Assembly (NCBI GenBank): GCA_963767035.1
Contig: CAVYBW010000001.1
Coordinates: forward strand, 2,182,547-2,246,546
Origin: an uncultured Chloroflexia bacterium
GTDB lineage: Bacteria; Chloroflexota; Chloroflexia; Chloroflexales; Herpetosiphonaceae
Direction of reading: 5' to 3'
DNA: 64,000 nt
Shown here: piece after piece, positions 1 to 64,000 of the stretch
Position numbering within the stretch: the stretch's first letter is position 1
Layout of the letters: each line of letters starts with the position of its first letter
Notes under the pieces: model-generated
What the model was told of the DNA's origin: nothing
The model's database searches: none
The model's input: only the letters and a program-made list of their open reading frames with translations
Position numbers and translations under genes: made by a program

Positions 1-1348
1 GGGTTACCAATTCGCTAGGATCTTTAATAATATCAATCACAACCAAGGTCAAGTCATCAGCTTGGCGCGCGGTTCCACGAAATTTATCAACATCGACACA
101 ATAGGCATCAATCAAACTAGCAGTATTTTCGGCTTCCAGCTCGCGCACCGCCAAGCACCAGCGATCAAAACTATACAACTCTCGTTGCTTGTTCATGGTT
201 TCAATCACGCCATCGGTATAGACCACCAAGCGATCATGGGCTTGCAATTGGATGGTTTGCTCGGCATAAGGAAAGTTGCGAATCGAGCGCAGCGGCGTGC
301 CAAAGGCCTCTAATTCTTGAATAGCGCCATTGCGCCGCAACAGCGGAAACGGGTGGCCAGCATTGGCAAAACGCAATTGATGATTGCGCAAATTCAGCAC
401 CCCATACCACACCGTCATCATCTGATTAACCGCATCATCGGCGTGTAAAATTGCATTGACATGGCGCAAAACATGGCCAGGATTGCGGGAACGGCGGGCT
501 TCGCTGCGAATAATCGAGCGCGTCATCGCCATCACCATCGCAGCGGCAACGCTTTTGCCAGTCGCATCGCCCACAACAATTGCAATCTCATCATCATTCA
601 AACGAATCAGATCATACAAATCGCCGCTGGTTTCAAGCGCTGGCTGGACCGAAGCGCCAATGTCGAGGCATTCGCTGTAGTGTTGCGGTTTGGGGTAGAG
701 ATCCTGTTGCAAATTGCGCGCAATCGCCAATTCCTGACGAATCAGCGTATCTTGCATTAATTGCTGACGAGCTTCTTGGAGCGAGAGCATTGAGTTATCA
801 AGCGTCCGTTGGTAGAGCCAAGCAATTGCTGTAATTACTACAAAAAAGCTCAATATCGGTAGTAGATCAGCAATCCAAACAAAGTTTGGTTGATAGATGA
901 GGTAAAAAATAATTGATATATTGACAAAGAAAGCAATAAGCGCTGACTTATAACTTACTAAAAATGTAAATAGCATAATACAGATACTACACATATACAT
1001 AAATAAATTAACAGAACTACTATTATTTAATACTGATAATGCCATAAACATTAAATTTGAATATGAGCAAAATATAATATATGGTTTATTATTATTAACT
1101 TTTTTACTTATATATTTTATAAATAAAAAATAGCCCATATCAATAGCCAATATCAATATTGGCATAAATCGCATCTTTTGCTCAACAATTGATGATATAA
1201 AAACTAATCCTATAAAGAATAAATGAATGTAGATAACAACATTAATTATAGTATTAAAAAAAACAGATTTTCTTACAGAATCTGTTTGAATTTCAATATT
1301 CTTACTATTTGCAATATCAATTAAGCTCATAAAGATTTTTTCGGCCAT
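1..1348 (-). CDS. PP2C/SpoIIE-family Ser/Thr phosphatase with N-terminal multi-TM domain. 5' end of gene is in window; 3' end runs off the window edge
   Basis: Manual translation of the minus strand from ATG at 1348: five or six hydrophobic segments, then a PP2C catalytic region (GDATGKSVAAAMVM, ANAGHP, YTDGVIE, ADDLTLVVI). Missing from the ORF track because no stop lies inside the window. Confidence 0.8.
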   Translation of the reverse strand, partial: MAEKIFMSLIDIANSKNIEIQTDSVRKSVFFNTIINVVIYIHLFFIGLVFISSIVEQKMRFMPILILAIDMGYFLFIKYISKKVNNNKPYIIFCSYSNLMFMALSVLNNSSSVNLFMYMCSICIMLFTFLVSYKSALIAFFVNISIIFYLIYQPNFVWIADLLPILSFFVVITAIAWLYQRTLDNSMLSLQEARQQLMQDTLIRQELAIARNLQQDLYPKPQHYSECLDIGASVQPALETSGDLYDLIRLNDDEIAIVVGDATGKSVAAAMVMAMTRSIIRSEARRSRNPGHVLRHVNAILHADDAVNQMMTVWYGVLNLRNHQLRFANAGHPFPLLRRNGAIQELEAFGTPLRSIRNFPYAEQTIQLQAHDRLVVYTDGVIETMNKQRELYSFDRWCLAVRELEAENTASLIDAYCVDVDKFRGTARQADDLTLVVIDIIKDPSELVT

Positions 1349-1379
1349 AATACTAGATATATTATGGCCGGATTCTAAA

Positions 1380-1595
1380 TTAGTTAAACCAAGCTGATTT
1401 GGCTAAGGTTCCCGAGCCTTGAAAATTAGCGGCAGATGCTTCAACCTGTTTCAGTTCGTCATCAGTTAAGTCAAACCCATATTCTTTAAGCGTTTCGGCA
1501 ATATCGTTACTATCCAACAATGCTTGACGGAAGGCTTCGTCCGAGGTGGCTTGATCGATCAGGCGTTGGAATTCAGCGCTATAGTTTGAACTCAT
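1380..1595 (-). CDS. Small Nif11/NHLP-like (RiPP leader-type) domain protein, 71 aa
   Basis: SDEAFRQALLDSNDIAETLKEYGFDLTDDEL matches the Nif11 / nitrile-hydratase-leader-peptide signature. GGAGG RBS before the ATG; -10-like TATAAT at about 1632-1637 on the minus strand. Confidence 0.55.
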   Translation of the reverse strand: MSSNYSAEFQRLIDQATSDEAFRQALLDSNDIAETLKEYGFDLTDDELKQVEASAANFQGSGTLAKSAWFN

Positions 1596-1760
1596 ACGGA
1601 TTCCTCCAGGGTAGGATGTTGGATGACCATCATTATATAAAGATCTTGAATATTAGCAATAGGTTATCCGTTCAAGTCAATCTTACAGTTCAACCAAACC
1701 CTCAGCTACATCAGGCGATGTATCTTTGGGTACAATCAGCTGTTGGTTATGTTGAGTATA

Positions 1761-2381
1761 TTAATGCTTGAGTGTCGCGAGAATATAGTTAATCAGATCG
1801 CGGTCGCGATCATCAAGTCCAGTCATCAAGCGGTGGGCTGCACGTTCGCCAGCCCAAATTTGCTCAACTGCCGCGCTGAGCTGCCAGCCAAGGCTCTCAA
1901 GGTCAGCCAAGGTCAAGCGCAATTCGGCGCGCGGTAGCACAGGATCGTGAGTTGCTGCTACAATAGCATCAAGCAAACTTGTAAAATCTTCGAGATCCAT
2001 TCCACCGCCAGCATCGCTCTGTTTGGCTACCAGCATTTGAATGCTTAGCAATAGCTCACCAATTTGGTCTTGCTCATGGCGCTCTAGCCGATCGTACAAG
2101 ACCTGAATTTGGGCTTGATCGTTATTCAGCACTGCTTCACGTAAATCGATCGGCAATTGCTCGATCAATTGTTCAAGCGTTGGGGCTTCGGCATAGCTAT
2201 CAAGCGCCTGTTCAATCTGGAGTTGCTGAAACTGCTCAAGTTGCTCGGCAACCAGACTTTGTTGCTCGACTGGCATGGCTGCAAAGGCCGCTTCAAACGC
2301 CACAGGATCGCCGCTTTCAAGCGCTTGAAGTACAGCTGAGGGTAAACTGGCAAGCAATCCACGTAGTTCGGTGGTATCCAT
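1761..2381 (-). CDS. Hypothetical acidic Gln/Leu-rich protein
   Basis: Long ORF with an AGGAGG RBS upstream; no recognisable motif. Confidence 0.5.
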   Translation of the reverse strand: MDTTELRGLLASLPSAVLQALESGDPVAFEAAFAAMPVEQQSLVAEQLEQFQQLQIEQALDSYAEAPTLEQLIEQLPIDLREAVLNNDQAQIQVLYDRLERHEQDQIGELLLSIQMLVAKQSDAGGGMDLEDFTSLLDAIVAATHDPVLPRAELRLTLADLESLGWQLSAAVEQIWAGERAAHRLMTGLDDRDRDLINYILATLKH

Positions 2382-2429
2382 AACTGCCTCCTTTGCAGCT
2401 ATCGTATCACAGAAGTTAGGGGGACATTC

Positions 2430-3128
2430 ATGGGTCGTTTCGTTCGTTGGCTGGTGTTTCGCCTCTTACGTTTGTACTACCCACGCATCGCCGTCGAAGG
2501 ATTAGAGCAGTTGCCGCGTGGTCGGGTGATGTTTGTGCTCAACCATCCCAATGGCTTGCTCGACCCATTGTTGTTGATGTTGATTCTCGGCCAGCCGGTA
2601 GCATTTTTGGCCAAAAATACCTTTTTCAATAATCCAATTGGCCGTTGGATGATGCAAACTTTTGGCGCCTTGCCAATCTATCGCCAACGCGATGCCGCTG
2701 AAGGCAGCAACACTCGTGATCAGAATGAGCAAACCTTTGCTCGCTGCCGCCAACTATTAGCCGATCAGCATCATTTAGCCTTGTTTCCCGAAGGCACCTC
2801 GCATTCCGAGGCCTATTTGCTGCCGTTGCGCTCAGGCGCAGCTCGAATTGCTCTGGGAGCCGAGGCTGAGCACAATTGGCAACTCGATTTAAATATCGTG
2901 CCAATTGGCTTGTGGTATGAAGATAAACATATTTTTCGTTCTTCTGTGCTCTTATTAGTTGGCAAACCAATTAACGTTAACCAGTTTCAACACGCCGAAG
3001 CCGAGCGTGAACAAGCAGTTGCCGCTTTGACTCGCACGCATGGCCGAACATTTAGGCGGCGTGGTGTTTCAGGCCGGCAATGCCGAATTATTGCGTGGCC
3101 TGCCAGTGATGGTCGGTTGGACGGTTGA
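2430..3128 (+). CDS. Lysophospholipid (1-acyl-sn-glycerol-3-phosphate) acyltransferase, PlsC family
   Basis: NHPNGLLDP (HX4D) and FPEGTS acyltransferase motifs. Confidence 0.75.
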   Translation: MGRFVRWLVFRLLRLYYPRIAVEGLEQLPRGRVMFVLNHPNGLLDPLLLMLILGQPVAFLAKNTFFNNPIGRWMMQTFGALPIYRQRDAAEGSNTRDQNEQTFARCRQLLADQHHLALFPEGTSHSEAYLLPLRSGAARIALGAEAEHNWQLDLNIVPIGLWYEDKHIFRSSVLLLVGKPINVNQFQHAEAEREQAVAALTRTHGRTFRRRGVSGRQCRIIAWPASDGRLDG

Positions 3129-3723
3129 TCGCTTGCGGCGCAAACGCCCAAGTGGCCGCGAAGCCTATACCTCGTTGACCCCGACCGAACGGGTACACTT
3201 AGCGACATTGGCAGCCAAAGCCCAGCGCTATGCGCGCACGCTGCGACTTTTGGGCATTGCCGACCCATGGGCACCACAATTGCCTTTGGCGACCCGCTGG
3301 CGCTTTTGGCGCAAATTTCTGTGGACACTGCTGGCCTTTATTCCAGCGGCATGTGGCATTGTGCTGAGCTACCCAATGTATCGGCTCAGCGGCATTATCG
3401 CCACCCGCATGACCAAAGAACTAGAGGTATTGAGCACCATTAAGTTGATTGCTGGCATCGTGTTGCAACCAATTGGCTGGATTGTGAGTAGCCTGATCAT
3501 CGGTTTGTTCACAACATGGCAAGCTGGTTTGATTGTGTTATTACTGGCCCCGTTATTTGGCTTTATTGCCCTGCGTTGGAGCGAACGCTGGCGAGCAGTG
3601 CGTGAAGCGACCGCTGCCTCGTGGTTGCGCCTGACCCAACCCGACCTCACAACTCAACTGTTGCAACGCCGCCGCGATCTTGGCGAGCAAATTTCCAATA
3701 CCATTTTGAGCTTAAACGATTAA
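3040..3723 (+). CDS. Membrane protein. Possibly the C-terminal extension of the preceding acyltransferase after a frame change
   Basis: Overlaps the previous ORF by 89 nt in another frame and has no RBS. Contains several TM helices. Confidence 0.4.
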   Translation: MAEHLGGVVFQAGNAELLRGLPVMVGWTVDRLRRKRPSGREAYTSLTPTERVHLATLAAKAQRYARTLRLLGIADPWAPQLPLATRWRFWRKFLWTLLAFIPAACGIVLSYPMYRLSGIIATRMTKELEVLSTIKLIAGIVLQPIGWIVSSLIIGLFTTWQAGLIVLLLAPLFGFIALRWSERWRAVREATAASWLRLTQPDLTTQLLQRRRDLGEQISNTILSLND

Positions 3724-3765
3724 TCAAAAGCCCCGCAGGACAAAGTTTATCCTGCGGGGCCGCAT

Positions 3766-4686
3766 TTAAATTAATTCGACAGCTTGCGGATTGCGCTCAA
3801 AAAACAGTTTCAAGCCACGCACGCTCATTGATAAATTGCCCCATAACACCAGATTCAGCGCTGGCGAAACCGACTCGTTGGCGGGCGAAGCACGCTCAAC
3901 AATCGCCTCGACTGGCAATTCAGTCAAGTGCAAATGGTCACGCACATCGCGCACAATTTTTACCAAGCGCTCATGCATTTCTTCGATTGCCAAGGCTGGC
4001 GGCGCGACCGTTGGGCCAAAGTGCGAGGGCAACAATTGACGAATTGGATAGGCTACCAAGGTTTTGAAGGCTTGCAGCTGATCGGCCAAATTGAAGGCTG
4101 GTGGCGGCGTAACGGGCATATTGAGATTAAACGTGCTCATCAAAATGCCAATTGCATCGCCAGCCCACATTGTGCCAGAGTTCGCTTCCCAAAACGCCAG
4201 ATGATCGGGCGAGTGGCCTGGTGTTGGTACCGCCTGTAACACAATGCCCTTGCCAAGATTCAGGTTTAAGTTCTCGGCGGCTACAACCCGCTCGGCGGCA
4301 ATCGGCAGCATCGTGCCATAGACTTGCCACATCGGGCCGACTGCACGTTCGACGCTCCGCATCAAGCGGCTTGGCTCGACCACATGTTCAGCCGTCATCG
4401 AGTGTAAATAGACTTTGGCATTGGGCAAATGTTGGGCCAAAATCCCCGCACCGCCACTGTGATCCATGTGAACGTGAGTTAAGAGGATATGCTCAACCGC
4501 TGCGGGGTCGATGCCCAACTGCTGCAAACCGGCCAAGCTTGCTTCAGCGGTTAATGATGTACCAGTTTCGATTAAGGCAACCTGATCGCCTTGTACCACA
4601 TAGGTTGCGCCAAAACCATCGGTTGTGAGCAAGCCATTATCGATCATCGCGATCTGATCGCTCAGTTGAGTTAGCGGAACTTGCAT
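3766..4686 (-). CDS. MBL-fold metallo-hydrolase
   Basis: HVHMDHSGG (HxHxDH) metal-binding motif. Confidence 0.8.
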   Translation of the reverse strand: MQVPLTQLSDQIAMIDNGLLTTDGFGATYVVQGDQVALIETGTSLTAEASLAGLQQLGIDPAAVEHILLTHVHMDHSGGAGILAQHLPNAKVYLHSMTAEHVVEPSRLMRSVERAVGPMWQVYGTMLPIAAERVVAAENLNLNLGKGIVLQAVPTPGHSPDHLAFWEANSGTMWAGDAIGILMSTFNLNMPVTPPPAFNLADQLQAFKTLVAYPIRQLLPSHFGPTVAPPALAIEEMHERLVKIVRDVRDHLHLTELPVEAIVERASPANESVSPALNLVLWGNLSMSVRGLKLFFERNPQAVELI

Positions 4687-4799
4687 CGTTGCACTCCGTT
4701 TGCGCTACAAAATTAATTCACAACCATTTTACCTGATTCAGTCGCGAGCGTCATGGTGATATCGACAATAATCTATTGTTAGGATTTACCAGATACAAT

Positions 4800-4829
4800 T
4801 TGACATGGTTCGGACGGTCAGGCTATAAT
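4800..4829 (+). promoter_or_regulatory. Sigma70-type promoter for the rpmH operon (TTGACA-18-TATAAT)
   Basis: TTGACA at 4800-4805 and TATAAT at 4824-4829, about 100 nt upstream of the rpmH ATG. The leader contains the hairpin AGCGCG-AGCA-CGCGCT followed by TTTTG. Confidence 0.55.
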
Positions 4830-4935
4830 AGATAAGCTACAGCGCGTCCATGGCGGCGTGCTATCAATTTTGTCTTATCTATACAGAAGCGCGAGCACGC
4901 GCTTTTGTTTCGTCTGACACCGGAGGATTCGCACA

Positions 4936-5112
4936 ATGCCAAAACGAACTTGGCAACCAAAACGCATCAAGCGCCGCCGTGTTCACGGTTTCTTGGAGCG
5001 CATGCAAACTCGCACAGGCCGCGCCGTTTTGAAAGCACGTCGACAACGTGGCCGCTGGAAGTTAACCGTGAGCGACAAGCGCCGACCAGCAGGCCCAGGC
5101 GGTCATCGCTAA
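4936..5112 (+). CDS. rpmH: 50S ribosomal protein L34
   Basis: Manual translation gives [36 protein letters not shown]... (58 aa, below the ORF-track cutoff). GGAGG RBS. Confidence 0.9.
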
Positions 5113-5115
5113 ACA

Positions 5116-5487
5116 ATGCAACGTTCACAGCGCCTTCGCTCGCCACGCGATTTTCGCCGTGTTCGCGAAGGCGGTCGTACATGGTCACATCCACTCTTGG
5201 TATTGAGCGTCGCACCAGCGCGGGCCAATCGCGTTCGTTGTGGGATTGTGGTTCGCAAAGCGCTGGGCACAGCCGTCGAACGCAATCGCTACAAACGGCG
5301 AGTGCGAGAAGCTACCCGTTTGATCTATGATCAAATTCGCCCAGGGTGGGATGTGATTTTTATTGTACGAGCGGGATTTCGCACAGCGGCCTGGGAGCAA
5401 ATTCAGCAGGCCGTTTCGCGTTTACTGCAACAAGCACAGCTATGGCATGATCGTGAACAACCATCACAGGAAGATCGCCATGGGTAA
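5116..5487 (+). CDS. rnpA: Ribonuclease P protein component
   Basis: Basic protein immediately after rpmH, in the conserved operon context. Confidence 0.85.
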
Positions 5488-5686
5488 GATATTATTGGCA
5501 CTGATTCGCTTGTACCAGCGTTTTTCGCGATATACACCACCAAGTTGTATCTATACGCCAACCTGTTCCCACTATGGCTATCAAGCTATCGCGAAATATG
5601 GGGCATTCAAAGGTACATGGTTGACACTGAAACGGATCGCCCGTTGCCATCCATGGGCACAGGGTGGTGAAGACCCTGTTCCATAA
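5480..5686 (+). CDS. yidD: Membrane protein insertion efficiency factor YidD
   Basis: [41 protein letters not shown] matches the YidD signature. The ATG overlaps the rnpA stop. Confidence 0.85.
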
Positions 5687-5731
5687 GCTGGCACAGGGTT
5701 TTTTGCTATGACAACGTAGGAATATACAGCT

Positions 5732-6673
5732 ATGAATTTTCTAGGTCCAATCTTTTTACCATTTCTCGAATGGCTGTTCCATCTGTTTGGCAACTTGGGG
5801 TGGGCAATTATCGCCTTTACGATTTTAGTTCGTTTAGGTATGTTGCCGCTCACGCTTAAGCAATTACGTTCACAACGCAAAATTATGGTTATTCAACCAA
5901 AATTGCGTGAGTTGCAACGGAAATATAGCAAAGATCGCGAAAAGCTAACCCAAGAAACCATGAAACTCTATCGTGAGCATGGAGCAAACCCGGTCGGTGG
6001 CTGTTTACCACTCTTGATCTCGTTGCCAATTCTGTTTGGGGTATGGCAAGCAATTCAGCTCTTTGGCACCCAAGTTCAAACAACTGCCGCACAAGTGCAG
6101 TTTTTGTGGTTGCCACGGCTGACCCCATTGGTCAACGAAGCAGGCCAAGCAATTGCTGGTAGCGCCAAAGATCCCTATTATATTTTGCCAATCTTGGCGG
6201 TTGGCTTTCAATTCATCACAACCTTGATGGCGATGCAACGCAACCCAGACCCACAGCAAGCCTCAATGAACAAAGTGATGATGTTTATGCCATTTATCTT
6301 TGGCTTTATCTACTTCCAGTTTCCCGCAGGCGCAACCTTGTATTCGGTGACTGGCTCGTTGATTCAAATGGTGCAACAATATTTCACCTCGGGCTTTGGC
6401 TTGCTTTCAAAATATTTGCCGTTTTTGCCCGAAAAAACCGGTTTTCTGCACCAACCCTTGCCAGAATCGGCTACAATCACGATTGAAGAACCAGAAAGCC
6501 CAAGTGATCAGCCCCAACGCCGCGATTTTTGGACTGCGCTTGGCAAACTAGAACCTGTTACTGATGTCAGCGCCGCTGGTGCTACCGCCGATAGTGGTAG
6601 CAGCGATATCGTAACTGAACAAGCAATTGAAGATGTTAAGGCGCAGCTTGGCAAGCCGAAAAAACGGCGCTAG
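5732..6673 (+). CDS. yidC: Membrane protein insertase YidC/Oxa1
   Basis: Multi-TM protein with the YidC core, in the conserved rpmH-rnpA-yidD-yidC-jag order. Confidence 0.9.
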   Translation: MNFLGPIFLPFLEWLFHLFGNLGWAIIAFTILVRLGMLPLTLKQLRSQRKIMVIQPKLRELQRKYSKDREKLTQETMKLYREHGANPVGGCLPLLISLPILFGVWQAIQLFGTQVQTTAAQVQFLWLPRLTPLVNEAGQAIAGSAKDPYYILPILAVGFQFITTLMAMQRNPDPQQASMNKVMMFMPFIFGFIYFQFPAGATLYSVTGSLIQMVQQYFTSGFGLLSKYLPFLPEKTGFLHQPLPESATITIEEPESPSDQPQRRDFWTALGKLEPVTDVSAAGATADSGSSDIVTEQAIEDVKAQLGKPKKRR

Positions 6674-6706
6674 TCTCGGCTTATAATTCGGAGGAACGTG
6701 TAGGAC

Positions 6707-7429
6707 ATGGCGTTGCAAAAAGTTGAAGTACGCGCAGCAAGCGTGGCCGAGGCCGTGGCTCAAGCCCTCGCCCAACTCGGCAAAGATGAAGATGAAGCTC
6801 TGATCGAGGTTTTAGCGCAAACCGCTGATTCAGCCCTTGTCCGCGTCAGCGTCGATGATGATGAGGATGAGTTGCTGGCTGAATATGGCGATGAAGACGA
6901 TGAGGAACAACCCAAACGTCGTCGCCGCCGTGTAGCTAGCACCGATGAGCAAACCGTGGCGCTCGCCCGTGAGTTGCTCGAGGCGTTGCTCACCCGCATG
7001 AACATCGATGCCTTTGTAACGCCAGTTGTACAGAAGGCTAAAGGCTCCGATGAAGATGAAGATACGCTAACCTTGCACATCGAGGGTGTCGATGAAGAAA
7101 CCACTGGCCTGATGATTGGCCGCCGTGGCGAAACCTTGCGCTCATTGCAATATCTGCTGAATGTCTTGATTCATCGCCAAACTGGGCGCTGGTCACAAGT
7201 GGTCATCGATATTGGCCAATATCGCCAACGTCGCCAAGATTCGCTTGAAGGCTTGGCCTTGCGCATGGCCGAACGGGTTCGCCAATCAGGCCGACCGATG
7301 CCCTTAGAGCCAATGAGTTCATTCGAACGCCGCATCATTCATATGGCGCTGCGCGAAGATCCGTCAGTCTATACCGAAAGTGCTGGCGAAGGTGAGCATC
7401 GAAAAATTGTTATTTATCCAAAACGTTAA
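6707..7429 (+). CDS. jag: Jag/KhpB RNA-binding protein (KH plus R3H)
   Basis: C-terminal R3H motif (FERRIIHMAL) and an acidic linker; located downstream of yidC. Confidence 0.85.
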   Translation: MALQKVEVRAASVAEAVAQALAQLGKDEDEALIEVLAQTADSALVRVSVDDDEDELLAEYGDEDDEEQPKRRRRRVASTDEQTVALARELLEALLTRMNIDAFVTPVVQKAKGSDEDEDTLTLHIEGVDEETTGLMIGRRGETLRSLQYLLNVLIHRQTGRWSQVVIDIGQYRQRRQDSLEGLALRMAERVRQSGRPMPLEPMSSFERRIIHMALREDPSVYTESAGEGEHRKIVIYPKR

Positions 7430-7500
7430 TCAATGGCGATTAGCGCTGGTGTTCAGCGGGTGTTGCTCTCAACATCCGCTGTCACGTATCTAAGGAGTCG

Positions 7501-8487
7501 ATGATGATTCCCTTAACGAACTTGCCTGCCACTGTCAGCATCCGCGAAGTTGGCCCCCGCGATGGCTTGCAAAACGAGGATCGCATCCTCACCACCGAAC
7601 AAAAAATCCTGTTAATCAATGCACTCAATAATTCTGGCTTGCGCCAAATCGAAGTTGGTTCGTTCGTCAACCCGCGCTATGTGCCCCAAATGGCCGATAC
7701 CGCCGAGGTTTTCGCGCGCATCGAGCGCCGCCCCGATGTAATTTATAGTGCAATTGCGCCCAATTTACGTGGTGCGCAACGAGCAATCGAAGCCCGCGCT
7801 GATTCGGTTCAGGTCTTTTTGAGTGCGTCCGAAAGTCATAATCAAAGCAATGTGCGCATGAGCATCAACGAATCGCTGGCTGCTGCCGCCGATATTGCCC
7901 TAGCGCTCAAAGATGCCCAGATTGAATTTGAGGCTGTGCTTTCGGTAGTTTTTGGCTGTCCCTTCGAAAACGATGTGCCGATTGAGCGCGTTGTGACGAT
8001 GACTGAGCGGCTATTGGCGCTCGGCGCAAGCCAAATTACGCTTGGCGATACCACGGGCATGGCTCACCCACGATTGGTACAGGCGGTCGTGCTAGCATTG
8101 CGTGAGCGCTTTCCGCATGCGCCCTTGCGTATGCACCCGCATAGCGCCCGTGGAGCTGGTTTGGCCAATGTGCTCGCCGCGCTCGAAGTAGGCATTGATC
8201 GGATTGATGCCAGCATTGGCGGAATTGGTGGTTGCCCATTCGCCCCAGGCGCGCCAGGCAATATTTGCACCGAAGATACCGTGCATATGCTGCACGAAAT
8301 GGGCATAGATACGGGCTTAGATATCCCCAAATTGGTGTCGTGTGCCAAATTGATCGAAAGCTTGCTTGGCCATGAATTGCCAGGCCAAGTGATCAAAGGT
8401 GGCATTTGCGGCCATATTCCTGGTGGCAAGATGCGGCCATGGAATGCCGCCGAAGTGCTTGGCGAGCAAACCAGCCGCACGGTTTAA
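7501..8487 (+). CDS. Hydroxymethylglutaryl-CoA lyase family protein
   Basis: HMGL-like TIM-barrel motifs (EVGPRDGLQNE, GDTTGMAHP, GGCPFAPG). Confidence 0.85.
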   Translation: MMIPLTNLPATVSIREVGPRDGLQNEDRILTTEQKILLINALNNSGLRQIEVGSFVNPRYVPQMADTAEVFARIERRPDVIYSAIAPNLRGAQRAIEARADSVQVFLSASESHNQSNVRMSINESLAAAADIALALKDAQIEFEAVLSVVFGCPFENDVPIERVVTMTERLLALGASQITLGDTTGMAHPRLVQAVVLALRERFPHAPLRMHPHSARGAGLANVLAALEVGIDRIDASIGGIGGCPFAPGAPGNICTEDTVHMLHEMGIDTGLDIPKLVSCAKLIESLLGHELPGQVIKGGICGHIPGGKMRPWNAAEVLGEQTSRTV

Positions 8488-8504
8488 ATTCAGAGGCGAG
8501 TGCA

Positions 8505-8542
8505 TCACCCTAATCTCGCTCCCTTTCAAGGGTGGTTTTTAA
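8505..8542 (+). terminator. Hairpin CACCCT-17nt-AGGGTG followed by TTTTTA, directly after the HMGL-like gene
   Basis: Inverted repeat followed by a T-run, 20 nt after the stop codon. Confidence 0.4.
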
Positions 8543-9015
8543 CGAATCATTGCCAGCAGCATGGATCGTGAGCACCACCCTTCCGTCCCGCCTCAAGGCA
8601 GGAAATGCAGGGAGCTTTAATCCGTTCATTCACTAAAATACATGGGGTGGCGATCAATCGTCCCACAATGAACTGGTCATCGCTCGGTTCATCGTCGAGG
8701 AAGCTTAAAACCACCCCTTGTAAGAACCCTTCTCCCACTGCGGCGGGAGAGGGGCTTTTGTTGATTTCTCGAATCATCACAGCAACAATCGCGCTGCTTA
8801 AAGTAATTGAATGAATTAACGGTTGCAGCAATAGCCCTTCAGCCAGCAGCTTACCCCATTGGCTACCCTCACTTGCGACACAAAAACCCTACGAATCATT
8901 ATAGGAGCTTGCAAAAAGGCCTATCACAGGGCGGACTGATAGACCATATCCAGTCATACACTATCGGGGCTATGCTGCTTGCATTCAAACCGTTAATTCA
9001 TAAGGGGTTGCCAGC

Positions 9016-9837
9016 ATGTTTCAGTCACCAATCAAGCACGACAATCAAGCAGCCATTGGGCAAGCCCCGGAACTTTCAGTCATCATTCCCTCGTTCAATG
9101 AGCAAAAGCGAATCATCCCAACCATCGATTCAATCGTCAATTATTTGCATACACTAGGCCGTTCATGGGAAATAATTGTGAGTGATGATGGCTCAAGCGA
9201 TCAAACCGTCAGTTTGATTGAAGCCCAGCGCTATCCCAACCTGACGATTATCAAAAGCTCCAGCAACCATGGCAAAGGCCATGCAGTTCGCGCAGGCATT
9301 ATTGCCGCCAAGGGTAACTTTATCCTCTTTACCGATGCCGATAATGCTACGCCAATCACTGATCTAGCCAAATTATTACCTTTGCTCGAACAAGGCAGCT
9401 ACGACATTGCCATTGGCTCGCGGGCCAAACTGCTGCTGCAAACCAAAGAACGCCGTTTTAGTCGCTGTGTGATGAGTGCTGGGCTGCGGGTGATTGTTGA
9501 ACATGGCTTAAAACTGAATATTCACGATAGCCAATGTGGCTTCAAACTTTTTCATCGTGCAGTTGCCAAGCACTTGGCTCAAGTTCAAACCATCAATGGT
9601 TTTGCCTTCGATTTGGAACTATTGGTGATTGCCGATATCTTTGGCTATCAAACAATTGAGATTCCGGTCGATTGGGTCGATGTCGCTGGCTCGAAAGTCC
9701 ATCCAATTCGTGATGCCTATCAATTCATCCGCGATATTATGGCAATTCAAATCAACCATTGGCGCGGGCGTTACCCAAATTCAATGCAAAAAAAAACAAA
9801 CTCTAAATCGCAGCCCTCGAACCAATGGTTTGCCTAA
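9016..9837 (+). CDS. GT2 glycosyltransferase (polyprenyl-phosphate / dolichyl-phosphate glycosyltransferase-like)
   Basis: IIPSFNEQKRI, SDDGSSD and DADNATP motifs. Confidence 0.8.
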   Translation: MFQSPIKHDNQAAIGQAPELSVIIPSFNEQKRIIPTIDSIVNYLHTLGRSWEIIVSDDGSSDQTVSLIEAQRYPNLTIIKSSSNHGKGHAVRAGIIAAKGNFILFTDADNATPITDLAKLLPLLEQGSYDIAIGSRAKLLLQTKERRFSRCVMSAGLRVIVEHGLKLNIHDSQCGFKLFHRAVAKHLAQVQTINGFAFDLELLVIADIFGYQTIEIPVDWVDVAGSKVHPIRDAYQFIRDIMAIQINHWRGRYPNSMQKKTNSKSQPSNQWFA

Positions 9838-9872
9838 AACGCATGCTGAATTTGGCAAATCGCTGGATCGCA

Positions 9873-9915
9873 CAAAAAACCGCACTTGATCAAACAGATC
9901 AAGCGCGGTTTTTTG
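9873..9915. terminator. Bidirectional intrinsic terminator between convergent genes
   Basis: A-run, then CCGCACTTGATC-aaaca-GATCAAGCGCGG, then TTTTTTG. Confidence 0.6.
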
Positions 9916-9930
9916 CTACAGTTAAATCGC

Positions 9931-10788
9931 TTATTTAACGGTTAGAGTACCCTTCATGCCGCTAGCATAGTGGCCGGGGTAGGCACAGATATAGCTATAG
10001 GTGCCAGGTTCGAGTTGGGCATCAACGCTTGCCGTTTCACCAGCATTGATCGTCTTAGTCCAAGCAATCGCTGTTTCAGCGCTTGGCGTGAAGTCTGGTG
10101 CATTAGCGACGGCGGCATCGACAGCTTTTTGCTCTTCGCCTGGTTTGACAATGACCAGGTTGTGCGGCAGCGTCCCTGCGTTATTGAAACTGACCGTGAC
10201 TGAACCAGCGTTTGCGCTCAATTCGGTTTCAGCAAAGGTCATGTTGGCTTCAGTACCACTATTGACGGTAAGCCCAGCGCTGCCAGCAGGTGCAGCACCA
10301 CCACCAGCAGCAACAACCTTGAAGGTACCCTTCATCCCAGCGGCATAGTGGCCGGGATAGGTACAAACATAGCTATAAGTGCCTGGTTCGGCAATTGTAA
10401 AGCTAATAGTTTCATTGCCGCCGCCATCAAGCGTTTTGGTGTGCGCCACGGCAGTAGCAGCCTCAAAATTGGTGGCGGTTGCGGCATCAGCCACGGTTTT
10501 ATCTTCTTCACCGGGGTTGACCAACACCCAGTTGTGGGGCACAACACCCTTATTTGAGAAGGTCACTTTAATTTCACCGGTACCTGCGGTTAACTCGGTT
10601 TTGGCAAACGCCAAGGTGGCACCATCGGCACTATCAATGGCCAAATCGTTGCTGACTGAGCCAGCAACAACGACATCGGGAATACTTTTAAAAACTCCCA
10701 CATTGTCGTCAGCAGTACCACCGCAAGCAACCAAAGTGCCTGCCAATAAAACGCCCGCTAGCGGACGTGTCCAGCGCCGAATAGGCAT
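9931..10788 (-). CDS. Two-domain type-1 (blue) copper protein; auracyanin/plastocyanin-like lipoprotein
   Basis: Lipoprotein signal ending in the LVAC lipobox. Two tandem cupredoxin domains, each with His (HNWVL / HNLVI) and C-x-PGH-x-x-GM copper ligands. Start at MPIRRW with a GGAGG RBS. Confidence 0.8.
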   Translation of the reverse strand: MPIRRWTRPLAGVLLAGTLVACGGTADDNVGVFKSIPDVVVAGSVSNDLAIDSADGATLAFAKTELTAGTGEIKVTFSNKGVVPHNWVLVNPGEEDKTVADAATATNFEAATAVAHTKTLDGGGNETISFTIAEPGTYSYVCTYPGHYAAGMKGTFKVVAAGGGAAPAGSAGLTVNSGTEANMTFAETELSANAGSVTVSFNNAGTLPHNLVIVKPGEEQKAVDAAVANAPDFTPSAETAIAWTKTINAGETASVDAQLEPGTYSYICAYPGHYASGMKGTLTVK

Positions 10789-10945
10789 CGATTTCCTCCA
10801 TAAAAGCATCTGTTTGTTAGCAATCGTATGCATGAATTATAGCATAAGGGCTTAGACTTGGTCTCAAGCAAGCTGCATTGTTTTCGATAGACCACAAGCT
10901 AACAAATTGCTCACCAAATGCTCACAAAGATACACTAAATGTTCC

Positions 10946-10973
10946 TTGACGCACTCACAGGCACTGTTATAAT
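10946..10973 (+). promoter_or_regulatory. Sigma70-type promoter (TTGACG-16-TATAAT)
   Basis: Read directly from the sequence; divergent from the cupredoxin gene. Confidence 0.5.
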
Positions 10974-11050
10974 AGACTGCAAGAGGCTCCTGTAACGGAA
11001 AGGCCCGCCCACATGCGAATTGGATTCGACAATTGGGTAAACAATAGTAC

Positions 11051-11080
11051 GACAGAGGCATCAGCCTGTGTCGTTTTTTG
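11051..11080 (+). terminator. Intrinsic terminator-like hairpin followed by a T7 run, inside the 5' leader
   Basis: GACAGAGG-catcag-CCTGTGTC (7 of 8 base pairs) followed by GTTTTTTG. Confidence 0.45.
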
Positions 11081-11142
11081 TACCAACGCTACGGCGTGGG
11101 AACGGCTCACGGCGTTTTTCGCTATATAAGGAGGATCGTCCA

Positions 11143-11430
11143 ATGTACTCCGATATGATTAGCAAGATCGAAAAAGCCAAACGGTACGCCCAGGAACCTG
11201 AACGGATTGCAATTCAACAATTTAGCGCTACCTTCCGTGGTGGCAATAATCATGAAGTCCAGTTGTTGGCAAGTGGTGAATGGCATTGTGATTGTGAATT
11301 TTTCGCCCACTGGAATACATGCTCTCACGTAATGGCGTTGCAACGGATCTTAGAGCCAATGTTAAATGATGACGCTCGCCGCGCTGGCTCACCATTTACC
11401 TTCGATGAAATTGCCGAGGCTGTTGGCTAA
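11143..11430 (+). CDS. SWIM zinc-finger-like small protein
   Basis: WHCDCEFFAHWNTCSHV matches the CxC-n-CxH SWIM pattern. GGAGG RBS. Confidence 0.55.
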   Translation: MYSDMISKIEKAKRYAQEPERIAIQQFSATFRGGNNHEVQLLASGEWHCDCEFFAHWNTCSHVMALQRILEPMLNDDARRAGSPFTFDEIAEAVG

Positions 11431-11571
11431 ATTTTTTGCTCCAGGGTTAAGTTTGCGCCACGTTACGAGTTGCTACTTGTCGACGTGGCGTCGCTGTTTA
11501 AGCGAGAAGGGTTTGGCGAGCATATCACCGCCGCCAACGGCTATGGTATAATCGCGACGCAAGGAGGTATT

Positions 11572-13059
11572 ATGTCGGATCGTCCAACACCAGCCCGCAC
11601 GCGCTTTGCGCCAAGTCCGACGGGCTATCTGCATATCGGTAGTTTACGTACCGTGTTATTTAGCTGGTTGTGGGCTCGCCACACCGGCGGTCAGTTTTTA
11701 TTACGAATTGAAGATACTGATCGCAAGCGCTATGTTGAAGGCGCAGAAGAACAATTAACCAGTTCAATGCAAGCGATCGGCCTCATGTGGGATGAAGGTC
11801 CAATTGTTGGCGGTCCTCACGCACCCTATACCCAGTCCGAGCGCTTGGATATTTATCAAGCCCACGCTGCGATCTTGATCGAAAAAGGCGTGGCGTATCG
11901 TTCGTATGCCACCGCCGAAGAAATTGCGGCAATCAATGCCGAGCGGGTCGCCAACGGCGAGCCAAAGCTTTTGGTGTTTCGCAATTTGCCCGGCATCGAC
12001 GATGCAGCCCGTGAAGCTGAAGGCGCTCCATTCAATGTGCGACTTAGCATGAAAACAACTGGTCAAACAGTTGTCCATGATCTGGTTCGCGGCCAAATTG
12101 TGTTTGATAATGCCAATTTGAACATGCCCGACCCAGTGCTCTTGAAAACCGATGGCTTCCCAACTTATGCGCTCGCTGCCATGGTCGATGATCACTTGAT
12201 GGGGATCACCCATGTGTTACGGGCTGATGAATGGCTGCCAACCTGGCCAATCCATGATCAAATCTACGAGGCCTTTGGCTGGGAGCAACCGGTTTGGGTG
12301 CATGTGCCACAAGTTTTGGGCAACGATGGCAAGAAGCTTTCCAAACGCCATGGCGATACCTCGGTGACCGAGTATATTGAACTGGGCTTTTTGCCCGAAG
12401 CAATCGTCAACTATTTGGCCTTGATCGGCTGGTCATACGATGATAAAACTGAGTTTATGACCCTTGAAGAGTTGATTGAGCGCTTTGACCTCAATCGGAT
12501 TCGGCCATCAGGCGGGGTGTTTGATCGCGATAAGCTCTTGCATTTCAATGGGGTTTATTTGCGCAATTTGGCTGCTGCTGATTTGGCCCAACGTATTGCG
12601 CCCTATCTCAGCAAGGCTGGCTTGATTGGCGCAGAACCAACTGAAGCCGAATTGGCGAAGGTTGCCGAATACTTGCCGTTAGTGCAAGAACGGATTAAGC
12701 TACTCAGCGAAGCACCTGAATTGCTTGATTTCTTCTTTGTCGACCCACAAGGCTACGACCCAGCCTCGCTCGTGCCAAAGAAGGGTGATCCAGCTCAAAC
12801 TGTCGAGGTGCTTGGTCAAGTCAAGGCCAGCTTAGAGGCTGTCGAAACTTGGGATAGCCCAAGCTTGGACAAACTCTTGCATGATTTCGTTAATCAACTT
12901 GGGCTAAAAATCCCCCAAGTGTTTATGCCTATTCGCGTTGCGCTCACTGGGCGAACTAGCTCGCCAGGCCTGTTTGAAACCATGGCGGTGTTAGGGAAAG
13001 CTGTGACGCTCGCCCGAATCAGCACTGCTGCTGCGGCGCTTTCCTCTGCCTCTGTATAG
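11572..13059 (+). CDS. gltX: Glutamate--tRNA ligase
   Basis: HIGS motif (PTGYLHIGSLRT) and KLSKR (KMSKS-type) motif. AGGAGG RBS. Confidence 0.9.
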   Translation: MSDRPTPARTRFAPSPTGYLHIGSLRTVLFSWLWARHTGGQFLLRIEDTDRKRYVEGAEEQLTSSMQAIGLMWDEGPIVGGPHAPYTQSERLDIYQAHAAILIEKGVAYRSYATAEEIAAINAERVANGEPKLLVFRNLPGIDDAAREAEGAPFNVRLSMKTTGQTVVHDLVRGQIVFDNANLNMPDPVLLKTDGFPTYALAAMVDDHLMGITHVLRADEWLPTWPIHDQIYEAFGWEQPVWVHVPQVLGNDGKKLSKRHGDTSVTEYIELGFLPEAIVNYLALIGWSYDDKTEFMTLEELIERFDLNRIRPSGGVFDRDKLLHFNGVYLRNLAAADLAQRIAPYLSKAGLIGAEPTEAELAKVAEYLPLVQERIKLLSEAPELLDFFFVDPQGYDPASLVPKKGDPAQTVEVLGQVKASLEAVETWDSPSLDKLLHDFVNQLGLKIPQVFMPIRVALTGRTSSPGLFETMAVLGKAVTLARISTAAAALSSASV

Positions 13060-13083
13060 TTCGATTAGTCAGGAGGATGTTCA

Positions 13084-13338
13084 ATGACGCTTGACGAAGC
13101 CAAAACCGAATTGACCAACTTGGTCTTGGGAGCTTCACCCGATGCTGTGTTACGCTATAAAAAACGTGGTAGCGATGAGTTAGCAATTCGGGTTTACGCC
13201 CCCGCCGACCACGAGGATGCTATTCGTGAAGCAACTCGCGAACGTTCAATCGCCTTGTTAACCGAACACGATTTGGATGTTCAGATTTTGATTTACGATA
13301 TTTCAACCTCGTTGCCAACCGAAGAAGGCGCTGAGTAA
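13084..13338 (+). CDS. Hypothetical small protein
   Basis: ORF with an AGGAGG RBS; a hairpin terminator follows at 13358-13392. Confidence 0.5.
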   Translation: MTLDEAKTELTNLVLGASPDAVLRYKKRGSDELAIRVYAPADHEDAIREATRERSIALLTEHDLDVQILIYDISTSLPTEEGAE

Positions 13339-13408
13339 CAGCCACCGAATTCAAGCAGCCTCTAGCAGCAATGCTAGGGGCTGCTTTCAATTAAAGGGTT
13401 TTAAGCTC

Positions 13409-14485
13409 ATGGATACCTATCAACCAAGTAGTGATGAACGTCAAGCCATGCGGGCATTTTTGCAACGAGCCGAGGTGCGTATTTCAACCATGCATCGAAT
13501 TGCTGGTGTGTTTTTAAATGGCGCTGGCTTATTAATTTTGTTGCCGGTGTTTTTTCGCGATGCAATCAGCGATATCAATAAAATTGTGCTAACCCAGATC
13601 GCGCAACTCTTCACGCTGTGGCAGAATGGCCAATTTTCATGGTCGGCAGTGGCCGATTTGGGCCTCTATACGCTGTTGTTTATTCCGTTTATTGCCACTT
13701 TGGGCATCCCGCTATATGCCTTCTTGCTTTTGCTTAAAGATATTGTTTATTTTTATTTTGCCAACCAAAGCCCGGGCTTTACCCATAAATTATTTAACCC
13801 ACGGTTTATTCTTTCGGGCTTAGCCTTCGCTACCGACGAAGCACCAGCAGTCAAACGCGCCGTGATTCAGCACCAATATAATTCCGATTTGCTTGAGTTT
13901 ATCTTGCCCTTCGAGCGCCACGAGGCTGCGTTTTATGATCATGTTTATCAGCAAAGCGAAGGCTTGATCGTGCCGCCCAGCCGTGATGCGGCGCAGTTGG
14001 CCAGCCAAGGGGTGAACCAAAGCCAAGTCAGTCAGCAGGCGATCGATCGCTTTAACACGGCCTTGGGCTTATCGGGCTTTTTGGATCGCACGTTGATTGA
14101 AGAGGTGGCGCGAACTGAAATTTCGGTAGTGCGCTATGCGCTGTGTCTGCGCCGCTTGGTATTGCGCTATATCAAAGCCTTGTTGATGTTTGTCTGGACA
14201 ACCTTGCTCTCGTTTATTTTGGTTTCGTTTCTTGAACACTTGCAACCGCTGGCGATTTTGGCGGTCGGCTACGTGGTTTGGTCGGCACTCACGCCCTTGG
14301 TTGTACGCATGCCCACCAACTGGATCTGGCAAGCATTACGCGAGGATGTGAATCTCAAAGGCGTAGCGCGTGATGAAGAGATTACCCGTTTCGAGCGGTA
14401 TGTCGTGCGCGTTTGTCGCTTAACGCTTGCGATTGCAATTTTAACCTTGATCAGCGAAATCGTGCGGCTTGTGGTGCATGTTTAA
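13409..14485 (+). CDS. Hypothetical multi-pass membrane protein
   Basis: Long ORF with several hydrophobic segments. Confidence 0.55.
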   Translation: MDTYQPSSDERQAMRAFLQRAEVRISTMHRIAGVFLNGAGLLILLPVFFRDAISDINKIVLTQIAQLFTLWQNGQFSWSAVADLGLYTLLFIPFIATLGIPLYAFLLLLKDIVYFYFANQSPGFTHKLFNPRFILSGLAFATDEAPAVKRAVIQHQYNSDLLEFILPFERHEAAFYDHVYQQSEGLIVPPSRDAAQLASQGVNQSQVSQQAIDRFNTALGLSGFLDRTLIEEVARTEISVVRYALCLRRLVLRYIKALLMFVWTTLLSFILVSFLEHLQPLAILAVGYVVWSALTPLVVRMPTNWIWQALREDVNLKGVARDEEITRFERYVVRVCRLTLAIAILTLISEIVRLVVHV

Positions 14486-14542
14486 TCACGATAGTGCCAG
14501 CATCCAGCCAAGCCTAGCGAGCCGTGCTGGATGCTCGCTAGG

Positions 14543-15294
14543 TTAGATTGAGGCTTTGGGCTGAGCCAAACGGCCTAGCAACAAGCCAAATTCAAATAAC
14601 AGATACATGGGAACCGCCAAAAAAGCCAGGTTGGCAGGGTCGCCAGTTGGGGTCAGAATTGCCGCTGCAACCACGGTAATCAACACCACATAACGGCGAT
14701 AGCGCCCGAGTTTGCGTGGGTTGAGAATGCCAATTTTGGTCAGAGTAAACATGATCATCGGCAATTCAAAGACAATCCCGTTGATCAGCAGCAGGCGGGT
14801 CAACATCGAGAGAAAATCATCAAGCCGGGGCTTATTTTCGATCAAATTACCAGAATTTTCGATGCCAAAATTGATTAAGACTTAATTGCTGCCGGAGCTG
14901 TGACAAACCAACCAAAGGCTAAGCCACCGACAAAACAGAAAATAACCAAGGGCAAGCCTATGAAAATCCATTTTCGTTCGTTGCGCGTTAGGCCAGGCGC
15001 TAAAAAGGCCAACAGCTGATAGATGATAATTGGCATTGCGGCGGCGATCCCAAGCGTGAGCGCCGTACTGAGGTAGGTCGTAAAGGTTTCGGCAACTTGG
15101 GTGGTTTGCACCCCTTGTTCGCCAGCAAAACTCAAAATGATATAGCGAATAAAGCTGGTGCTATTGACAATATAAAAGCCACCAAACATGCCAATTAAGA
15201 CCGCAATCGAAACCTTAGTTAGGCGTGAGCGCAACTCGCGCAAGTGGTCGAGCAAGGTCATGGTGCCATCAACAACGGGCGTAGCTTTAGCCAT
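14543..15294 (-). CDS. tatC: Sec-independent protein translocase TatC, split by a frameshift at about 14878-14882
   Basis: The two ORFs (14875..15363 and 14543..14845) together align end to end with TatC (LDHLRELRSRL ... PMYLLFE). The real start, MAKATPV, overlaps the tatA stop in ATGGCTAA. Confidence 0.8.
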
Positions 15295-15757
15295 TGGGTT
15301 GCTCCTCGGTGGCTGACGCACGTAGCGCCTGATCAAGCGGCTGATCGAGCAAATCGTCATCAAGCATCATACGGGCTTGTTTGGCAATCTCTGGGCGGGC
15401 AAGCGGTGGCTTGGGAGTTGGATCAATCACATTAGCTGCGGCAGTTGTTTTAGGGTCTAAGCCAAGGTCGACAATCATCGCCCGATCATCATCGGAGAGA
15501 ATCGAGCGCCCAAGCTCTTGAATTTGGCGACGCGGGTCAAGCTCGCGAATTTGGCGAGCCATCTTTTCGACCGATTCATAATCATCGCCCAACTCATTGC
15601 GCGCCTGATTGCGGAGATCGCTAATCATTTTGCGCCCTTTGCTGATCCACTGGCCAAGTTGAAACAACATTTCAGGCAAGCGTTCAGGGCCGACCACCAC
15701 GAGGGCAATCACCACGATGAGCACCAATTCAAACGGGCCAATTCCAAAAATTGTCAT
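15287..15757 (-). CDS. tatA: Twin-arginine translocase TatA/TatB-family protein
   Basis: N-terminal TM segment plus amphipathic helix (MTIFGIGPFELVLIVVIALVVVGPERLPE). Confidence 0.8.
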   Translation of the reverse strand: MTIFGIGPFELVLIVVIALVVVGPERLPEMLFQLGQWISKGRKMISDLRNQARNELGDDYESVEKMARQIRELDPRRQIQELGRSILSDDDRAMIVDLGLDPKTTAAANVIDPTPKPPLARPEIAKQARMMLDDDLLDQPLDQALRASATEEQPNG

Positions 15758-15819
15758 AAGCGTTTGACCACTGGCTACAGGCTTTGGCTGCGATTTAAGA
15801 GCGCATGAACCTCAAGCCC

Positions 15820-15875
15820 AACAAATAACAAATGGACAATGCCGCAAGGAATTAAACCTTGGTTGGCATTGTCCA
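15820..15875 (-). terminator. Intrinsic terminator after acpP
   Basis: GGACAATGCC ... GGCATTGTCC stem with a nested inner stem; T-rich tract on the minus strand. Confidence 0.5.
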
Positions 15876-15890
15876 CTGTTCGCATACAAG

Positions 15891-16130
15891 TTACTCTTGG
15901 ATGTGTGCTTTGATAAATTCTTCAGCATCGCCGACGGTGCGCAATTTTTCAGCTTCTTCGTCGGTAATTTCTACGCCGAATTCTTCTTCGAGCGACATGA
16001 CCAACTCGACCAAATCGAGTGAGTCGGCGTTGAGGTCATCCAAGAAAGTTGCGCTTGGCACAATTTTTTCTTCTTCTACGCCCAATTGTTCAGCAACCAA
16101 TTTCTTCAAGCGTTCGTTTAAGTCTGACAT
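15891..16130 (-). CDS. acpP: Acyl carrier protein
   Basis: LGADSLD-type phosphopantetheine attachment motif ([13 protein letters not shown]). Confidence 0.9.
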
Positions 16131-16187
16131 TGTTGGAATCTCCGTATAGATAAGGATAAGTCCGAGGCCATCAAAGGGATTACCGAG

Positions 16188-16628
16188 CTATTCCTCGGAT
16201 TCAGGTTTATTGACCACGGTACTGAGCACGCCATTGACAAACCGGCCCGAATTATCGCTGCCGAAGTGTTTTGCGAGCTCGACCGCTTCATTAATCACGG
16301 CTTTAACCGGAGCTTTATCCGCCGCCGCATCGTAGAGAATTTCAAACAAGGCGATGCGCAGCACCGCAATATCCACCCCTGGCATTTGGTGGACTGGCCA
16401 AGATGGGGCAATTTTGGCAATTAAATCATCAATCTCTTGACGATTGCTCCATGCGCCATTGACAATACGGGCCAAAAAATCACGACCTTCTGCGCTGAAC
16501 ATTTCATCATCGCTGATGCGTGCAACAACTGAATCAAGGTCGTGGGTGGTTTGATCAAGTTCAAAGAGTGCCTGAAGTGCCGCAGCACGCACTCGGTGGC
16601 GAAGGCTACCCACGGTTCTGCTCGACAT
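16188..16628 (-). CDS. nusB: Transcription antitermination factor NusB
   Basis: [10 protein letters not shown] ... NusB-family helices. The exact start is uncertain. Confidence 0.75.
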
Positions 16629-16968
16629 CCTGAATATAGACATTAACCGCACGGACGGGCATGCCGACCATTTCGTTTAACGCTTCGGTGACCGCCGATT
16701 GAACGCGAGCACCAAGATCAAGCAAGTTGATCTCGGGTTTGGCGATCAGGTAGCAATCGGCACTGACGCTATCATCGACAACACGGATTGCCACACCATC
16801 AGCATTAGCAGTTCCGCTCCCCAACATGCTGCCCACGCGTTGTTGGCCGGGCACGCTGCCCAAACGCGCAACGCCAGCAACCTCTTGTGCCGTTAGCGAG
16901 ACAATCGCTGAAAGCACATCGGGAGCAATTGTCACAGTTCCAAATGGTTGATTCACAGTTTTCTCCAA
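16606..16968 (-). CDS. Asp23/Gls24-family alkaline shock protein
   Basis: Typical Asp23 length and motifs ([15 protein letters not shown]). Confidence 0.75.
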
Positions 16969-16975
16969 GACTACC

Positions 16976-18343
16976 CTACGCTGTCGCTTCTTTGGCAGTC
17001 TGTTGATTTAAAATATCAGCTAAGGTGTGCGTGGCAACTTCACCGCTCACAAAAGCTGGTTCGTTCATCATGCGCAGTTGAAATGGCAAGGTGGTGGTAA
17101 TGCCATTGATCACACACTCGCTTAATGCGCGTCGCATCCGTTCGATTGCTTCAAGCCTGGTTTCCCCCCATACGATCACTTTGGCTAACATCGAGTCGTA
17201 GTTGGTGGGGGTGCGATAGCCTGAATAGAGATGCGAATCGACCCGCACGCCTGGGCCACCTGGTGGTAAGTAGAGATCGACAGTACCGCCAGCAGGCATA
17301 AAATCACGGTCAGCATCTTCGGCATTAATCCGACATTCAATCGCATGCCCGCGTATTTTAATGTCATCTTGAGCGAGCGTCAAGCGTTCGCCAGAAGCAA
17401 TTCGAATTTGCCACTTAACCAAATCCAAGCCAGTCAGCCATTCGGTGACTGGGTGCTCAACCTGCAAACGGGTATTCATTTCCATAAAATAGAAATTACC
17501 CTCGTGATCGAGCAAAAATTCCATGGTGCCAGCGTTGTAGTAGCCAATCTCGCGCACGCCATGCAAGGCTGCTTCGCCCATTTTCTGGCGTAATTCAGGA
17601 GTTAAGGCTGGCGATGGGCCTTCTTCAACCACTTTTTGGTGGCGACGTTGCAACGAGCAATCACGCTCGCCAAGGTGAATTGCATGGCCATATTGATCAG
17701 CCAAAATCTGAATTTCAACGTGACGCACCACTGGCAAGTATTTTTCCATATACAAATCGCCACGGCCAAAGGCACCTTCAGCCTCAGCGCGGGCGGTGTT
17801 GAAGGCGCGGGCCAATTCATCGGGCTGATTGACCACGCGCATGCCGCGCCCGCCACCACCAGCCACAGCCTTCAATAGCACGGGGTAGCCAATGCTATCG
17901 GCGAGACCTTGGGCTTCTTCAACGCTGGCCAAGGGGTTTTCGGTGCCAGGAATCAAAGGCAGGCCAGCTAGTTTCATGGCTTGTTTGGCCAGCGCTTTAT
18001 CACCCATGCGCTGAATCGAATCTGCCGAAGGGCCAATAAAGGTCAGACCACATTCCCGGCAGCTTTCAGCAAAATAGGGGTTTTCCGAAAGAAATCCATA
18101 GCCTGGGTGAATCCCATCGCAATCGCTAATCAATGCGGCGCTAATCAAGGCTGGCGCATTCAGGTACGATTTGGCTGGTGGTGGCGGGCCAATACAAATC
18201 GCCTCATCGGCCATGCGTACCGCCAGCGAATCGCGGTCGGCCTCGGAATAGGCCGCTACCGCTTTGATGCCCAGCTCATGGCAGGCGCGAATAATTCGCA
18301 CGGCAATTTCACCACGATTGGCAATTAATATTTTGCGTAACAT
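16976..18343 (-). CDS. accC: Acetyl-CoA carboxylase biotin carboxylase subunit
   Basis: ATP-grasp biotin carboxylase motifs across the full length. Confidence 0.9.
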   Translation of the reverse strand: MLRKILIANRGEIAVRIIRACHELGIKAVAAYSEADRDSLAVRMADEAICIGPPPPAKSYLNAPALISAALISDCDGIHPGYGFLSENPYFAESCRECGLTFIGPSADSIQRMGDKALAKQAMKLAGLPLIPGTENPLASVEEAQGLADSIGYPVLLKAVAGGGGRGMRVVNQPDELARAFNTARAEAEGAFGRGDLYMEKYLPVVRHVEIQILADQYGHAIHLGERDCSLQRRHQKVVEEGPSPALTPELRQKMGEAALHGVREIGYYNAGTMEFLLDHEGNFYFMEMNTRLQVEHPVTEWLTGLDLVKWQIRIASGERLTLAQDDIKIRGHAIECRINAEDADRDFMPAGGTVDLYLPPGGPGVRVDSHLYSGYRTPTNYDSMLAKVIVWGETRLEAIERMRRALSECVINGITTTLPFQLRMMNEPAFVSGEVATHTLADILNQQTAKEATA

Positions 18344-18391
18344 GTTGGTTCCTCAGCTAATGCCTTCGAGCAAGCGTTCCAACGCTGCTGC

Positions 18392-19150
18392 CTAATACAT
18401 GGTCATGCCGCCATCAACCGCCAAAGTTTGGCCAGTGATGTAGCCAGCAGCATCGGAAGCCAAGAAGACCACCGCGTTGGCAATTTCAGCCGGTTGGCCC
18501 ATGCGCGCCAAGGGAATTCGCTCCAAGGCTTTGTTGATCAATGCTTCGGACATGGCGTTGCGGGTCATATCGGTTTCAATGAAGCCTGGGCAAATCGCGT
18601 TAGCGGTAATGCCCCGTGAAGCCATTTCTTGGGCCACCGACTTGCTAAAGCCGATTAAGCCTGCTTTGGCGGCGGCGTAATTGGCTTGGCCAGCATTGCC
18701 CGTCAGGCCAATCACTGAGCTAATCGTGATCACGCGGCCCCATTTATTTTTCATCATCGGGCGCAACACAGCCTTGGTCAGCAACATCACCCCGCGCAAG
18801 TTGGTTTGCAACACATCATCAACTTCGCTCTCTTTCATGCGCAACAACAAGTTATCACGGGTAATGCCAGCATTGTTGACCAGAATGTCCACGCGGCCAA
18901 AGGCTTCGGTTGTGGCTTTGAGCAAGCCTTCGTGGCTCGCAGCATCGGCCACATCGGCTTGCACAGCAAGCGCTTTGCCACCCTTGGCCGTAATCGCCGC
19001 AACCACTTCAGCCGCTGCTGCTTCGCTACCGCGATAATTAACCACCACAGCAGCACCACTCGCAGCCAAGGCCTCGGCAATTGAACGCCCGATCCCGCGT
19101 GAAGCTCCAGTAACAATTGCGACACGACCAGTTAAATCTAGTTGCATGCT
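18392..19150 (-). CDS. fabG: 3-oxoacyl-ACP reductase FabG (canonical SDR)
   Basis: TGASRGIG, NNAGITRD and S...YAAAK catalytic residues. Start taken at MQLDLTGR. Confidence 0.85.
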   Translation of the reverse strand, partial: SMQLDLTGRVAIVTGASRGIGRSIAEALAASGAAVVVNYRGSEAAAAEVVAAITAKGGKALAVQADVADAASHEGLLKATTEAFGRVDILVNNAGITRDNLLLRMKESEVDDVLQTNLRGVMLLTKAVLRPMMKNKWGRVITISSVIGLTGNAGQANYAAAKAGLIGFSKSVAQEMASRGITANAICPGFIETDMTRNAMSEALINKALERIPLARMGQPAEIANAVVFLASDAAGYITGQTLAVDGGMTMY

Positions 19151-19163
19151 TGCTCCTTCAAAA

Positions 19164-19907
19164 CTAAACCATGCGCCAACCGCCATCGACTGGCAGCACT
19201 TGGCCGGTAATATAGCCCGCCTCAGGATTGGCCAGCATAAAAATCGCTGGGGTAATTTCGGCAGGCGCACCTAAACGTTTGAGCGGCACAATATTGGTGG
19301 CCCATGGGATGTAACTTGGGTCAAAACTCGACATATGTGGACGTGAGATCAGGCCAGGGGCAACGCTATTCACCGTAATGCCCCATGGCGCAACCTCGCG
19401 AGCCAGCGATTTAGAAAAGCCGATGATTCCGCCAAGCGCGGCGGCATAATTGGCTTGGGTCAGGCCGCCAGCCAAGGGCTGATAGCCAGTAATCGTAATA
19501 ATTCGCCCATAACGGGCTTTTTGCATTGGCCGCAAGACGGCGCGGGTAATCCGCGTCACACCACGCAGCATCGTCTCCAACACATCATTCCATTGATCTA
19601 GCGTCATCTCAGCAACTGGAGCATTGTTGACCGCTGAATGAGCTGTAATCAGCATATCCAGCCGCTCCCAACGCCGTACAGCAACCTCAACGAGGCTGTT
19701 CATAGCTTCGGGATCGCGCACATCGGCCTTGATCGCAATTAAACGTTGATCATCGGCAATCGTGGCGCACATCTCTTCGGCCAACTCATCGCGCTGGCGA
19801 TAGCAAAAAACTACCCGTGCACCACGTTGAATTAGCCCTGAGACCACTTCGCGCCCAATCGCCCCAGTGCCACCTGTGACAATCGCCACTTGATCGTTAA
19901 TACTCAT
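19164..19907 (-). CDS. SDR-family FabG-like protein lacking the catalytic Ser and Lys (probable pseudo-enzyme)
   Basis: ITITGYQ replaces the I-S-S catalytic Ser, and NYAAALGG replaces the YxxxK Lys. The Rossmann fold (TGGTGAIG) is retained. Confidence 0.75.
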   Translation of the reverse strand: MSINDQVAIVTGGTGAIGREVVSGLIQRGARVVFCYRQRDELAEEMCATIADDQRLIAIKADVRDPEAMNSLVEVAVRRWERLDMLITAHSAVNNAPVAEMTLDQWNDVLETMLRGVTRITRAVLRPMQKARYGRIITITGYQPLAGGLTQANYAAALGGIIGFSKSLAREVAPWGITVNSVAPGLISRPHMSSFDPSYIPWATNIVPLKRLGAPAEITPAIFMLANPEAGYITGQVLPVDGGWRMV

Positions 19908-19916
19908 TCTGCACCC

Positions 19917-20651
19917 CTATGGCATGACCCAGCCGCCGTCAATCGTCAGCACATGGCCAATAATATACGATGCAGCAGGCGATGCCAGAAAAGCCACCGC
20001 TGGCGCAACTTCTTCGACTTTGCCAAAGCGTTTGAGCGGAATCACATCAAGCGCCCATGTCCGCAGCCATTGCGGAATATGGTCGATAAAGTCGGTGTCG
20101 ATATAGCCAGGTGCTACCACATTCACCACAATTCCATCGGAGGTGACTTCGCGGGCCACCGCCTTGGAAAAGCCAACCAAGCCCATCTTGGCCGCAGCGT
20201 AGTTGGTTTGGCCAACATTGCCCGCTAAGCCCGCCAATGAAGCAATGCTGACGATTCGCCCATAACTATTGGCCCGCATCGCTGGCAGCACCGCCTGCGT
20301 GCATAAAAATGCCGATGTCAGATCAGCCTTGATCACATCGTCCCATTCATCGTCTTTCAAACGCTGAAAAAGGTTATCGCGGGTAATGCCAGCATTATTG
20401 ATCAGAATCTGAATTGTGCCCCATTCAGTCAAGGTTTGGGTCACCATGGCCTCAACCGCATTTGGATCGGTTACATCGGCTTGAATTGCGATCGCCGTAC
20501 CGCCAGCAGCTTGAATTTCAGCCACCACTGCTTCGGCTTTGGCAGCACTTGATTGATAATTGACAACGACTTTTAACGCCCCAACTGGCTAGCTCCAAAG
20601 CAATTGCCCGGCCTATGCCGCGCGATGCTCCGGTGACAATCGCCACATGGT
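19917..20651 (-). CDS. Second FabG-type 3-oxoacyl-ACP reductase. N-terminus is in another frame, with a frameshift at the C4 run 20579-20582
   Basis: MKDHVAIVTGASRGIGRAIALELAS reads from the ATG at 20651 in a different frame from the 19917..20528 ORF (NNAGITRD, NYAAAK). Confidence 0.7.
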
Positions 20652-20690
20652 CTTTCATTCCCCGCATAGCAGATGCCTCACCCATGTACA

Positions 20691-21623
20691 TTACTGGGCG
20701 TTATTGTACTCGCCAATCTTAGCAATGTCATCAAAGGTCGCAATATTCACTCGTTGCAGGCTGGGATCGATCCGTTTGACCAAGCCCGTGAGCACGCTGC
20801 CAGCGCCAATTTCGATCACGGTTTGCACACCCAAGGCTGCAAGCTGTTCGATTGTGGCAATCCAGCGTACTGGCGCAGTAATTTGGGCTACCAACTCGGC
20901 CCGAATATCGGCAGCACTAATGATTGCTTGGGCGCTACTGTTGGCAATCACTGGCACTTGGGCAGCATCAATCGCTGCCGCTGCAATTGCCGGCGCTAGA
21001 CCAGCTGCAGTTGCCCCCATCAATGGCGAGTGAAAGGCGGCGCTCACATTCAACGACATGATTTTCTTGGCTCCAGCAGCTTTGGCTTGCTCGCTGGCCG
21101 CCGCTACCGCCGCACTGGTTCCACTAATCACCAATTGGCCATGGGCATTTTGGTTGGCCACGACACATGGGCCAAACTCGCTCACATTGGCGCAAACCGC
21201 TTCTAGTGGCGCGAGATCAAGCCCAATCACGGCGGCCATCGCCCCATCGCTGGCTTGGGCCATCAACTCACCACGTTGGCGTACCAAACGCAGCGCTGTG
21301 GCAAAATCGAGCGCTTTGGCTGCAACCAAGGCGCTATATTCACCTAGCGAGTGGCCAGCAACCACACTAGGCTTCAGCTCCACGCCAGCCTCAGCAATTG
21401 CTGCCAACAAGGCTACGCTGACGGTTAGCAAGGCTGGTTGGGTATTTTCAGTTGCGGTTAAATCGGCCTCAGGCCCATCAAAACACAACGCTGCCAGATC
21501 AAAACCCAGCACTGCATTGGCTTCAGCAAAAATGGCTCGGGCCGCAGGCGATTGTTCATAGACTTCACGGCCCATGCCCACTTTCTGCGAGCCTTGGCCA
21601 GGAAAAAGCAATCCGATTGTCAT
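20691..21623 (-). CDS. fabD: Malonyl-CoA:ACP transacylase
   Basis: GHSLGE active-site motif, typical length. Confidence 0.9.
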   Translation of the reverse strand: MTIGLLFPGQGSQKVGMGREVYEQSPAARAIFAEANAVLGFDLAALCFDGPEADLTATENTQPALLTVSVALLAAIAEAGVELKPSVVAGHSLGEYSALVAAKALDFATALRLVRQRGELMAQASDGAMAAVIGLDLAPLEAVCANVSEFGPCVVANQNAHGQLVISGTSAAVAAASEQAKAAGAKKIMSLNVSAAFHSPLMGATAAGLAPAIAAAAIDAAQVPVIANSSAQAIISAADIRAELVAQITAPVRWIATIEQLAALGVQTVIEIGAGSVLTGLVKRIDPSLQRVNIATFDDIAKIGEYNNAQ

Positions 21624-21644
21624 TGAGTTGTCTTTCTATTATTG

Positions 21645-21757
21645 AGAGGGGTCAGGGATTAGGGGTCAGTTTTTAGTCACGAATTGCACGAATTTCACAA
21701 ATTATTTCGTTGCATTCCCATGGACTGACCCCTAGCCCCTGAATCCTGATCCCTAGT
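21645..21757. repeat. REP-like palindromic element of GAGGGGTCAG / CTGACCCCTAG units, intercistronic between fabD and fabH
   Basis: Arms GAGGGGTCAGGGATTAGGGGTCAG ... CTGACCCCTAGCCCCTGAATCCTGATCCCTAG. Related copies at 29877-30069, 55425-55600, 58420-58492 and 59300-59400. Confidence 0.5.
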
Positions 21758-21759
21758 CG

Positions 21760-22747
21760 CTACTTCCCACCCCAAATCAACACGCCCGAAGCCCATGTCA
21801 GGCCGCCACCAAATGCGGTCAGCAAGATTGTATCGCCAGGTTGCATGCGGCCAGCATCGGCGGCTTCAGCGATTGCCACAGGCAAGGTTGCAGCCGAGGT
21901 ATTGCCATATTCTTGAATATTTAACAAACACCTGCTCCATTGGCACATTCAAGCGCTTGGCGACTGCCTCGATAATCCGTAAATTAGCTTGATGCGGCAC
22001 GACCAATTGCACATCGGCTGTCGTTTTGCCAACTTGCTCCAGCACATGCAACGAGCTATCGACCATGGCGCGAACGGCGTACTTAAACACTTCCGAACCA
22101 TTCATCTGAATATATTGTTCAGACTGATCAAGCCGCTCGTGGGTTGCAGGATAGAGCGTTGCGCCAGCCTTGATCCACAATAATTCGGCAGTATCGGGAA
22201 TTGCGCCCAATTTGTAGGCTTGCAGGCCGTGCTCTTGCTCGGTTGCTTCGAGAATGACTGCGCCAGCAGCATCGCCGAAAATCACGCAGGTATTACGATC
22301 TTGCCAATTCAAAAATGGCGAGATCGTTTCTGCTCCGCAGAGTAATACTTTACGCACACCACCGCCACGAATCATGGCGGTAACCGCACTGAGGGCATAT
22401 AAAAAGCCACAGCATGCAGCATTCATATCCATCACGCCAGCGTTGATTGCGCCCAGTTTAGTTTGCACCAAGGCGGCGGTTGATGGCAAGAGCAGGTCGG
22501 GCGAGGTGGTAGCCACCACAATCAAATCAAGCTCTGCGGGCTGCACGCCAGCTTTATCGAGCGCAATTCGGGCGGCGCGAGCGGCCATATCCGAGGTTGC
22601 TTGACCTTCGGCCACAATATGGCGGCGCTGAATTCCGGTGCGTGATTGAATCCATTCAGCGTCAGTATCAACAATTTGTTCAAGCTCTTGGTTGGTAAGC
22701 ACACGATCGGGAGCATAGCGCCCCCAGCCAGTAATAGCTGCATTCAT
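21760..22747 (-). CDS. fabH: 3-oxoacyl-ACP synthase III FabH, with C-terminal 60 aa in another frame (frameshift at the TTT/AAA run about 21920-21922)
   Basis: ORF 21866..22786 carries the Cys active site. ORF 21760..21948 encodes the conserved C-terminus ([14 protein letters not shown] ... FGGGLTW). Confidence 0.8.
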
Positions 22748-22866
22748 TGCAAAACACTCCCGTGGTGAAGCCGTTTCATGCCGCACTGCACAATAACGCG
22801 CCTAAAATGCGAAAGGGACGAGAACCATGTTCTCGACCCTTTCGCTGCTTTGCTGCCAAACATGGC

Positions 22867-23058
22867 TTATGCTTCAGCATTGTCCTTCTTGAGGTATTGG
22901 CGACCCTTGTAGGTACCGCAATTCAAGCAAACGCGATGTGGACGGCGATAGCCGCCACAGTTTGGACATGCCGACAATGAAGGTGCGGTCAAAGCAAGGT
23001 GTTGGCGGCGGTGCCCGCGTTGTTCGCGGGTAATTTTACGTCGTGGCAATGCGCCCAT
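22867..23058 (-). CDS. rpmF: 50S ribosomal protein L32
   Basis: C-x2-C ... C-x2-C zinc ribbon typical of L32 (ALTAPSLSACPNCG...CLNCG). Confidence 0.85.
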   Translation of the reverse strand: MGALPRRKITREQRGHRRQHLALTAPSLSACPNCGGYRRPHRVCLNCGTYKGRQYLKKDNAEA

Positions 23059-23064
23059 GAGAAA

Positions 23065-23601
23065 CTAGGCTCCTTTCAGCAATTGTTTGAGCGCGGCTAA
23101 GCGCTCATCGATCACTTGATCGTCCAAATTATCGGCTTCTGGGTTATCGTTGAGGTTTTGGCCATCAAACGACAAACCACGACAATCGGGGCGACAAATC
23201 GGCGCGATTGGTAAGTTGATGAGCGTGTATTCACGGGCAGCATCGCCAAGATCAAGCAAATGGTTGCCGTTAATTTTGAACACATCAGGCTCTTCTGGTT
23301 CTGGCAACGGTGCGCCCGTCGTTGCATGAACCGTCGCAAAATATTCCTCAGCGAAATCGAACTCAACAGGTTGACTGAAATCGCTTAAGCATCGCACACA
23401 TTCTAACGTGACGTTGCCGCTCATCGCAGCATCAGCAATGACCCCACTTTTGGTGCGGGTCATTTTGACATCGCCTTCGGTGATACTCAGGCGGCTACCA
23501 TCACCCAAATCAAGTTGTTCGTTTTCATATGTATACTGGCGGGTCGCCCCAACATATTCTTGCAATAGTTGGGATACATTGAATTGGAGTTCGGATGACA
23601 T
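23065..23601 (-). CDS. yceD: YceD/DUF177 family protein
   Basis: Conserved position upstream of rpmF; CxxC ... CRPDC metal-binding cysteines. Confidence 0.75.
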   Translation of the reverse strand: MSSELQFNVSQLLQEYVGATRQYTYENEQLDLGDGSRLSITEGDVKMTRTKSGVIADAAMSGNVTLECVRCLSDFSQPVEFDFAEEYFATVHATTGAPLPEPEEPDVFKINGNHLLDLGDAAREYTLINLPIAPICRPDCRGLSFDGQNLNDNPEADNLDDQVIDERLAALKQLLKGA

Positions 23602-23668
23602 ACAGTGACCTCCTGCTGGAATTCAACCCGCAAGCGACGTGACATTATAGGCGCGAGAACGCGCTCTG

Positions 23669-24181
23669 TCAAACTACGCCCAGTTCATCGAGGCCATTTT
23701 GAATAATCGTCAGCGATTTGCCGATATGTTCTTCAAGGTTGAGCAACACTTGGCGCGCATATTCGTCAGCATCAGAGCGCACTTTGGCCGCCTCTGATTC
23801 GGCTTCGGCGATTATTCGGGTGCGTTCGCGCTGGGCAATTTCAAGCATGCCCTGTTCCGAAAGCGTTAACGCAATTTTCTTTTTGGTTGCCTCGATCAGT
23901 TGGTCGCGTTCGCGCACAATCTGCCGTGCTTGGCGTAATTCATTGGGAACCGCAACCCGCATCCGGTCGATAATGTCGAAGACTTGTTTTTCGTCAATCA
24001 TTAATCGGCTGGTTAAGGGCACACGGCCACCACTCGCTAAAACCTCTTCCAACTGGTTAATCAGGCGCTCAAACTCGGCCTCAGCATATTCTGGGGGGCG
24101 CTGGTGTTGCCCGACTGGCTCCACGCTGGTTGCTTCCTGATGGTGACTGGGCTGTTCTCCCCATTGGGCTTGTTCGCTCAT
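23669..24181 (-). CDS. Hypothetical coiled-coil protein
   Basis: Charged, helical C-terminal two-thirds; no diagnostic motif. Confidence 0.5.
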   Translation of the reverse strand: MSEQAQWGEQPSHHQEATSVEPVGQHQRPPEYAEAEFERLINQLEEVLASGGRVPLTSRLMIDEKQVFDIIDRMRVAVPNELRQARQIVRERDQLIEATKKKIALTLSEQGMLEIAQRERTRIIAEAESEAAKVRSDADEYARQVLLNLEEHIGKSLTIIQNGLDELGVV

Positions 24182-24675
24182 GTGCGTGACTCCTCATGCT
24201 GTTGATAGGCTTGCTTGAGCGCAAGGGCAATATGAGCTGGCACAAATGAGCTAACATCGCCACCATAGGCAGCGATTTCGCGCACTGCGCTTGAGCTAAG
24301 CAACGTAAAGCGTTGATCTGCCATCAAACAGACCGTATCAAGCGTTGGAGCCAAATGATGATTGATATGCGCCATTTGAAATTCGTGCTCAAAATCGGTT
24401 GCGGCGCGTAAGCCTCGCACCAACACCGTTGCCTTAATTTCGAGGGCATACTCGACAACTAAACTCGAAAAAGCATCTACCCGCACATTTGGCAGGTGCG
24501 CTACCGATTCGCGAATCATGGCAATCCGTTGCTCGGTGGTAAATAGCAACTTTTTATACGGACGATGAGCTACCGCTAAGACCAACTGATCAAACAAGCG
24601 TGATGCGCGCGCAGCAACATCAAGATGTCCGTTGGTAATTGGGTCGAAGCTTGCAGGGTAGACAGCAATAGTCAC
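24178..24675 (-). CDS. coaD: Phosphopantetheine adenylyltransferase
   Basis: YPASFDPITNGHLD nucleotidyltransferase motif. Confidence 0.9.
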   Translation of the reverse strand: MTIAVYPASFDPITNGHLDVAARASRLFDQLVLAVAHRPYKKLLFTTEQRIAMIRESVAHLPNVRVDAFSSLVVEYALEIKATVLVRGLRAATDFEHEFQMAHINHHLAPTLDTVCLMADQRFTLLSSSAVREIAAYGGDVSSFVPAHIALALKQAYQQHEESRT

Positions 24676-24681
24676 AGGTGA

Positions 24682-25257
24682 TTACTCCGATTGCGGCGGT
24701 AACGCTGGGCTCAATTCATAAATTGAGAAACAGGAATCGCCGATACGCCGATGCTTTAGCAAACTCAGTGGCCCAAGTTGGGGCGGCATCACCAGCTTTG
24801 GCCAATGGCCTAAAACTAAAACGCCATTTGGATCTAAAATGCCGCGTTCAGCAACCCGCACCACAAGGTCGGGAATGCCTTCCATAGCATATGGCGGATC
24901 GAGCAGGATTATAGCATATTTTGTTTTTTCGTCGATGATTTGCAGAAATTTATCAACTGAAACATTCCAAACTTTGGCTCGCTCAGCCAATTTAGTCGTT
25001 TTTAGGTTGTCTTTGGTCACAGCGGCAACATGGCTGCGGGTCTCAACAAAATCGGCCCACTCTGCCCCGCGCGATAAGCACTCGATGCCCAACGAGCCTG
25101 TGCCAGCAAATAAATCGAGGGCGCGGCCTTCAAATGCCCCGAAGCCCTCTAAAATACCAAATAACGATTCTTTGACCCGATCAAGCATCGGGCGAGTGCC
25201 AATATCTGGTGGGCCTTTTAATTGTCGCCCCTTGGCACTGCCAGTAATCACCCGCAT
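24682..25257 (-). CDS. rsmD: 16S rRNA (guanine966-N2)-methyltransferase RsmD
   Basis: DLFAGTGSLGIE SAM-binding motif and DPPY motif. Start taken at MRVITG. Confidence 0.85.
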   Translation of the reverse strand: MRVITGSAKGRQLKGPPDIGTRPMLDRVKESLFGILEGFGAFEGRALDLFAGTGSLGIECLSRGAEWADFVETRSHVAAVTKDNLKTTKLAERAKVWNVSVDKFLQIIDEKTKYAIILLDPPYAMEGIPDLVVRVAERGILDPNGVLVLGHWPKLVMPPQLGPLSLLKHRRIGDSCFSIYELSPALPPQSE

Positions 25258-25275
25258 TGTCGTAACCCCGTTATA

Positions 25276-25415
25276 AAAGGATGAATTATGAAGGATGAAA
25301 ATCAATTACAAGCGATCAAGGATACTACTCTTAAGCATAAATTAATGACAATCCATCAATCGCTTACAAATATTAATCCATTCTTTTCATAACTTATCCT
25401 TCATAATTCATCCTT
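25276..25415. mobile_element. MITE-like 140 bp AT-rich element with about 22 bp terminal inverted repeats (AAGGATGAATTATGAAGGATGA)
   Basis: Left TIR at 25276-25298 and inverted copy at 25395-25415. It fills the gap between the rsmD start and the upstream gene's stop codon. The TIRs are related to those of the element at 40961-41250. Confidence 0.5.
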
Positions 25416-25762
25416 CTAAAAGACTTCTGCGCCATATTCGGCTAGCTCATCGGCGATCGATTCGATATCGTGAATGGTGCGCATTTTTTTGATATGGCCA
25501 ATATATTTTAGCCGATTAGCATCGTGAGCCATCACTGCGCGCTCAACATACTGGGTCAAGTAGAGTTTTAATGCCGCTAATTGGGTTTCATCGAGGCGCT
25601 CGCCGTTCATATAGGCATCGACGGCAGCTTCTAAACCCCAGTTTTTTCTTCCATCCAAAAGCGTGGTGGCACTGCCACTTTAAACGGATAGGGATACTCG
25701 CGGTTGGGGACAAATACTAAATTGCCAATTTGTTCGGCATCATCAGGCCATTGCTCAGTCAT
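25416..25762 (-). CDS. Hypothetical protein, interrupted by a frameshift at the T6/A6 run 25642-25647
   Basis: The frame from ATG 25762 (MTEQWPDDAEQIG ... PPRFWMEEK) and the ORF 25416..25658 join if one A is removed from GAAGAAAAAACTGG. Confidence 0.5.
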
Positions 25763-25785
25763 TTTCGATCGATCCTTCATTAAGT

Positions 25786-26826
25786 TTAGTTCTGAATATC
25801 GTTCAAGCTCGCCAAAGGTACAATTGGGTCGATTTGCTGCACGCTATGACTTTCAGCCGCATCGATTGCCCGCATAATCAAGCGCCAATCAGCCAACGCC
25901 GTTGCCAAACTTGCCACAATTGGCTCATCGTCAACAATCGCCGCATAAAAATTACGAAACTCACTTTCGTAACCCCGCAGATCCTGCGCTTGGTAGTGCT
26001 CTATTGTACCATCAGCCCGATATAATGTCGTCTGATCGCCACGAATGCTAATACTACCGTTAGTGCCATGGACAACCGTCCAATCAAAACACGGGTTTTG
26101 GGTTTGCACCGCGCCCGAAAAACAGAGCGAGCCAAGCACGCCCGACGCAAAACGCAAATTCAGCACCATGGTATCTGGGCCACGCAACACTGGATGCACA
26201 TCCTTAATGAAGGCATGGGCGCTTTCAATTGGCCCGCCAAGCTCACGCAACAAGGCCGCTTGATGCACACCAGCATCGGCCAAGACTGCGCCACGATATT
26301 GATGATCGTGCCGCCATGGGGTTGCGCCAAAGCCTTGGTTTGAATCGCTCCAAAAAGTAGCGCGCACATCAATCACGACGACAGCGCCAATTTCGCCAGC
26401 ATCCATCCAAGCTCGGGCTTGTTTGAGATCATCGCGATAATGAAAATTTTCGGCAATCAAAATTTTGACTGGGGCATGACGGCACGCGGCGACCAAAGCC
26501 TCGGCCTGCGGCAAATTGGCGGCCAATGGCTTTTCGCAAATCACATGTTTGCCTGCCGCTACCGCCGCTTGAATCGCCTCGGCGTTGCGCTGAATTGGCA
26601 GCGAAATTAACACCGCATCGATCTGTGAATCGGCAAAGAAATCCACCCACGAATCAGTAATCGTTGGGTGGATATCCAGCAAGCCTGCCAACGCCTCAGC
26701 ATTTGCGCGGTTATGATCGCAAATGCTAACAATTTGAAAGAAATTTGGTAATGCTTTGAGTGCTGGGAGATGTAAATGTTTGACCGCCAAACCCGCTCCA
26801 AGCACTCCTAACCTGATTGTTTTCAT
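25786..26826 (-). CDS. Gfo/Idh/MocA-family oxidoreductase
   Basis: N-terminal Rossmann fold (IRLGVLGAGL) and a Gfo/Idh/MocA C-terminal domain. Confidence 0.85.
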   Translation of the reverse strand: MKTIRLGVLGAGLAVKHLHLPALKALPNFFQIVSICDHNRANAEALAGLLDIHPTITDSWVDFFADSQIDAVLISLPIQRNAEAIQAAVAAGKHVICEKPLAANLPQAEALVAACRHAPVKILIAENFHYRDDLKQARAWMDAGEIGAVVVIDVRATFWSDSNQGFGATPWRHDHQYRGAVLADAGVHQAALLRELGGPIESAHAFIKDVHPVLRGPDTMVLNLRFASGVLGSLCFSGAVQTQNPCFDWTVVHGTNGSISIRGDQTTLYRADGTIEHYQAQDLRGYESEFRNFYAAIVDDEPIVASLATALADWRLIMRAIDAAESHSVQQIDPIVPLASLNDIQN

Positions 26827-27182
26827 TAATGGCGCGCCTCGCGCTGGAAGCGGCGACGTTGCATTAAGGTTGGGCGACGACGAATTTTAAAGGGCGAAGG
26901 TGGGGTTAATGGATCGTCAGCCTCAAGCCGAGCACGACGCTTGGGCCGTTCAAAGCGATAATAATCGAAGCCAACCAAGCCAACTCCTATCACGGCGGCA
27001 ACCGCGATAATCACCGAACCAAACAGGCCTTCAGCGTTGCGGGTATACACCAAGCCGCTCACAAAGGCACTTGCTAGCGTGAGCCAGCCCAAGGCACCTT
27101 GCCAGCGCTTGCGAAAAACAAACAACACAAGAACAGCAAACACCGCTAGAAAGCCGAAAACGAACCAATCAACACGAGTCAT
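26826..27182 (-). CDS. Hypothetical small membrane protein
   Basis: Two TM segments; basic C-terminus. Confidence 0.45.
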   Translation of the reverse strand: MTRVDWFVFGFLAVFAVLVLFVFRKRWQGALGWLTLASAFVSGLVYTRNAEGLFGSVIIAVAAVIGVGLVGFDYYRFERPKRRARLEADDPLTPPSPFKIRRRPTLMQRRRFQREARH

Positions 27183-27294
27183 AGCGTGCTCCTCTAAGTC
27201 AAAGCATGGCTGGTAATACTGTAGCACACAATGGGCCATGCCTACCGAACCAATCGCGATCGATTATGGTTAATCATGAGCTAAAATTGCATGT

Positions 27295-27360
27295 TTGACA
27301 AGCAGCCTTCAGATCTATTATTCTATACCTTGTATAACAAAGTATCCTTTATCGCAAGGT
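27295..27360 (+). promoter_or_regulatory. Promoter (TTGACA-18-TATTCT) plus a palindromic operator candidate ACCTTG-N22-CAAGGT upstream of the PadR gene
   Basis: Inverted repeat at 27327-27360 overlaps the RBS region of the PadR regulator. Confidence 0.45.
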
Positions 27361-27365
27361 AGCCT

Positions 27366-27701
27366 ATGTTTGAACGTGAACTTCTTAAAGGTAGCCTCGG
27401 TTTGATGCTGATGGCACTCATTGAGCAAGGCCCAATGTATGGCTACCTAATCGCAAAGGAAATTCGCTCCCTCACCGACGATGTGATTGATCTCAAAGAG
27501 GGGTCGTTATATCCAGCGCTTCACCGGTTGGAAAAGGAAGGGATGATTGAAGGCTATTGGCAACGTCGTGAAGATGGCGTTGACCGACGCTACTATCGGA
27601 TAACGGCGGCTGGTCAAGCCGTCCTAGACGAACGTCGCGCCCAATGGAGTCGATTTAGTGCCGCAGTTTCAAAGGTGGTCTCCGATGCACCGTCCCAATG
27701 A
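27366..27701 (+). CDS. PadR-family transcriptional regulator
   Basis: Winged-helix PadR signature (GYLIAKEI ... LYPALHRLEKEGMIEGYW). Confidence 0.85.
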   Translation: MFERELLKGSLGLMLMALIEQGPMYGYLIAKEIRSLTDDVIDLKEGSLYPALHRLEKEGMIEGYWQRREDGVDRRYYRITAAGQAVLDERRAQWSRFSAAVSKVVSDAPSQ

Positions 27702-28221
27702 TAGCTATTTTGCTGAACTTGAACATGAATTAGCAGCGCTCAGTCTCGCCGAACGTGAAGCCATTTTACGTGAGCTTCGCTCGCACTACGACGATGCAAC
27801 TGCCGATCCGAATGCCGATGATCAGACATTACGCTTAGGTTTGCCATTCCAGGCCGATCAGATTGGACGTAAGCTCAAGCGAATTCATCGCTCGGCTAAA
27901 CGCGAGGCCGCCAAACATCGCACGATGATGATCATCGCAACCGTGATTGCCAGCATCGCAATTGTGCTCTCGTTTATTTTTCCATGGCTCGATGGCCATC
28001 TGGTGGCCTTCATCCTTGGTGGAACAGCGGTGGTCTGCTCGATTCTCTCAGTCGTAGGGATTTGGCTACCCAAACAAAAAATCGGCCAATGGCTTTTTTG
28101 GAGTGGTAGCACTGGTCTGACCTTGATCGGCCTACCATCAGTCATCAGTTTCAGTAGCTTCTATTTGATTTTCGGCCCTTTGTTGTTGTGGACAGGAACC
28201 CGACTACAACGGACGTCCTAA
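27685..28221 (+). CDS. Membrane protein co-transcribed with PadR (DUF1700-like)
   Basis: N-terminal soluble helices plus C-terminal TM helices; the typical partner of PadR genes. Confidence 0.5.
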   Translation: MHRPNDSYFAELEHELAALSLAEREAILRELRSHYDDATADPNADDQTLRLGLPFQADQIGRKLKRIHRSAKREAAKHRTMMIIATVIASIAIVLSFIFPWLDGHLVAFILGGTAVVCSILSVVGIWLPKQKIGQWLFWSGSTGLTLIGLPSVISFSSFYLIFGPLLLWTGTRLQRTS

Positions 28222-28287
28222 GCCGCTAACATGGCTGCCCCGTCGCGGCGGGGTTTCTTTAGTGTGCCTAAAACAAGGAGTAGATCT

Positions 28288-29307
28288 GTGTTACACGAAC
28301 AACAAGCCCCTGTCAGCCCCTTAGTCATCGGCGGCCCATGGACCCGCGAAGCCCGCGAACGGGCGATCGCTGAAGAAGTCAAATTGGCCTATATCGAATA
28401 TTTCCGCAAAGCTGTCAAAACTCGCAATTGGTTGCCATGGGATGATTTGCCCTTGCGCGAGATGGAACAATATGGCCATCTGCTCAGCGAAGATACCGTG
28501 ACGCTGGTCGAAAGTTTCCTCGGAGTCGAAGATTACGTTGGCGATTATGTCGAGGATACGATCAATATTGTTCATGGCAAGCGTGAACGGCGCAATATTC
28601 AATTGCAATGGGGCGCTGAAGAATCCAAGCATGCCGAAGCATGGGAATTGGTGTTGTTGCACTCAGGCCGCCGCACCAAAGAGCAATTAGAAACCTATCG
28701 CGATCAAGTGGCCGAGCATCGCTGGACGATGTATGAAAATCACCCTGGTTTTGATACGCCCTTAGGTGTCGCCGCCTATGCTATGGTCCAAGAACGCGCC
28801 ACCTATTTTAATTATGAAGAATTGCGCAAACGGATTCGGACTGAATATGGCTTGCCCGAACAAAGCACAGAAGAAGAACGTAAACGTGGCAAGCAAATTG
28901 GTGCAGCTGCCGCCTTCAAAATCGTTGGGGTTGATGAAATTGCCCACCACGGCATGTTTTTGCGGGTGATCGATATTTACAAGCGCTATTTGCCCTATGA
29001 AACGCTGGATATGGTGTTTCGGGTGCTGAATGGCTTCAACATGCCAGCGCTGCATATTTTGCCCAATGCCGAGGAAATGAAAGCCGCCTTGGAACGCACC
29101 AAGCTGTATACGCCACTCAAACATGGTCGTTTTGTCGCCAACCCCGTGCTCGATGCTATGGGCTTCAACAATAAACGCGCCCTCGAACGCGCAGTGCAGC
29201 AAGCCAAGCTCTTGCCAACCGGCCTTGGGCCTGAGCACGTCGCAATTGGCCGCGATGGCGAATTTGTGATTTCAATGCAGCCCGATGCTGAAATCGAAGC
29301 TGCCTAG
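28288..29307 (+). CDS. Soluble acyl-ACP desaturase (di-iron, DesA-type)
   Basis: Two EExxH di-iron motifs (EESKHAEAW, DEIAHHG). GTG start with an AAGGAG RBS. Confidence 0.8.
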   Translation: MLHEQQAPVSPLVIGGPWTREARERAIAEEVKLAYIEYFRKAVKTRNWLPWDDLPLREMEQYGHLLSEDTVTLVESFLGVEDYVGDYVEDTINIVHGKRERRNIQLQWGAEESKHAEAWELVLLHSGRRTKEQLETYRDQVAEHRWTMYENHPGFDTPLGVAAYAMVQERATYFNYEELRKRIRTEYGLPEQSTEEERKRGKQIGAAAAFKIVGVDEIAHHGMFLRVIDIYKRYLPYETLDMVFRVLNGFNMPALHILPNAEEMKAALERTKLYTPLKHGRFVANPVLDAMGFNNKRALERAVQQAKLLPTGLGPEHVAIGRDGEFVISMQPDAEIEAA

Positions 29308-29326
29308 AAATTCGTTTAAACACAAG

Positions 29327-29364
29327 AGCGCAGGCAGTTCTAAATTGCCTGCGCTTATTTTTTA
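29327..29364. terminator. Bidirectional intrinsic terminator
   Basis: AGCGCAGGCA-9nt-TGCCTGCGCT followed by TTATTTTTT. Confidence 0.65.
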
Positions 29365-29401
29365 GCCAACGCTCATCGAACAACAGAAATGAAGAAGAAC
29401 G

Positions 29402-29767
29402 TCAGGAATTGGAGATTGATGATTGTTGGGTGTTGGTATACGCCGCCAAATCTTGTTCTTCGATCATTGGCATAAAGCGCGTCATCTCGACCATCTTGAA
29501 GATTTTTTGATGGTGAGGGCTGACGTGTAAACAAAAGACCTTATAGCCATTCTTGCGCGCAGCCACCACAAATTTCAGCAGCACCGAAATGCCAGCCGAG
29601 TTGATAAACGCCACATCAGCAAAATCTAAAACCGTGATTGGTTTCATTTGAGTACAGGCATGCTCGATCGTTGCTGCCGAGACCGCATCGACGCTGTTGG
29701 TCAGAATATGCAACAGCACGACATCATCCCACTCTTCTCGTCGAATTACCGATTGTACATCGCTCAT
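29402..29767 (-). CDS. STAS-domain anti-sigma-factor antagonist (RsbV/SpoIIAA-like)
   Basis: STAS fold with a conserved Ser region (FINSAGISVL). AGGAG RBS before MSDVQS. Confidence 0.8.
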   Translation of the reverse strand: MSDVQSVIRREEWDDVVLLHILTNSVDAVSAATIEHACTQMKPITVLDFADVAFINSAGISVLLKFVVAARKNGYKVFCLHVSPHHQKIFKMVEMTRFMPMIEEQDLAAYTNTQQSSISNS

Positions 29768-29876
29768 AATAGATCTCCTAGGTTGGTCAACGCGGCCAAC
29801 TCTGCCATGATCATAGTTGAGCAGACGCTTTTTGGCAACCAAGCTGTATGAATTTTTGATGACAGCTTAGTGATGT

Positions 29877-30069
29877 GCGAGGGGTCAGTGGTCAGGCATC
29901 AGGGACTAGCTTTAACGCAGCGGCGCAGAGTAATGATGGATCTTGGCTTTGGGCTATTGGCTATGGGAGATTCCTTGGAAATACCAACAATTGTTCCGCT
30001 AGCCAAATACCAATAGCCTAGAGCCCTAGCCTTCGTGGATCAACTCTAGCTCTTGAATCCTGACCCCTC
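29877..30069. repeat. REP-like palindromic element (GAGGGGTCAG family) between the rsbW-like and STAS genes
   Basis: GAGGGGTCAGTGGTCAGG ... at the left end and CTGACCCCTC at the right end; abuts the rsbW-like stop codon. Confidence 0.5.
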
Positions 30070-30073
30070 ACCA

Positions 30074-30490
30074 TTACTTCGCTTTAAAAATCCGGAGGCG
30101 CAAACTTGTGCCGGTGCCTGAGCTTTGGACTTCGTATTGATCAACCAACTCGCTGATCAGATACGAGCCAAAACCGCGCAGCATACCCGATTCAAGATTA
30201 TCTTCCTCGACGACGCGCCGCTCAGCATTGAAATGCTCGATGCCCCTGCCATGATCAATAATTTCAACTTCTAATTGATCGGCGTGCAATGAAAAAATAA
30301 CTTCGACCGAGCCAACCACGCCACCGCCGCCATGCTCGATGGCGTTGGTCACAGCTTCGCTCACCGCCAGTTTGAGGTCTTCAACCCGTTCACGGGGAAA
30401 CCCCATTGTGCTACCGAGTTCGGCGGCACTGGCGCGGACAACCCGCTCAAAAACGAGGTCAGATGGAATGTTGAGGTGAATCCGATTCAT
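30074..30490 (-). CDS. Anti-sigma regulatory factor (RsbW/SpoIIAB-type Ser protein kinase, HATPase_c)
   Basis: N-box EAVTNAIEHG and G-boxes DHGRGI, GFGSYL. Confidence 0.8.
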   Translation of the reverse strand: MNRIHLNIPSDLVFERVVRASAAELGSTMGFPRERVEDLKLAVSEAVTNAIEHGGGGVVGSVEVIFSLHADQLEVEIIDHGRGIEHFNAERRVVEEDNLESGMLRGFGSYLISELVDQYEVQSSGTGTSLRLRIFKAK

Positions 30491-32044
30491 CGTGAACCTC
30501 CACGGGCCATTGCGCGGCCCTTTTGTGGTAATTGTTCCTGTTGGTTGATCAGATGTTCATAGCGGCGTAGATAGGCCTTACCCAAGGAACTGTTGCCAAC
30601 TTGGAGATAACATGCTCCCAAATAGTAAAGTGCTTGGGTATGGCGTGGGTTGCGGCGCAGCACTTTTTCAAATAACGGAATCGCTTGGGCTGGTTCTAAC
30701 ATTTCTTTATAGCAGGTACCAAGCATAAAGGTGGTTTCAATATCATCGGGCCAGTGCATTAACACATGGCTAAATTCACGCGAAGCCAAATCGTAGCGGC
30801 GGCGGCGGGTATACATATAGCCCAAATCGTAGCGCAATGAATGCGCATGCGGCGCTAACTCCACAGCTTTGCGCCACGCAGCCAAGGCCCAGCTTTCATG
30901 GCCCAGCACCGTATACATAAAACCGAGCAAATAGTAGGCATTGGGATCTTTGGGCAAGAGCTGCACTGCGCGTTCAAAAGCTCGCATGGCGGCATGATGT
31001 TTTTCTGAAATCATACAGCAGCTTGCCCATTTGCAAGAACACTTGGCCATCGTTGGGGCGCAATTTGGCGGTGCTATACAAATGGGTATAGGCTTCGCGA
31101 TGCTTGCCTTGAAAACGTAAAATCGCGCTGATCCGCAGCCGTGCATCAACATAGTAGCGGTCTTGGGGCGGAATCCGGCCATATTCTTGAAAAGCCAGTT
31201 CCCAGCGCCGCGCCCGCGCCAACAAATTACCAAGCAAATAGCGGGCCCGATGCTCAGTTGGTCGCCATTTGAGCAAGGCATCATAAATCCGCTTGGCATC
31301 TTCGTCGTAGCCTTGGGATTTAAGATCGTCGCTCAAACGATAGTACCAATTGGCGACCTCTTGCTCAGATTTGCTGACCAGCACTTCATCGGGGCCAACG
31401 CTGGGCGAGATAAAAGTTGGTTCAACCCGCAGCGCCTCAGCAAAACAGCGTTGAGCCAATTCGTGAGCGCCATGTGCTTGGTGCATCAACCCCATGTAAT
31501 ACAATGGTTCGCCGGCATAGGGCCGCAATTCGCGGGCTGAAGTAAAGTGAATATAGGCACGGCCAGCATCATCGAGCATCTGATAGGCGCGACCAAGCGC
31601 AAAATGGGCCTCGTACAAGCCATTGTTATGCTCAAGCGCTTCCTTGAACGCGCCAATCGCCCGATCAATTTGGCGCATCGCTCCAAAGGCCACGCCCAAG
31701 TTATAGTGAGCTTCGGCCAATTGCGGATCGGTTTGTACCGATTCCAAATATTCGCGCTGGGCAGTTGGCCAATCATCTTGAAAGGCACAGGCATTGCCAA
31801 TATACAAATAAATAATCGCTCGCTCGCGATCGTAAATTTGCGATTTCTCATCGCCCTCAACATAGGCCGCGATCAAGGCGGTTTTGAAATGCTCGATCGC
31901 ATCAGGATAATTAGCGGCCAAATAGGCTTTGATCCCGCGCCCAAACGCAGCACCCAAGCGCGTCCCAGCCATAAAACGCTCGCTCCCAGCAAAGGTATCG
32001 AGGTCCAGCGGCATTACATTTAGCGTGTCAACATTGGTAGTCAT
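30487..32044 (-). CDS. TPR-repeat protein, disrupted by a frameshift at the T5/A5 run 31000-31004
   Basis: ORFs 30974..32044 and 30487..31299 are both TPR-rich. Removing one A from AGAAAAACA fuses them. Confidence 0.7.
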
Positions 32045-32054
32045 AACAGTTCCC

Positions 32055-33149
32055 TTAGGACGATCCTTTGGTGGATTGGAGCAAGCGATATTCTTCGATC
32101 ACTGGGCGCAATTGCGCTTGGAGTTCGCGGGCAATCCCACGGCCAAATTGGCTAGCAACCATCTCATTGAGCGGGCGCAATAATTCCAGGCATTGGTCGG
32201 GGGTGCGAGTGGTGCCAACAAGCTCCAAGCTTTGCCACCACTCATCGGCAGTAATTGGCCCAACCACATCGCCGACAATGCTATGCATTTCATCAAGCAA
32301 ATTGGCCAAGCGCCGCCGCACAAGCACCATCGTCACATCATCGTGTTTAAGTTGGCCTTTGGTCCAAGCACGAACTTCGCTAAGCACTCGCGCCATCAAG
32401 GCTCGCGGCTTGAGATGGCCAACGGTTTGTAAGAGGCTTTGAAAGCGTGGATAGCCATATAACACTTGATGCTCATTGGTTGCTTCGACAACTCCATCAG
32501 TGTACAACATCACCGAATCGCCATAATTCAGTTGTAAGATGGATTCAGTATAGCAATCAATTTCCATCACGCCGAGTGGCACACCTGACGTTTCGATTTC
32601 AACTACTTGATTATTGATCACAATCAGATAATTGTGACCAGCATTTGCCAACTGCATCATCCCGGTTTGCGGGTTGATTAATGCATAGAGCATCGTAACC
32701 ATGCCATGCGGCATCTCTTCGATCAAAATATTATTGACTGCTGCCAAGGTTTGGCCCGGCGATTGACCACGGCGCACTTCGGCCCGAAAGACCGTTCGGG
32801 CTACCGCCATGCGCAAGGCCGCCGGCAAGCCCTTGCCGCTCACATCGCCAATCATAATCCCTTGAGTGCCATTGACGGCCAGAAAATCGTAAAGGTCGCC
32901 ACCAAGCTCACGCGCTGGCAATGAGACCGCGCTCAATTCCCAGCCAGGTAGGCGCGGCACAGTTTCGAGCATCAAGCCTTGTTGCAAATCGCGGGCCAAT
33001 TGCAAATCTTGTTCCAACTCAGCTTGGCGCGGGTCGGGCGCTGGCACTTCGGGCGGCGCTGGCAACGGTGACTCAAGTGGAATCGTCACCCGACCTTGGG
33101 CGCGATGACTGAGCAGTGAACTATACATTGCTGGTTGTACTTTTTGCAT
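32055..33149 (-). CDS. PP2C-type Ser/Thr phosphatase (RsbU/SpoIIE family)
   Basis: GDVSGKG, ANAGHN and YTDGVVEA PP2C motifs. Confidence 0.85.
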   Translation of the reverse strand: MQKVQPAMYSSLLSHRAQGRVTIPLESPLPAPPEVPAPDPRQAELEQDLQLARDLQQGLMLETVPRLPGWELSAVSLPARELGGDLYDFLAVNGTQGIMIGDVSGKGLPAALRMAVARTVFRAEVRRGQSPGQTLAAVNNILIEEMPHGMVTMLYALINPQTGMMQLANAGHNYLIVINNQVVEIETSGVPLGVMEIDCYTESILQLNYGDSVMLYTDGVVEATNEHQVLYGYPRFQSLLQTVGHLKPRALMARVLSEVRAWTKGQLKHDDVTMVLVRRRLANLLDEMHSIVGDVVGPITADEWWQSLELVGTTRTPDQCLELLRPLNEMVASQFGRGIARELQAQLRPVIEEYRLLQSTKGSS

Positions 33150-33153
33150 AATT

Positions 33154-34614
33154 TTAGAATGTTCCTTGGCTGGCTTCTAATGCGCCAATCCAGCGTTCAC
33201 AGGCAGAACGCAACCACCCAACTGCGATTCCATCGATCACTGCGCTGCTTGAATGCTGCGCCAATTTGCGCAAGGCATGTTGATAATAGCGCAAGGCTGC
33301 GGTTGACCGTCCTTGATGGCGATAGCTTTCGGCTAAGTGAAAGGCAATCGTCGGCGAGTCGGGCACTAAATAACTGGCACGCTCTAGATAATTAATTGCT
33401 TTATCCCACGCGCCTTGGTTGAGTTCAATCATGCCCAGCACCACATATGCAGCATCTTGCAGGACATCAAGCTCTAAGGCCCGGCGAGCTTCGGCAGCCG
33501 CTTGCTCATGTTGACCAAGATCGGCGTGCAATTGGGCGGCCAAGGCTAAAATTGCTGGCTGGCGCTGATTGGGCGCAATCGTTGCCAACAAACTCAAGCC
33601 ACGTCGCTGTTGACCCTGACTACGTAACTTCCGCGCTTCATCCAACAAACTGGGCACATCGGGCAGTTTGGGCGGATTGACCGTCGCCAATGGCCGGGTG
33701 ATTGGCCGTGGCCGTGGCGCTGGCTGCTCAACTGGCTTGCTGAGCGGCGTAGTAATTGGCCGTTCGCTCAAGTTGGCTCGTAGTTTGGGCTGACCATCGC
33801 CTTTACGATAGATAAAGGCTCCAGCCACCTCGACCGTTTCAAAGCGATCAAAAATGCCCCACAGCGATTCAGAAAAGCCCAAGAGCAAATAACCACCAAC
33901 CGCCATCGCTGCGTAGATCCGTTCGATCAGCTGGCGACATGTTTCAAGCTGAAAATAGATCGTGACATTTTGGCAAAACACCAGATCAAGCTGATAGGCC
34001 CAATGGGGCAAGACATCGAGCAAATTGTGCTGCTCGAATTGTACCAAGGATCGCACAGCTTCGCTGACACGTAGCGACCCATTGGGCTGCGGCTCAAACC
34101 ACTGTTTGTAGTCGGCTTGAACATTGGTCAACGAACGCCCACGATATTCGGCGGCAATCGCTCGCTCAAGCGGCACATGGCTTAAATCGGTAGCCCAAAT
34201 CGAAATCGGGCGGCTCGGCGGATTGCCCCATTGCTGCAATGCCACCATGGCCATGCTATATGGTTCCTCGCCGGTCGAACAGCCAGCGCTCCAGCAACGC
34301 AGCGGACGCAACGGCGAACGCAAACGCTGCAATTCAGGCAAAATATGCTCACGCAAGGCCCGAAAATGGGCTGGGTTGCGAAAAAACTGCGTTTCATGAT
34401 TGGCCAAGCGTTCAGCCAACCATTGCAATTCGCTGCCATTGGTTGGGTCTTGAATTCGTAGCGTATAGGCAGCGGCGCTAATTTGCAACTGGCGAAAGCG
34501 TTCCTGAACAAGCATCCGCCCTTGGCGCATGCGACTATCATCAAGATACAACCCCGCTCGGCGAGCAAGATAATCGCGGATGATCGTCCATTGTTCAGTG
34601 CTTAGCTCGCTCAT
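33154..34614 (-). CDS. cheR: Chemotaxis methyltransferase CheR fused to a C-terminal TPR domain
   Basis: CheR SAM-dependent MTase core (FFRNPAHF, WSAGCSTGEEPYS) followed by TPR repeats. The start overlaps the cheB stop. Confidence 0.85.
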   Translation of the reverse strand: MSELSTEQWTIIRDYLARRAGLYLDDSRMRQGRMLVQERFRQLQISAAAYTLRIQDPTNGSELQWLAERLANHETQFFRNPAHFRALREHILPELQRLRSPLRPLRCWSAGCSTGEEPYSMAMVALQQWGNPPSRPISIWATDLSHVPLERAIAAEYRGRSLTNVQADYKQWFEPQPNGSLRVSEAVRSLVQFEQHNLLDVLPHWAYQLDLVFCQNVTIYFQLETCRQLIERIYAAMAVGGYLLLGFSESLWGIFDRFETVEVAGAFIYRKGDGQPKLRANLSERPITTPLSKPVEQPAPRPRPITRPLATVNPPKLPDVPSLLDEARKLRSQGQQRRGLSLLATIAPNQRQPAILALAAQLHADLGQHEQAAAEARRALELDVLQDAAYVVLGMIELNQGAWDKAINYLERASYLVPDSPTIAFHLAESYRHQGRSTAALRYYQHALRKLAQHSSSAVIDGIAVGWLRSACERWIGALEASQGTF

Positions 34615-35693
34615 CGCCGGGTAGTTTCGCTGAGCAGCGTCACCAAACGCGGCGCAATCTGATCGGCGGCTAAAAATTCCATCGCAGCCCCAGCCTCCTC
34701 TGCTGCTCGCGGCATGCCCCAAATTGCGCTGGTAGCCCGATCTTGGGCGATGGTGCGTGCACCAGCCCGACGCAAGGCCAACAAACCTTGGGCACCATCA
34801 CGGCCCATGCCAGTCAACAGCACGCCAATCGTTTGTTTAGGCAGCACCTTGGCGGCAGATTGCATGGTCACATCGACCGATGGATACAATAACGTATCTG
34901 GCTCCGATTCAAGATGCACCGTCCAATTGCCGTCAATGCGCAAATGATGGGTATCTGGCGCAACATAAACATGGCCATTTTGCAAACGCATGCGATGTTG
35001 AGCCAACTCCACGGTCAACGGCGAATGATTGTCCAACCAGTCTACCATTGTACCAACAAATCCCTCGGCGATGTGCTGCACAATGATAATGCTTGCGGGG
35101 ATACCCGCAGGCAGACTATGCAGCAATTTGTATAACACTCGTGGGCCACCAGTTGAAGCCCCAACTACAATCAACCAGCGTTGGCTTGGCGGGCTAACCG
35201 AGGCCAGCAGCAAGGGAATATTGGTTTCGGTGGTCGGCGATTTGCGTCGTCGCCCGCGCAGGTGGGTAACCACCCGCACCCGTGAAAGCACCTTAACCCG
35301 CTCGAGCAGCCGCAGCCGATTGCGCTCGCCTTGGGCTAAGGTCAAGTCATTGGGTTTTTCCCAAACTTCCAAGGCTCCGGCGTTGAGCATTTGAAAGGTT
35401 AAGTTCCGATCATGGCGAGTTAGCGATGAAGTGATGACCAAAATTGGTGTAGGATGATAGGCCATAATTTCTTCGGTGGCCTGCAATCCATCCATCACCG
35501 GCATGCGCACATCCATCGTGATAATATCTGGTTGCAATGCTGCCACCAATTGCACCGCCTCACGGCCATCACGTGCCTCGCCAACCACCTGAATCGCTGG
35601 ATCACTGGCTAAAATAGTGCTGATGACTCGGCGCGAAACCGCCGAATCATCGACAACTAAGACTCGAATTGGTGCAAGCGGCCCTGTCATCAT
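34611..35693 (-). CDS. cheB: Protein-glutamate methylesterase CheB (REC plus methylesterase)
   Basis: N-terminal REC (VLVVDDS ... DVRMP) and CheB catalytic domain (GASTGGP, HIAEGF). Confidence 0.9.
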   Translation of the reverse strand: MMTGPLAPIRVLVVDDSAVSRRVISTILASDPAIQVVGEARDGREAVQLVAALQPDIITMDVRMPVMDGLQATEEIMAYHPTPILVITSSLTRHDRNLTFQMLNAGALEVWEKPNDLTLAQGERNRLRLLERVKVLSRVRVVTHLRGRRRKSPTTETNIPLLLASVSPPSQRWLIVVGASTGGPRVLYKLLHSLPAGIPASIIIVQHIAEGFVGTMVDWLDNHSPLTVELAQHRMRLQNGHVYVAPDTHHLRIDGNWTVHLESEPDTLLYPSVDVTMQSAAKVLPKQTIGVLLTGMGRDGAQGLLALRRAGARTIAQDRATSAIWGMPRAAEEAGAAMEFLAADQIAPRLVTLLSETTRR

Positions 35694-36052
35694 TACATAC
35701 CCAACAGCAGTTTGACCCGATTGGGCAAATCGAGCAAGTCAAGATCCTTGTTGAGATAATCATCTACACCCGCCTCGAAGCCGGCCCGTTTATCATCCAT
35801 CGAGGTTAACATGATGATTGGCAATTCTTCAAACAGTGGATTGGCGCGCAGCTGACGGCAAACCTCGTAGCCATCAATTCCAGGCATTTGCACATCCAAC
35901 ACAACTAAATCAGGCGTGAGATCGCCGATTTTTTGCAGTGCTTCCTCGCCGCTATAGGCCAAATCGACGGCATAGCCATACATTTCCAGCCGCATTTTGA
36001 CAATATCGGTAACTAGTTTGCTATCGTCAACAACTAAAATTCGTTCACTCAT
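35693..36052 (-). CDS. cheY: CheY-like single-domain response regulator
   Basis: REC domain motifs: ILVVDDS, DVQMP, K. Confidence 0.85.
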   Translation of the reverse strand: MSERILVVDDSKLVTDIVKMRLEMYGYAVDLAYSGEEALQKIGDLTPDLVVLDVQMPGIDGYEVCRQLRANPLFEELPIIMLTSMDDKRAGFEAGVDDYLNKDLDLLDLPNRVKLLLGM

Positions 36053-36102
36053 TGAAAAACTCCTCGCAGGGGAACATACACATTGATCAAGGCGGCGCTA
36101 TT

Positions 36103-38415
36103 TTAGCGGCCAAGTAATTGATGAATCGTTTCGAGCAAGTTGCTTTGATCAAACTGGCTTTTGACGATATAGGCTTGCGCGCCAGCCAATAAGCCTTCGC
36201 GGCGGTCACTATCACGGGCTAGGCTTGTGATAATGATAATTGGCAATTGGCGCAAGCGTTCATGGCCACGCACGCGGCGGGTTAGCTCAAAGCCAGTTAG
36301 CAACGGCATTTCAACATCGCTTACCAGCAGATCGTAGGAATTGAGATTGAGCTTGTCAAGCGCATCTTGACCATTAATCGCTGTTTCTACGATGTAGCCC
36401 GCCGATTGTAGCATTGAGCGTAGTAGTTCGCGGGTGGTAAATGAATCTTCAGCAACCAGTAATTTGGCTGGCTGACGTTTGCTGGGCGCCGGCAAGCTAA
36501 CTGGCTTGCCCCATTCACGGGCGCGGGCAGCAATCGCCAAGGGGTTGAGCACCAGCACCAAGCGGCCATCGGGCAGGGCAATCGCCCCGGTGCATAAACG
36601 CTGTTCGCTCAATAAAGCGCCCAACGATTTCACCACGACCTCGCGTTCATCGACCAATTTATCAACCAGCAAGGCCAAGGGACGATTGGCAGGCCCTAAA
36701 ACCACCAAATTGGAAATATCCGATGGTTGGGGCAACGGGCCGCGTTGCTCAAGCAACGGCGCAAGCGCCACAATGCTCACGCTGCGCTCATCGACCCGCA
36801 CACTTGGTCGACCTTCTACCATTTGAATTTGCGCGCCTGATACGCGCCGCCCGCCCAAACAAGCGGTCGAAGGCAAGGCATAGGTGGTTCCAGCCACATC
36901 AAACAATAGCACGCGGGTTGTCAGCAAAGTAATCGGCAGAATCAACGTAAAGGTGGTGCCTTGACCAAGCACCGAATCCACATCAACCCGTCCGCCAACT
37001 TCGGTCACGGCGGCACGCACCACGTCCATGCCCACGCCACGGCCAGAAACATCGGTGATGATTGCGCTGGTGGAAAAACCAGGCTGCCAGATCAACTCCA
37101 AGGCTTCTTCATCGCGCAAACGGGCTGCGGCCTCAGCATCGATAATCCCACGTTTAATCGCTGTCGATCGAATGATTGCAGGATCAATCCCACGGCCATC
37201 GTCACTAATGGCTAGCTCAATTGTGCCACCCAATGAGCGCGCTTGCAGCCGCAAGGTCGCTTCGACAGGCTTTTTGGCCTTAACGCGCTCATCGGGGGTT
37301 TCAACCCCATGATCAAGCGCATTGCGCACCAAGTGCAACAACGGATCAGCCATCAATTCGATTACTTTGCGGTCGGCCTCGGTGGTTTCGCCATCGGTGA
37401 TTAAATTAACTTCTTTGCCCAGCGACCTAGCTAATTCACGGACTGCGCGCGGAATCGGTGCAAACAAACCAGCAACTGGCTGCAAACGGGTTGCCATCAC
37501 CTCAGCTTCAAGTTCATCGACCAAGGCTTCGCTGGCAGCGCTATGGCTGCTCCAACGCTCGCTTAGCAAACGCAACTGATTACGCGTCGCTTGAGCCAAA
37601 TTTTGCAGTTGGCTGGCTAATTCGCTGGCCTCACGCCGTTGCTGAAAGGTCACCCGTTGGCCCGTCAAGCGCTCGCTCAATTGTTGGCTTAGGCGCTCAC
37701 TTTTGGTCAGCAATTTATCTAAAGCTTCAAGATCGGCGACATGCTCAAGGTGCAATTGGCGAGTTACCACCAACTCACCAGCAGTATTCAACAAGCGATC
37801 TAAGCGCGAAATTGGCACGCGCACCGTCGAACGCGTGGTGTTAATCAGCTTTGGGGCTTCGCTCGCAGGCTTGGCTTTGGTTTTTGCGGCTGGCGGCGTT
37901 GCGACAACTGGCGCTGGCTGAGATTGTTCAACCTCAACGGGAATCGACTCTGGCTCAGGTGCTGCTTCGAGCACTGGCTCGACAATTGGTACAGGTTTGG
38001 CGACTGGCAGCGTAGTTGGTACGCTTTCGCCAGCCGCCAAGGCATTCAGTTGCTCCACCAAGATATCCACTTGCGGATCAGTTGGTGGTGGCTCGTTGAC
38101 CTGAGCGTTCAAGACCAGCAACACATCAGCGCTGGCCAACAGCACATCATTAATGCTTGAATTCATGGCCAGCATGCCACTGCGCAAGGCCGAAAGCAAG
38201 CTCTCCATACTATGTGCCAAACGCCCCATATCGATTTGGCCCAGCATACGGGCTGAGCCTTTGATCGTATGTGCCGCCCGAAAAATCGTATCAATCGCTT
38301 CGCGATCGCCTGGGTTTGACTCTAAGGCCAACAAGCCGCTAGTCAAGGCCCGCACATTCTCTTCAGTTTCTTCGCGAAACTGGCCAAAAAATGCTGATAA
38401 ATCAAAACCGCCCAT
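36103..38415 (-). CDS. cheA: Hybrid CheA histidine kinase (HPt-dimerisation-HATPase-CheW-REC)
   Basis: HPt motif AAHTIKGSARMLG, HATPase block HLVRNALDHG...DDGRGID, a CheW-like domain and a C-terminal REC (LLVAEDS ... DVEMP). Confidence 0.9.
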   Translation of the reverse strand: MGGFDLSAFFGQFREETEENVRALTSGLLALESNPGDREAIDTIFRAAHTIKGSARMLGQIDMGRLAHSMESLLSALRSGMLAMNSSINDVLLASADVLLVLNAQVNEPPPTDPQVDILVEQLNALAAGESVPTTLPVAKPVPIVEPVLEAAPEPESIPVEVEQSQPAPVVATPPAAKTKAKPASEAPKLINTTRSTVRVPISRLDRLLNTAGELVVTRQLHLEHVADLEALDKLLTKSERLSQQLSERLTGQRVTFQQRREASELASQLQNLAQATRNQLRLLSERWSSHSAASEALVDELEAEVMATRLQPVAGLFAPIPRAVRELARSLGKEVNLITDGETTEADRKVIELMADPLLHLVRNALDHGVETPDERVKAKKPVEATLRLQARSLGGTIELAISDDGRGIDPAIIRSTAIKRGIIDAEAAARLRDEEALELIWQPGFSTSAIITDVSGRGVGMDVVRAAVTEVGGRVDVDSVLGQGTTFTLILPITLLTTRVLLFDVAGTTYALPSTACLGGRRVSGAQIQMVEGRPSVRVDERSVSIVALAPLLEQRGPLPQPSDISNLVVLGPANRPLALLVDKLVDEREVVVKSLGALLSEQRLCTGAIALPDGRLVLVLNPLAIAARAREWGKPVSLPAPSKRQPAKLLVAEDSFTTRELLRSMLQSAGYIVETAINGQDALDKLNLNSYDLLVSDVEMPLLTGFELTRRVRGHERLRQLPIIIITSLARDSDRREGLLAGAQAYIVKSQFDQSNLLETIHQLLGR

Positions 38416-38430
38416 GCGATAGCTCCTCGC

Positions 38431-39933
38431 TTAGCGTGTATTGGCATCGATGTTGACCAACGAATGCAAACGATTTGCAATCGCGGTGAGTTTGGATGCA
38501 GCATCGGCAGTTTGGCGCGAACCAGCCGCCGTTTGACGTGAGACTTCGGCAATTTCACGCATGGTTTCAACAACTTGCTCCGAGGCAGTTTGTTGCTGAG
38601 CGGTCGCTAGGCTAATTTCTTGCGCCAATTGAGCGGTGTGTTCGCCCAAAACCACAATCGAATCCATCTCTTGGCCGGCCCGATGCGCCAAACTGACCCC
38701 TTGTTCAACTTCTTTGACGCTATCTTCGGTGGCCAGCACCGAGGCATTGGTGGCAGCCTGAATTTCGGCAATCACATCTTTGACTTCACGTGAAGCGGCC
38801 AAAGTACGGTTAGCCAAACTCTTGACTTCGGCTGCGACCACCGCAAAACGGCGGCCATGTTCGCCAGCGCCAGCTGCTTCAATCGCAGCATTCAAGGCCA
38901 ACAGGTGGGTTTCATCAGAAACATCATCAATCAAGGCAATGATTTCGCTGATATGATGCGAACGTTCGCCCAAGCTCAACACTCGCGAAGAAACCTCTTG
39001 AACCCGTTGCTTGATCCGTTCCATGCCTTGAATCGCTTCATCAACCGATTGCTGGCCCATTGCCAACGAGGTCAAGGTTTGTTGGGCGGCAATGCTCACT
39101 TGGTCTGAGGCGCTGGCAATTTGGCGGGCAGTAAAGCCCAATTCTTCGATTGTTGATGAAACTTCTGCCACCGCCGAAGCTTGTTCGGTTGCGCCCGAAG
39201 CCTGTTGCTGCGAGGCCGCCGATAATTCGGTGGCAGCAAACGACAGATCGGTGCCCAGTTCAATTTGCTGAATATTTTTCTCGATCAGTTGCTCGTTGGC
39301 CCGCATCAAATCGGCAGTCCATTGCTCGCTCTTGAGTGAATATTCGGCCAGGGCTTTGCTAAAAATCGTGGTTAGCACAATCGTCGTAGCCAAACCGACA
39401 AAAAATAGCACTGCGCCAACGCCATAGACTCCCGCATCACCAGCGGTTAAGGTTCCCTCCGGAACCCTGAACAAGCCAAGGTTGTCTTTGAGTAGCAACA
39501 ACATGCCATAGGCAAAGGTGATCGAAACACCATAGGCCACAATTTCGCGCCAAGTTGCAACCAAGCCGACAATGAACAACATTACCAGCAGCAACGAAAT
39601 AATCAGGCTTTGATCGATGCCGCCATAACGCACGGCACATGCCAAAGCCGAGAGCGAAATCGTGCCAATTAACACATAGGTTGCAACTTGGTCTTGGCCT
39701 TGGCGAATCATGCGCAGGCTCAGCAAGGCAATCAACCAAACCGTACCCATCGAAACAAACAATACTCCAAGCGCATTCCACAATTGGGGATTATTGCGCT
39801 CGTAGATCCATGCCACGAGTACCACTAGAAATGGCACAACCAAGGCAGCCAAGGCGACAATCCGCATAATCACGCGGCGGCGATCAGTCAAATTCGTAAA
39901 ATCGAGCGAGAAAAGCGAACCTAAATTCGCCAT
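38431..39933 (-). CDS. Methyl-accepting chemotaxis protein with a multi-TM N-terminal domain
   Basis: Highly conserved MCP signalling domain (LLALNAAIEAAGAGEHGRRFAVVAAEVKSLA). The N-terminal 200 aa are mostly TM helices. Start at MANLGS with a GGAG RBS. Confidence 0.85.
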   Translation of the reverse strand: MANLGSLFSLDFTNLTDRRRVIMRIVALAALVVPFLVVLVAWIYERNNPQLWNALGVLFVSMGTVWLIALLSLRMIRQGQDQVATYVLIGTISLSALACAVRYGGIDQSLIISLLLVMLFIVGLVATWREIVAYGVSITFAYGMLLLLKDNLGLFRVPEGTLTAGDAGVYGVGAVLFFVGLATTIVLTTIFSKALAEYSLKSEQWTADLMRANEQLIEKNIQQIELGTDLSFAATELSAASQQQASGATEQASAVAEVSSTIEELGFTARQIASASDQVSIAAQQTLTSLAMGQQSVDEAIQGMERIKQRVQEVSSRVLSLGERSHHISEIIALIDDVSDETHLLALNAAIEAAGAGEHGRRFAVVAAEVKSLANRTLAASREVKDVIAEIQAATNASVLATEDSVKEVEQGVSLAHRAGQEMDSIVVLGEHTAQLAQEISLATAQQQTASEQVVETMREIAEVSRQTAAGSRQTADAASKLTAIANRLHSLVNIDANTR

Positions 39934-39955
39934 GAGCAGACTCCTTGGCACTGGT

Positions 39956-40378
39956 CTAGCGCTTGGCGTGTACCAGCACAAACAGTTCGAGATCAAGCAT
40001 GAGGCATGGGCGTTCGTCGAGCATAATAATGCCCAAAATGCTGGGGTCGAGCAAGCTATCGGAAACTAAACTTGGCAGCGGTTGTAGTGTCAGCGCGGCA
40101 CTAATCGGGTCGCCCAATTGATCAACTACCACGGCCAAGGTTGCTTGCCCACCCACAAATAAGGCTAATCGATTGGCTTGTTGGCCAATTGGCTGCTGCA
40201 ACCACTGATTCAAATCAATCACATCGATTGGGTTGCCATGCTGAATCACACGGCGCAATGGGTTGCCATTATTGGCAACGTAATCCACACCGACCAAGGC
40301 AGTTTGACGAATTAAAATGGTTTGATCGCCAACACTGACCGGGTACAAATCGCTGACAACTGCAGGGCTAACCATTGT
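39956..40378 (-). CDS. cheW: CheW-like coupling protein (second copy)
   Basis: CheW-like fold, but divergent. Start is uncertain. Confidence 0.6.
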   Translation of the reverse strand, partial: TMVSPAVVSDLYPVSVGDQTILIRQTALVGVDYVANNGNPLRRVIQHGNPIDVIDLNQWLQQPIGQQANRLALFVGGQATLAVVVDQLGDPISAALTLQPLPSLVSDSLLDPSILGIIMLDERPCLMLDLELFVLVHAKR

Positions 40379-40817
40379 TGATTGACCCAAGCAGCGCCGC
40401 CAGATCCAGCCATGTGGCAAAACCAAACGGCGTTGGCAACAAGCCACGGCTGGCAACCGTCCCACGGTGGGGCGTTGGCTCAGCCAAACTCAAATCAAGC
40501 AGCAACATATCCAGCACTTGATCAACCGCAATTGCACAATCAATCTGTTCGTGGACAAGCAAAAAGCGGCTTCGGCGGGTTGGATTAATCGGCTTCATGC
40601 CCAAAATCACCCGCATATCAACCGCCGTCAGCAAGACCCCGCGCTGATTGATAATGCCCATAATTGCCGCCGCCGTGCCTGGAATGCGCGTTGGAGTGCG
40701 CCAACGCTCGATGCCCCGAGCTTGCTCAACCGGCAAGGCAAAGCGTTCTTGATCGAGGATAAAAACCACAAATTGCGCCAATTGATCCTCAACTTGGCTC
40801 ACAGCAGGCTCCCTCAT
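40368..40817 (-). CDS. cheW: CheW coupling protein
   Basis: CheW domain (FVVFILDQERFALPVEQARGIERW ... GIINQRGVLLTAVDMRVILG). Confidence 0.8.
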   Translation of the reverse strand: MREPAVSQVEDQLAQFVVFILDQERFALPVEQARGIERWRTPTRIPGTAAAIMGIINQRGVLLTAVDMRVILGMKPINPTRRSRFLLVHEQIDCAIAVDQVLDMLLLDLSLAEPTPHRGTVASRGLLPTPFGFATWLDLAALLGSINNG

Positions 40818-40960
40818 AATTCAATGCTGACAGCTTTGGCCAATCGCCGAGCAACCAAGCACCAAATCACCATACATGGCGCATTCTAAAGCAGCAAATC
40901 GTAGCTTAGCATAGTCGCAAGGTAGCCTCCCTGTCAAGCGTACTAAACCAGCTAATTTGC

Positions 40961-41250
40961 AGGAGGAAATATGAAGTATGAGGGATGAAATCAAAAGGCA
41001 GAAATCAAAAATCAACATTGAGCTGAGGATAAAAAGCTAATTAACGCAGAGGCCCAGCCATATCAGGCGATTGGCTAGTGACTGTTTGTAGTGAAGAAGA
41101 ATCATCCAAATCTTGGTTAATCTGTGGCTAAAAATAAGCCTTTGTGGATCAAGGATTAACGTGGAGGAGCAAAGTATCAAAACCCTATAGCAATATTTTC
41201 TTTATTTCACTACAGAACGCTTCGTCCCTCATCCCTCATATTTCATCCTT
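40961..41250. mobile_element. MITE-like 290 bp AT-rich element with about 27 bp imperfect TIRs (AGGAGGAAATATGAAGTATGAGGGATGA)
   Basis: Left TIR at 40961-40990 and inverted right TIR at 41225-41250. The right end abuts the stop codon of the REC gene. The TIRs resemble those of the element at 25276-25415. Confidence 0.5.
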
Positions 41251-41576
41251 TACAAGGCTTGTAATTGGGTAATTAGATGATGGCCAGTAATCGGCTTGGC
41301 AAGGCTCAGGCAACCAGTGGTTCGCGGTTGGGGCAAATCGGTCAGCAGAATATAGTTCTGATGATCATGGTAATTGATCGGATTGCTGTGTTCGATCGAG
41401 ATCGCTTCATCGAGGATCACAAATTGGGGTTGATATTGCTCGTTTAATTGGGCCGCAAGCGTGCAGCTATCGGCTTCGTAGACTGTGTAGCCTGCTCGAC
41501 GAAGGTGATATAGCATCAAAGTTCGGGTAATCTGATCGGGATCAACGAGCAAAACAGTCTTTGGCATACAAAACAT
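41250..41576 (-). CDS. Stand-alone REC-domain protein (single-domain response regulator, divergent)
   Basis: LLVDPD, VILDE, LLTD and AKP at the expected REC positions. Confidence 0.55.
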   Translation of the reverse strand: MFCMPKTVLLVDPDQITRTLMLYHLRRAGYTVYEADSCTLAAQLNEQYQPQFVILDEAISIEHSNPINYHDHQNYILLTDLPQPRTTGCLSLAKPITGHHLITQLQAL

Positions 41577-41643
41577 CCTTATAGTGATGGATTATTTGGG
41601 CAACCATCACCATCACTATAAGAACGCAAGTTTACGAGTGAGA

Positions 41644-42354
41644 TTACAAGCCCCGCCGCGGTTGGACATCAAACACGTAGCCAACGCCGCGCACGGTTTT
41701 TAAATAAATTGGCTTTGATGGATTGTCCTCAAGTTTGGTGCGCAACGAGCGAATTCGTACCCACAGCGAGGATTGATCGCCCTCTTCGCCCAAGCCCCAA
41801 GCCTTGCGCAACAAGGTTGTGGTTGCCACGGCGACGGTTGGAGTTTGCAGCAGCAAATACAACACCCGCAGTTCAATTGGCTCTAGTGGAATTGCCTCGC
41901 CTTTGCGCATGAGAATATGCTGGCCGAAATTGACCGATAGATCCTCGTCAATCACAATTAACTCGCCTGGATGCAAGCCACCTTCATACGATTTGGTCAG
42001 CAGTTTGTTGACCCGCGCCCGCAGTTCGGGGTAACGATAGGGCTTGGTCATATAATCATCGGCATGTTGCTCAAGCCCGCGCACAGTTGTGGCTTCATCA
42101 GAAATCGAGGTGAGCATGATGATTGGAATTTCAACATAGCGTCGCAAGCGATCAGATAATTCAAACCCCGTCATGCCAGGCATCATCAAATCGAGAATCG
42201 CTAAATCGGGCCATGAACTTTCGACCATCGTCAGCGCCGATTGGCCCGACTCTGCCGCCATAACTTCAAAGCCATCGCTTAGCAAATTGCTCACCAAGGT
42301 GCGGCGAATAATAGTGTCATCATCAACCACAAGAATACGCCATCGTGCTGGCAT
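41644..42354 (-). CDS. OmpR-family response regulator (REC plus winged-helix)
   Basis: REC (ILVVDDD ... DLMMPGM) plus the OmpR C-terminus (VRGVGYVF). Confidence 0.85.
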   Translation of the reverse strand: MPARWRILVVDDDTIIRRTLVSNLLSDGFEVMAAESGQSALTMVESSWPDLAILDLMMPGMTGFELSDRLRRYVEIPIIMLTSISDEATTVRGLEQHADDYMTKPYRYPELRARVNKLLTKSYEGGLHPGELIVIDEDLSVNFGQHILMRKGEAIPLEPIELRVLYLLLQTPTVAVATTTLLRKAWGLGEEGDQSSLWVRIRSLRTKLEDNPSKPIYLKTVRGVGYVFDVQPRRGL

Positions 42355-42360
42355 TGAGTC

Positions 42361-43956
42361 CTACTCCTTCCAAGGTAGCTGCATGGTGACCGTCGTCCCC
42401 TTGCCTACTTGGCTATCAACGCTAATTGTGCCGCCATGAGCACCAACTGCTAAATTACAGAAGGTCAGGCCCAGCCCTGTGCCGCGCGATTGGGCCGCAG
42501 TTCGTCCTTGATAAAATTTATCGAAAATATGTGGAATATCTTCGGCGGAAATTCCCTGCCCAGTATCGCTAACCCTGAGCGTAATGGTTTTCGCTGCTTG
42601 GTCAATGCTGCCAATAACACGAATTGTACCGCCAGGTCTAGTCCATTTGATACCATTGCTGACTAAATTGGCCAATACCCGCACGATTTTATGCTCATCG
42701 AGCACAACCAGCGGCGCAGCAGGCAGATCAAGCTCAAAGGTCAATTGCTGCTCAACCGTAATCGGCAACACTTGCTCGCTCAAAAGTTCGCCAATCCGCT
42801 CAAGATTGGTGGTTTCTTGGCTAAGCACCAAACGGCCCGCTTCGGCTTTATACACATCAAGCAAATCGTCGATCAGGCGTTGCTGGGCGGCTCCCGCGCG
42901 AAAGCCAAGCTCGACAAACAATTTGCCATCGGCATCAAGTTGGGTTGTCATCAAGGCATCGAAGCAGCCAACCATACCGGCTAACGGCGCGCGTAAATCG
43001 TGGGTCAACATCTGAATAAAACCATCGCGGCTGTCTTCAGCCTCACGTAAGCGAGTGTAGACCGCAGCGTTGGTCAAGGCAACACTCAATTGATCAGTCA
43101 AGGCTTTAATTAAGGTTTCTAGCTCAGTTTTGAAGAAGTTGCGCTGTGGATGGACCAAAATAAACACGCCAATGATCGTATTTTGAGCATAATTATGCAG
43201 TGGCAAGGCTAAGGCAGAGCCAATTTCCTCACTATCATCATAAAAATGTTTCCAGCGTGGATCATTTTGGGCATCTTCGACGATTTGAACTTCGCCAGTG
43301 CGCAAGGCATGCGAGGCTAAGCCTTCACGCAAGACCGCTTCAATTGCTTGTTCGGCTTCGGCTGGCGGCAAATGCGGGCGAAACAGAATTCGCCGCCACA
43401 CTCGATTTTGATCATCAAGCAGCAAGACGCTGCCGCGACTAGCTCCCAAAAGTTCGTTGATCGCATTCAAGGCTTCGGGCAGGACTTGATCAATATCCAA
43501 TGAACGATGCAAGGTTTGCGAGACCCGATACAGAAAGCGCAGGCGTTCTTGTTCGCGGTGCAAAGCGCGGCGGGTATGTTTCAACCGCAACAGCACCCGC
43601 ATGCGTGCCAACAACTCATCGCGATTGACTGGCTTGGTGACGTAATCATCAGCGCCTAGATCCAAACCTGTGACGGTATCGGCGGTGGTTTGCTTGGCCG
43701 AAACGAAAATAATTGGAATAAACGGCAGATGGTTGCGCTCACGGATGGCTTGCAGGGTTTGATAGCCATCCATCTCCGGCATCATTACGTCAAGCAAAAT
43801 CAAATCGGGAACTTGTTGTTCGAGCATACTCAAGGCTTCGAAGCCGCTACGAGCACAGGCGGTTGCATAGCCAGCGCGTTCCAACATACGCTGTAACACC
43901 ATCACATTGGTGGTTTGATCATCAACAATCAAAATCAGTTCGGGTGTTGCTTGCAT
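42361..43956 (-). CDS. Hybrid sensor: REC-GAF-HisKA-HATPase histidine kinase
   Basis: N-terminal REC, a central GAF-like region, the H-box MLTHDLRAP and HATPase blocks (NLVSNGIKWT, DTGQGI, GTGLGL). Confidence 0.85.
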   Translation of the reverse strand: MQATPELILIVDDQTTNVMVLQRMLERAGYATACARSGFEALSMLEQQVPDLILLDVMMPEMDGYQTLQAIRERNHLPFIPIIFVSAKQTTADTVTGLDLGADDYVTKPVNRDELLARMRVLLRLKHTRRALHREQERLRFLYRVSQTLHRSLDIDQVLPEALNAINELLGASRGSVLLLDDQNRVWRRILFRPHLPPAEAEQAIEAVLREGLASHALRTGEVQIVEDAQNDPRWKHFYDDSEEIGSALALPLHNYAQNTIIGVFILVHPQRNFFKTELETLIKALTDQLSVALTNAAVYTRLREAEDSRDGFIQMLTHDLRAPLAGMVGCFDALMTTQLDADGKLFVELGFRAGAAQQRLIDDLLDVYKAEAGRLVLSQETTNLERIGELLSEQVLPITVEQQLTFELDLPAAPLVVLDEHKIVRVLANLVSNGIKWTRPGGTIRVIGSIDQAAKTITLRVSDTGQGISAEDIPHIFDKFYQGRTAAQSRGTGLGLTFCNLAVGAHGGTISVDSQVGKGTTVTMQLPWKE

Positions 43957-43980
43957 TCCTGTGCTCCATATCTCTGCAAA

Positions 43981-45861
43981 TTACGAAGCTGAAGCTAGCT
44001 CAGACAGCTCCATCCAGCGTTCGTAGTGTTGTTCTAAGCTTTGGCTAACCTGCTCAAGCTCACTGCTTAATCGATTATAGGCCTGATAATCGCTACCAGC
44101 GTTATTCAGTGCTTGGTTGATTTCGGTTTGGCGGGCCTCTAATTTGGCAATTGTTTGCTCAAGTTCGCTCAATTCACGTTGCTGTTTGAAGCTGATTTTA
44201 CGCGGTTTTTCTTCGCGTGGGCGTTCTTGAGTTGACGGTTTGGTTACAGCCTTGGCTGCGGCTTGCTCGCGTTCGTTGGCCTCACGATAGGCGCTGTAAT
44301 CGCCAGGGAAGTGGCGCACCTTGCCATCACCTTCAAACACCAGCAAATGATCAACCGTATTATCCAGAAATGCCCGATCGTGCGAAACGATAATCACAGC
44401 CCCATTGAATTGCTCAATGTATTCTTCCAAAATCGCAATCGTCTGCACATCGAGATCGTTGCTTGGTTCGTCAAGCAGCAATACATTCGGGTTGCGCATC
44501 AGGGTTCGCAGTAAATAGAGCCGCCGGCGTTCGCCCCCCGATAAACTATGGATATAATCCCAGTGTTGGTTATTGGGGAATAGAAAACGCTCAAGCATTT
44601 GGCTGGCCGTGCGTAAACCATCGCCAGTTTGCACCAACTCAGCGCCATCGCTGACATACTCGATTAAGCGTTGATTGGGGTTGAGATCGCTGCTGCTTTG
44701 ATCGTAATAGGCAACGTGGATGGTTTCGCCAACCACCAATTCGCCGCTATCGGGCTGCAAACGGCCTGCAATCAAATTCAGCAAGGTCGATTTGCCAACG
44801 CCGTTGGGGCCGATAATCCCCAAACGATCATCGCGGCTTAGAGCATATTCAAAATTGTGCAATAAAGTTTTGCCAGCAATTTGCTTGTTCACGCCATGCA
44901 TTTCGATCAGCTTTTTGCCCAGCCGCCGCCCAGTCGATTCAAGCTCCAGCGTACCACGCTCTTGGCGACGTTCTTGGTTGATCAAGTTATTGGCGCGATC
45001 GACGCGAGCTTGCTGTTTGGTGGTACGCGCTTGCGCCCCTTGACGCAACCAAGCCAATTCGCGGCGCACCTCATTGCGATGATCAAGCTCGGCCTTGGCA
45101 CGTTGGCGTTCGCGCTCAATTCGCTCAATCACAAAGCGCTCGTAATTGCCAGGGTAGGAGTGCAATTCACGATCTTCAAGCTCAACAATCGCCGTGACCA
45201 CACGATCCAAAAAGTAGCGATCGTGGGTAATCAGCAATAAAGCGCCTTGCAACGTGGCCAAATAGCCTTCGAGCCAAGCGACCGTGGTTGGGTCGATATG
45301 GTTGGTCGGTTCGTCGAGAATCAGCAAATCGGGCTTTTCGATCAACACCCGCGCCATTGCCACGCGCTTGCGTTGGCCGCCAGAGAGCGTGCCAAGTTGG
45401 GCATCAAGCGTAGTAATGCCAAGTCGCGAAAGCACAGTCCGAGCGCTCAACTCGGTATCCCAAGCATCAAGCGTGGTCAAGCGTTCGCTGAGTTCGGCCA
45501 CGGCAGCTAGCGCTTGAGCATCGTTGGGATCTTGCTCAAGTTGTACGCTGGCAAGCGTATAATGGCTCAGCAGGGTTGCGCCTTCGCCTGCCGCAGCATA
45601 GACATATTCCAAGACTGTTTGGTTGGCATCCATCGGCGGATCTTGGGCCAAATAGCCAACCCGGCAATCTTTGCGCAAGGTCACACGACCAGTATCTGGT
45701 TGTTCTAAGCCAGCAGCAATTTTGAGCAAGGTTGACTTACCGCTGCCATTGACCCCGATTAAGCCAATCCGATCGCCGCTTGCTAAGCCCAAGGAAAGAT
45801 TTTCAAACAACACTTTAGGGCCATAGGCTTTGGAAATAGTTTCTAAATTGATAATGTTCAT
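43981..45861 (-). CDS. ABC-F family ATPase (two ABC cassettes, no TMD)
   Basis: Two Walker A sites (GVNGSGKST, GPNGVGKST) and two ABC signatures (LSGGQRKR, LSGGERRR). Confidence 0.9.
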   Translation of the reverse strand: MNIINLETISKAYGPKVLFENLSLGLASGDRIGLIGVNGSGKSTLLKIAAGLEQPDTGRVTLRKDCRVGYLAQDPPMDANQTVLEYVYAAAGEGATLLSHYTLASVQLEQDPNDAQALAAVAELSERLTTLDAWDTELSARTVLSRLGITTLDAQLGTLSGGQRKRVAMARVLIEKPDLLILDEPTNHIDPTTVAWLEGYLATLQGALLLITHDRYFLDRVVTAIVELEDRELHSYPGNYERFVIERIERERQRAKAELDHRNEVRRELAWLRQGAQARTTKQQARVDRANNLINQERRQERGTLELESTGRRLGKKLIEMHGVNKQIAGKTLLHNFEYALSRDDRLGIIGPNGVGKSTLLNLIAGRLQPDSGELVVGETIHVAYYDQSSSDLNPNQRLIEYVSDGAELVQTGDGLRTASQMLERFLFPNNQHWDYIHSLSGGERRRLYLLRTLMRNPNVLLLDEPSNDLDVQTIAILEEYIEQFNGAVIIVSHDRAFLDNTVDHLLVFEGDGKVRHFPGDYSAYREANEREQAAAKAVTKPSTQERPREEKPRKISFKQQRELSELEQTIAKLEARQTEINQALNNAGSDYQAYNRLSSELEQVSQSLEQHYERWMELSELASAS

Positions 45862-45881
45862 GCATTCCTAACACAACTAGC

Positions 45882-48461
45882 TTATGGTGCGACATCCTGC
45901 GCACATCGAAAACCAACATTAATATTCGCCAGATCGGGGCGGAACGAATTGCGGCCTGTAGTATGCGCCGACATCAGGTCGTCGAACCACGAACCACCAC
46001 GCAACACCCGCGAACCGTCGCCGCTCGGCAATTCCCGGCCATCATTTGGATGATACGGGTAGGGGAAATAGAGCGTTTGCGTCCATTCCCAGACATTGCC
46101 TGCAAGATCTAGTGTGCCATAGGGTCCAGCGTTTGGCAATGTGCCAACCGGTAGCGTGCGGCCTAGCCCAAAATCCTTAATATTCAGCAAACTAGCATCA
46201 GCTTGATCGCCCCACGGGAAAATTGTGCGTTGATCGCCACGGGCAGCGCGTTCCCATTCGGCCTCAGTTGGTAAGCGCTTGCCACGCCATTCGCAATAAC
46301 TGAAGGCATCATCCCAAGTTACATTCACGACGGGATGTTGGCTTAACGAAATTGGCACTGTTCGATCAGGCAGCCAAACCGAAAGCCCAACCGGATCAAA
46401 TGAGTTGGTCGGTACAGACCGATCGGTCGCGCTAATAAATTCAGTGTAGGCTTGGTTGGTAACTTCCGTCTGATCAAGATAAAAGGCTGTGGTTGAAATC
46501 GGCGTTGCTGGTTCTTCGTTTTGCAAGCCTTCCCAGCCATAAATTGCTTTGTAATGCGCCAAATCTTCGGCGGTTGCGCCCATTGTCCAACGCCCACCAG
46601 CAATAAAATCCATGCCTTCGGGCACATAAAAATTCGTGGTCACGCAACGAAAACCAATAATATTCAATGGCAATTCGGGGTCGCGGCGTTCGCGCACCGC
46701 AGCGCGGGCATTCTCAGGATTGGTGCCGCTAAAACTGCCGCGTACAATTCGCGATCCCGGTTGGGTTGGCACTTCACGGCCATCGCCAGCATTGTAGGGG
46801 TAGGGCAAATCAAGGCTACTCGTCCATTCCCAGACATTGCCAGCCAAATCCACAACGCCTTCAGGCGTCGCGCCATTGGGATAACTACCAACTGATTGGG
46901 TATCGCCAGCAACGCCAGCACCCCAAGCATTCAAGCGGCTGGCATCCCAATCATTGCCCCAAGGATAGCGTCGGCCTTCGGTGCCACGGGCAGCGCGTTC
47001 CCACTCAGCCTCGCTGGGCAAGCGTTTATTTTGGGCTTGGCAATAAGTCAAGGCTTGCTGCCACGTCACATTAATCACCGGATAATCGGCGTACTCGGCG
47101 TTAGTGTAATAATCGCTGGCGGTCAACGAGCTACGGTCGGCTGGCTCGCTACAGCGTTGTTGCGCAACACAAGCGCGATAGGCTGCCACCGTAATCTCGG
47201 TGCGATCGATATAAAAGGTTGGCAAATAACCTCGGCCAACTGGTTGCTCGTTGGGCGAGCCATCGTCGCTACCAATTACAAAGGTGCCACCTGTAATCGC
47301 AACCATGCCCGGTGGCGCTGGCCCAATCACCACTGGAACGACGGTCGGCTCAATTGGGGTCGGCGCTGCCAAACTCGGCGTAATTTGAGCGATGCTGGTT
47401 GGCTCAAGTTTGGTTTCAAATAGGCCAAAACTGCGGGTCAGCAAAAAGCCAATCACGCCAATAGCCACAATCGCCATGGCAACCCACCACCAATTGGTGG
47501 TTTTGTGCTTGGGCACGCTGGCTTGATGCAGCACCGTAGCATCGGGCAGCGCCGCACCTTGAACGAGCGATTGATCAACGGCAATTTGGAATTCGCGCAT
47601 CGATTGAAAACGATCATCGGGATCGGGATGCATGGCGCGATGCAACACATCGCTCAAGGCGATTGGCACCGTTTCGCGTAGATTATGCGCCAACGGTGGG
47701 CGAGTGCTTTCCCGTTTGCCTGGCTCAAAACGGGTTATGAGTTCGTGAATCACCATCGCCAAGCTATAAATATCCGAGCGATGGTCAGTCTGGCCAAAGC
47801 CATATTGCTCAGGCGGCGCATAGCCAGGCGTACCATAAATCACCGTATCGCCTTCTTGGCCGTGCTTGAATAAGCGGGCAATGCCAAAATCGATCAAGGC
47901 AATGCGGCCATCGGGGCGCAGCATAATATTCGGTGGCTTGAGATCGCGATAGATAATCGGCGGGTTTTGATTATGTAAATATTGCAGCACATTGGTCAAT
48001 TGGCGCATCCAATCGATCACCGTTTCTAAAGCTAATGGCTCAACTCGGCCTTCCAACTCGGCGCGCAGGGTTTGGCCTTCGACATATTCCATGACCAAAA
48101 ATTCATTCTCATCATGGCGAAACTGGTCGATCACACGCGGCAAATTGGGGTGACTCAAGCGGGCCAAAAGCGCTGCTTCGCGGCGAAATTCGCCAACGGC
48201 ACGCTCCCAAGCATCGGTATCGCCTGGTTGATGCAAGCCCGTCATCTCTTTGAGCGCAACCGGCGCATCACCAAGCCGCCGATCGGTGGCCAAATAGACG
48301 GCGCCCATACCACCACGGGCTAGCGGACGCACCACGATATAGCGATCAATTAAAACATCGCCATTGGCAAGCCGGCCAGTCCAACGGGGGAGACCAGCAC
48401 CACACTTGGGGCAGAAACGCGCCCCAGTTTTCAATTCAGTTGAACAGCGTGGACAAACCAT
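45882..48461 (-). CDS. Ser/Thr protein kinase with N-terminal zinc ribbon, one TM helix and two C-terminal FGE-sulfatase (SUMF1-like) domains
   Basis: CPRCS...CPKCG zinc ribbon, Hanks kinase motifs (HRDLKPPNIML, DFG, GTPGYAPPE), a TM segment, then duplicated FGE motifs (RGGSW / RVLRGGSWF, WEWT). Confidence 0.85.
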   Translation of the reverse strand: MVCPRCSTELKTGARFCPKCGAGLPRWTGRLANGDVLIDRYIVVRPLARGGMGAVYLATDRRLGDAPVALKEMTGLHQPGDTDAWERAVGEFRREAALLARLSHPNLPRVIDQFRHDENEFLVMEYVEGQTLRAELEGRVEPLALETVIDWMRQLTNVLQYLHNQNPPIIYRDLKPPNIMLRPDGRIALIDFGIARLFKHGQEGDTVIYGTPGYAPPEQYGFGQTDHRSDIYSLAMVIHELITRFEPGKRESTRPPLAHNLRETVPIALSDVLHRAMHPDPDDRFQSMREFQIAVDQSLVQGAALPDATVLHQASVPKHKTTNWWWVAMAIVAIGVIGFLLTRSFGLFETKLEPTSIAQITPSLAAPTPIEPTVVPVVIGPAPPGMVAITGGTFVIGSDDGSPNEQPVGRGYLPTFYIDRTEITVAAYRACVAQQRCSEPADRSSLTASDYYTNAEYADYPVINVTWQQALTYCQAQNKRLPSEAEWERAARGTEGRRYPWGNDWDASRLNAWGAGVAGDTQSVGSYPNGATPEGVVDLAGNVWEWTSSLDLPYPYNAGDGREVPTQPGSRIVRGSFSGTNPENARAAVRERRDPELPLNIIGFRCVTTNFYVPEGMDFIAGGRWTMGATAEDLAHYKAIYGWEGLQNEEPATPISTTAFYLDQTEVTNQAYTEFISATDRSVPTNSFDPVGLSVWLPDRTVPISLSQHPVVNVTWDDAFSYCEWRGKRLPTEAEWERAARGDQRTIFPWGDQADASLLNIKDFGLGRTLPVGTLPNAGPYGTLDLAGNVWEWTQTLYFPYPYHPNDGRELPSGDGSRVLRGGSWFDDLMSAHTTGRNSFRPDLANINVGFRCAQDVAP

Positions 48462-48632
48462 GAATTCAGCCTCTTGTGCAGCAGCATTGTCATCCTATTG
48501 TAGCATCCTGATCAAGCCATCTCAATCGTTAGAATCAGCTATTTACTAAGGCCTGAAAGCCGAAAACCCTTGACACCTAACCCATAGGGGGGATTGGAAT
48601 TAAAATCCCCTCTTCCTAGGGCTGATAGGCTG

Positions 48633-48657
48633 TTGCATCACCCGTACAGCGTGCTAT
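48633..48657 (+). promoter_or_regulatory. Candidate sigma70 promoter (TTGCAT-16-TATACT) upstream of the NarL-type HK/RR pair
   Basis: Hexamers read directly from the sequence, about 45 nt before the GTG start, which has a GGAAGGAAG RBS. Confidence 0.4.
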
Positions 48658-48700
48658 ACTGCAGATCTCAGAACTAGCACCATGTAGGAAGGAAGTCCTT

Positions 48701-49714
48701 GTGGCCGATGCAGCAGCGTTACTTGCACAAGCACAGACCCAATTGGCAGCTGCCTTGCAGGCCTTGCGAGGTGAAGCGGCGCAACTGCGTGAGCGGCATA
48801 CTGCGATTGCCCACCAAGGCCGCCAGATGTATCGGACTGCTGATGAGCTAGCGGTTCAGCGAACATTCGCCGAGCAGCTGAACACCCCAGCAATCGGGCG
48901 TTTGCGCCAACAAGAAACTGAGTTGCGCAGCAAAATGGCGAACCTCGATGCTGAAACTAGCGCCACTGCTGAAGCCCTCAAACGCCTCGAACAGCTGATT
49001 CGCCAAATCGAGATGAGCAGTACTAGTCTCAGTGGCACCACGACGATTGGCCAACAAAATGACCCTTGGGCGCTAGCCTTGCGTGGTCAGATTGTCCAAG
49101 GCCGCGAAGACGAACGCTTACGCCTGGCCCGCGAAGTCCACGATGGGCCAGCCCAAGTTTTAGCCAACGTCTTGATGGGCTTGGAACATGCCATGAATTT
49201 GCAGCAAAGTAATCCGGGCCAACTCGAAGCATTTTTAAACGAACTGCGCAGTGCTGCTCGCCAAGGACTCCACGAAGTGCGCGGCTTTATCGCCGATTTG
49301 CGGCCAGGTGCGCTCGAGCAAGGCTTCCCCACTGCCTTGGCTGATTATGTGCAAAAATACCAACAGACGACCAAGGTCAAGGTAAGCATTGACCTGCTCC
49401 ATTGGCCAAACCGCCTTCCAGCTGAAGCTGAGATTGTGCTCTATCGGGTAACACAAGAAGCATTGCAGAATATCCATAAACATGCCCGCAATGCCAATGT
49501 TTTGATCCGCAGTATGTTGCAAGGCAACCTGCTGATCTTCACCATCCGCGACGATGGCCCGGGCTTTGATCCACGTAACGTTGTGCAGCGCTCTGGCAAA
49601 GAGAGTTGGGGCTTGACCAGTATGCGCGAACGAGTTGCCTTACTTGGCGGAGATTTTGCCATTGCTTCACGCCTTGGGGCTGGCACTGAAGTAACCATCC
49701 GGATTACCATCTAA
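48701..49714 (+). CDS. Sensor histidine kinase, NarL/DegS type (HisKA_3)
   Basis: N-terminal coiled coil, the H-box REDERLRLAREVHDGPAQ and a HATPase_c domain. Confidence 0.85.
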   Translation: MADAAALLAQAQTQLAAALQALRGEAAQLRERHTAIAHQGRQMYRTADELAVQRTFAEQLNTPAIGRLRQQETELRSKMANLDAETSATAEALKRLEQLIRQIEMSSTSLSGTTTIGQQNDPWALALRGQIVQGREDERLRLAREVHDGPAQVLANVLMGLEHAMNLQQSNPGQLEAFLNELRSAARQGLHEVRGFIADLRPGALEQGFPTALADYVQKYQQTTKVKVSIDLLHWPNRLPAEAEIVLYRVTQEALQNIHKHARNANVLIRSMLQGNLLIFTIRDDGPGFDPRNVVQRSGKESWGLTSMRERVALLGGDFAIASRLGAGTEVTIRITI

Positions 49715-49736
49715 GCTCACCCAGAAGGAGATACCC

Positions 49737-50477
49737 ATGGAGTTAATTCGCGTTCTTATCATTGATGATCACCCACTTTTTCGCCAAGGCATCTGCTGGA
49801 GCCTCGGCCAAGAAACTGATATCGAGGTGATCGGCCAAGCCGAAAATGGCGCTGAGGCAATTAAACTCACTGAAACGCTCAATCCTAATGTCGTTCTGCT
49901 GGATATTAATTTGCCAGGCTTGAACGGTTTGGAGGTTGCGCGGGTGCTCAAACGCCGTGCGCCACGTATGGGCATTATCGTGCTCAGCATTCACGACGAC
50001 GATGAGCAATTGTTCAACGCAATCAAGGCTGGCGCAGCCGCCTATGCGTCCAAGGAAATCGATCCCACTCAATTGGTGGGCATGATTCGCGATGTGGCCC
50101 ACGGTCGCTATGTAATCAACGAAAGCGTCATGTCGAAGCCTCACGTTGCCACGCGGGTGCTCAACCAATTTCGCGAGCTTTCCAACGTCGCCAATAGCAG
50201 CGAAGAAACCTCGTCGATGTTTGCACCCTTGACCAGTCGCGAAATTGAAATTCTCGATTGTATCGCCCGTGGTCTCTCCAACAAAGAAATTGCCAACCAA
50301 CTCTCAATTAGCGGCCAAACCGTCAAAAACCACATTACCTCAATTCTCAGCAAGCTCCAAGTCAACGACCGCACGATGGCTGTTATTCATGCTATTCAAC
50401 AAGGTTGGATCAAACTGGGCTATGATGAAAGTCGTGAAAGCCGTGAAAGCCGTGAAAGCCGCAGTCGCACCGCTTGA
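49737..50477 (+). CDS. LuxR/NarL-family response regulator with a C-terminal (ESR)n tail
   Basis: REC (VLIIDDHP ... DINLPG) plus a LuxR HTH (LTSREIEILDCIARGLSNKEIA). Confidence 0.85.
   Translation: MELIRVLIIDDHPLFRQGICWSLGQETDIEVIGQAENGAEAIKLTETLNPNVVLLDINLPGLNGLEVARVLKRRAPRMGIIVLSIHDDDEQLFNAIKAGAAAYASKEIDPTQLVGMIRDVAHGRYVINESVMSKPHVATRVLNQFRELSNVANSSEETSSMFAPLTSREIEILDCIARGLSNKEIANQLSISGQTVKNHITSILSKLQVNDRTMAVIHAIQQGWIKLGYDESRESRESRESRSRTA
50427..50468 (+). repeat. In-frame 9 bp tandem repeat AGCCGTGAA times 4.5, encoding ESRESRESRESRSR
   Basis: Direct repeat at the 3' end of the regulator gene. Confidence 0.6.
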
Positions 50478-50522
50478 CGAACAGGCCGTCTCTCGGCTAA
50501 AGTTGGCCTATCGCTGTTAATT

Positions 50523-50555
50523 CGCAGCCTCGCTACGGCGGGGCTGTTGTTTTTG
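50523..50555 (+). terminator. Intrinsic terminator after the regulator gene
   Basis: CAGCCTCGC-tacg-GCGGGGCTG followed by TTGTTTTTGG. Confidence 0.5.
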
Positions 50556-50565
50556 GAGGGGATCA

Positions 50566-51672
50566 ATGTCGATTGCATTTAACGATCTTGGGCGACATGT
50601 TGCGACCATGGCGGCGGAGATCGAGGCGGCTAGTACCCGCGTATTGCGCAGTGGTTGGTTTGTGTTAGGGCCGGAAGTTCGGGCTTTCGAGGCAGAATGG
50701 GCAGCCTATTGTGGCGCACGCCATTGTATCAGCCTAGCCACTGGCACCGATGCCTTGATTTTAGGGCTGCGCGCTTTAGGGTTGCAAACTGGCGACGAAG
50801 TGCTGACTGTGGCCAATGCTGGCAGCTATACCACCTTTGCGACCCATACCATTGGCGCTACCCCACGTTATGTCGATGTTGATCCACTGTGCTATACGCT
50901 TGATCCAAGGCAATTAGCCGCCGCAATTACGCCGCGCACCAAAGTGATTGTACCGGTGCATTTATATGGCCAGGTCGCCGATCTCACAGCCATCTTGGCA
51001 ATTGCCGCCGATCACCAATTGCCAGTGCTCGAAGATTGTGCTCAAGCCCATGGCGCACGCTATCAAGGCCAGCATGTTGGCACATTCGGCGCTTTAGGCA
51101 CATTTTCATTCTACCCAACCAAAAATTTGGGTGCATTGGGCGATGGCGGGGCAATTATCACCAACGACGATGCGCTGGCTGCCAAAATCAAACAATTGCG
51201 CACCTATGGCTGGGCCAGCAAATACCAAGTAACGCTTGAGAACGGCACCAACAGCCGGCTCGATGAATTGCAAGCAGCAATTTTGCGGGTAAAATTAGCG
51301 CAGCTTGATACCCAAAATTCACGCCGTCAAGCCCTCGCTGCCCGCTACAATGCAGGTTTAGCTTCAACTCCAATTCAAACTCCCCAGCTTGATGCAGCCC
51401 AACATGTTCAGCATTTGTATGTAGTGCGGGTTGCTGCCGAGCAACGCCAAGCGCTGCGCGACCATTTGCAAGCAGCAGGCATTGGCAGCGATGTCCATTA
51501 TCCTATCGCCGATCATCAGCAACCAGCTTGGGCCGAGCGCTATCAGGATGTGCGTTTGCCAGTGACTGAAACGCTGAGCACTGAAATTCTATCGTTGCCA
51601 TGCTACCCTGAGCTAAGCGATGCTGAAGTCGATCAGGTGATTAGCTGTGTGCAAGCCTTTTTTGCTGGTTAG
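50566..51672 (+). CDS. DegT/DnrJ/EryC1/StrS-family PLP-dependent sugar aminotransferase
   Basis: Typical family length; PLP lysine region ([17 protein letters not shown]). Confidence 0.85.
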
Positions 51673-51801
51673 CAGCTAGTAGCATTTCGCAGGCAGCAGT
51701 TAGTCACAATTTCCTCATTGATTGGCTGCTGCCGCTAAAACCTCAGCTTATCCTCAGACGTCCAATTGCCATCTGGGGCATCCTGCGTATAATGCAAACG
51801 C

Positions 51802-51838
51802 TGGTCAGCGCTACTTGATACGCTGACCATTTATTTGA
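51802..51838 (+). terminator. Hairpin TGGTCAGCG-10nt-CGCTGACCA followed by TTTATTTGAG. It is either the terminator of the aminotransferase gene or a leader hairpin for uppP
   Basis: Perfect 9 bp stem plus a T-rich tail, 20 nt before the uppP start. A TTGCCA-16-TATAAT promoter candidate lies at 51766-51793. Confidence 0.45.
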
Positions 51839-51857
51839 GCATTTCAAGGATTGAACA

Positions 51858-52766
51858 ATGGCACAGACATCACTCGAACAAACTGACCTCTCGCCACGGC
51901 GCGAGGCCTTACGGCTCTGGATTCCCTTGGGAATTGTGCTGCTTTTGACCGTTATCACCGCCTTTTTCTTAACTGGGCAATATCAGATTGCCGCTGGTAA
52001 GGGAATTGTGCAAGGCTTAGGCGAGCCATTGCCCATCTCATCATCAGCCCATTTAATTGTTGTGCCATGGTTTTTCGATTGGCATAATCCCTTTTTTCAA
52101 ACCCAAACCTTTGATGTGGCGCTGCATATGGGCACATTAATTGCCCTATTGTTGTTTTTCTGGCGCGATTGGCTGAATTTAGTCTTGCATGCGCATCAGC
52201 CACGCAGCCAACAAGGCCAAATGTTTTGGTTTATTGTGTTGGCCTCGATTCCAGCAGGGATTGTGGGCTTGCTGCTCGATAGCTTGGCCGAAGAATATTT
52301 TATTGATAAATATTTGGTGATTGCCAGCACAATGAGCATTATGGGCGTTGTATTGTATATTGCCGATCGCTTTGCGCCACGTCGCTATGAACTGACCGAC
52401 CTGACGTGGAAACATGCCTTGTTAGTTGGTTGTGCCCAAGCCTTGGCGTTAATTCCAGGGGTTTCGCGCTCTGGCAGCACCATGACGATGGGTCGCGCCT
52501 TGGGCTTTACCCGTGAAACTGCCGCCCGTTTCTCATTTCTTATGGCAATTCCGATTACCTTTGGGGCGGGTGTGCTGAAATTGCGCGATATCGATAGCTC
52601 GCAATTAACTGCACCCTTTTGGCTTGGAATTAGCGTCTCATTTATCGTCGGCGCGTTAGCGGTTGGCTTCTTGCTCCGTTATATTCGCACCAACTCATTT
52701 TTACCGTTCATCATTTATCGGCTGATTTTAGCAGCGGTGATTGTAGCCGTTTATGTAGCCCGCTAA
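51858..52766 (+). CDS. uppP: Undecaprenyl-diphosphate phosphatase
   Basis: SSSAHL ... SRSGSTM BacA/UppP motifs; 8 TM segments. Confidence 0.9.
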   Translation: MAQTSLEQTDLSPRREALRLWIPLGIVLLLTVITAFFLTGQYQIAAGKGIVQGLGEPLPISSSAHLIVVPWFFDWHNPFFQTQTFDVALHMGTLIALLLFFWRDWLNLVLHAHQPRSQQGQMFWFIVLASIPAGIVGLLLDSLAEEYFIDKYLVIASTMSIMGVVLYIADRFAPRRYELTDLTWKHALLVGCAQALALIPGVSRSGSTMTMGRALGFTRETAARFSFLMAIPITFGAGVLKLRDIDSSQLTAPFWLGISVSFIVGALAVGFLLRYIRTNSFLPFIIYRLILAAVIVAVYVAR

Positions 52767-52802
52767 TAGCTCTATTCTGGCGTAATCGATGCAGGAGGAA
52801 GC

Positions 52803-53489
52803 ATGATTTGTAGCGCGTGCCAAGCCCAAGTTCGTAATACAGCCCAGCATTGTACTGCTTGTGGAACAAAAATCGCTCAAGCAGATCCAGCGACCGGACC
52901 ACTGCCGCAAGCCAAGGTAGTCAAGCCACGCCGACGCTGGGTTAAATCGTGGTGGAGCTTTATCTTAGGCGTTTTGAGCACCAGCTTGATCGTGCCACTC
53001 TTGGGGATTATTGCGCTGTGGATTTTTGGTGGCACAAATGCTCCCCGCACTCCGTCAGCCGTGCCCGATCAGCGTCCAGATATTAGCGTTGATATCGATC
53101 ATAGCTACATCGAACAGGCAATTGCCACCAACCCCGATTTTCACAACCCATTGGTGATTTTAGGCAATCATCCGCAAGGTGGGGTAGCGATGACGGTCAC
53201 GTTGGGGTATGGCTTGCCATTAGTTGGTGTGCAAACGATTCAGGCTCGCACCCAGATTGCCGCAATCGACGGCAATCTGGTGGTAACGACCGAGAATGTT
53301 GGTTTGGGCGAAAATGGTCGTCTCAGTATTCCTGGCTCGGTGGTTGAAAATATGCTCAGTTCAACTCTCAACGAAGAGATTGATAAGCGCCTACGTTCAA
53401 ACCCACAATTGGCAATTGACATTATCAATACAACTACCAGTAATCAGGTTTTGCGGGTTGCAGCGATCATCACGACCAAACCAAAGTAA
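52803..53489 (+). CDS. Hypothetical protein with an N-terminal zinc ribbon and one TM segment
   Basis: CSACQ...CTACG zinc ribbon, a TM helix, then a Gly/Val-rich extracytoplasmic region. Confidence 0.5.
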   Translation: MICSACQAQVRNTAQHCTACGTKIAQADPATGPLPQAKVVKPRRRWVKSWWSFILGVLSTSLIVPLLGIIALWIFGGTNAPRTPSAVPDQRPDISVDIDHSYIEQAIATNPDFHNPLVILGNHPQGGVAMTVTLGYGLPLVGVQTIQARTQIAAIDGNLVVTTENVGLGENGRLSIPGSVVENMLSSTLNEEIDKRLRSNPQLAIDIINTTTSNQVLRVAAIITTKPK

Positions 53490-53503
53490 AACCCTGCTCG
53501 TGG

Positions 53504-54103
53504 TTATTCAGTAATTTCAACGTCAAGCATAAAGCGTTGATTCGGTTCGTCAGCTTCAAAGCCGCGTTGATACACCAACTCAAAGCTGCCTGAACCAACC
53601 TCAACCGCTTTGAAAGAGAAGGTTTCTGTACCGCCAGAGCCTGGCTTTGGATTCGGGTCGGTAGCTTGATATTGGGCTTGGCCTTGTTGTGCCAATAAGT
53701 TGCCAGCATCAGGGCCAATGCTCCAGCTATAGCCAGTGCTCGGGTTACTATCCAGCACAATCTAGATAATATCGCCTTTTCTAAGCTTCATGCCGCGATT
53801 ATTATCCTGCATTGTCAGTTCGTAAACACGTATATTCGCTTGCTTTTGGCTAGTTGGGCCACACTCACCGCGCTGAAAAGCCCATTCTTCACATTCGCTG
53901 CCATCAGGAAAGCCACAAAAGCCAGTTTGATTACCAGCGCCATCTTGGCGAATAGTCAGCATGCCACCATTCTCAGTACAAAATACTGAAGCTGGATTAG
54001 CCATATCAAGCCCAGGAACCGGTGTTGCGCGATTTGCGCCACAGGCGATTAGTACGCTGGCCATTAGCCCAATTCCCACGCTCAGCATTGATCGACGAAT
54101 CAT
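53504..54103 (-). CDS. DUF333 (COG3042 hemolysin-like) lipoprotein fused to a chagasin-family (I42) peptidase-inhibitor domain, interrupted by an in-frame TAG at 53762-53764
   Basis: The upstream ORF has a lipobox (LIAC) and the DUF333 Cys pattern. The downstream ORF has the NPSTGYSW chagasin motif. The chagasin beta-strands begin before the TAG (KLRKGDII*IVLDSNPSTGYSW). Both halves are in the same frame. Confidence 0.6.
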
Positions 54104-54218
54104 CTATTTCAGCTCCATTGCTCTGGATTTCATATCAGCAGATCACCATATTTGCAGTTGTAATGGGCTAACGTGCTGGCATACGCGATTGTTCCCGATT
54201 GGGCAATCAAGCGCAAAC

Positions 54219-54626
54219 TTAACGCGCAGCTTGATCGATAACCCAAGCCCATTGCTCAGGGCTGCATGCCACCACCGAAAGCCGCGATTGGCGCACCAAC
54301 ATCCAATCGGCCAAACGTGGCTCGGCTTTGATTTGGGCCAGCGTAACTGCCTGTTTGAGCGCAACCACTGGCTCAATCTCTACCACCACATGCTTGGGAT
54401 TCTCGCTGTTTGGATCGGGATAGGCGGTGCGGCTAACTTGGGCAATGCCGACTGCGGCCCGCACATCGCCGCTATGATAGATCAAACATTGATCCTCAAG
54501 TTGCATCGCGCGTAAATTGATCAAGGCTTGCGCATTGGTCACACCATTCCAAACCGTTGAACCATCGCGCACTAAATCATCCCAACTAAACTCATTTGGC
54601 TCAGTTTTGAGCAACCAATAGGCCAT
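54219..54626 (-). CDS. EVE (PUA-like) domain protein
   Basis: YWLLKTEP ... W start; EVE/Thump-like fold signature. Confidence 0.75.
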   Translation of the reverse strand: MAYWLLKTEPNEFSWDDLVRDGSTVWNGVTNAQALINLRAMQLEDQCLIYHSGDVRAAVGIAQVSRTAYPDPNSENPKHVVVEIEPVVALKQAVTLAQIKAEPRLADWMLVRQSRLSVVACSPEQWAWVIDQAAR

Positions 54627-54697
54627 TGCAGCGGCTCCTTAACTCAAAAGCACGGATGGCAAAAACCATCCGTGCTTAAACATGCGATTAATCAAGC

Positions 54698-55300
54698 TTA
54701 CTTATCGTTTTCAGCGACCTTGTTCCAATCCAAGACTTCCCACCAAGTTTTGATGTAGTCTGGGCGGCGGTTTTGGTAGCGCAAGTAATACGCATGTTCC
54801 CAAACATCCAAGCCCAACAACGGAGTTTGGCCTTCCATGACTGGTGAGTCTTGGTTGGCGGTGCTGATTACGGCCAATTTGCCTTCGGCATTGCGGACCA
54901 ACCAAGCCCAGCCTGAGCCGAAGCGAGTGGTTGCAGCCTTGGCAAATTGTTCCTTGAAGGCATCCAATGAGCCAAACGTGGCATTGATTTCTTCACCAAG
55001 CTTGCCTGTTGGCTCGCCGCCACCGTTAGGGCTGAGAATGTTCCAGAACAAGCTGTGGTTGGCGTGACCACCACCATTGTTGCGCACAGCGGTGCGAATA
55101 TCTTCGGGCAAGCTGTTCAAATCGCTGATCAATTCGTGGATTGATTTGCTTTGCAATTCGGGATATTTTTCCAAGGCAGCGTTGAGGTTGTTCACATAGG
55201 CAGCGTGGTGCTTGCCATGGTGAATTTCCATGGTTTGCGCATCGATTGCTTTTTCTAAGGCATCGGTTGCATAAGGCAACGCTGGCAGTTCAAAAGCCAT
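54698..55300 (-). CDS. sodA: Fe/Mn superoxide dismutase
   Basis: [14 protein letters not shown] and QNRRPDY motifs. Start taken at MAFELP with an AAAGGAG RBS. Confidence 0.9.
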
Positions 55301-55440
55301 TGTATGGACTCCTTTGTATCTCAGAGATGCGCTCAAAGTCGCATCAACACACGGTTCCCACATCTATTGTAGCAGAAGTTGGGCCATGCTTGAGGAGCAA
55401 AATCGCGCACATTTGGGATCATGGGGCTTGGTTGTTAGGG

Positions 55441-55755
55441 GTCGGGGATCAGAAATACGGAACCGCAAAGACCACGAAGGAGGTATAGCATGAGTCACAA
55501 CAATCCACCGCATGAATATTTGGGAATGCCCCCCTGCGTTTCCCTCCAGTAGAGGGATGGAAGGGTGGAGAAACGAGGGGTCAGTTGTCAGTGGTTAGGG
55601 TTCAGCAATACAGAAACCATAAAGATCGCAAAGACCACGAAGGAGGTATAGCATGAGTCACAACAATCCACCTACTAAATATTAGGGGGTGCAGGGAGAT
55701 GAAAACCCCCTGCGTTTCCCTCCAGCGGAGGGACGGAAGGGTGGAGATCCATTTA
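55441..55755 (+). repeat. Tandem duplication (period about 163-175 bp) of a unit carrying AAGGAGG-N7-ATG plus a short ORF (MSHNNPP...) and a hairpin, flanked by GGGTCAG-type motifs
   Basis: CAAAGACCACGAAGGAGGTATAGCATGAGTCACAACAATCCACC occurs at 55466 and 55629. CCCTGCGTTTCCCTCCAG..AGGGA.GGAAGGGTGGAGA occurs at 55531 and 55706. Confidence 0.6.
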
Positions 55756-55887
55756 AATCCAAAACAAATAAATCCTACACGCACGTTTGTGATCAATAGC
55801 CAATTGGCTAAAATGTGTTAAGCTTAACCCCAACGATGATTAATCACCAGCAATCACGATTGCTACCACAATAGATTTAGGAACCTC

Positions 55888-58413
55888 ATGAGCGAACAAC
55901 GCCGTTTTCCCAAGCCCGAAGTGATGAGTCCGGCGGGCTATTGGCCGCAGTTGCATGCTGCAATCGAAGCAGGTGCAGATGCGGTTTATTTTGGCTTGAA
56001 GCATTTTACTGCCCGCGCCAAGGTCGGTTTTACCCTTAGCGAACTGCCCGACGTGATGCGGACATTGCATCAACGAGGGGTGCGCGGCTTCGTTACCTTC
56101 AATACCTTGGTGTTTGAACACGAATTGCAGGAAGCTACCCGCTCGCTGGCCGCAATTGCCGAGGCTGGAGCCGATGCGGTGATTGTGCAAGATATTGGCA
56201 TCGCCCAACTTGCACGCCAAATCGCGCCCGAAATGGAAGTTCATGGCAGCACCCAAATGAGCATCACCAGCGCTGAAGGTGTTGAATTGGCGCGCCAATT
56301 TGGGGCAAATCGGGTGGTGCTGGCCCGCGAATTATCGCTCGATGAGATTGCCGCAATTCGCCAAGCAACCGATTGCGAGCTGGAAATGTTTGTCCATGGA
56401 GCGTTGTGCGTCTCATATTCGGGCCAATGTTTCTCCTCGGAAGCGTGGGGCGGGCGCAGCGCCAATCGCGGCCAATGTGCCCAAGCCTGTCGCTTACCCT
56501 ACCAATTATTGGTTGATGGCAAACATAAACCCTTGGCCGATGCCCGTTATTTGCTCTCGCCAGGCGATTTATATGCCGTGCCATTAATGCACGATATTAT
56601 CAAATTGGGCATTTCGTCGCTAAAAATCGAAGGCCGCTATAAAGATGCCGATTATGTCGCCTTGACCACGAGCGCCTATCGCAAGGCAGTTGATGAAGCC
56701 TGGGCTGGCTTGCCCTTGAGCATCACGCCCGCTGAGGAACTACAATTAGAACAAGTCTATTCGCGCGGCTTGGGCACGTTTTTCATCGGCGGAACCAACC
56801 ATCAAACTGTGGTTAATGGCCGTGCACCGCGCCACCGTGGCGTATTGATGGGTTCTGTTAGCAATATTTATGGCGAACGGATTGTGCTCAAGCCCCACGA
56901 AAATCATACAATCGCTCCGCTCAAGGCTGGCGATGGCGTGGTATTTGACGCAGCCAATTGGCGCAGCCCTGAAGATCGTGAAGAAGGCGGGCGGATTTAT
57001 GGCATCGACGCCTTGCCAACTGGCGAAATTGAGCTACGCTTTGGCCCGCAAGCAATCAAAACCAATCGAATTAGGGTTGGTGATTTGATTTGGCGCAGCC
57101 ACGACCCTGAGCTTGATCGGGCGGCCAAGCCATTTTTAGAGCCAGCAGCACCAGTTGCCAAACAACCTTTGCAGCTGCATGTGGTTGCCCACGAAGGCCA
57201 ACCATTGCAATTAACCTGGACGGTCAGCAACCAGTCGCAATTTAAGGTCACCGTTCAATCGCCAGAGCCATTGCCCCGCTCACAAAACCGGGCCTTGAGC
57301 AATGAATTTTTGTACGATCAAGCTAGCCGATTAGGCAACACGGCCTATAGTTTGGCTGAAATGAGCGTTGATAGCAGCGGCCAGCCATTTGTGCCCAGCT
57401 CGTTGCTCAACAACTTGCGCCGCCAAGCGATCGAACAACTTAGCGCCTTGCAAGCCGCCGCGCCAGCCCGCCAAATTCAAGCCCCGCTGGAGGTTTTGGC
57501 CCAAGCACAACAAGCCGTCCAGCCAGCAGCAAGTCCAAACAGCACGCCGCAGTTGCATATTTTGGTGCGCACGCCAGAGCAATTACAAGCCGCCTTGGCC
57601 GCCAAGCCCGCCAGCATCACCTTGGATTATTTAGAACTTTATGGTTTGAAGCCAGCGGTTGAATTAGTCCAAGCCCATGGCATCACGGTTCGTGTAGCCA
57701 GCCCACGGGTGCTCAAACCCAGCGAACAACGCATCATACACTTTTTGCTCAAACTTGGCTGCGAAATTGTGGTACGCTCAACCGGCCTGCTCGAAGCTTT
57801 GCGCCATGAGCAACACCCAAACTTGATTGGCGATTTCAGCCTGAATGCTGCCAATAGTGTGACCGCCAATAGCTTGCTCGAACTGGGTTTGGAGCGCATC
57901 ACGCCAACCCATGATTTGAACGCAGCTCAAGTAACGGCCTTGGCACAACAGCTTGGCAGCGCAGCAATTGAAGTCATCGCTTATCAACATTTGCCCGTAT
58001 TCCACACCGAGCACTGCGTGTTTTGCCGCTTCCTCTCGAATGGCACCAGTTTCAAAGATTGTGGCCATCCCTGCGAGAAACATCGGGTTGAATTGCGCGA
58101 TCTCAATGGCCGTGCGCATCCAGTGATGGCCGATGTGGGCTGTCGCAATACGGTGTTTGGAGCTGAGGCCCAAACTGCCGTTGAGCATCTGGCTGAGTGG
58201 CGGGCCGCTGGAATTGTGCATTATCGTTTGGAGTTTGTGCACGAAACCGCCGAACAAGTTGCAGCAGTTATCGCTGCCTTTGATCGCACTTTGCAAGGCC
58301 AGCAATCAAGCGCCGCCTTAGCCGAGCAATTGCGCAATGCAGCGCCGCAAGGCATTACTCAAGGCAGTTTATTTATTCCCAATGATTATCTACGCGTACC
58401 ATTAATGCAGTAG
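55888..58413 (+). CDS. Peptidase U32 family protein (long form with C-terminal extension)
   Basis: U32 N-terminal TIM-barrel region with a Cys cluster (CVSYSGQCFSSEAWGGRSANRGQCAQAC); 841 aa. Confidence 0.8.
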   Translation: MSEQRRFPKPEVMSPAGYWPQLHAAIEAGADAVYFGLKHFTARAKVGFTLSELPDVMRTLHQRGVRGFVTFNTLVFEHELQEATRSLAAIAEAGADAVIVQDIGIAQLARQIAPEMEVHGSTQMSITSAEGVELARQFGANRVVLARELSLDEIAAIRQATDCELEMFVHGALCVSYSGQCFSSEAWGGRSANRGQCAQACRLPYQLLVDGKHKPLADARYLLSPGDLYAVPLMHDIIKLGISSLKIEGRYKDADYVALTTSAYRKAVDEAWAGLPLSITPAEELQLEQVYSRGLGTFFIGGTNHQTVVNGRAPRHRGVLMGSVSNIYGERIVLKPHENHTIAPLKAGDGVVFDAANWRSPEDREEGGRIYGIDALPTGEIELRFGPQAIKTNRIRVGDLIWRSHDPELDRAAKPFLEPAAPVAKQPLQLHVVAHEGQPLQLTWTVSNQSQFKVTVQSPEPLPRSQNRALSNEFLYDQASRLGNTAYSLAEMSVDSSGQPFVPSSLLNNLRRQAIEQLSALQAAAPARQIQAPLEVLAQAQQAVQPAASPNSTPQLHILVRTPEQLQAALAAKPASITLDYLELYGLKPAVELVQAHGITVRVASPRVLKPSEQRIIHFLLKLGCEIVVRSTGLLEALRHEQHPNLIGDFSLNAANSVTANSLLELGLERITPTHDLNAAQVTALAQQLGSAAIEVIAYQHLPVFHTEHCVFCRFLSNGTSFKDCGHPCEKHRVELRDLNGRAHPVMADVGCRNTVFGAEAQTAVEHLAEWRAAGIVHYRLEFVHETAEQVAAVIAAFDRTLQGQQSSAALAEQLRNAAPQGITQGSLFIPNDYLRVPLMQ

Positions 58414-58419
58414 TTGACG

Positions 58420-58492
58420 AGGGGTCAGGGGCTAGAGGTCAGGGATCAAGGGCTGAGGATCGGGATGCAGAGACTTGCGCCTGATCCTCAGC
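58420..58492. repeat. REP-like element (GAGGGGTCAGGGGCTAGAGGTCAGGGATCA...) ending in the hairpin GCTGAGGATC ... GATCCTCAGC between convergent genes
   Basis: Same unit family as 21645-21757. The inverted repeat would act as a bidirectional terminator. Confidence 0.45.
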
Positions 58493-59278
58493 TTAAATCT
58501 CAATCGTTCCTTCAAGATAAAAAATACACGAGCCGGCTAACTCAACCCGCTCACCATTTAAACGACAGTTGATCTCGCCACCTCGGCGTGAGGCTTGGTA
58601 AGCTCGCAAGTTTGTTTTGTTGAGTCGCTCGGCCCAATAGGGCGTTAATGCACAGTGTGCGCCGCCTGTCACCGGATCTTCGGGGATACCCTTGGCTGGA
58701 GCAAAATAACGGCTGACAAAATCGTAGCCCGCATCACCAGCCGCAGTTACCACAACTCCGCTGCGATCAAGTTGGGCGATTGCGGCAAGATTTGGCTTCA
58801 GCTCACGCACAAGCTGGGCATGCTCAAGCAAGGCCGTATAATTAACCGCATCGCTTAGCACCTCAAGTGGCACAACACCCAAGGCTTCGGCCAACCCGAT
58901 TGGTAGCTCCACCCGCTGCCATGGACGAATTGGAAAATCCATCAGATAGCCATCAGTAGTTTTGGTAACAATTAATGGCCCACTTTTGGAAGAAAATGCA
59001 ATCTGGGAACGAGTTGGCTCTAAGCGTTCGATTACAACCGCCGCACTGGCCAAGGTTGCATGGCCACAAAGCGGCACTTCCATGGTTGGCGTAAACCAAC
59101 GAATCGCATACTGCTCGCCAACAGGCACAATAAATGCGGTTTCGGCCAAATTATTTTCGCTAGCAATCGCTTGTAACACGTCATCAGCGGGAAATTCATC
59201 AAACACCACAACCGCCGCTGGGTTGCCAGCAAAACGCCAGGTTGTAAAGGCATCAACTTGAAAGATCGGCACACCCAT
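58493..59278 (-). CDS. PhzF-family isomerase
   Basis: PhzF/DAP-epimerase-like fold; conserved FAGNPAAVV start and a mid-protein Glu region. Confidence 0.8.
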   Translation of the reverse strand: MGVPIFQVDAFTTWRFAGNPAAVVVFDEFPADDVLQAIASENNLAETAFIVPVGEQYAIRWFTPTMEVPLCGHATLASAAVVIERLEPTRSQIAFSSKSGPLIVTKTTDGYLMDFPIRPWQRVELPIGLAEALGVVPLEVLSDAVNYTALLEHAQLVRELKPNLAAIAQLDRSGVVVTAAGDAGYDFVSRYFAPAKGIPEDPVTGGAHCALTPYWAERLNKTNLRAYQASRRGGEINCRLNGERVELAGSCIFYLEGTIEI

Positions 59279-59401
59279 TCGGTAATCCTTAGTGCAATAT
59301 TAGGAGAAATAGTAAGGTTCAGGAGTCAGTTGTGAGGGGCCAGAAAGAACAGGGTCAGTCCCTCAATTTCTGATCTCTGACCCCTAGACCTTGACCTGTC
59401 G

Positions 59402-60286
59402 CTACAAATAGCGCTCGAAAAACTCGGCTACTCGTTTAACATAGGCCGGGCGATCGGCGAAATAGGCTCCACAGTGCGGCAAATCTTCGACGATCCAGAG
59501 TTCTTTTGGGCCTTGAGCAGCAGCATATAAATCGTAGGCATCGACAACCGGAATCACCGTATCGCCAGTGCTATGGATAATTAACAAGGGACGTTGACCA
59601 TAGCGAATCAGCGCCTCAATGGGTCGTACTGACTCAAAGCGATAGCCATAACGGCGAGCAGTAATCTGGTCGGCCAATGCGCGCAGCGGGCGACGCGGCA
59701 AACGCCGATTGGCAAAGGCAAAATCAACCAAATTGGCCATTTCGGCAAAGCTGCTATCAGCAACCACCGCCTTAACTGCCGGCTGGTCGGCACTGCCCAA
59801 CAGGCTCACAGCCGCACCCATCGAATAGCCAATAACCCCAATGTGGGCCGCTGGCAAGCGTGATTCAACATAATTAATCGCGCCATGCAAATCGCCAACT
59901 TCGTGATACGCCAGCGAACAGATCGAATCAGCGCTATCGCCGCGCCCACGAAAATCGAAAATTAACACGTTCATGCCTGCACGCCACAAGCCTGAGCCAA
60001 TCCCCAGCAATTCGTCTTTGCGCCCACGATGGCCGTGGCAGCCAATCACAACCCGCTTACTTTCAGGGCGGCCAAGCCACCACGCCCGAATTTGCAAGCC
60101 ATCGACCGAATTAAAACTAACTTCTTCCCAATCAACTCCAGTTTCAAACGGCGTGAAGGCAAACAGCGTTTCACGTTTGAGCGCAGCGGTCGGGCCACTT
60201 AAGCGATGGGCGGCATAGGCGGCGATACCAGCGAGCGTAGTAGCTGCGGCACTCAGGCCTGCTCCAACCAATAATTTACGTTTCAT
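59402..60286 (-). CDS. Secreted alpha/beta-hydrolase (S9/BAAT-like)
   Basis: Signal peptide, GYSMG nucleophile elbow and HGxxD region. Confidence 0.75.
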   Translation of the reverse strand: MKRKLLVGAGLSAAATTLAGIAAYAAHRLSGPTAALKRETLFAFTPFETGVDWEEVSFNSVDGLQIRAWWLGRPESKRVVIGCHGHRGRKDELLGIGSGLWRAGMNVLIFDFRGRGDSADSICSLAYHEVGDLHGAINYVESRLPAAHIGVIGYSMGAAVSLLGSADQPAVKAVVADSSFAEMANLVDFAFANRRLPRRPLRALADQITARRYGYRFESVRPIEALIRYGQRPLLIIHSTGDTVIPVVDAYDLYAAAQGPKELWIVEDLPHCGAYFADRPAYVKRVAEFFERYL

Positions 60287-60288
60287 AC

Positions 60289-61788
60289 CTACTCGATACT
60301 AAATACCATTTCAACATCACCAATCCGAATCCGGTCGCCGGGCCGCAGATGGTGCGGTTGATAGGCGGTCATCGGCACGCCATTGATGCTGGTGCCATTG
60401 ATGCTGCCTAAATCAATTAATAGATGATGATCACCCTGTTGTTCGATCACCGCATGGCGACGTGAAGCCACCCCGCGATCATGCTCAGCCAAATCAATCT
60501 CAGGATGATGATTTTGAGCCGGATCACGTCGCCCAATCCGACAAGGAAAGTGGGTTAATGCCAATTCCCAAACTGCTCGTGGCGAAGTAATCACCAATTT
60601 TGGTACCGCCCGTTTGATGGCCGCACCACAACCAGCGCAAAAACGGGCATTAGCCTTGTTCATGCGGCCACATTGATCGCAAATTGGCCCATTGGCCTGT
60701 GGTGGCGGCGACCATGCTGGCGTTTGCACTGGCGGTGCCCACGATGGTACAGCTGGCTGCGGCACTGGCTGAGGAACTGGTTGTTGATAGTTGGGCGGAT
60801 TTGGATTGCCCCACGCTGGCGCTTGATTCGGATTGCCCCACGCTGGCGCAGGATCAGGATTTGGGTTGCCCCAGGCTGGGGCTGAATTTGGATTATTGAA
60901 AACTGGCGCTGGCGTAGGCATCATCGTCGGATCATCACGCTTATCGGGCACAATGACTCCACGATCAACCGCCAACAAAGCCTGCTCAAACGACGCCATC
61001 GTCTGATAGCGCTTGTCGCGATCCATCGCCATAGCTTTGATAATTACCTGCTCCATCTCGGGCGTGATCGATTGATTATGGCGAATCAACGAACCATCTT
61101 TCGGCGTTTGCAATGGCACAGGCGGCAAGTTGGTGAGCATATGCAGCAAGGTTGCGCCCAAGGCATAAATATCGGCCCGGGCATCGGTTTGGCCTTTGCC
61201 ATATTGCTCCGGCGGGGCATAGCCTGCCGACCCCATGGCTACGGTATCTTTGCTTTTATTAGTTTTGTAGGTTCGCGCCACCCCAAAATCGATCAGCTTG
61301 ATAATGCCTTCAGGCGTGAGCATCACATTGGGTGGCTTCATATCGCGGAAAATAATTGGTGGATTTTGCGTATGCAAATAATTCAGCACCCGGGCAATTT
61401 GAATCCCCCAATTAACCACATCGCGTTGAAAAAAGGGCGCATTGCTTTCACGCTGTTTATCTTCCAGCGTTTTGCCTTGCACAAACTCCATCACCAACGT
61501 GGGACGACCAGCCTGATCAAATGAATCAATCACTTTGGGCAAGTTGGGATGATCGAGCGTTTGCAATAATTGCGCTTCTTGGTCGAAAAGCTTGCGATTT
61601 TCGGCAACTTCCTCAGGTGCGGCCTCAACTGGTGGGCGCATCTCTTTCAGTGCCCAGGTCGAGCCATCGCTCATGCGCTCGCAGCGATAGACCGCGCCCA
61701 TACCGCCGCGCCCGATGATGCCGAGAATCCGATATTGATCACGTTGGCCTTGAAGTATCGTGCCATCAGGCAGCAAATCAGCAAACAC
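60289..61788 (-). CDS. Ser/Thr protein kinase with a Pro-rich (APAWGNPNP)n linker, a zinc ribbon and a C-terminal FHA domain
   Basis: Hanks motifs (HRDMKPPNVML, DFG, APE), 27 nt tandem repeats at about 60780-60900, CDQCG...CAGCG, then an FHA domain (GRRD ... H.ID.GS.NGT..NG). Confidence 0.85.
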   Translation of the reverse strand: MFADLLPDGTILQGQRDQYRILGIIGRGGMGAVYRCERMSDGSTWALKEMRPPVEAAPEEVAENRKLFDQEAQLLQTLDHPNLPKVIDSFDQAGRPTLVMEFVQGKTLEDKQRESNAPFFQRDVVNWGIQIARVLNYLHTQNPPIIFRDMKPPNVMLTPEGIIKLIDFGVARTYKTNKSKDTVAMGSAGYAPPEQYGKGQTDARADIYALGATLLHMLTNLPPVPLQTPKDGSLIRHNQSITPEMEQVIIKAMAMDRDKRYQTMASFEQALLAVDRGVIVPDKRDDPTMMPTPAPVFNNPNSAPAWGNPNPDPAPAWGNPNQAPAWGNPNPPNYQQPVPQPVPQPAVPSWAPPVQTPAWSPPPQANGPICDQCGRMNKANARFCAGCGAAIKRAVPKLVITSPRAVWELALTHFPCRIGRRDPAQNHHPEIDLAEHDRGVASRRHAVIEQQGDHHLLIDLGSINGTSINGVPMTAYQPHHLRPGDRIRIGDVEMVFSIE

Positions 61789-61895
61789 AGTTTCCCCCGC
61801 CGCTACATGATTGCGTAGCCTGTATTATCAACGATTGATACGTCAAAAGTCAAAGGGTGGTGGCAACGATTAATCAAGAATTAAGCATTGCTGAT

Positions 61896-62654
61896 TTAGC
61901 CAAACTGCCCAACATATACGGTGGTGGTGTATAAAAAGGCTACCTTGCCCTCAACATGATGCTGTTGCCAGGCTTCGATCAGCCCTTGGCGCAATGGTTG
62001 GTAGTTGGGTTGCTCCGGCGTGGGCGTATATGATGAGGAAAATGCGCGGCCCAATAAGCCAGCTTGATCAAAATATTGGGCGTTTTGGGCGGTGTAGCAG
62101 GCTGGCTGAGTTCCAAAAAAATCGGCAATTCGTTGTGGCTCGATGTTAGTATGTTTGACGGTGGAGTAATCGGTGCCAAATTGGTGTAATAGCGCTTCGT
62201 ATTGGCGCAAAAATGGCGTACCATCAAGCGAGCGTTGGTTCCAAATTAATGCCACCCAGCCATCAGGTTGTAAAATGCGCTGCCATTCGCGCCGCGTCGC
62301 GTCTGGCTCAAACCAATGAAATGCTTGGGCAGCAGTGATCCAATTAACGCTCTGGTCGGCTAAGCCAGTGGCTTCGGCGCTGCCATCAAACGCCTGAAAA
62401 TTGGGATAGCGCTCGGCTAGTTGCAGGCTGGCTTCACGCATCGGCGCATTGGGTTCGACTGCGTAGACCGTTGCACCATGCTCTAATAATTGCTCACTCC
62501 AAATCCCGGTGCCAGCCCCAATATCGGCGACGATTGAATTATGGCCAAAGCCATGCTGCTGTTGTAATGGCGCGAAAATCTGCTTGGGGTAATTTGGGCG
62601 AAATTGAACATAATCGGCGACTCGATTGCTGAAGCGTTGACGATTATCAGCCAT
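61896..62654 (-). CDS. Class I SAM-dependent methyltransferase
   Basis: SAM-binding motif I (VADIGAGTG). Confidence 0.8.
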   Translation of the reverse strand: MADNRQRFSNRVADYVQFRPNYPKQIFAPLQQQHGFGHNSIVADIGAGTGIWSEQLLEHGATVYAVEPNAPMREASLQLAERYPNFQAFDGSAEATGLADQSVNWITAAQAFHWFEPDATRREWQRILQPDGWVALIWNQRSLDGTPFLRQYEALLHQFGTDYSTVKHTNIEPQRIADFFGTQPACYTAQNAQYFDQAGLLGRAFSSSYTPTPEQPNYQPLRQGLIEAWQQHHVEGKVAFLYTTTVYVGQFG

Positions 62655-62675
62655 CCATATGCTCCTTTCAGAAGC

Positions 62676-64000
62676 CTAGGTTCGAAAGCTATACCACCAT
62701 TCAAACACCAACACTGCCAAGGCCAAACCCACTAATATCGGCCATAGCGGCGTGCCTTGCGGCGGTAAGCGGTCGCCCTCGGGTTGGGCAATTTGGCTAA
62801 TCGTTGGTTGGGTTTGTTGTTGCAGATTCGACTCCTGTGGATGCCCAAAATTGACAGCAATACCACCACGATTGCTGCCAATCACCCGATATAAACCAGC
62901 TTGATTCAGCCGTTGGTCGAGTGCTTGGGTTTCTCCATCAGGCCGGGTTAGCGGCGTATTGGGGGCAAAACTGCCAGCCGCCAGTTGCTCAGGCAACGAT
63001 CCACCAGTCAAATTGGCAATGCTAGCCGCTGTCAATAATGGAAAGGCCAATTTTGCGCTGAGATTCGCGTTATCTAAATTGAATAGCCAAACAATTGCGG
63101 CATGCTCTTGCCAAGTGCCACGTAGCACCAAGGGCAGTTGGGTATCAGTTTCAATCACACTGGTCAGACCTGCAGGCATATTCTCGCGCGTCATTGGGCG
63201 ACGACCACCCCATTGCACACTCGATAGGTCGATGCCAGCAAAGTTGGCATCCAAAACTGCGCTGCTGGCCTGTTCGCCGAGAATACTTTCCTCGGTTGGC
63301 AGGCGTGGATCGCTGGGTGGATTGACAATCAACAGCGCACTGGTGGGTAATTGCTCAGGCAAAACGCCATTCAACACCGTCAAATCAACCCGTTGCTCGC
63401 TCACGCTTGGACCAACGCTTAACTCGATGTTGGGCAGACTACGCAGCATGCGCTCAATTGGCGATGGGGTTAATGTGGCTAAATGAACTCGCAACGAACC
63501 CGATTGACTGAGCGCGACCAGTGCTCGATCATCAAGCGGATAATCGTCGCTTGGGCTAAGCACAACTTCGGCAAGCTCGCCATTGGCAACTTCCCATGTA
63601 CGCTCCTCGCTACCACCAGCCTGAATCACCAAATTTTGCTCGGCTTCGATTTCGCCATCAACCAAGAGCGTTAATGTTCGGGCGACTGGCACATCGCTAA
63701 AATTGGTCACCCGCGCATACAGCGCGTTGCGTTGGTTGGGCAAACGACGGCTAGCAAAGGTCACAATCCCACTGTTGGCGGTGCTCTCACCAAGCATGCG
63801 CCATTCTAATTCGGCAGCAACTGATAAGGCTGTGCTACTGGTGGGTAACGCTCCATCGCTCATCACCACCAATTGATTTTGGCGATCGTTGGCTAAGGTG
63901 GCGTTGGCAATGCTCAGTGATTGAGCCAGATTGGCACTATTGCCAGCAGGCGCAAGCCCAGCCACAATTTGGCTCAGTTGTTGGCGCTCAGCATAGCCGC
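62676..64000 (-). CDS. Hypothetical protein with a C-terminal TM anchor. N-terminus lies beyond the window (3' end of the gene only)
   Basis: The reading frame stays open to the window edge. The track start at 63965 is a GTG with no upstream stop. C-terminus is WPILVGLALAVLVFEWWY. Confidence 0.5.
   Translation of the reverse strand, partial: GYAERQQLSQIVAGLAPAGNSANLAQSLSIANATLANDRQNQLVVMSDGALPTSSTALSVAAELEWRMLGESTANSGIVTFASRRLPNQRNALYARVTNFSDVPVARTLTLLVDGEIEAEQNLVIQAGGSEERTWEVANGELAEVVLSPSDDYPLDDRALVALSQSGSLRVHLATLTPSPIERMLRSLPNIELSVGPSVSEQRVDLTVLNGVLPEQLPTSALLIVNPPSDPRLPTEESILGEQASSAVLDANFAGIDLSSVQWGGRRPMTRENMPAGLTSVIETDTQLPLVLRGTWQEHAAIVWLFNLDNANLSAKLAFPLLTAASIANLTGGSLPEQLAAGSFAPNTPLTRPDGETQALDQRLNQAGLYRVIGSNRGGIAVNFGHPQESNLQQQTQPTISQIAQPEGDRLPPQGTPLWPILVGLALAVLVFEWWYSFRT

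Follow-up and report, generated by a model that had tools for sequence, protein, structure and literature searches.

A gene for beta-ketoacyl-ACP synthase III (fabH) appears in two pieces in the window, the whole 64,000-nucleotide stretch of DNA analysed here, and the question that this locus raises is whether the break belongs to the organism or to its assembled sequence. Two overlapping ORFs on the minus strand cover the gene, the N-terminal part at 21866-22786 (293/306 aa) and a 62-aa C-terminal part at 21760-21948 that bears the YGNTSAA asparagine motif. A preliminary description had placed the C-terminus of fabH out of frame at an AAA/TTT run, and its account of the site proved exact. The minus strand of the window reads GTG TTT GTT AAA TAT TCA AG at this point, where every relative has GTTAATATTCAAG or GTCAATATTCAAG, and the difference is an extra T at 21920-21922. 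The same description held that correcting the run would give the conserved C-terminus, and this too was borne out, because one T fewer at 21920-21922 yields a FabH of 328 aa that is identical in protein to the FabH of the strain represented by sequencing run SRR32609255. The intact protein scores 381.7 bits against TIGR00747 (cut-off 292.1) and 411.9 bits against NF006829 (cut-off 249), and carries the Pfam domains ACP_syn_III and ACP_syn_III_C. A truncated FabH would be without the C-terminal 50 residues and without the YGNTSAA asparagine, which in FabH enzymes is a member of the Cys-His-Asn triad.

All six genes named in the preliminary description are frameshifted, each by one net base, with lesions at about 3032, 14879, 20571, 21920, 25634 and 31007. 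The features that the argument draws on are as follows.

2430-3723, plus strand: long form of a PlsC-like lysophospholipid acyltransferase, 430 aa in relatives and here divided into ORFs of 232 and 227 aa.
14543-15294, minus strand: tatC, intact length 250 aa; at 14879-14881 a base is missing and another replaced (GAATTT to GACTT).
19917-20667, minus strand: FabG-class reductase, first of three in tandem, with an extra T at 20571-20574 (TTT to TTTT) that divides the intact 249 aa into 57 and 203 aa.
20691-21623, minus strand: fabD (malonyl-CoA:ACP transacylase), intact, used as the anchor of the exact-protein look-up.
21760-22747, minus strand: fabH, 988 nt in the window and 987 nt in relatives.
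21920-21922: fabH lesion, plus-strand TTT (AAA in the mRNA) in place of TT in all relatives, one inserted base.
25416-25762, minus strand: hypothetical gene of 115 aa, with a C lost at 25634 (CTAACACC to CTAAACC), directly after TTCTAA.
30487-32044, minus strand: TPR-repeat gene, intact length 518 aa; a G has been added at 31007 within TTCTAAA, between TTCT and AAA (TCT-AAAT to TCTGAAAT).
53513-54103, minus strand: gene with DUF333 and Inhibitor_I42 domains, with an in-frame TAG at 53762-53764 (...KGDII, stop, IVLDSNPSTGYSW...), where H. geysericola has CAA and encodes a 183-aa protein.

The frameshifts outside fabH had been described as the same kind of homopolymer lesion, and here the genes stood while the sites did not. 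The fabG paralog is indeed frameshifted, but by the lengthening of T3 to T4 at 20571-20574 rather than in the C4 run at 20579-20582 to which the break had been assigned. The TPR gene is broken by the inserted G at 31007, which is no homopolymer change, and not in the A5 run at 31000-31004; similarly, the T6/A6 run at 25642-25647 of the hypothetical gene has the same length as in relatives, and the lesion is the C lost at 25634. For tatC the position given, 14878-14882, was correct, but the change there is a complex one and not of the same kind. A lesion offered as possible at 3036-3040 in the plsC-like gene corresponds to one extra base within 3030-3040, where the window reads GACTCGCACGCATG and relatives read GAC-CACGCGCATG in the context CGCACGC, but no run is present there. 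The repaired products are those of ordinary genes: the reconstructed PlsC-like protein matches a 430-aa Herpetosiphon acyltransferase with 97% identity over 100% of the query, intact TatC scores 169.8 against TIGR00945 (cut-off 132.7), and the intact form of the split FabG paralog scores 299 against TIGR01830 (cut-off 297.75).

Several other overlapping same-strand ORF pairs were rejected as frameshifts, since relatives show no indels in them: rnpA/yidD at 5.1-5.7 kb, ORFs at 16.2-17.0 kb, padR/HAAS at 27.4-28.2 kb and cheW/MCP at 38.4-40.8 kb. Pairs of this sort were taken to be real separate genes or spurious ORFs. The three SDR genes that lie in tandem after fabD (18392-20667) are arranged in the same way in relatives; the 249-aa and 251-aa members reach the FabG equivalog cut-off of TIGR01830, and the middle one, of 247 aa, falls below it. 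Near the left end of the window, an AT-rich stretch at 840-1420, which belongs to a bin (1-2000) of 41.6% GC and holds several 6-8-base runs of A or T, adjoins a 71-aa ORF (MSSNYSAEFQRLIDQATSDEAFRQALL...) at 1380-1595 on the minus strand. Orthologues of this ORF occur in relatives and have weak matches to Nif11 or 'Frankia peptide' leaders, so that it may encode a RiPP precursor.

When species-representative genomes were scanned for the FabH fragment, five Herpetosiphon species emerged for comparison, namely sp. NSE202, H. aurantiacus DSM 785, H. geysericola, H. giganteus and H. llansteffanensis. Their identity to the window is about 95% at the protein level and about 90% at the DNA level; since none is identical, the window represents a further Herpetosiphon species. 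Alignment of window positions 11.9-32.7 kb to all five revealed uncompensated single-base coding indels in the window at five sites, 14879-14883 (one base fewer, in tatC), 20571 (an added T), 21920 (an added T), about 25633-25634 (one base fewer) and 31007 (an added G), while the five relatives had no uncompensated coding frameshift in the same ~20 kb, a contrast greater than chance would give. At the left end, the DNA of the five relatives likewise exposes one extra window base within 3030-3040, and at the right end comparison of 52.4-61.9 kb with H. geysericola found no frameshift in the window. No other Herpetosiphon genome that spans one of the six sites (four or five per site) has the indel that the window shows there. 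The six frameshifts all lie within 3-31 kb, with none found in 31.6-61.9 kb, and about 10% of the window's genes are affected. The warning that annotation would be unreliable throughout is thus upheld by the proportion of genes hit, but not by the clean half from 31.6 to 61.9 kb. Synteny with the relatives is interrupted at two places: the window has an HMG-CoA-lyase-like gene at 7330-8645 where positions 1-1316 of the SRR32609255 contig hold a methyltransferase, and beyond about 61.9 kb the window continues with other genes at the place occupied in H. geysericola by a type III-B (Cmr) CRISPR gene cluster.

A closer comparison came from run SRR32609255, in which exact-protein look-ups led to a Logan contig of 48 kb spanning window positions 8646-52363, over which this sister strain is 99.0-99.3% identical to the window. 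The sole coding frameshift differences between the two are the five indels in 8.6-52.4 kb, with none in 31.6-52.4 kb, and in the sister strain the five proteins are intact (TatC 250 aa, the FabG paralog 249 aa, FabH 328 aa, the hypothetical protein 115 aa and the TPR protein 518 aa). The remaining length differences are intergenic or in frame; they include three intergenic single-base indels (29343, 29363 and 41129-41134) changes of 7-nt and 14-nt repeat units, and one copy of a 9-nt tandem repeat at 50433-50441. Window codons were then read in the SRR32609255 frames, that is, with the lesions repaired, as a test of selection. The five frameshifted genes have 30 codons that differ, every one of them synonymously, as against 247 synonymous and 43 non-synonymous differences in the remaining 42 genes. 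The 30:0 ratio, the identity of FabH and the passing of curated models by the intact forms of FabH, FabG and TatC together imply that the broken genes have been under normal constraint and carry one lesion each.

Two kinds of repeat figure among these differences. An inverted-repeat family of the form AGGGGTCAG...CTGACCCCT is mostly intergenic (21640-21760, 29880-30068, 38693, 55576, 58420 and 59377), with its 9-mer present in 9 copies where 0.16 are expected; its elements vary between strains by 7-nt and 14-nt units, and the copy that separates fabD from fabH is predicted to fold as an extended hairpin (-45 kcal/mol, z = -4.55). At 50433-50441, close to the C-terminus of a GerE-type response regulator, the number of copies of a 9-nt tandem repeat (CGTGAAAGC) is variable; the regulator has 246 aa in the window and 243 aa in SRR32609255, and the gene is 27 nt shorter in H. 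geysericola.

The window could also be set against a second reconstruction, the Logan contigs of run ERR11593883, which are a k-mer assembly and were compared by gene coordinates rather than by DNA. Proteins of these contigs are identical to those of the window, and their fabD-fabH spacer has the window's length (that of SRR32609255 differs by 7 nt), from which we infer that ERR11593883 and the window derive from the same organism. The two reconstructions share the split of the fabG paralog into 57 and 203 aa and a break in the TPR gene at the same coordinate, and in both the DUF333/I42 gene is divided into 113 and 84 aa. They disagree elsewhere. Unlike the window, ERR11593883 has fabH intact at 328 aa; its tatC lacks one further base, and simulation puts this loss within 14875-14920, beside the window lesion (at most 40 nt away). 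Its cheA is split into 101 and 680 aa where the window has an intact 770-aa gene, a hydrolase has 309 aa as against 294 aa in the window, and one more base is present in the 40.8-41.25 kb spacer, which contains the A-run at 41130-41134. Single-base disagreements thus occur roughly every 4-5 kb, which points to noisy reads rather than to a genome with fixed mutations. The contigs in which the fabG, TPR and TAG lesions recur are themselves error-laden and probably built from the same reads as the window, and may not be independent of its assembly. If the run were accurate short-read data, its agreement with the window would favour real mutations.

One explanation, put forward in the preliminary description, is that the lesions bear the homopolymer indel signature of pyrosequencing, ion-semiconductor or nanopore data. 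The fabH (TT to TTT) and fabG (TTT to TTTT) lesions are run extensions, in keeping with the run-length mistakes for which 454, Ion Torrent or early nanopore chemistry is known, and two intergenic runs differ in length from SRR32609255, T5 to T6 at 29358-29363 and A4 to A5 at 41130-41134. However, these two coding lesions lie in short runs and are the only ones among the six that change a run length; the TPR gene has an added G and the hypothetical gene a lost C, both outside runs, and the tatC and plsC-like lesions are complex or ambiguous. Furthermore, a run census over the 43.7 kb compared with SRR32609255 found equal lengths for 117 of 119 runs of at least 5 bases and for 27 of 29 runs of at least 6 bases, including a run of 9 A, and the two that differ are those intergenic ones. 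Insertions, moreover, stand against deletions as four to two. Since only two of the six lesions are in short runs and long runs are correct, errors of the 454 or Ion type are unlikely, and the run census led us to reject homopolymer length as the main cause. Context-specific long-read consensus errors fit better. One such context is TTCTAA, which is found at three of the eight sites where the window and SRR32609255 differ by a single-base indel (25634, 29343 and 31007, with hexamers at 25629-25634, 29338-29343 and 31001-31007). The association arose by chance in 491 of 50,000 random site sets when 7-nt flanks were used and in 7.7% with 12-nt flanks; its support is modest, and the pattern is suggestive of context-specific, perhaps modification-related, miscalls.

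A different possibility is that some or all of the lesions are genuine and very recent inactivating mutations in the strain or population; in one form of this proposal, one of three redundant FabG-class genes, the TPR gene, the small hypothetical gene and the DUF333/I42 gene have been lost, with fabH and tatC counted as errors. The ERR11593883 contigs show identical fabG and TPR frameshifts and the identical TAG codon, redundancy exists (a second FabG-class gene, at 325.5 bits, exceeds the TIGR01830 cut-off), and a substitution-type stop is atypical of long-read error, so that a real nonsense mutation may have interrupted the DUF333/I42 gene. (A 96-aa ORF at 53470-53760 is spurious and out of frame, the real lesion there being the in-frame TAG; a second Inhibitor_I42 gene neighbours this one in H. 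geysericola and is lacking in the window.) Yet neither the 99% strain, over the sites that it covers, nor any other species has any of the lesions, six frameshifts in roughly 60 genes that include fabH, tatC and the plsC-like gene are implausible for a free-living bacterium, and the agreement with ERR11593883 is weak evidence, because those contigs carry extra frameshifts of their own in cheA and the hydrolase gene. The absence of non-synonymous change in the frameshifted genes also speaks against it: in the comparison with SRR32609255 no degenerative change was found beyond the one lesion per gene. Pseudogenes of reductive or host-restricted genomes are likewise conserved genes interrupted by frameshifts, but here there is a single lesion per gene under evident constraint, in a free-living genus with an intact sister strain, and genuine mutation is an unlikely account. 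Still less can be said for programmed recoding, in which ribosomal +1/-1 frameshifting or transcriptional slippage would restore the proteins in vivo. That the lesions are only single-base ones with intact downstream frames would suit it; but none of the six shifts is conserved in any relative, the six sites have no common recoding motif, and the reads of what appears to be the same organism (ERR11593883) give an intact fabH. At fabH the sequence GUU AAA UAU has no slippery heptamer, stop, rare codon or A/T run of slippage length, and at the sites GUUAAAUAU, GUUAAAAGU, UUUCAGAAA and the others neither an X XXY YYZ heptamer nor a run of at least 7 bases was found. Programmed frameshifting, which had been called unlikely from the outset, was rejected for want of conservation and of a slippery motif, and its probability is close to nil.

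Consensus errors of a noisy long-read assembly are very probably the source of the extra T of fabH and of the other five single-base indels. On this central point the preliminary description, which had read the indels as errors of sequencing or assembly and not as biology, was sound: they are unique to the window's assembly, the repaired frames are full-length and show no amino-acid change relative to SRR32609255, and ERR11593883 calls several of the sites differently. The contig, from a Herpetosiphon species with about 90% DNA identity to the five others, was probably assembled from error-prone long reads, and its fabH-fabD-fabG(x3)-accC...acpP-tatA-tatC region would be an ordinary housekeeping cluster, intact in the organism. 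At certain sequence contexts many reads would carry the same miscall, the assembler or polisher would then fix the wrong length, and gene callers would in turn split the gene. The platform was probably nanopore-like, the source possibly a metagenome bin, and the miscalls may be driven by context or modification, with TTCTAA as the candidate. The source contig, at 3,688,802 bp, fits a long-read draft, and its multi-megabase length together with the short Logan contigs would suit a long-read data set, possibly from a metagenome.

Two observations sit less easily with consensus errors. Classic nanopore, 454 or Ion errors gather in long homopolymers, as these lesions do not, and ERR11593883 shows the TAG and the frameshifts of fabG and TPR again, and that of tatC in an altered form. 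Their recurrence in a k-mer assembly means that these four lesions occur in a large number of reads and may be genuine. There is nonetheless a close likeness to known cases. Long-read-only assemblies retain residual single-base indels that split conserved genes (PMC8011154, PMC9262707), as in nanopore-only bacterial and MAG assemblies (Homopolish, PMC8011154; Sereika et al. 2022, PMC9262707), where polishing with the reads is blind because the wrong allele is common in them, relatives reveal and fix the errors, and the problem is worse in low-coverage bins. The errors reported in those studies are mainly homopolymer indels, whereas most of the window lesions affect either no run at all or one of 2-3 bases, the long runs have the right length, and TTCTAA marks three of the eight single-base indels. 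Basecalling errors at DNA-modification motifs, which Wick et al. reportedly described in 2019, are likewise context-specific, recurrent and able to survive consensus, although the TTCTAA link in the window is modest. A tentative extension, possible but doubtful, is either that the miscalls mark a DNA-modification motif (TTCTAA or similar) of this Herpetosiphon lineage that perturbs long-read basecalling, or that the fabG, TPR and TAG lesions are genuine and recent gene losses that segregate in a natural population.

The finding is almost certainly a data-quality warning and not biology. Compared with the fabH-fabD-fabG operon of other bacteria, the repaired window gene is a standard FabH (KAS III) in a standard operon context, from which the window differs by the artefactual frameshift alone, the three tandem FabG-class genes being a local peculiarity common to relatives; fabH itself holds no new biology. 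The consequences lie in annotation. Roughly one in ten genes of the window is split or truncated in gene calls, including core genes of lipid synthesis and protein export, so that pathway reconstructions, pseudogene counts and claims of 'gene loss' made from this assembly would be wrong. Because the errors are not of the textbook homopolymer kind, homopolymer-aware fixes alone would miss most of them, and the assembly needs polishing against relatives or with short reads.

Follow-up and report, generated by a model that had tools for sequence, protein, structure and literature searches.

A Chloroflexia-wide operon that may couple an ACF-class chemosensory array to a serine-phosphorylation partner switch

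An 11-gene block conserved across Chloroflexia

We propose, with a probability of roughly 0.45, that a block of 11 genes in the DNA analysed here is the Herpetosiphon version of a signalling operon spread through the Chloroflexia, and that this operon links an ACF-class chemosensory array to a partner switch based on serine phosphorylation, of which a dedicated TPR protein forms part. The block lies in a stretch of 64,000 nucleotides (the window) from an uncultured member of the Herpetosiphonaceae; Herpetosiphon itself is a gliding soil bacterium. In the literature that we found, no study describes the Chloroflexia operon, and other bacteria are known to have related arrangements.

All 14 genes between positions 29402 and 43956 are called on the minus strand, to which the gene coordinates below refer. 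Their ORFs and Pfam domains agree with the gene list predicted for the locus, with the second CheW and the stand-alone REC as sub-threshold assignments. The predicted start and stop overlaps are present: CheB/CheR and TPR/RsbW show the ATGA type, CheY and CheB share 1 nt, and CheB, CheR, PP2C, TPR and RsbW are linked by such overlaps or by short gaps. The claim of tight spacing holds for these junctions but not for two spacers, one of 432 nt between REC and CheW and one of 306 nt between RsbW and STAS. Nor do the 14 genes form one unit. The conserved unit, as delimited by sequence comparison, is the 11 genes at 29402-40817, in the order CheW, CheW, MCP, CheA-REC, CheY, CheB, CheR-TPR, PP2C, TPR, RsbW-like kinase and STAS, and the three upstream two-component genes, which are genus-specific, fall outside it. 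The 432-nt gap 5' of CheW (40818..41249, minus strand) likely contains the start of the operon. It holds a promoter-like site, TTGACA-18-TATGCT (40937-40908), which is only suggestive because promoter-like counts are not above chance. A hairpin with a 14-bp stem (29326..29356), found in a terminator scan between the STAS stop and a convergent plus-strand gene, is the likely end.

Across 64 Chloroflexia genomes, the order of the block (type 1) and its strand are kept at 55 of 57 loci that are informative downstream and at all 42 that are informative upstream, with protein identities of 36-75%. A second gene order, RsbW-STAS-PP2C-TPR-CheW...CheA-CheY-CheR, brings the same families together at three loci (L087-L089). 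The linkage has therefore survived rearrangement, and a functional tie of the PP2C, RsbW and STAS genes to the chemosensory system is thus strongly supported by the gene comparisons.

Chemosensory proteins

The block begins with a CheW gene (40368..40817; Pfam CheW, 72 bits) that has collinear orthologues at all 42 informative loci. The second CheW-like protein (39956..40375, the first coordinate being approximate) is divergent, scoring 19.5 bits against a cutoff of 23.5. It is likely to start at the ATG at 40375, overlapping the stop of the first, and its positional orthologues are recorded as CheW at locus L001 and as a weak CheW at L003. The chemoreceptor (38431..39996; MCPsignal, 129 bits) has its likely start at the ATG at 39933. 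It contains six hydrophobic segments, as expected for the predicted six-transmembrane type, has neither a HAMP nor a periplasmic domain, and carries two methylation-consensus sites (AASQQQAS and ATAQQQTA). The protein aligns near-gaplessly, with one compensating 1-residue shift, to the Pseudomonas putida aromatic-acid chemoreceptor structure 6s18 and to a CtpM model, and is 27-28 residues longer than Tsr and Tar. We take 6s18 and CtpM to be of the 40H heptad class and Tsr and Tar of the 36H class; the alignment and the length difference place the receptor in class 40H.

The hybrid CheA (36103..38415) comprises Pfam-defined Hpt, extended dimerisation, HATPase, CheW and REC domains, with no P2 domain. 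Its architecture matches that of Herpetosiphon CheAs (770 versus 768 aa), which are listed as cheaACF (Berry 2023, Table S2), and it is accordingly classed as ACF. The single-domain CheY-like response regulator (35693..36052; Response_reg, 96 bits) has the residues D9, D10, D53, T83 and K102. It is 64-100% identical across the class, with D53 invariant, and in NCBIfam it matches receivers of the OmpR family best, not E. coli CheY. Adaptation enzymes are represented by a REC-containing CheB methylesterase (34611..35693; CheB_methylest, 198 bits; NCBIfam CheB, 357 bits, above the cutoff of 342) and a CheR methyltransferase with C-terminal TPRs (33154..34614; CheR, 172 bits, plus TPR families), whose ATG lies in the ATGA overlap with the CheB stop. 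In one published survey (PMC3447774), the Chloroflexi Che systems included are of the ACF class, with CheR-TPR as the sole CheR type, and the usual outputs of ACF systems are multidomain response regulators. Assignment of the whole chemosensory system to the ACF class is supported at the sequence level.

Partner-switch proteins

The SpoIIE/RsbU-type PP2C serine phosphatase (32055..33149; SpoIIE, 158 bits) lacks a REC domain. An N-terminal helix and, at residues 284-362, a C-terminal four-helix extension peculiar to the family are present, as are the invariant residues D85, D88, D102, G105, D218, D270 and D271. In an AF2 model (pLDDT 80.7) the core is closest to the partner-switch phosphatases SiaA, RssB, Rv1364c-RsbU and SpoIIE; these best Foldseek matches cover the core only, and the extension is unmatched.

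The RsbW/SpoIIAB-like GHKL serine kinase (30074..30490; HATPase_c_2, 88 bits), the ATG of which overlaps the TPR stop, retains the N box (E45/N49/H53), G1 (D79-G81-G83) and G2 (G106-G108) motifs. Among PDB structures it matches RsbW best (6m36, E 4e-13), and its NCBIfam RsbW score is 77 bits, under the cutoff of 145. The 121-aa single-domain STAS protein (29402..29767; STAS, 31 bits) starts at the ATG at 29767, which is preceded by an AGGAG ribosome-binding site. Alignment to SpoIIAA puts Ser57, in the motif FINSAGIS, opposite the phospho-serine, and F54, I55, N56, S57, G59, I60 and S61 are invariant in 58 STAS orthologues; the NCBIfam cutoff for anti-sigma antagonists is unmet. The spacer between kinase and STAS (29768..30073, minus strand) includes a 98-nt conserved STAS leader, with a promoter-like site at 29838-29810; the remainder is species-specific and folds into a hairpin of about 190 nt.

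A conserved TPR protein within the switch module

The TPR gene (30487..32044) is where the large TPR protein had been predicted, but in the window it is frameshifted, which had gone unnoticed. One inserted nucleotide (C on the coding strand) at 31007, around codon 346, splits it into two overlapping ORFs, the window reading GATTTCAGAAAAA and relatives GATTTAGAAAAA. The insertion was called against two congeners and an intact, 99%-identical protein (P0121); in relatives the gene is intact, at about 520 codons, and the repaired window copy encodes 518 aa. Either the module may be impaired in this strain or the extra base may be a sequencing error.

Together with CheY and STAS, the TPR protein is among the most conserved members of the block, with median identities to the Chloroflexaceae/Roseiflexaceae loci of 71-75% (TPR), 75% (CheY) and 69% (STAS); the medians for CheA (46%), CheR (43%) and PP2C (52%) are lower. 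Such high identity is the pattern expected of hub proteins with several partners. Over the type-1 loci the TPR protein is 57-88% identical to that of the window, and its N-terminal peptide and a linker motif are invariant. The AF2 model contains two TPR arrays (29-207 and 227-504), and the family is narrow, with just two full-length clusters at 50% identity. The protein accompanies the switch even at L085, where che genes are absent from the 10 kb available on each side. Judged by these comparisons, the TPR protein belongs integrally to the switch module and is its best-conserved component, which the original prediction missed.

Proposed mechanism and alternative explanations

In the mechanism that we propose, the six-transmembrane 40H receptor, the two CheW proteins and the CheA-REC hybrid would form the array, with adaptation by CheR-TPR and CheB. 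The membrane-embedded receptor would control CheA, from which phosphate would pass to the conserved single-domain CheY, to CheB and to CheA's own REC. CheY-P would turn on the soluble PP2C, akin to the receiver that CrsR, HsbR and RsbY carry joined to their phosphatase, probably through the C-terminal four-helix extension or by acting on the TPR scaffold. The phosphorylation state of STAS Ser57 would then be set by PP2C versus the RsbW-like kinase, and the output would be delivered by the STAS/kinase/TPR complex, not by CheY binding a motor directly. We infer this direction (Che to PP2C to STAS/RsbW/TPR) solely by analogy, and each phosphotransfer step and the target are likewise inferred. The target, not encoded in cis, would more likely be a non-sigma, protein-level one that is reached through the TPR protein and affects surface behaviour such as gliding, pili or aggregation. 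Counting against the model are the lack of a receiver domain in PP2C, which bears on the action of CheY-P, and two MAG contigs (L041 and L055) in which TPR-RsbW-STAS is absent after PP2C.

A canonical anti-sigma switch is rather unlikely in our judgement. Here, the RsbW-like kinase would hold a sigma factor encoded elsewhere and the array, through CheY and PP2C, would free it, so that the output would be transcriptional. Because the kinase resembles the anti-sigma kinases RsbW and SpoIIAB, its closest relatives, it is quite possible that such a sigma factor exists elsewhere; the alignment of STAS to SpoIIAA with its phospho-serine conserved, and the precedent of a che locus with a sigma-controlling partner switch, proposed for Shewanella Che1, CrsR/CrsA and RpoS, also favour this explanation. 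However, as the original prediction held for sigma factors, the scanned window ORFs of at least 110 aa (all but one) contain no sigma-70 family domain, nor any flagellar or pilus domain, and no sigma-like family recurs beside the type-1 loci. Kinase and STAS also fall below the NCBIfam cutoffs for RsbW and anti-sigma antagonists, the obligatory, highly conserved TPR protein would be left unexplained, and non-sigma targets are known for several partner switches (HmpV, SypA and HsbA-HsbD).

The functional coupling supported by two gene orders does not establish that the switch is the readout of the array, as had been predicted, and it may instead be a modulator of the array. The switch might feed back on the array, with the phospho-regulated STAS binding CheA or CheY, the TPR protein docking on the TPRs of CheR, and kinase activity, CheY-P lifetime or adaptation being tuned. 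The real outputs of CheA would then be REC-containing proteins, namely REC-GAF-HD-GYP enzymes in most lineages and, in Herpetosiphon, the REC-GAF kinase together with OmpR, and the switch would have another role. Such feedback has a parallel in Sinorhizobium meliloti CheS, a che-operon STAS protein that binds CheA. It would also accommodate the REC and REC-GAF-HD-GYP genes downstream of STAS in 25 type-1 loci, the multidomain regulators usual as ACF outputs, and CheR-TPR, which has no known partner and for which the literature suggests TPR-TPR contacts. We nevertheless consider it improbable, as the switch is universal and the HD-GYP and kinase/OmpR genes are not, the switch and TPR module stands without che genes at L085, and CheS functions without a kinase or phosphatase. 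Mere adjacency of two independent systems in one transcription unit would fit L085 too, as well as the 306-nt spacer and the promoter-like leader before STAS, but is very hard to reconcile with class-wide linkage in two gene orders, most proteins being 36-57% identical, and with the overlaps and short gaps from CheB to RsbW.

Relationship to known systems

A che locus ending in PP2C, STAS and RsbW genes is real but has precedents that the original prediction missed: Shewanella oneidensis che1 (CrsR/CrsA), the ancestral 'stage 1' gammaproteobacterial F7 clusters, and Nostoc Hmp with HmpUVW. The che1 and F7 clusters likewise combine che genes with a PP2C, an anti-sigma-type serine kinase and a STAS protein; control of the phosphatase by a receiver domain is presumed, and there too the link between Che and switch is a proposal. 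CrsR is a single REC-PP2C-kinase polypeptide, whereas the Chloroflexia CheY, PP2C (without REC) and kinase are encoded separately. In addition, che1 is of the F7 class with Aer2/McpA-type receptors and CheD, in contrast to the ACF class, single six-transmembrane 40H receptor and absence of CheD in Chloroflexia, and CrsR/CrsA has no TPR protein and a known target, RpoS. The order PP2C, kinase, STAS is common to the Chloroflexia operon, CrsR/CrsA and Pseudomonas aeruginosa HsbR/HsbA, a receiver controlling the phosphatase in the latter two. In P. aeruginosa, HptB-HsbR-HsbA (FlgM, HsbD, RpoS) runs from a phosphorelay through a receiver and a PP2C/kinase pair to the STAS serine, and STAS picks between partners, with ties to motility and c-di-GMP. 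Its input, however, is hybrid kinases acting via HptB instead of a Che array, HsbR is fused, and a TPR component is absent.

Nostoc punctiforme is a filamentous glider in which the Che-like Hmp system and the PP2C/kinase/STAS switch HmpU/HmpW/HmpV are both needed for surface motility. The STAS protein is the output, on an undefined non-sigma effector, and its gene is under regulation of its own. Unlike those of Chloroflexia, the genes in Nostoc are divided between unlinked loci (Npun_F5960-64 versus R5134/R5135 and F5169), and neither CheB nor CheR is among the genes listed for the hmp locus (hmpA-F). The Hmp system is of the Tfp class and drives type IV pili. Given this control of gliding, and that the present organisms glide without flagella, the predicted output 'instead of a motility output' is not established. 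A single complete Che system is reported for Herpetosiphon; gliding without flagella, this single system and the Nostoc precedent therefore suggest, by analogy, that the switch could be the route to motility. In Ca. Viridilinea, chemoreceptor-like arrays have been observed, and this organism, Roseiflexus and Chloroflexus have all been seen to bear pili near septa.

The Bacillus systems RsbU/RsbV/RsbW-sigB and SpoIIE/SpoIIAA/SpoIIAB-sigF share the three families and the phospho-serine with the Chloroflexia switch. Their operons hold a sigma gene and the Chloroflexia operon none, the NCBIfam equivalog cutoffs are unmet by the Chloroflexia proteins, and the inputs are RsbT/stressosome and cell-division cues in place of a Che array. 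The ACF pathways Wsp (WspC CheR-TPR, WspR), Myxococcus xanthus Che3/CrdA and Rhodospirillum centenum Che3/CheS3 share with the Chloroflexia system a CheA-REC hybrid, CheR-TPR, a non-flagellar output and receiver-bearing output enzymes or kinases near the cluster. Their output is, or runs via, a receiver-fused effector (GGDEF, NtrC-type or REC-kinase), and none is described with a PP2C/kinase/STAS/TPR module. S. meliloti CheS is a STAS-only protein that acts on CheA/CheY as part of flagellar chemotaxis, with no cognate kinase, phosphatase or TPR protein.

Upstream two-component genes

Upstream of the 432-nt gap lie genes for a REC-GAF-HisKA-HATPase kinase (42361..43956) and an OmpR-type regulator (41644..42354), both identified with Pfam, and a divergent stand-alone REC (41250..41576; 21 bits, under the Pfam gathering score of 30). 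Their orthologues occur only at the Herpetosiphon loci L005 and L006, the neighbours in other lineages being different, and the genes at 41250..43956 may constitute a lineage-specific transcriptional branch.

Gene content and spacing of the locus

ORF calling and Pfam searches identified 14 genes between positions 29402 and 43956, all on the minus strand and with the domains listed in the original prediction. First in transcription order are a histidine kinase with REC, GAF, HisKA and HATPase domains (42361-43956), an OmpR-type regulator (41644-42354) and a divergent stand-alone REC protein (41250-41576), which at 21 bits scores under the Pfam cutoff. They are followed by CheW (40368-40817), a second, weakly matching CheW (about 39956-40375; 19.5 bits), an MCP (38431-39996), a CheA containing Hpt, dimerisation, HATPase, CheW and REC domains (36103-38415), CheY (35693-36052), CheB (34611-35693) and CheR-TPR (33154-34614). 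The cluster ends with a SpoIIE-type PP2C phosphatase without a REC domain (32055-33149), a TPR protein (30487-32044), an RsbW-like HATPase_c_2 kinase (30074-30490) and a 121-residue STAS protein (29402-29767), whose ATG at 29767 lies after an AGGAG site.

The genes had been described as tightly spaced, and this applies to most junctions: CheB/CheR and TPR/RsbW have ATGA-type overlaps, CheY and CheB overlap by 1 nt, and the other junctions measure 4-50 nt. It does not apply upstream of CheW and upstream of STAS, where the gaps are 432 and 306 nt. A hairpin with a 14-bp stem lies downstream of STAS (29326-29356). No RNA family was matched in an Rfam search of 28500-44500, and promoter-like and terminator-like sites were no more frequent than in shuffled controls, so that single sites are suggestive only.

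The spacer between the RsbW-like kinase and STAS (29768-30073) is a composite. The 98 nt beside STAS contain a promoter-like site and show 94% conservation with two further species of Herpetosiphon. The remaining stretch of about 200 nt is species-specific and folds as a long imperfect hairpin (minimum free energy -98 kcal/mol, z -2.5), with none of 100 shuffled sequences equally stable. This stretch has no second copy within the window and may represent a small element that inserted here or a signal for processing.

Conservation of the locus in two gene orders

We used an alignment of the PP2C protein as the query to scan for homologous loci, retaining one genome per species. All 64 loci recovered belong to the class Chloroflexia, and their hosts include Herpetosiphon, Roseiflexus, Chloroflexus, Oscillochloris, Kouleothrix, Viridilinea, Ca. 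Ribeiella and many metagenome-assembled genomes (MAGs). The next-best matches, from Acidobacteriota and other groups, align to the PP2C catalytic core only and lack the neighbouring genes altogether. The window PP2C is 95% and 93% identical to its counterparts in two Herpetosiphon genomes, which places the window in this genus; an exact look-up returned no identical record.

Each window protein was then compared with the 64 loci by tblastn. CheW, MCP, CheA, CheY, CheB and CheR lie in this order 5' of the PP2C gene in all 42 loci that are long enough, and TPR, RsbW and STAS lie in order 3' of it in 55 of 57, the exceptions being two MAG contigs (L041 and L055). The three genes at the upstream end (kinase, OmpR and REC) occur only in two Herpetosiphon genomes, with an unrelated upstream neighbour elsewhere. 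Thus, while the gene list of the predicted 14.5-kb unit stands, the conserved unit comprises only 11 genes, from 40817 to 29402, and the three upstream genes are confined to Herpetosiphon.

A second gene order emerged from the TPR protein. Its family is narrow, with two full-length clusters (66% and 49% identity) among 1.84 billion cluster representatives and only generic giant TPR proteins beyond them. The 49% cluster corresponds to a locus, L085, in which the genes run RsbW-STAS-PP2C-TPR (6940-11938) and the 10 kb flanking each side contain no che gene. The PP2C of L085 has an N-terminal multi-transmembrane region and no C-terminal extension. It represents a family of about 75 clusters in which every organism-named match is to Chloroflexia or to a Chloroflexi bacterium. 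In three further loci, L087, L088 and L089, che genes come after RsbW-STAS-PP2C-TPR: each of the three has CheW, L087 and L088 have CheA-REC, L089 has an MCP, and L088 has CheY and CheR-TPR. Their proteins are 36-57% identical to the window counterparts. We had considered from L085 that the membrane domain replaces the Che input, but L087-L089 combine a membrane PP2C with che genes and this idea was rejected. A proposed homology between this membrane domain and the six-transmembrane module of the receptor was likewise dismissed, because no similarity between the two was detected.

Mere adjacency of the che and switch genes is an unlikely rival reading. Linkage of the same families in two different orders makes the case for shared function much stronger than one conserved order could, and functional coupling of the che genes to the partner switch is well supported. 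This part of the original interpretation therefore stands, whereas the direction of signalling and the 'non-motility' output that it also proposed are not established.

We also compared rates of divergence within the operon. Median identities to the window proteins, computed against Chloroflexaceae and Roseiflexaceae loci, are highest for CheY (75%), the TPR protein (71-75%) and STAS (69%), followed by the RsbW-like kinase (58%), MCP (56%), PP2C (52%), CheB (49%), CheA (46%), CheR (43%) and CheW (40%). The three slowest-evolving proteins are thus two small signalling adaptors, CheY and STAS, and the TPR protein, whose gene is the most conserved in the operon. Such a ranking is the pattern that would be expected of proteins with several simultaneous partners.

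Chemosensory proteins and their class

Pfam and NCBIfam matches identify CheA, CheW, MCP, CheB and CheR in the cluster. CheA is a 770-residue REC hybrid without a P2 domain, and its dimerisation match (residues 196-307) spans 112 residues against a profile of about 65, indicating extended helices. For class assignment we relied on papers citing Wuichet and Zhulin (2010) and on Table S2 of Berry et al. (2023). That table lists the CheA proteins of H. geysericola and H. llansteffanense as cheaACF, with 768 residues, the same five domains and a 110-residue dimerisation domain, with which the 112-residue match of the window CheA agrees. This likeness provides indirect support for placing the locus in the ACF class. 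As cited in the survey of CheR-TPR proteins by Munoz-Martinez et al. (2012, PMC3447774), the Chloroflexi Che pathways that Wuichet and Zhulin (2010) classified are all ACF; the survey also reports that Chloroflexi with CheR-TPR have neither a prototypal CheR nor flagellar genes.

The receptor has six hydrophobic segments and neither a periplasmic nor a HAMP domain. Its hairpin tip is at residues 375-381, its C-terminal arm extends 142 residues from the tip, and sites matching the methylation consensus lie at 260 and 464. It aligns almost without gaps to 6s18, an aromatic-acid chemoreceptor of P. putida (267 versus 267 residues), and to a model of CtpM (278 versus 279), with one compensating 1-residue shift, and it is 27-28 residues, or four heptads, longer than Tsr and Tar. 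We take 6s18 and CtpM to be 40H references and Tsr and Tar to be 36H. The lack of net indels relative to the 40H references, together with the four heptads beyond Tsr and Tar, therefore places the receptor in class 40H, an assignment made by alignment to these references. It supplies the heptad classification that had been proposed as a follow-up. CheY has the acidic pocket, T83 and K102, and is nearer to OmpR-family receivers than to E. coli CheY.

Partner-switch proteins

The PP2C protein belongs to the SpoIIE/RsbU subfamily (SpoIIE, 158 bits), and its metal-binding aspartates D85, D88, D102, D218, D270 and D271 are invariant. Its AF2 model (pLDDT 80.7) consists of the PP2C core, an N-terminal helix and a confidently predicted four-helix C-terminal extension (residues 284-362). 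Foldseek matches to SiaA, RssB, Rv1364c-RsbU, SpoIIE and RsbX cover the core only. The C-terminal helical module is private to the Che-linked soluble PP2C and is a candidate coupling surface.

The kinase is a small GHKL protein (HATPase_c_2, 88 bits) in which the N, G1 and G2 boxes can be read from the sequence, and its best solved relative is RsbW (PDB match, E 4e-13). Ser57 of the STAS protein aligns opposite the phospho-serine of SpoIIAA, and all 58 orthologues compared keep this serine. The three switch proteins all fall short of the NCBIfam equivalog cutoffs (RsbW equivalog, 77 bits against a cutoff of 145; ant_ant_sig, 40 against 53).

The TPR protein and its frameshift

The 'large TPR protein' of the original prediction is represented by a TPR gene, but the insertion of one nucleotide at 31007, close to codon 346, breaks this gene into two overlapping ORFs. 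The window has GATTTCAGAAAAACAT at this point, and both Herpetosiphon sp. NSE202 and H. giganteus have GATTTAGAAAAACAT. P0121, a protein from public data, is an intact TPR protein 99% identical to the repaired window sequence. When about 21 kb of DNA were aligned with these two congeners, the insertion was the sole unpaired frameshifting indel within any conserved coding sequence of the locus. It is therefore either a real strain-specific mutation or an isolated sequencing error. A generally error-prone assembly was rejected on the same grounds, and other apparent truncations arise from ATG-only ORF calling. A protein cut short by the frameshift would lack four or five TPR repeats at its C-terminal end.

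The AF2 model of the TPR protein (pLDDT 83) has two TPR arrays, at residues 29-207 and 227-504. An N-terminal peptide (residues 11-34) is invariant in sequence and modelled with low confidence, and the linker carries an invariant motif, E208, P209, T210 and F211; both look like candidate docking or modification sites. Fold searches returned only generic TPR superhelices (OGT, SPY and APC/C); Rap-like proteins and other informative folds were not among the matches. The protein always accompanies the three partner-switch genes.

Comparison with known systems

The closest precedent is the F7-class che1 locus of S. oneidensis, whose 10 genes include crsR (REC-PP2C-kinase) and crsA (STAS), which control RpoS; the link from Che to the switch is still described there as one that 'could be'. 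Ancestral stage-1 F7 clusters also contain anti-sigma antagonists and a Ser phosphatase. In CrsR/CrsA and HsbR/HsbA, a PP2C domain, a kinase domain and an adjacent STAS gene follow one another, an order mirrored by the PP2C, kinase and STAS of Chloroflexia. However, CrsR and HsbR carry REC, PP2C and kinase on one polypeptide, whereas in Chloroflexia there are three genes and the PP2C has no REC. Gliding in Nostoc punctiforme requires the Che-like Hmp system and an unlinked HmpU/W/V switch, with HmpV acting on an undefined effector; Hmp is of the Tfp class, shows no CheB or CheR gene in its locus as listed (hmpA-F) and drives type IV pili, whereas the Chloroflexia locus is probably ACF and has CheB and CheR-TPR. 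The S. meliloti protein CheS is a CheA-binding STAS protein. From these systems the Chloroflexia locus differs in its probable ACF class and 40H receptor, in having split rather than fused proteins and a PP2C without a receiver domain, in its obligatory TPR protein, which is highly conserved and has about 520 residues, and in having all components within one operon.

In the papers searched, we found no description of this association of Che and partner-switch genes. The words 'STAS' and 'anti-sigma' are absent from the text of the CheR-TPR survey (PMC3447774), other Chloroflexi papers were searched for chemotaxis terms only, and a V. cholerae review has nothing on STAS or phosphatase genes.

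Proposed mechanism and target

The gene set, the intact catalytic and phospho-acceptor residues and the linkage in two gene orders are direct observations, as is the position of the STAS gene next to those for the phosphatase and kinase in the order PP2C-TPR-RsbW-STAS. By analogy with Che pathways and with the RsbU/V/W, CrsR/CrsA and HsbR/HsbA switches, the membrane-embedded receptor would control CheA, which would phosphorylate CheY, CheB and its own REC domain, with CheR-TPR and CheB providing adaptation. CheY-P would activate PP2C in trans, in the manner of the CrsR, HsbR or RsbY receiver, and PP2C and the kinase would together determine the phosphorylation state of STAS Ser57. Output would then come from a complex of STAS, the kinase and the TPR protein.

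The target of the switch could be a sigma factor encoded elsewhere in the genome, in line with the RpoS control exerted by CrsR/CrsA. Within the window, a scan that covered all but one of the ORFs of at least 110 residues detected no sigma-70 family, flagellar or pilus domain, including those of type IV pili, in agreement with the original prediction, and no sigma-like family recurs beside loci that share the gene order of the window. Alternatively, the switch may feed back on the array in the fashion of CheS, the STAS precedent for binding CheA. We favour a non-sigma target, reached at the protein level through the TPR protein, on the grounds that this protein alone of the remaining components is universal, that no sigma gene is linked, and that there are documented examples of partner switches with non-sigma targets (HmpV, SypA and HsbA-HsbD). 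Of the conserved proteins, only the TPR protein is a candidate for a target whose binding would alternate with STAS.

Chloroflexales glide, have pili near their septa and show chemoreceptor-like arrays; they are reported to have Tad pilus genes only, and Herpetosiphon to have one complete Che system. Given the gliding, septal pili, arrays and single complete Che system, control of surface behaviour by the operon is a reasonable guess. A more specific reading, to which we give about one chance in four, is that CheY, PP2C, the kinase, STAS and the TPR protein constitute an undescribed output of the array, with the TPR protein engaging the machinery for gliding or for Tad pili, or else cell-cell behaviour, in filamentous Chloroflexia. 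The array would then set a serine-phosphorylation switch in place of CheY-P binding to a motor. If true, the unlinked Hmp and HmpUVW systems of filamentous cyanobacteria would have a counterpart encoded in a single operon, and a name could be given to the effector class that has long been missing for non-sigma partner switches.

Chemosensory pathways with non-flagellar outputs are common and mostly uncharacterised, and how a Che array is coupled to a partner switch is an open question even in Shewanella and Vibrio, and likewise in Nostoc. Although it introduces no new principle, the Chloroflexia locus is a clean system with wide conservation. It offers a compact test case: all components lie together, in either of two gene orders, the operon encodes just one receptor, and Herpetosiphon apparently has no other Che system. 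Its study could show by what route Che arrays drive partner switches and what the targets of non-sigma switches are, with the TPR protein as a candidate for the partner of such switches. As a regulator of gliding, aggregation or taxis in Chloroflexia, the operon is the obvious candidate.

Surroundings of the locus

No further gene is universally linked to the conserved block. A REC-GAF-HD-GYP protein, a putative c-di-GMP phosphodiesterase, is encoded 1-4 kb 3' of STAS on the same strand in 25 of the loci that share the gene order of the window (L011, at 13739-15892, L017, L020, L023, L048, L059 and 19 more). A stand-alone REC precedes it in the five loci whose intervening gene was scanned. The window does not encode this protein; where present, it may act as another output of CheA, either alternative or additional. 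Treating it and the Herpetosiphon REC-GAF kinase as output-swapped orthologues was unsupported, since their similarity (34%) does not extend beyond the REC domain and its linker. Other downstream neighbours of STAS encode EamA, ABC-2 exporters or an epimerase. A recurring ABC-F neighbour was considered and rejected, as the distant loci have ABC-2 exporters and the genes are unrelated.

The window flanks hold mainly housekeeping genes (fab genes, accC, nusB, tatAC, gltX, yidC and sodA), including three tandem FabG-like short-chain dehydrogenase paralogues beside fabD and fabH (18392-20447, minus strand). They also contain a NarL-type two-component pair, a HisKA_3 kinase with a NarL/GerE response regulator (48827-50477), on the plus strand and divergent from the che region, and two minus-strand Ser/Thr protein kinases (45882-48461 and 60289-61701), of which one has a zinc ribbon and two FGE-sulfatase domains and the other a C-terminal FHA domain. 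A second SpoIIE-type PP2C gene (2-1348, minus strand) is cut by the window edge and encodes at least 250 N-terminal residues with no assigned domain. The GC content of positions 1-2000 is 0.42, compared with about 0.51 for the remainder of the window.
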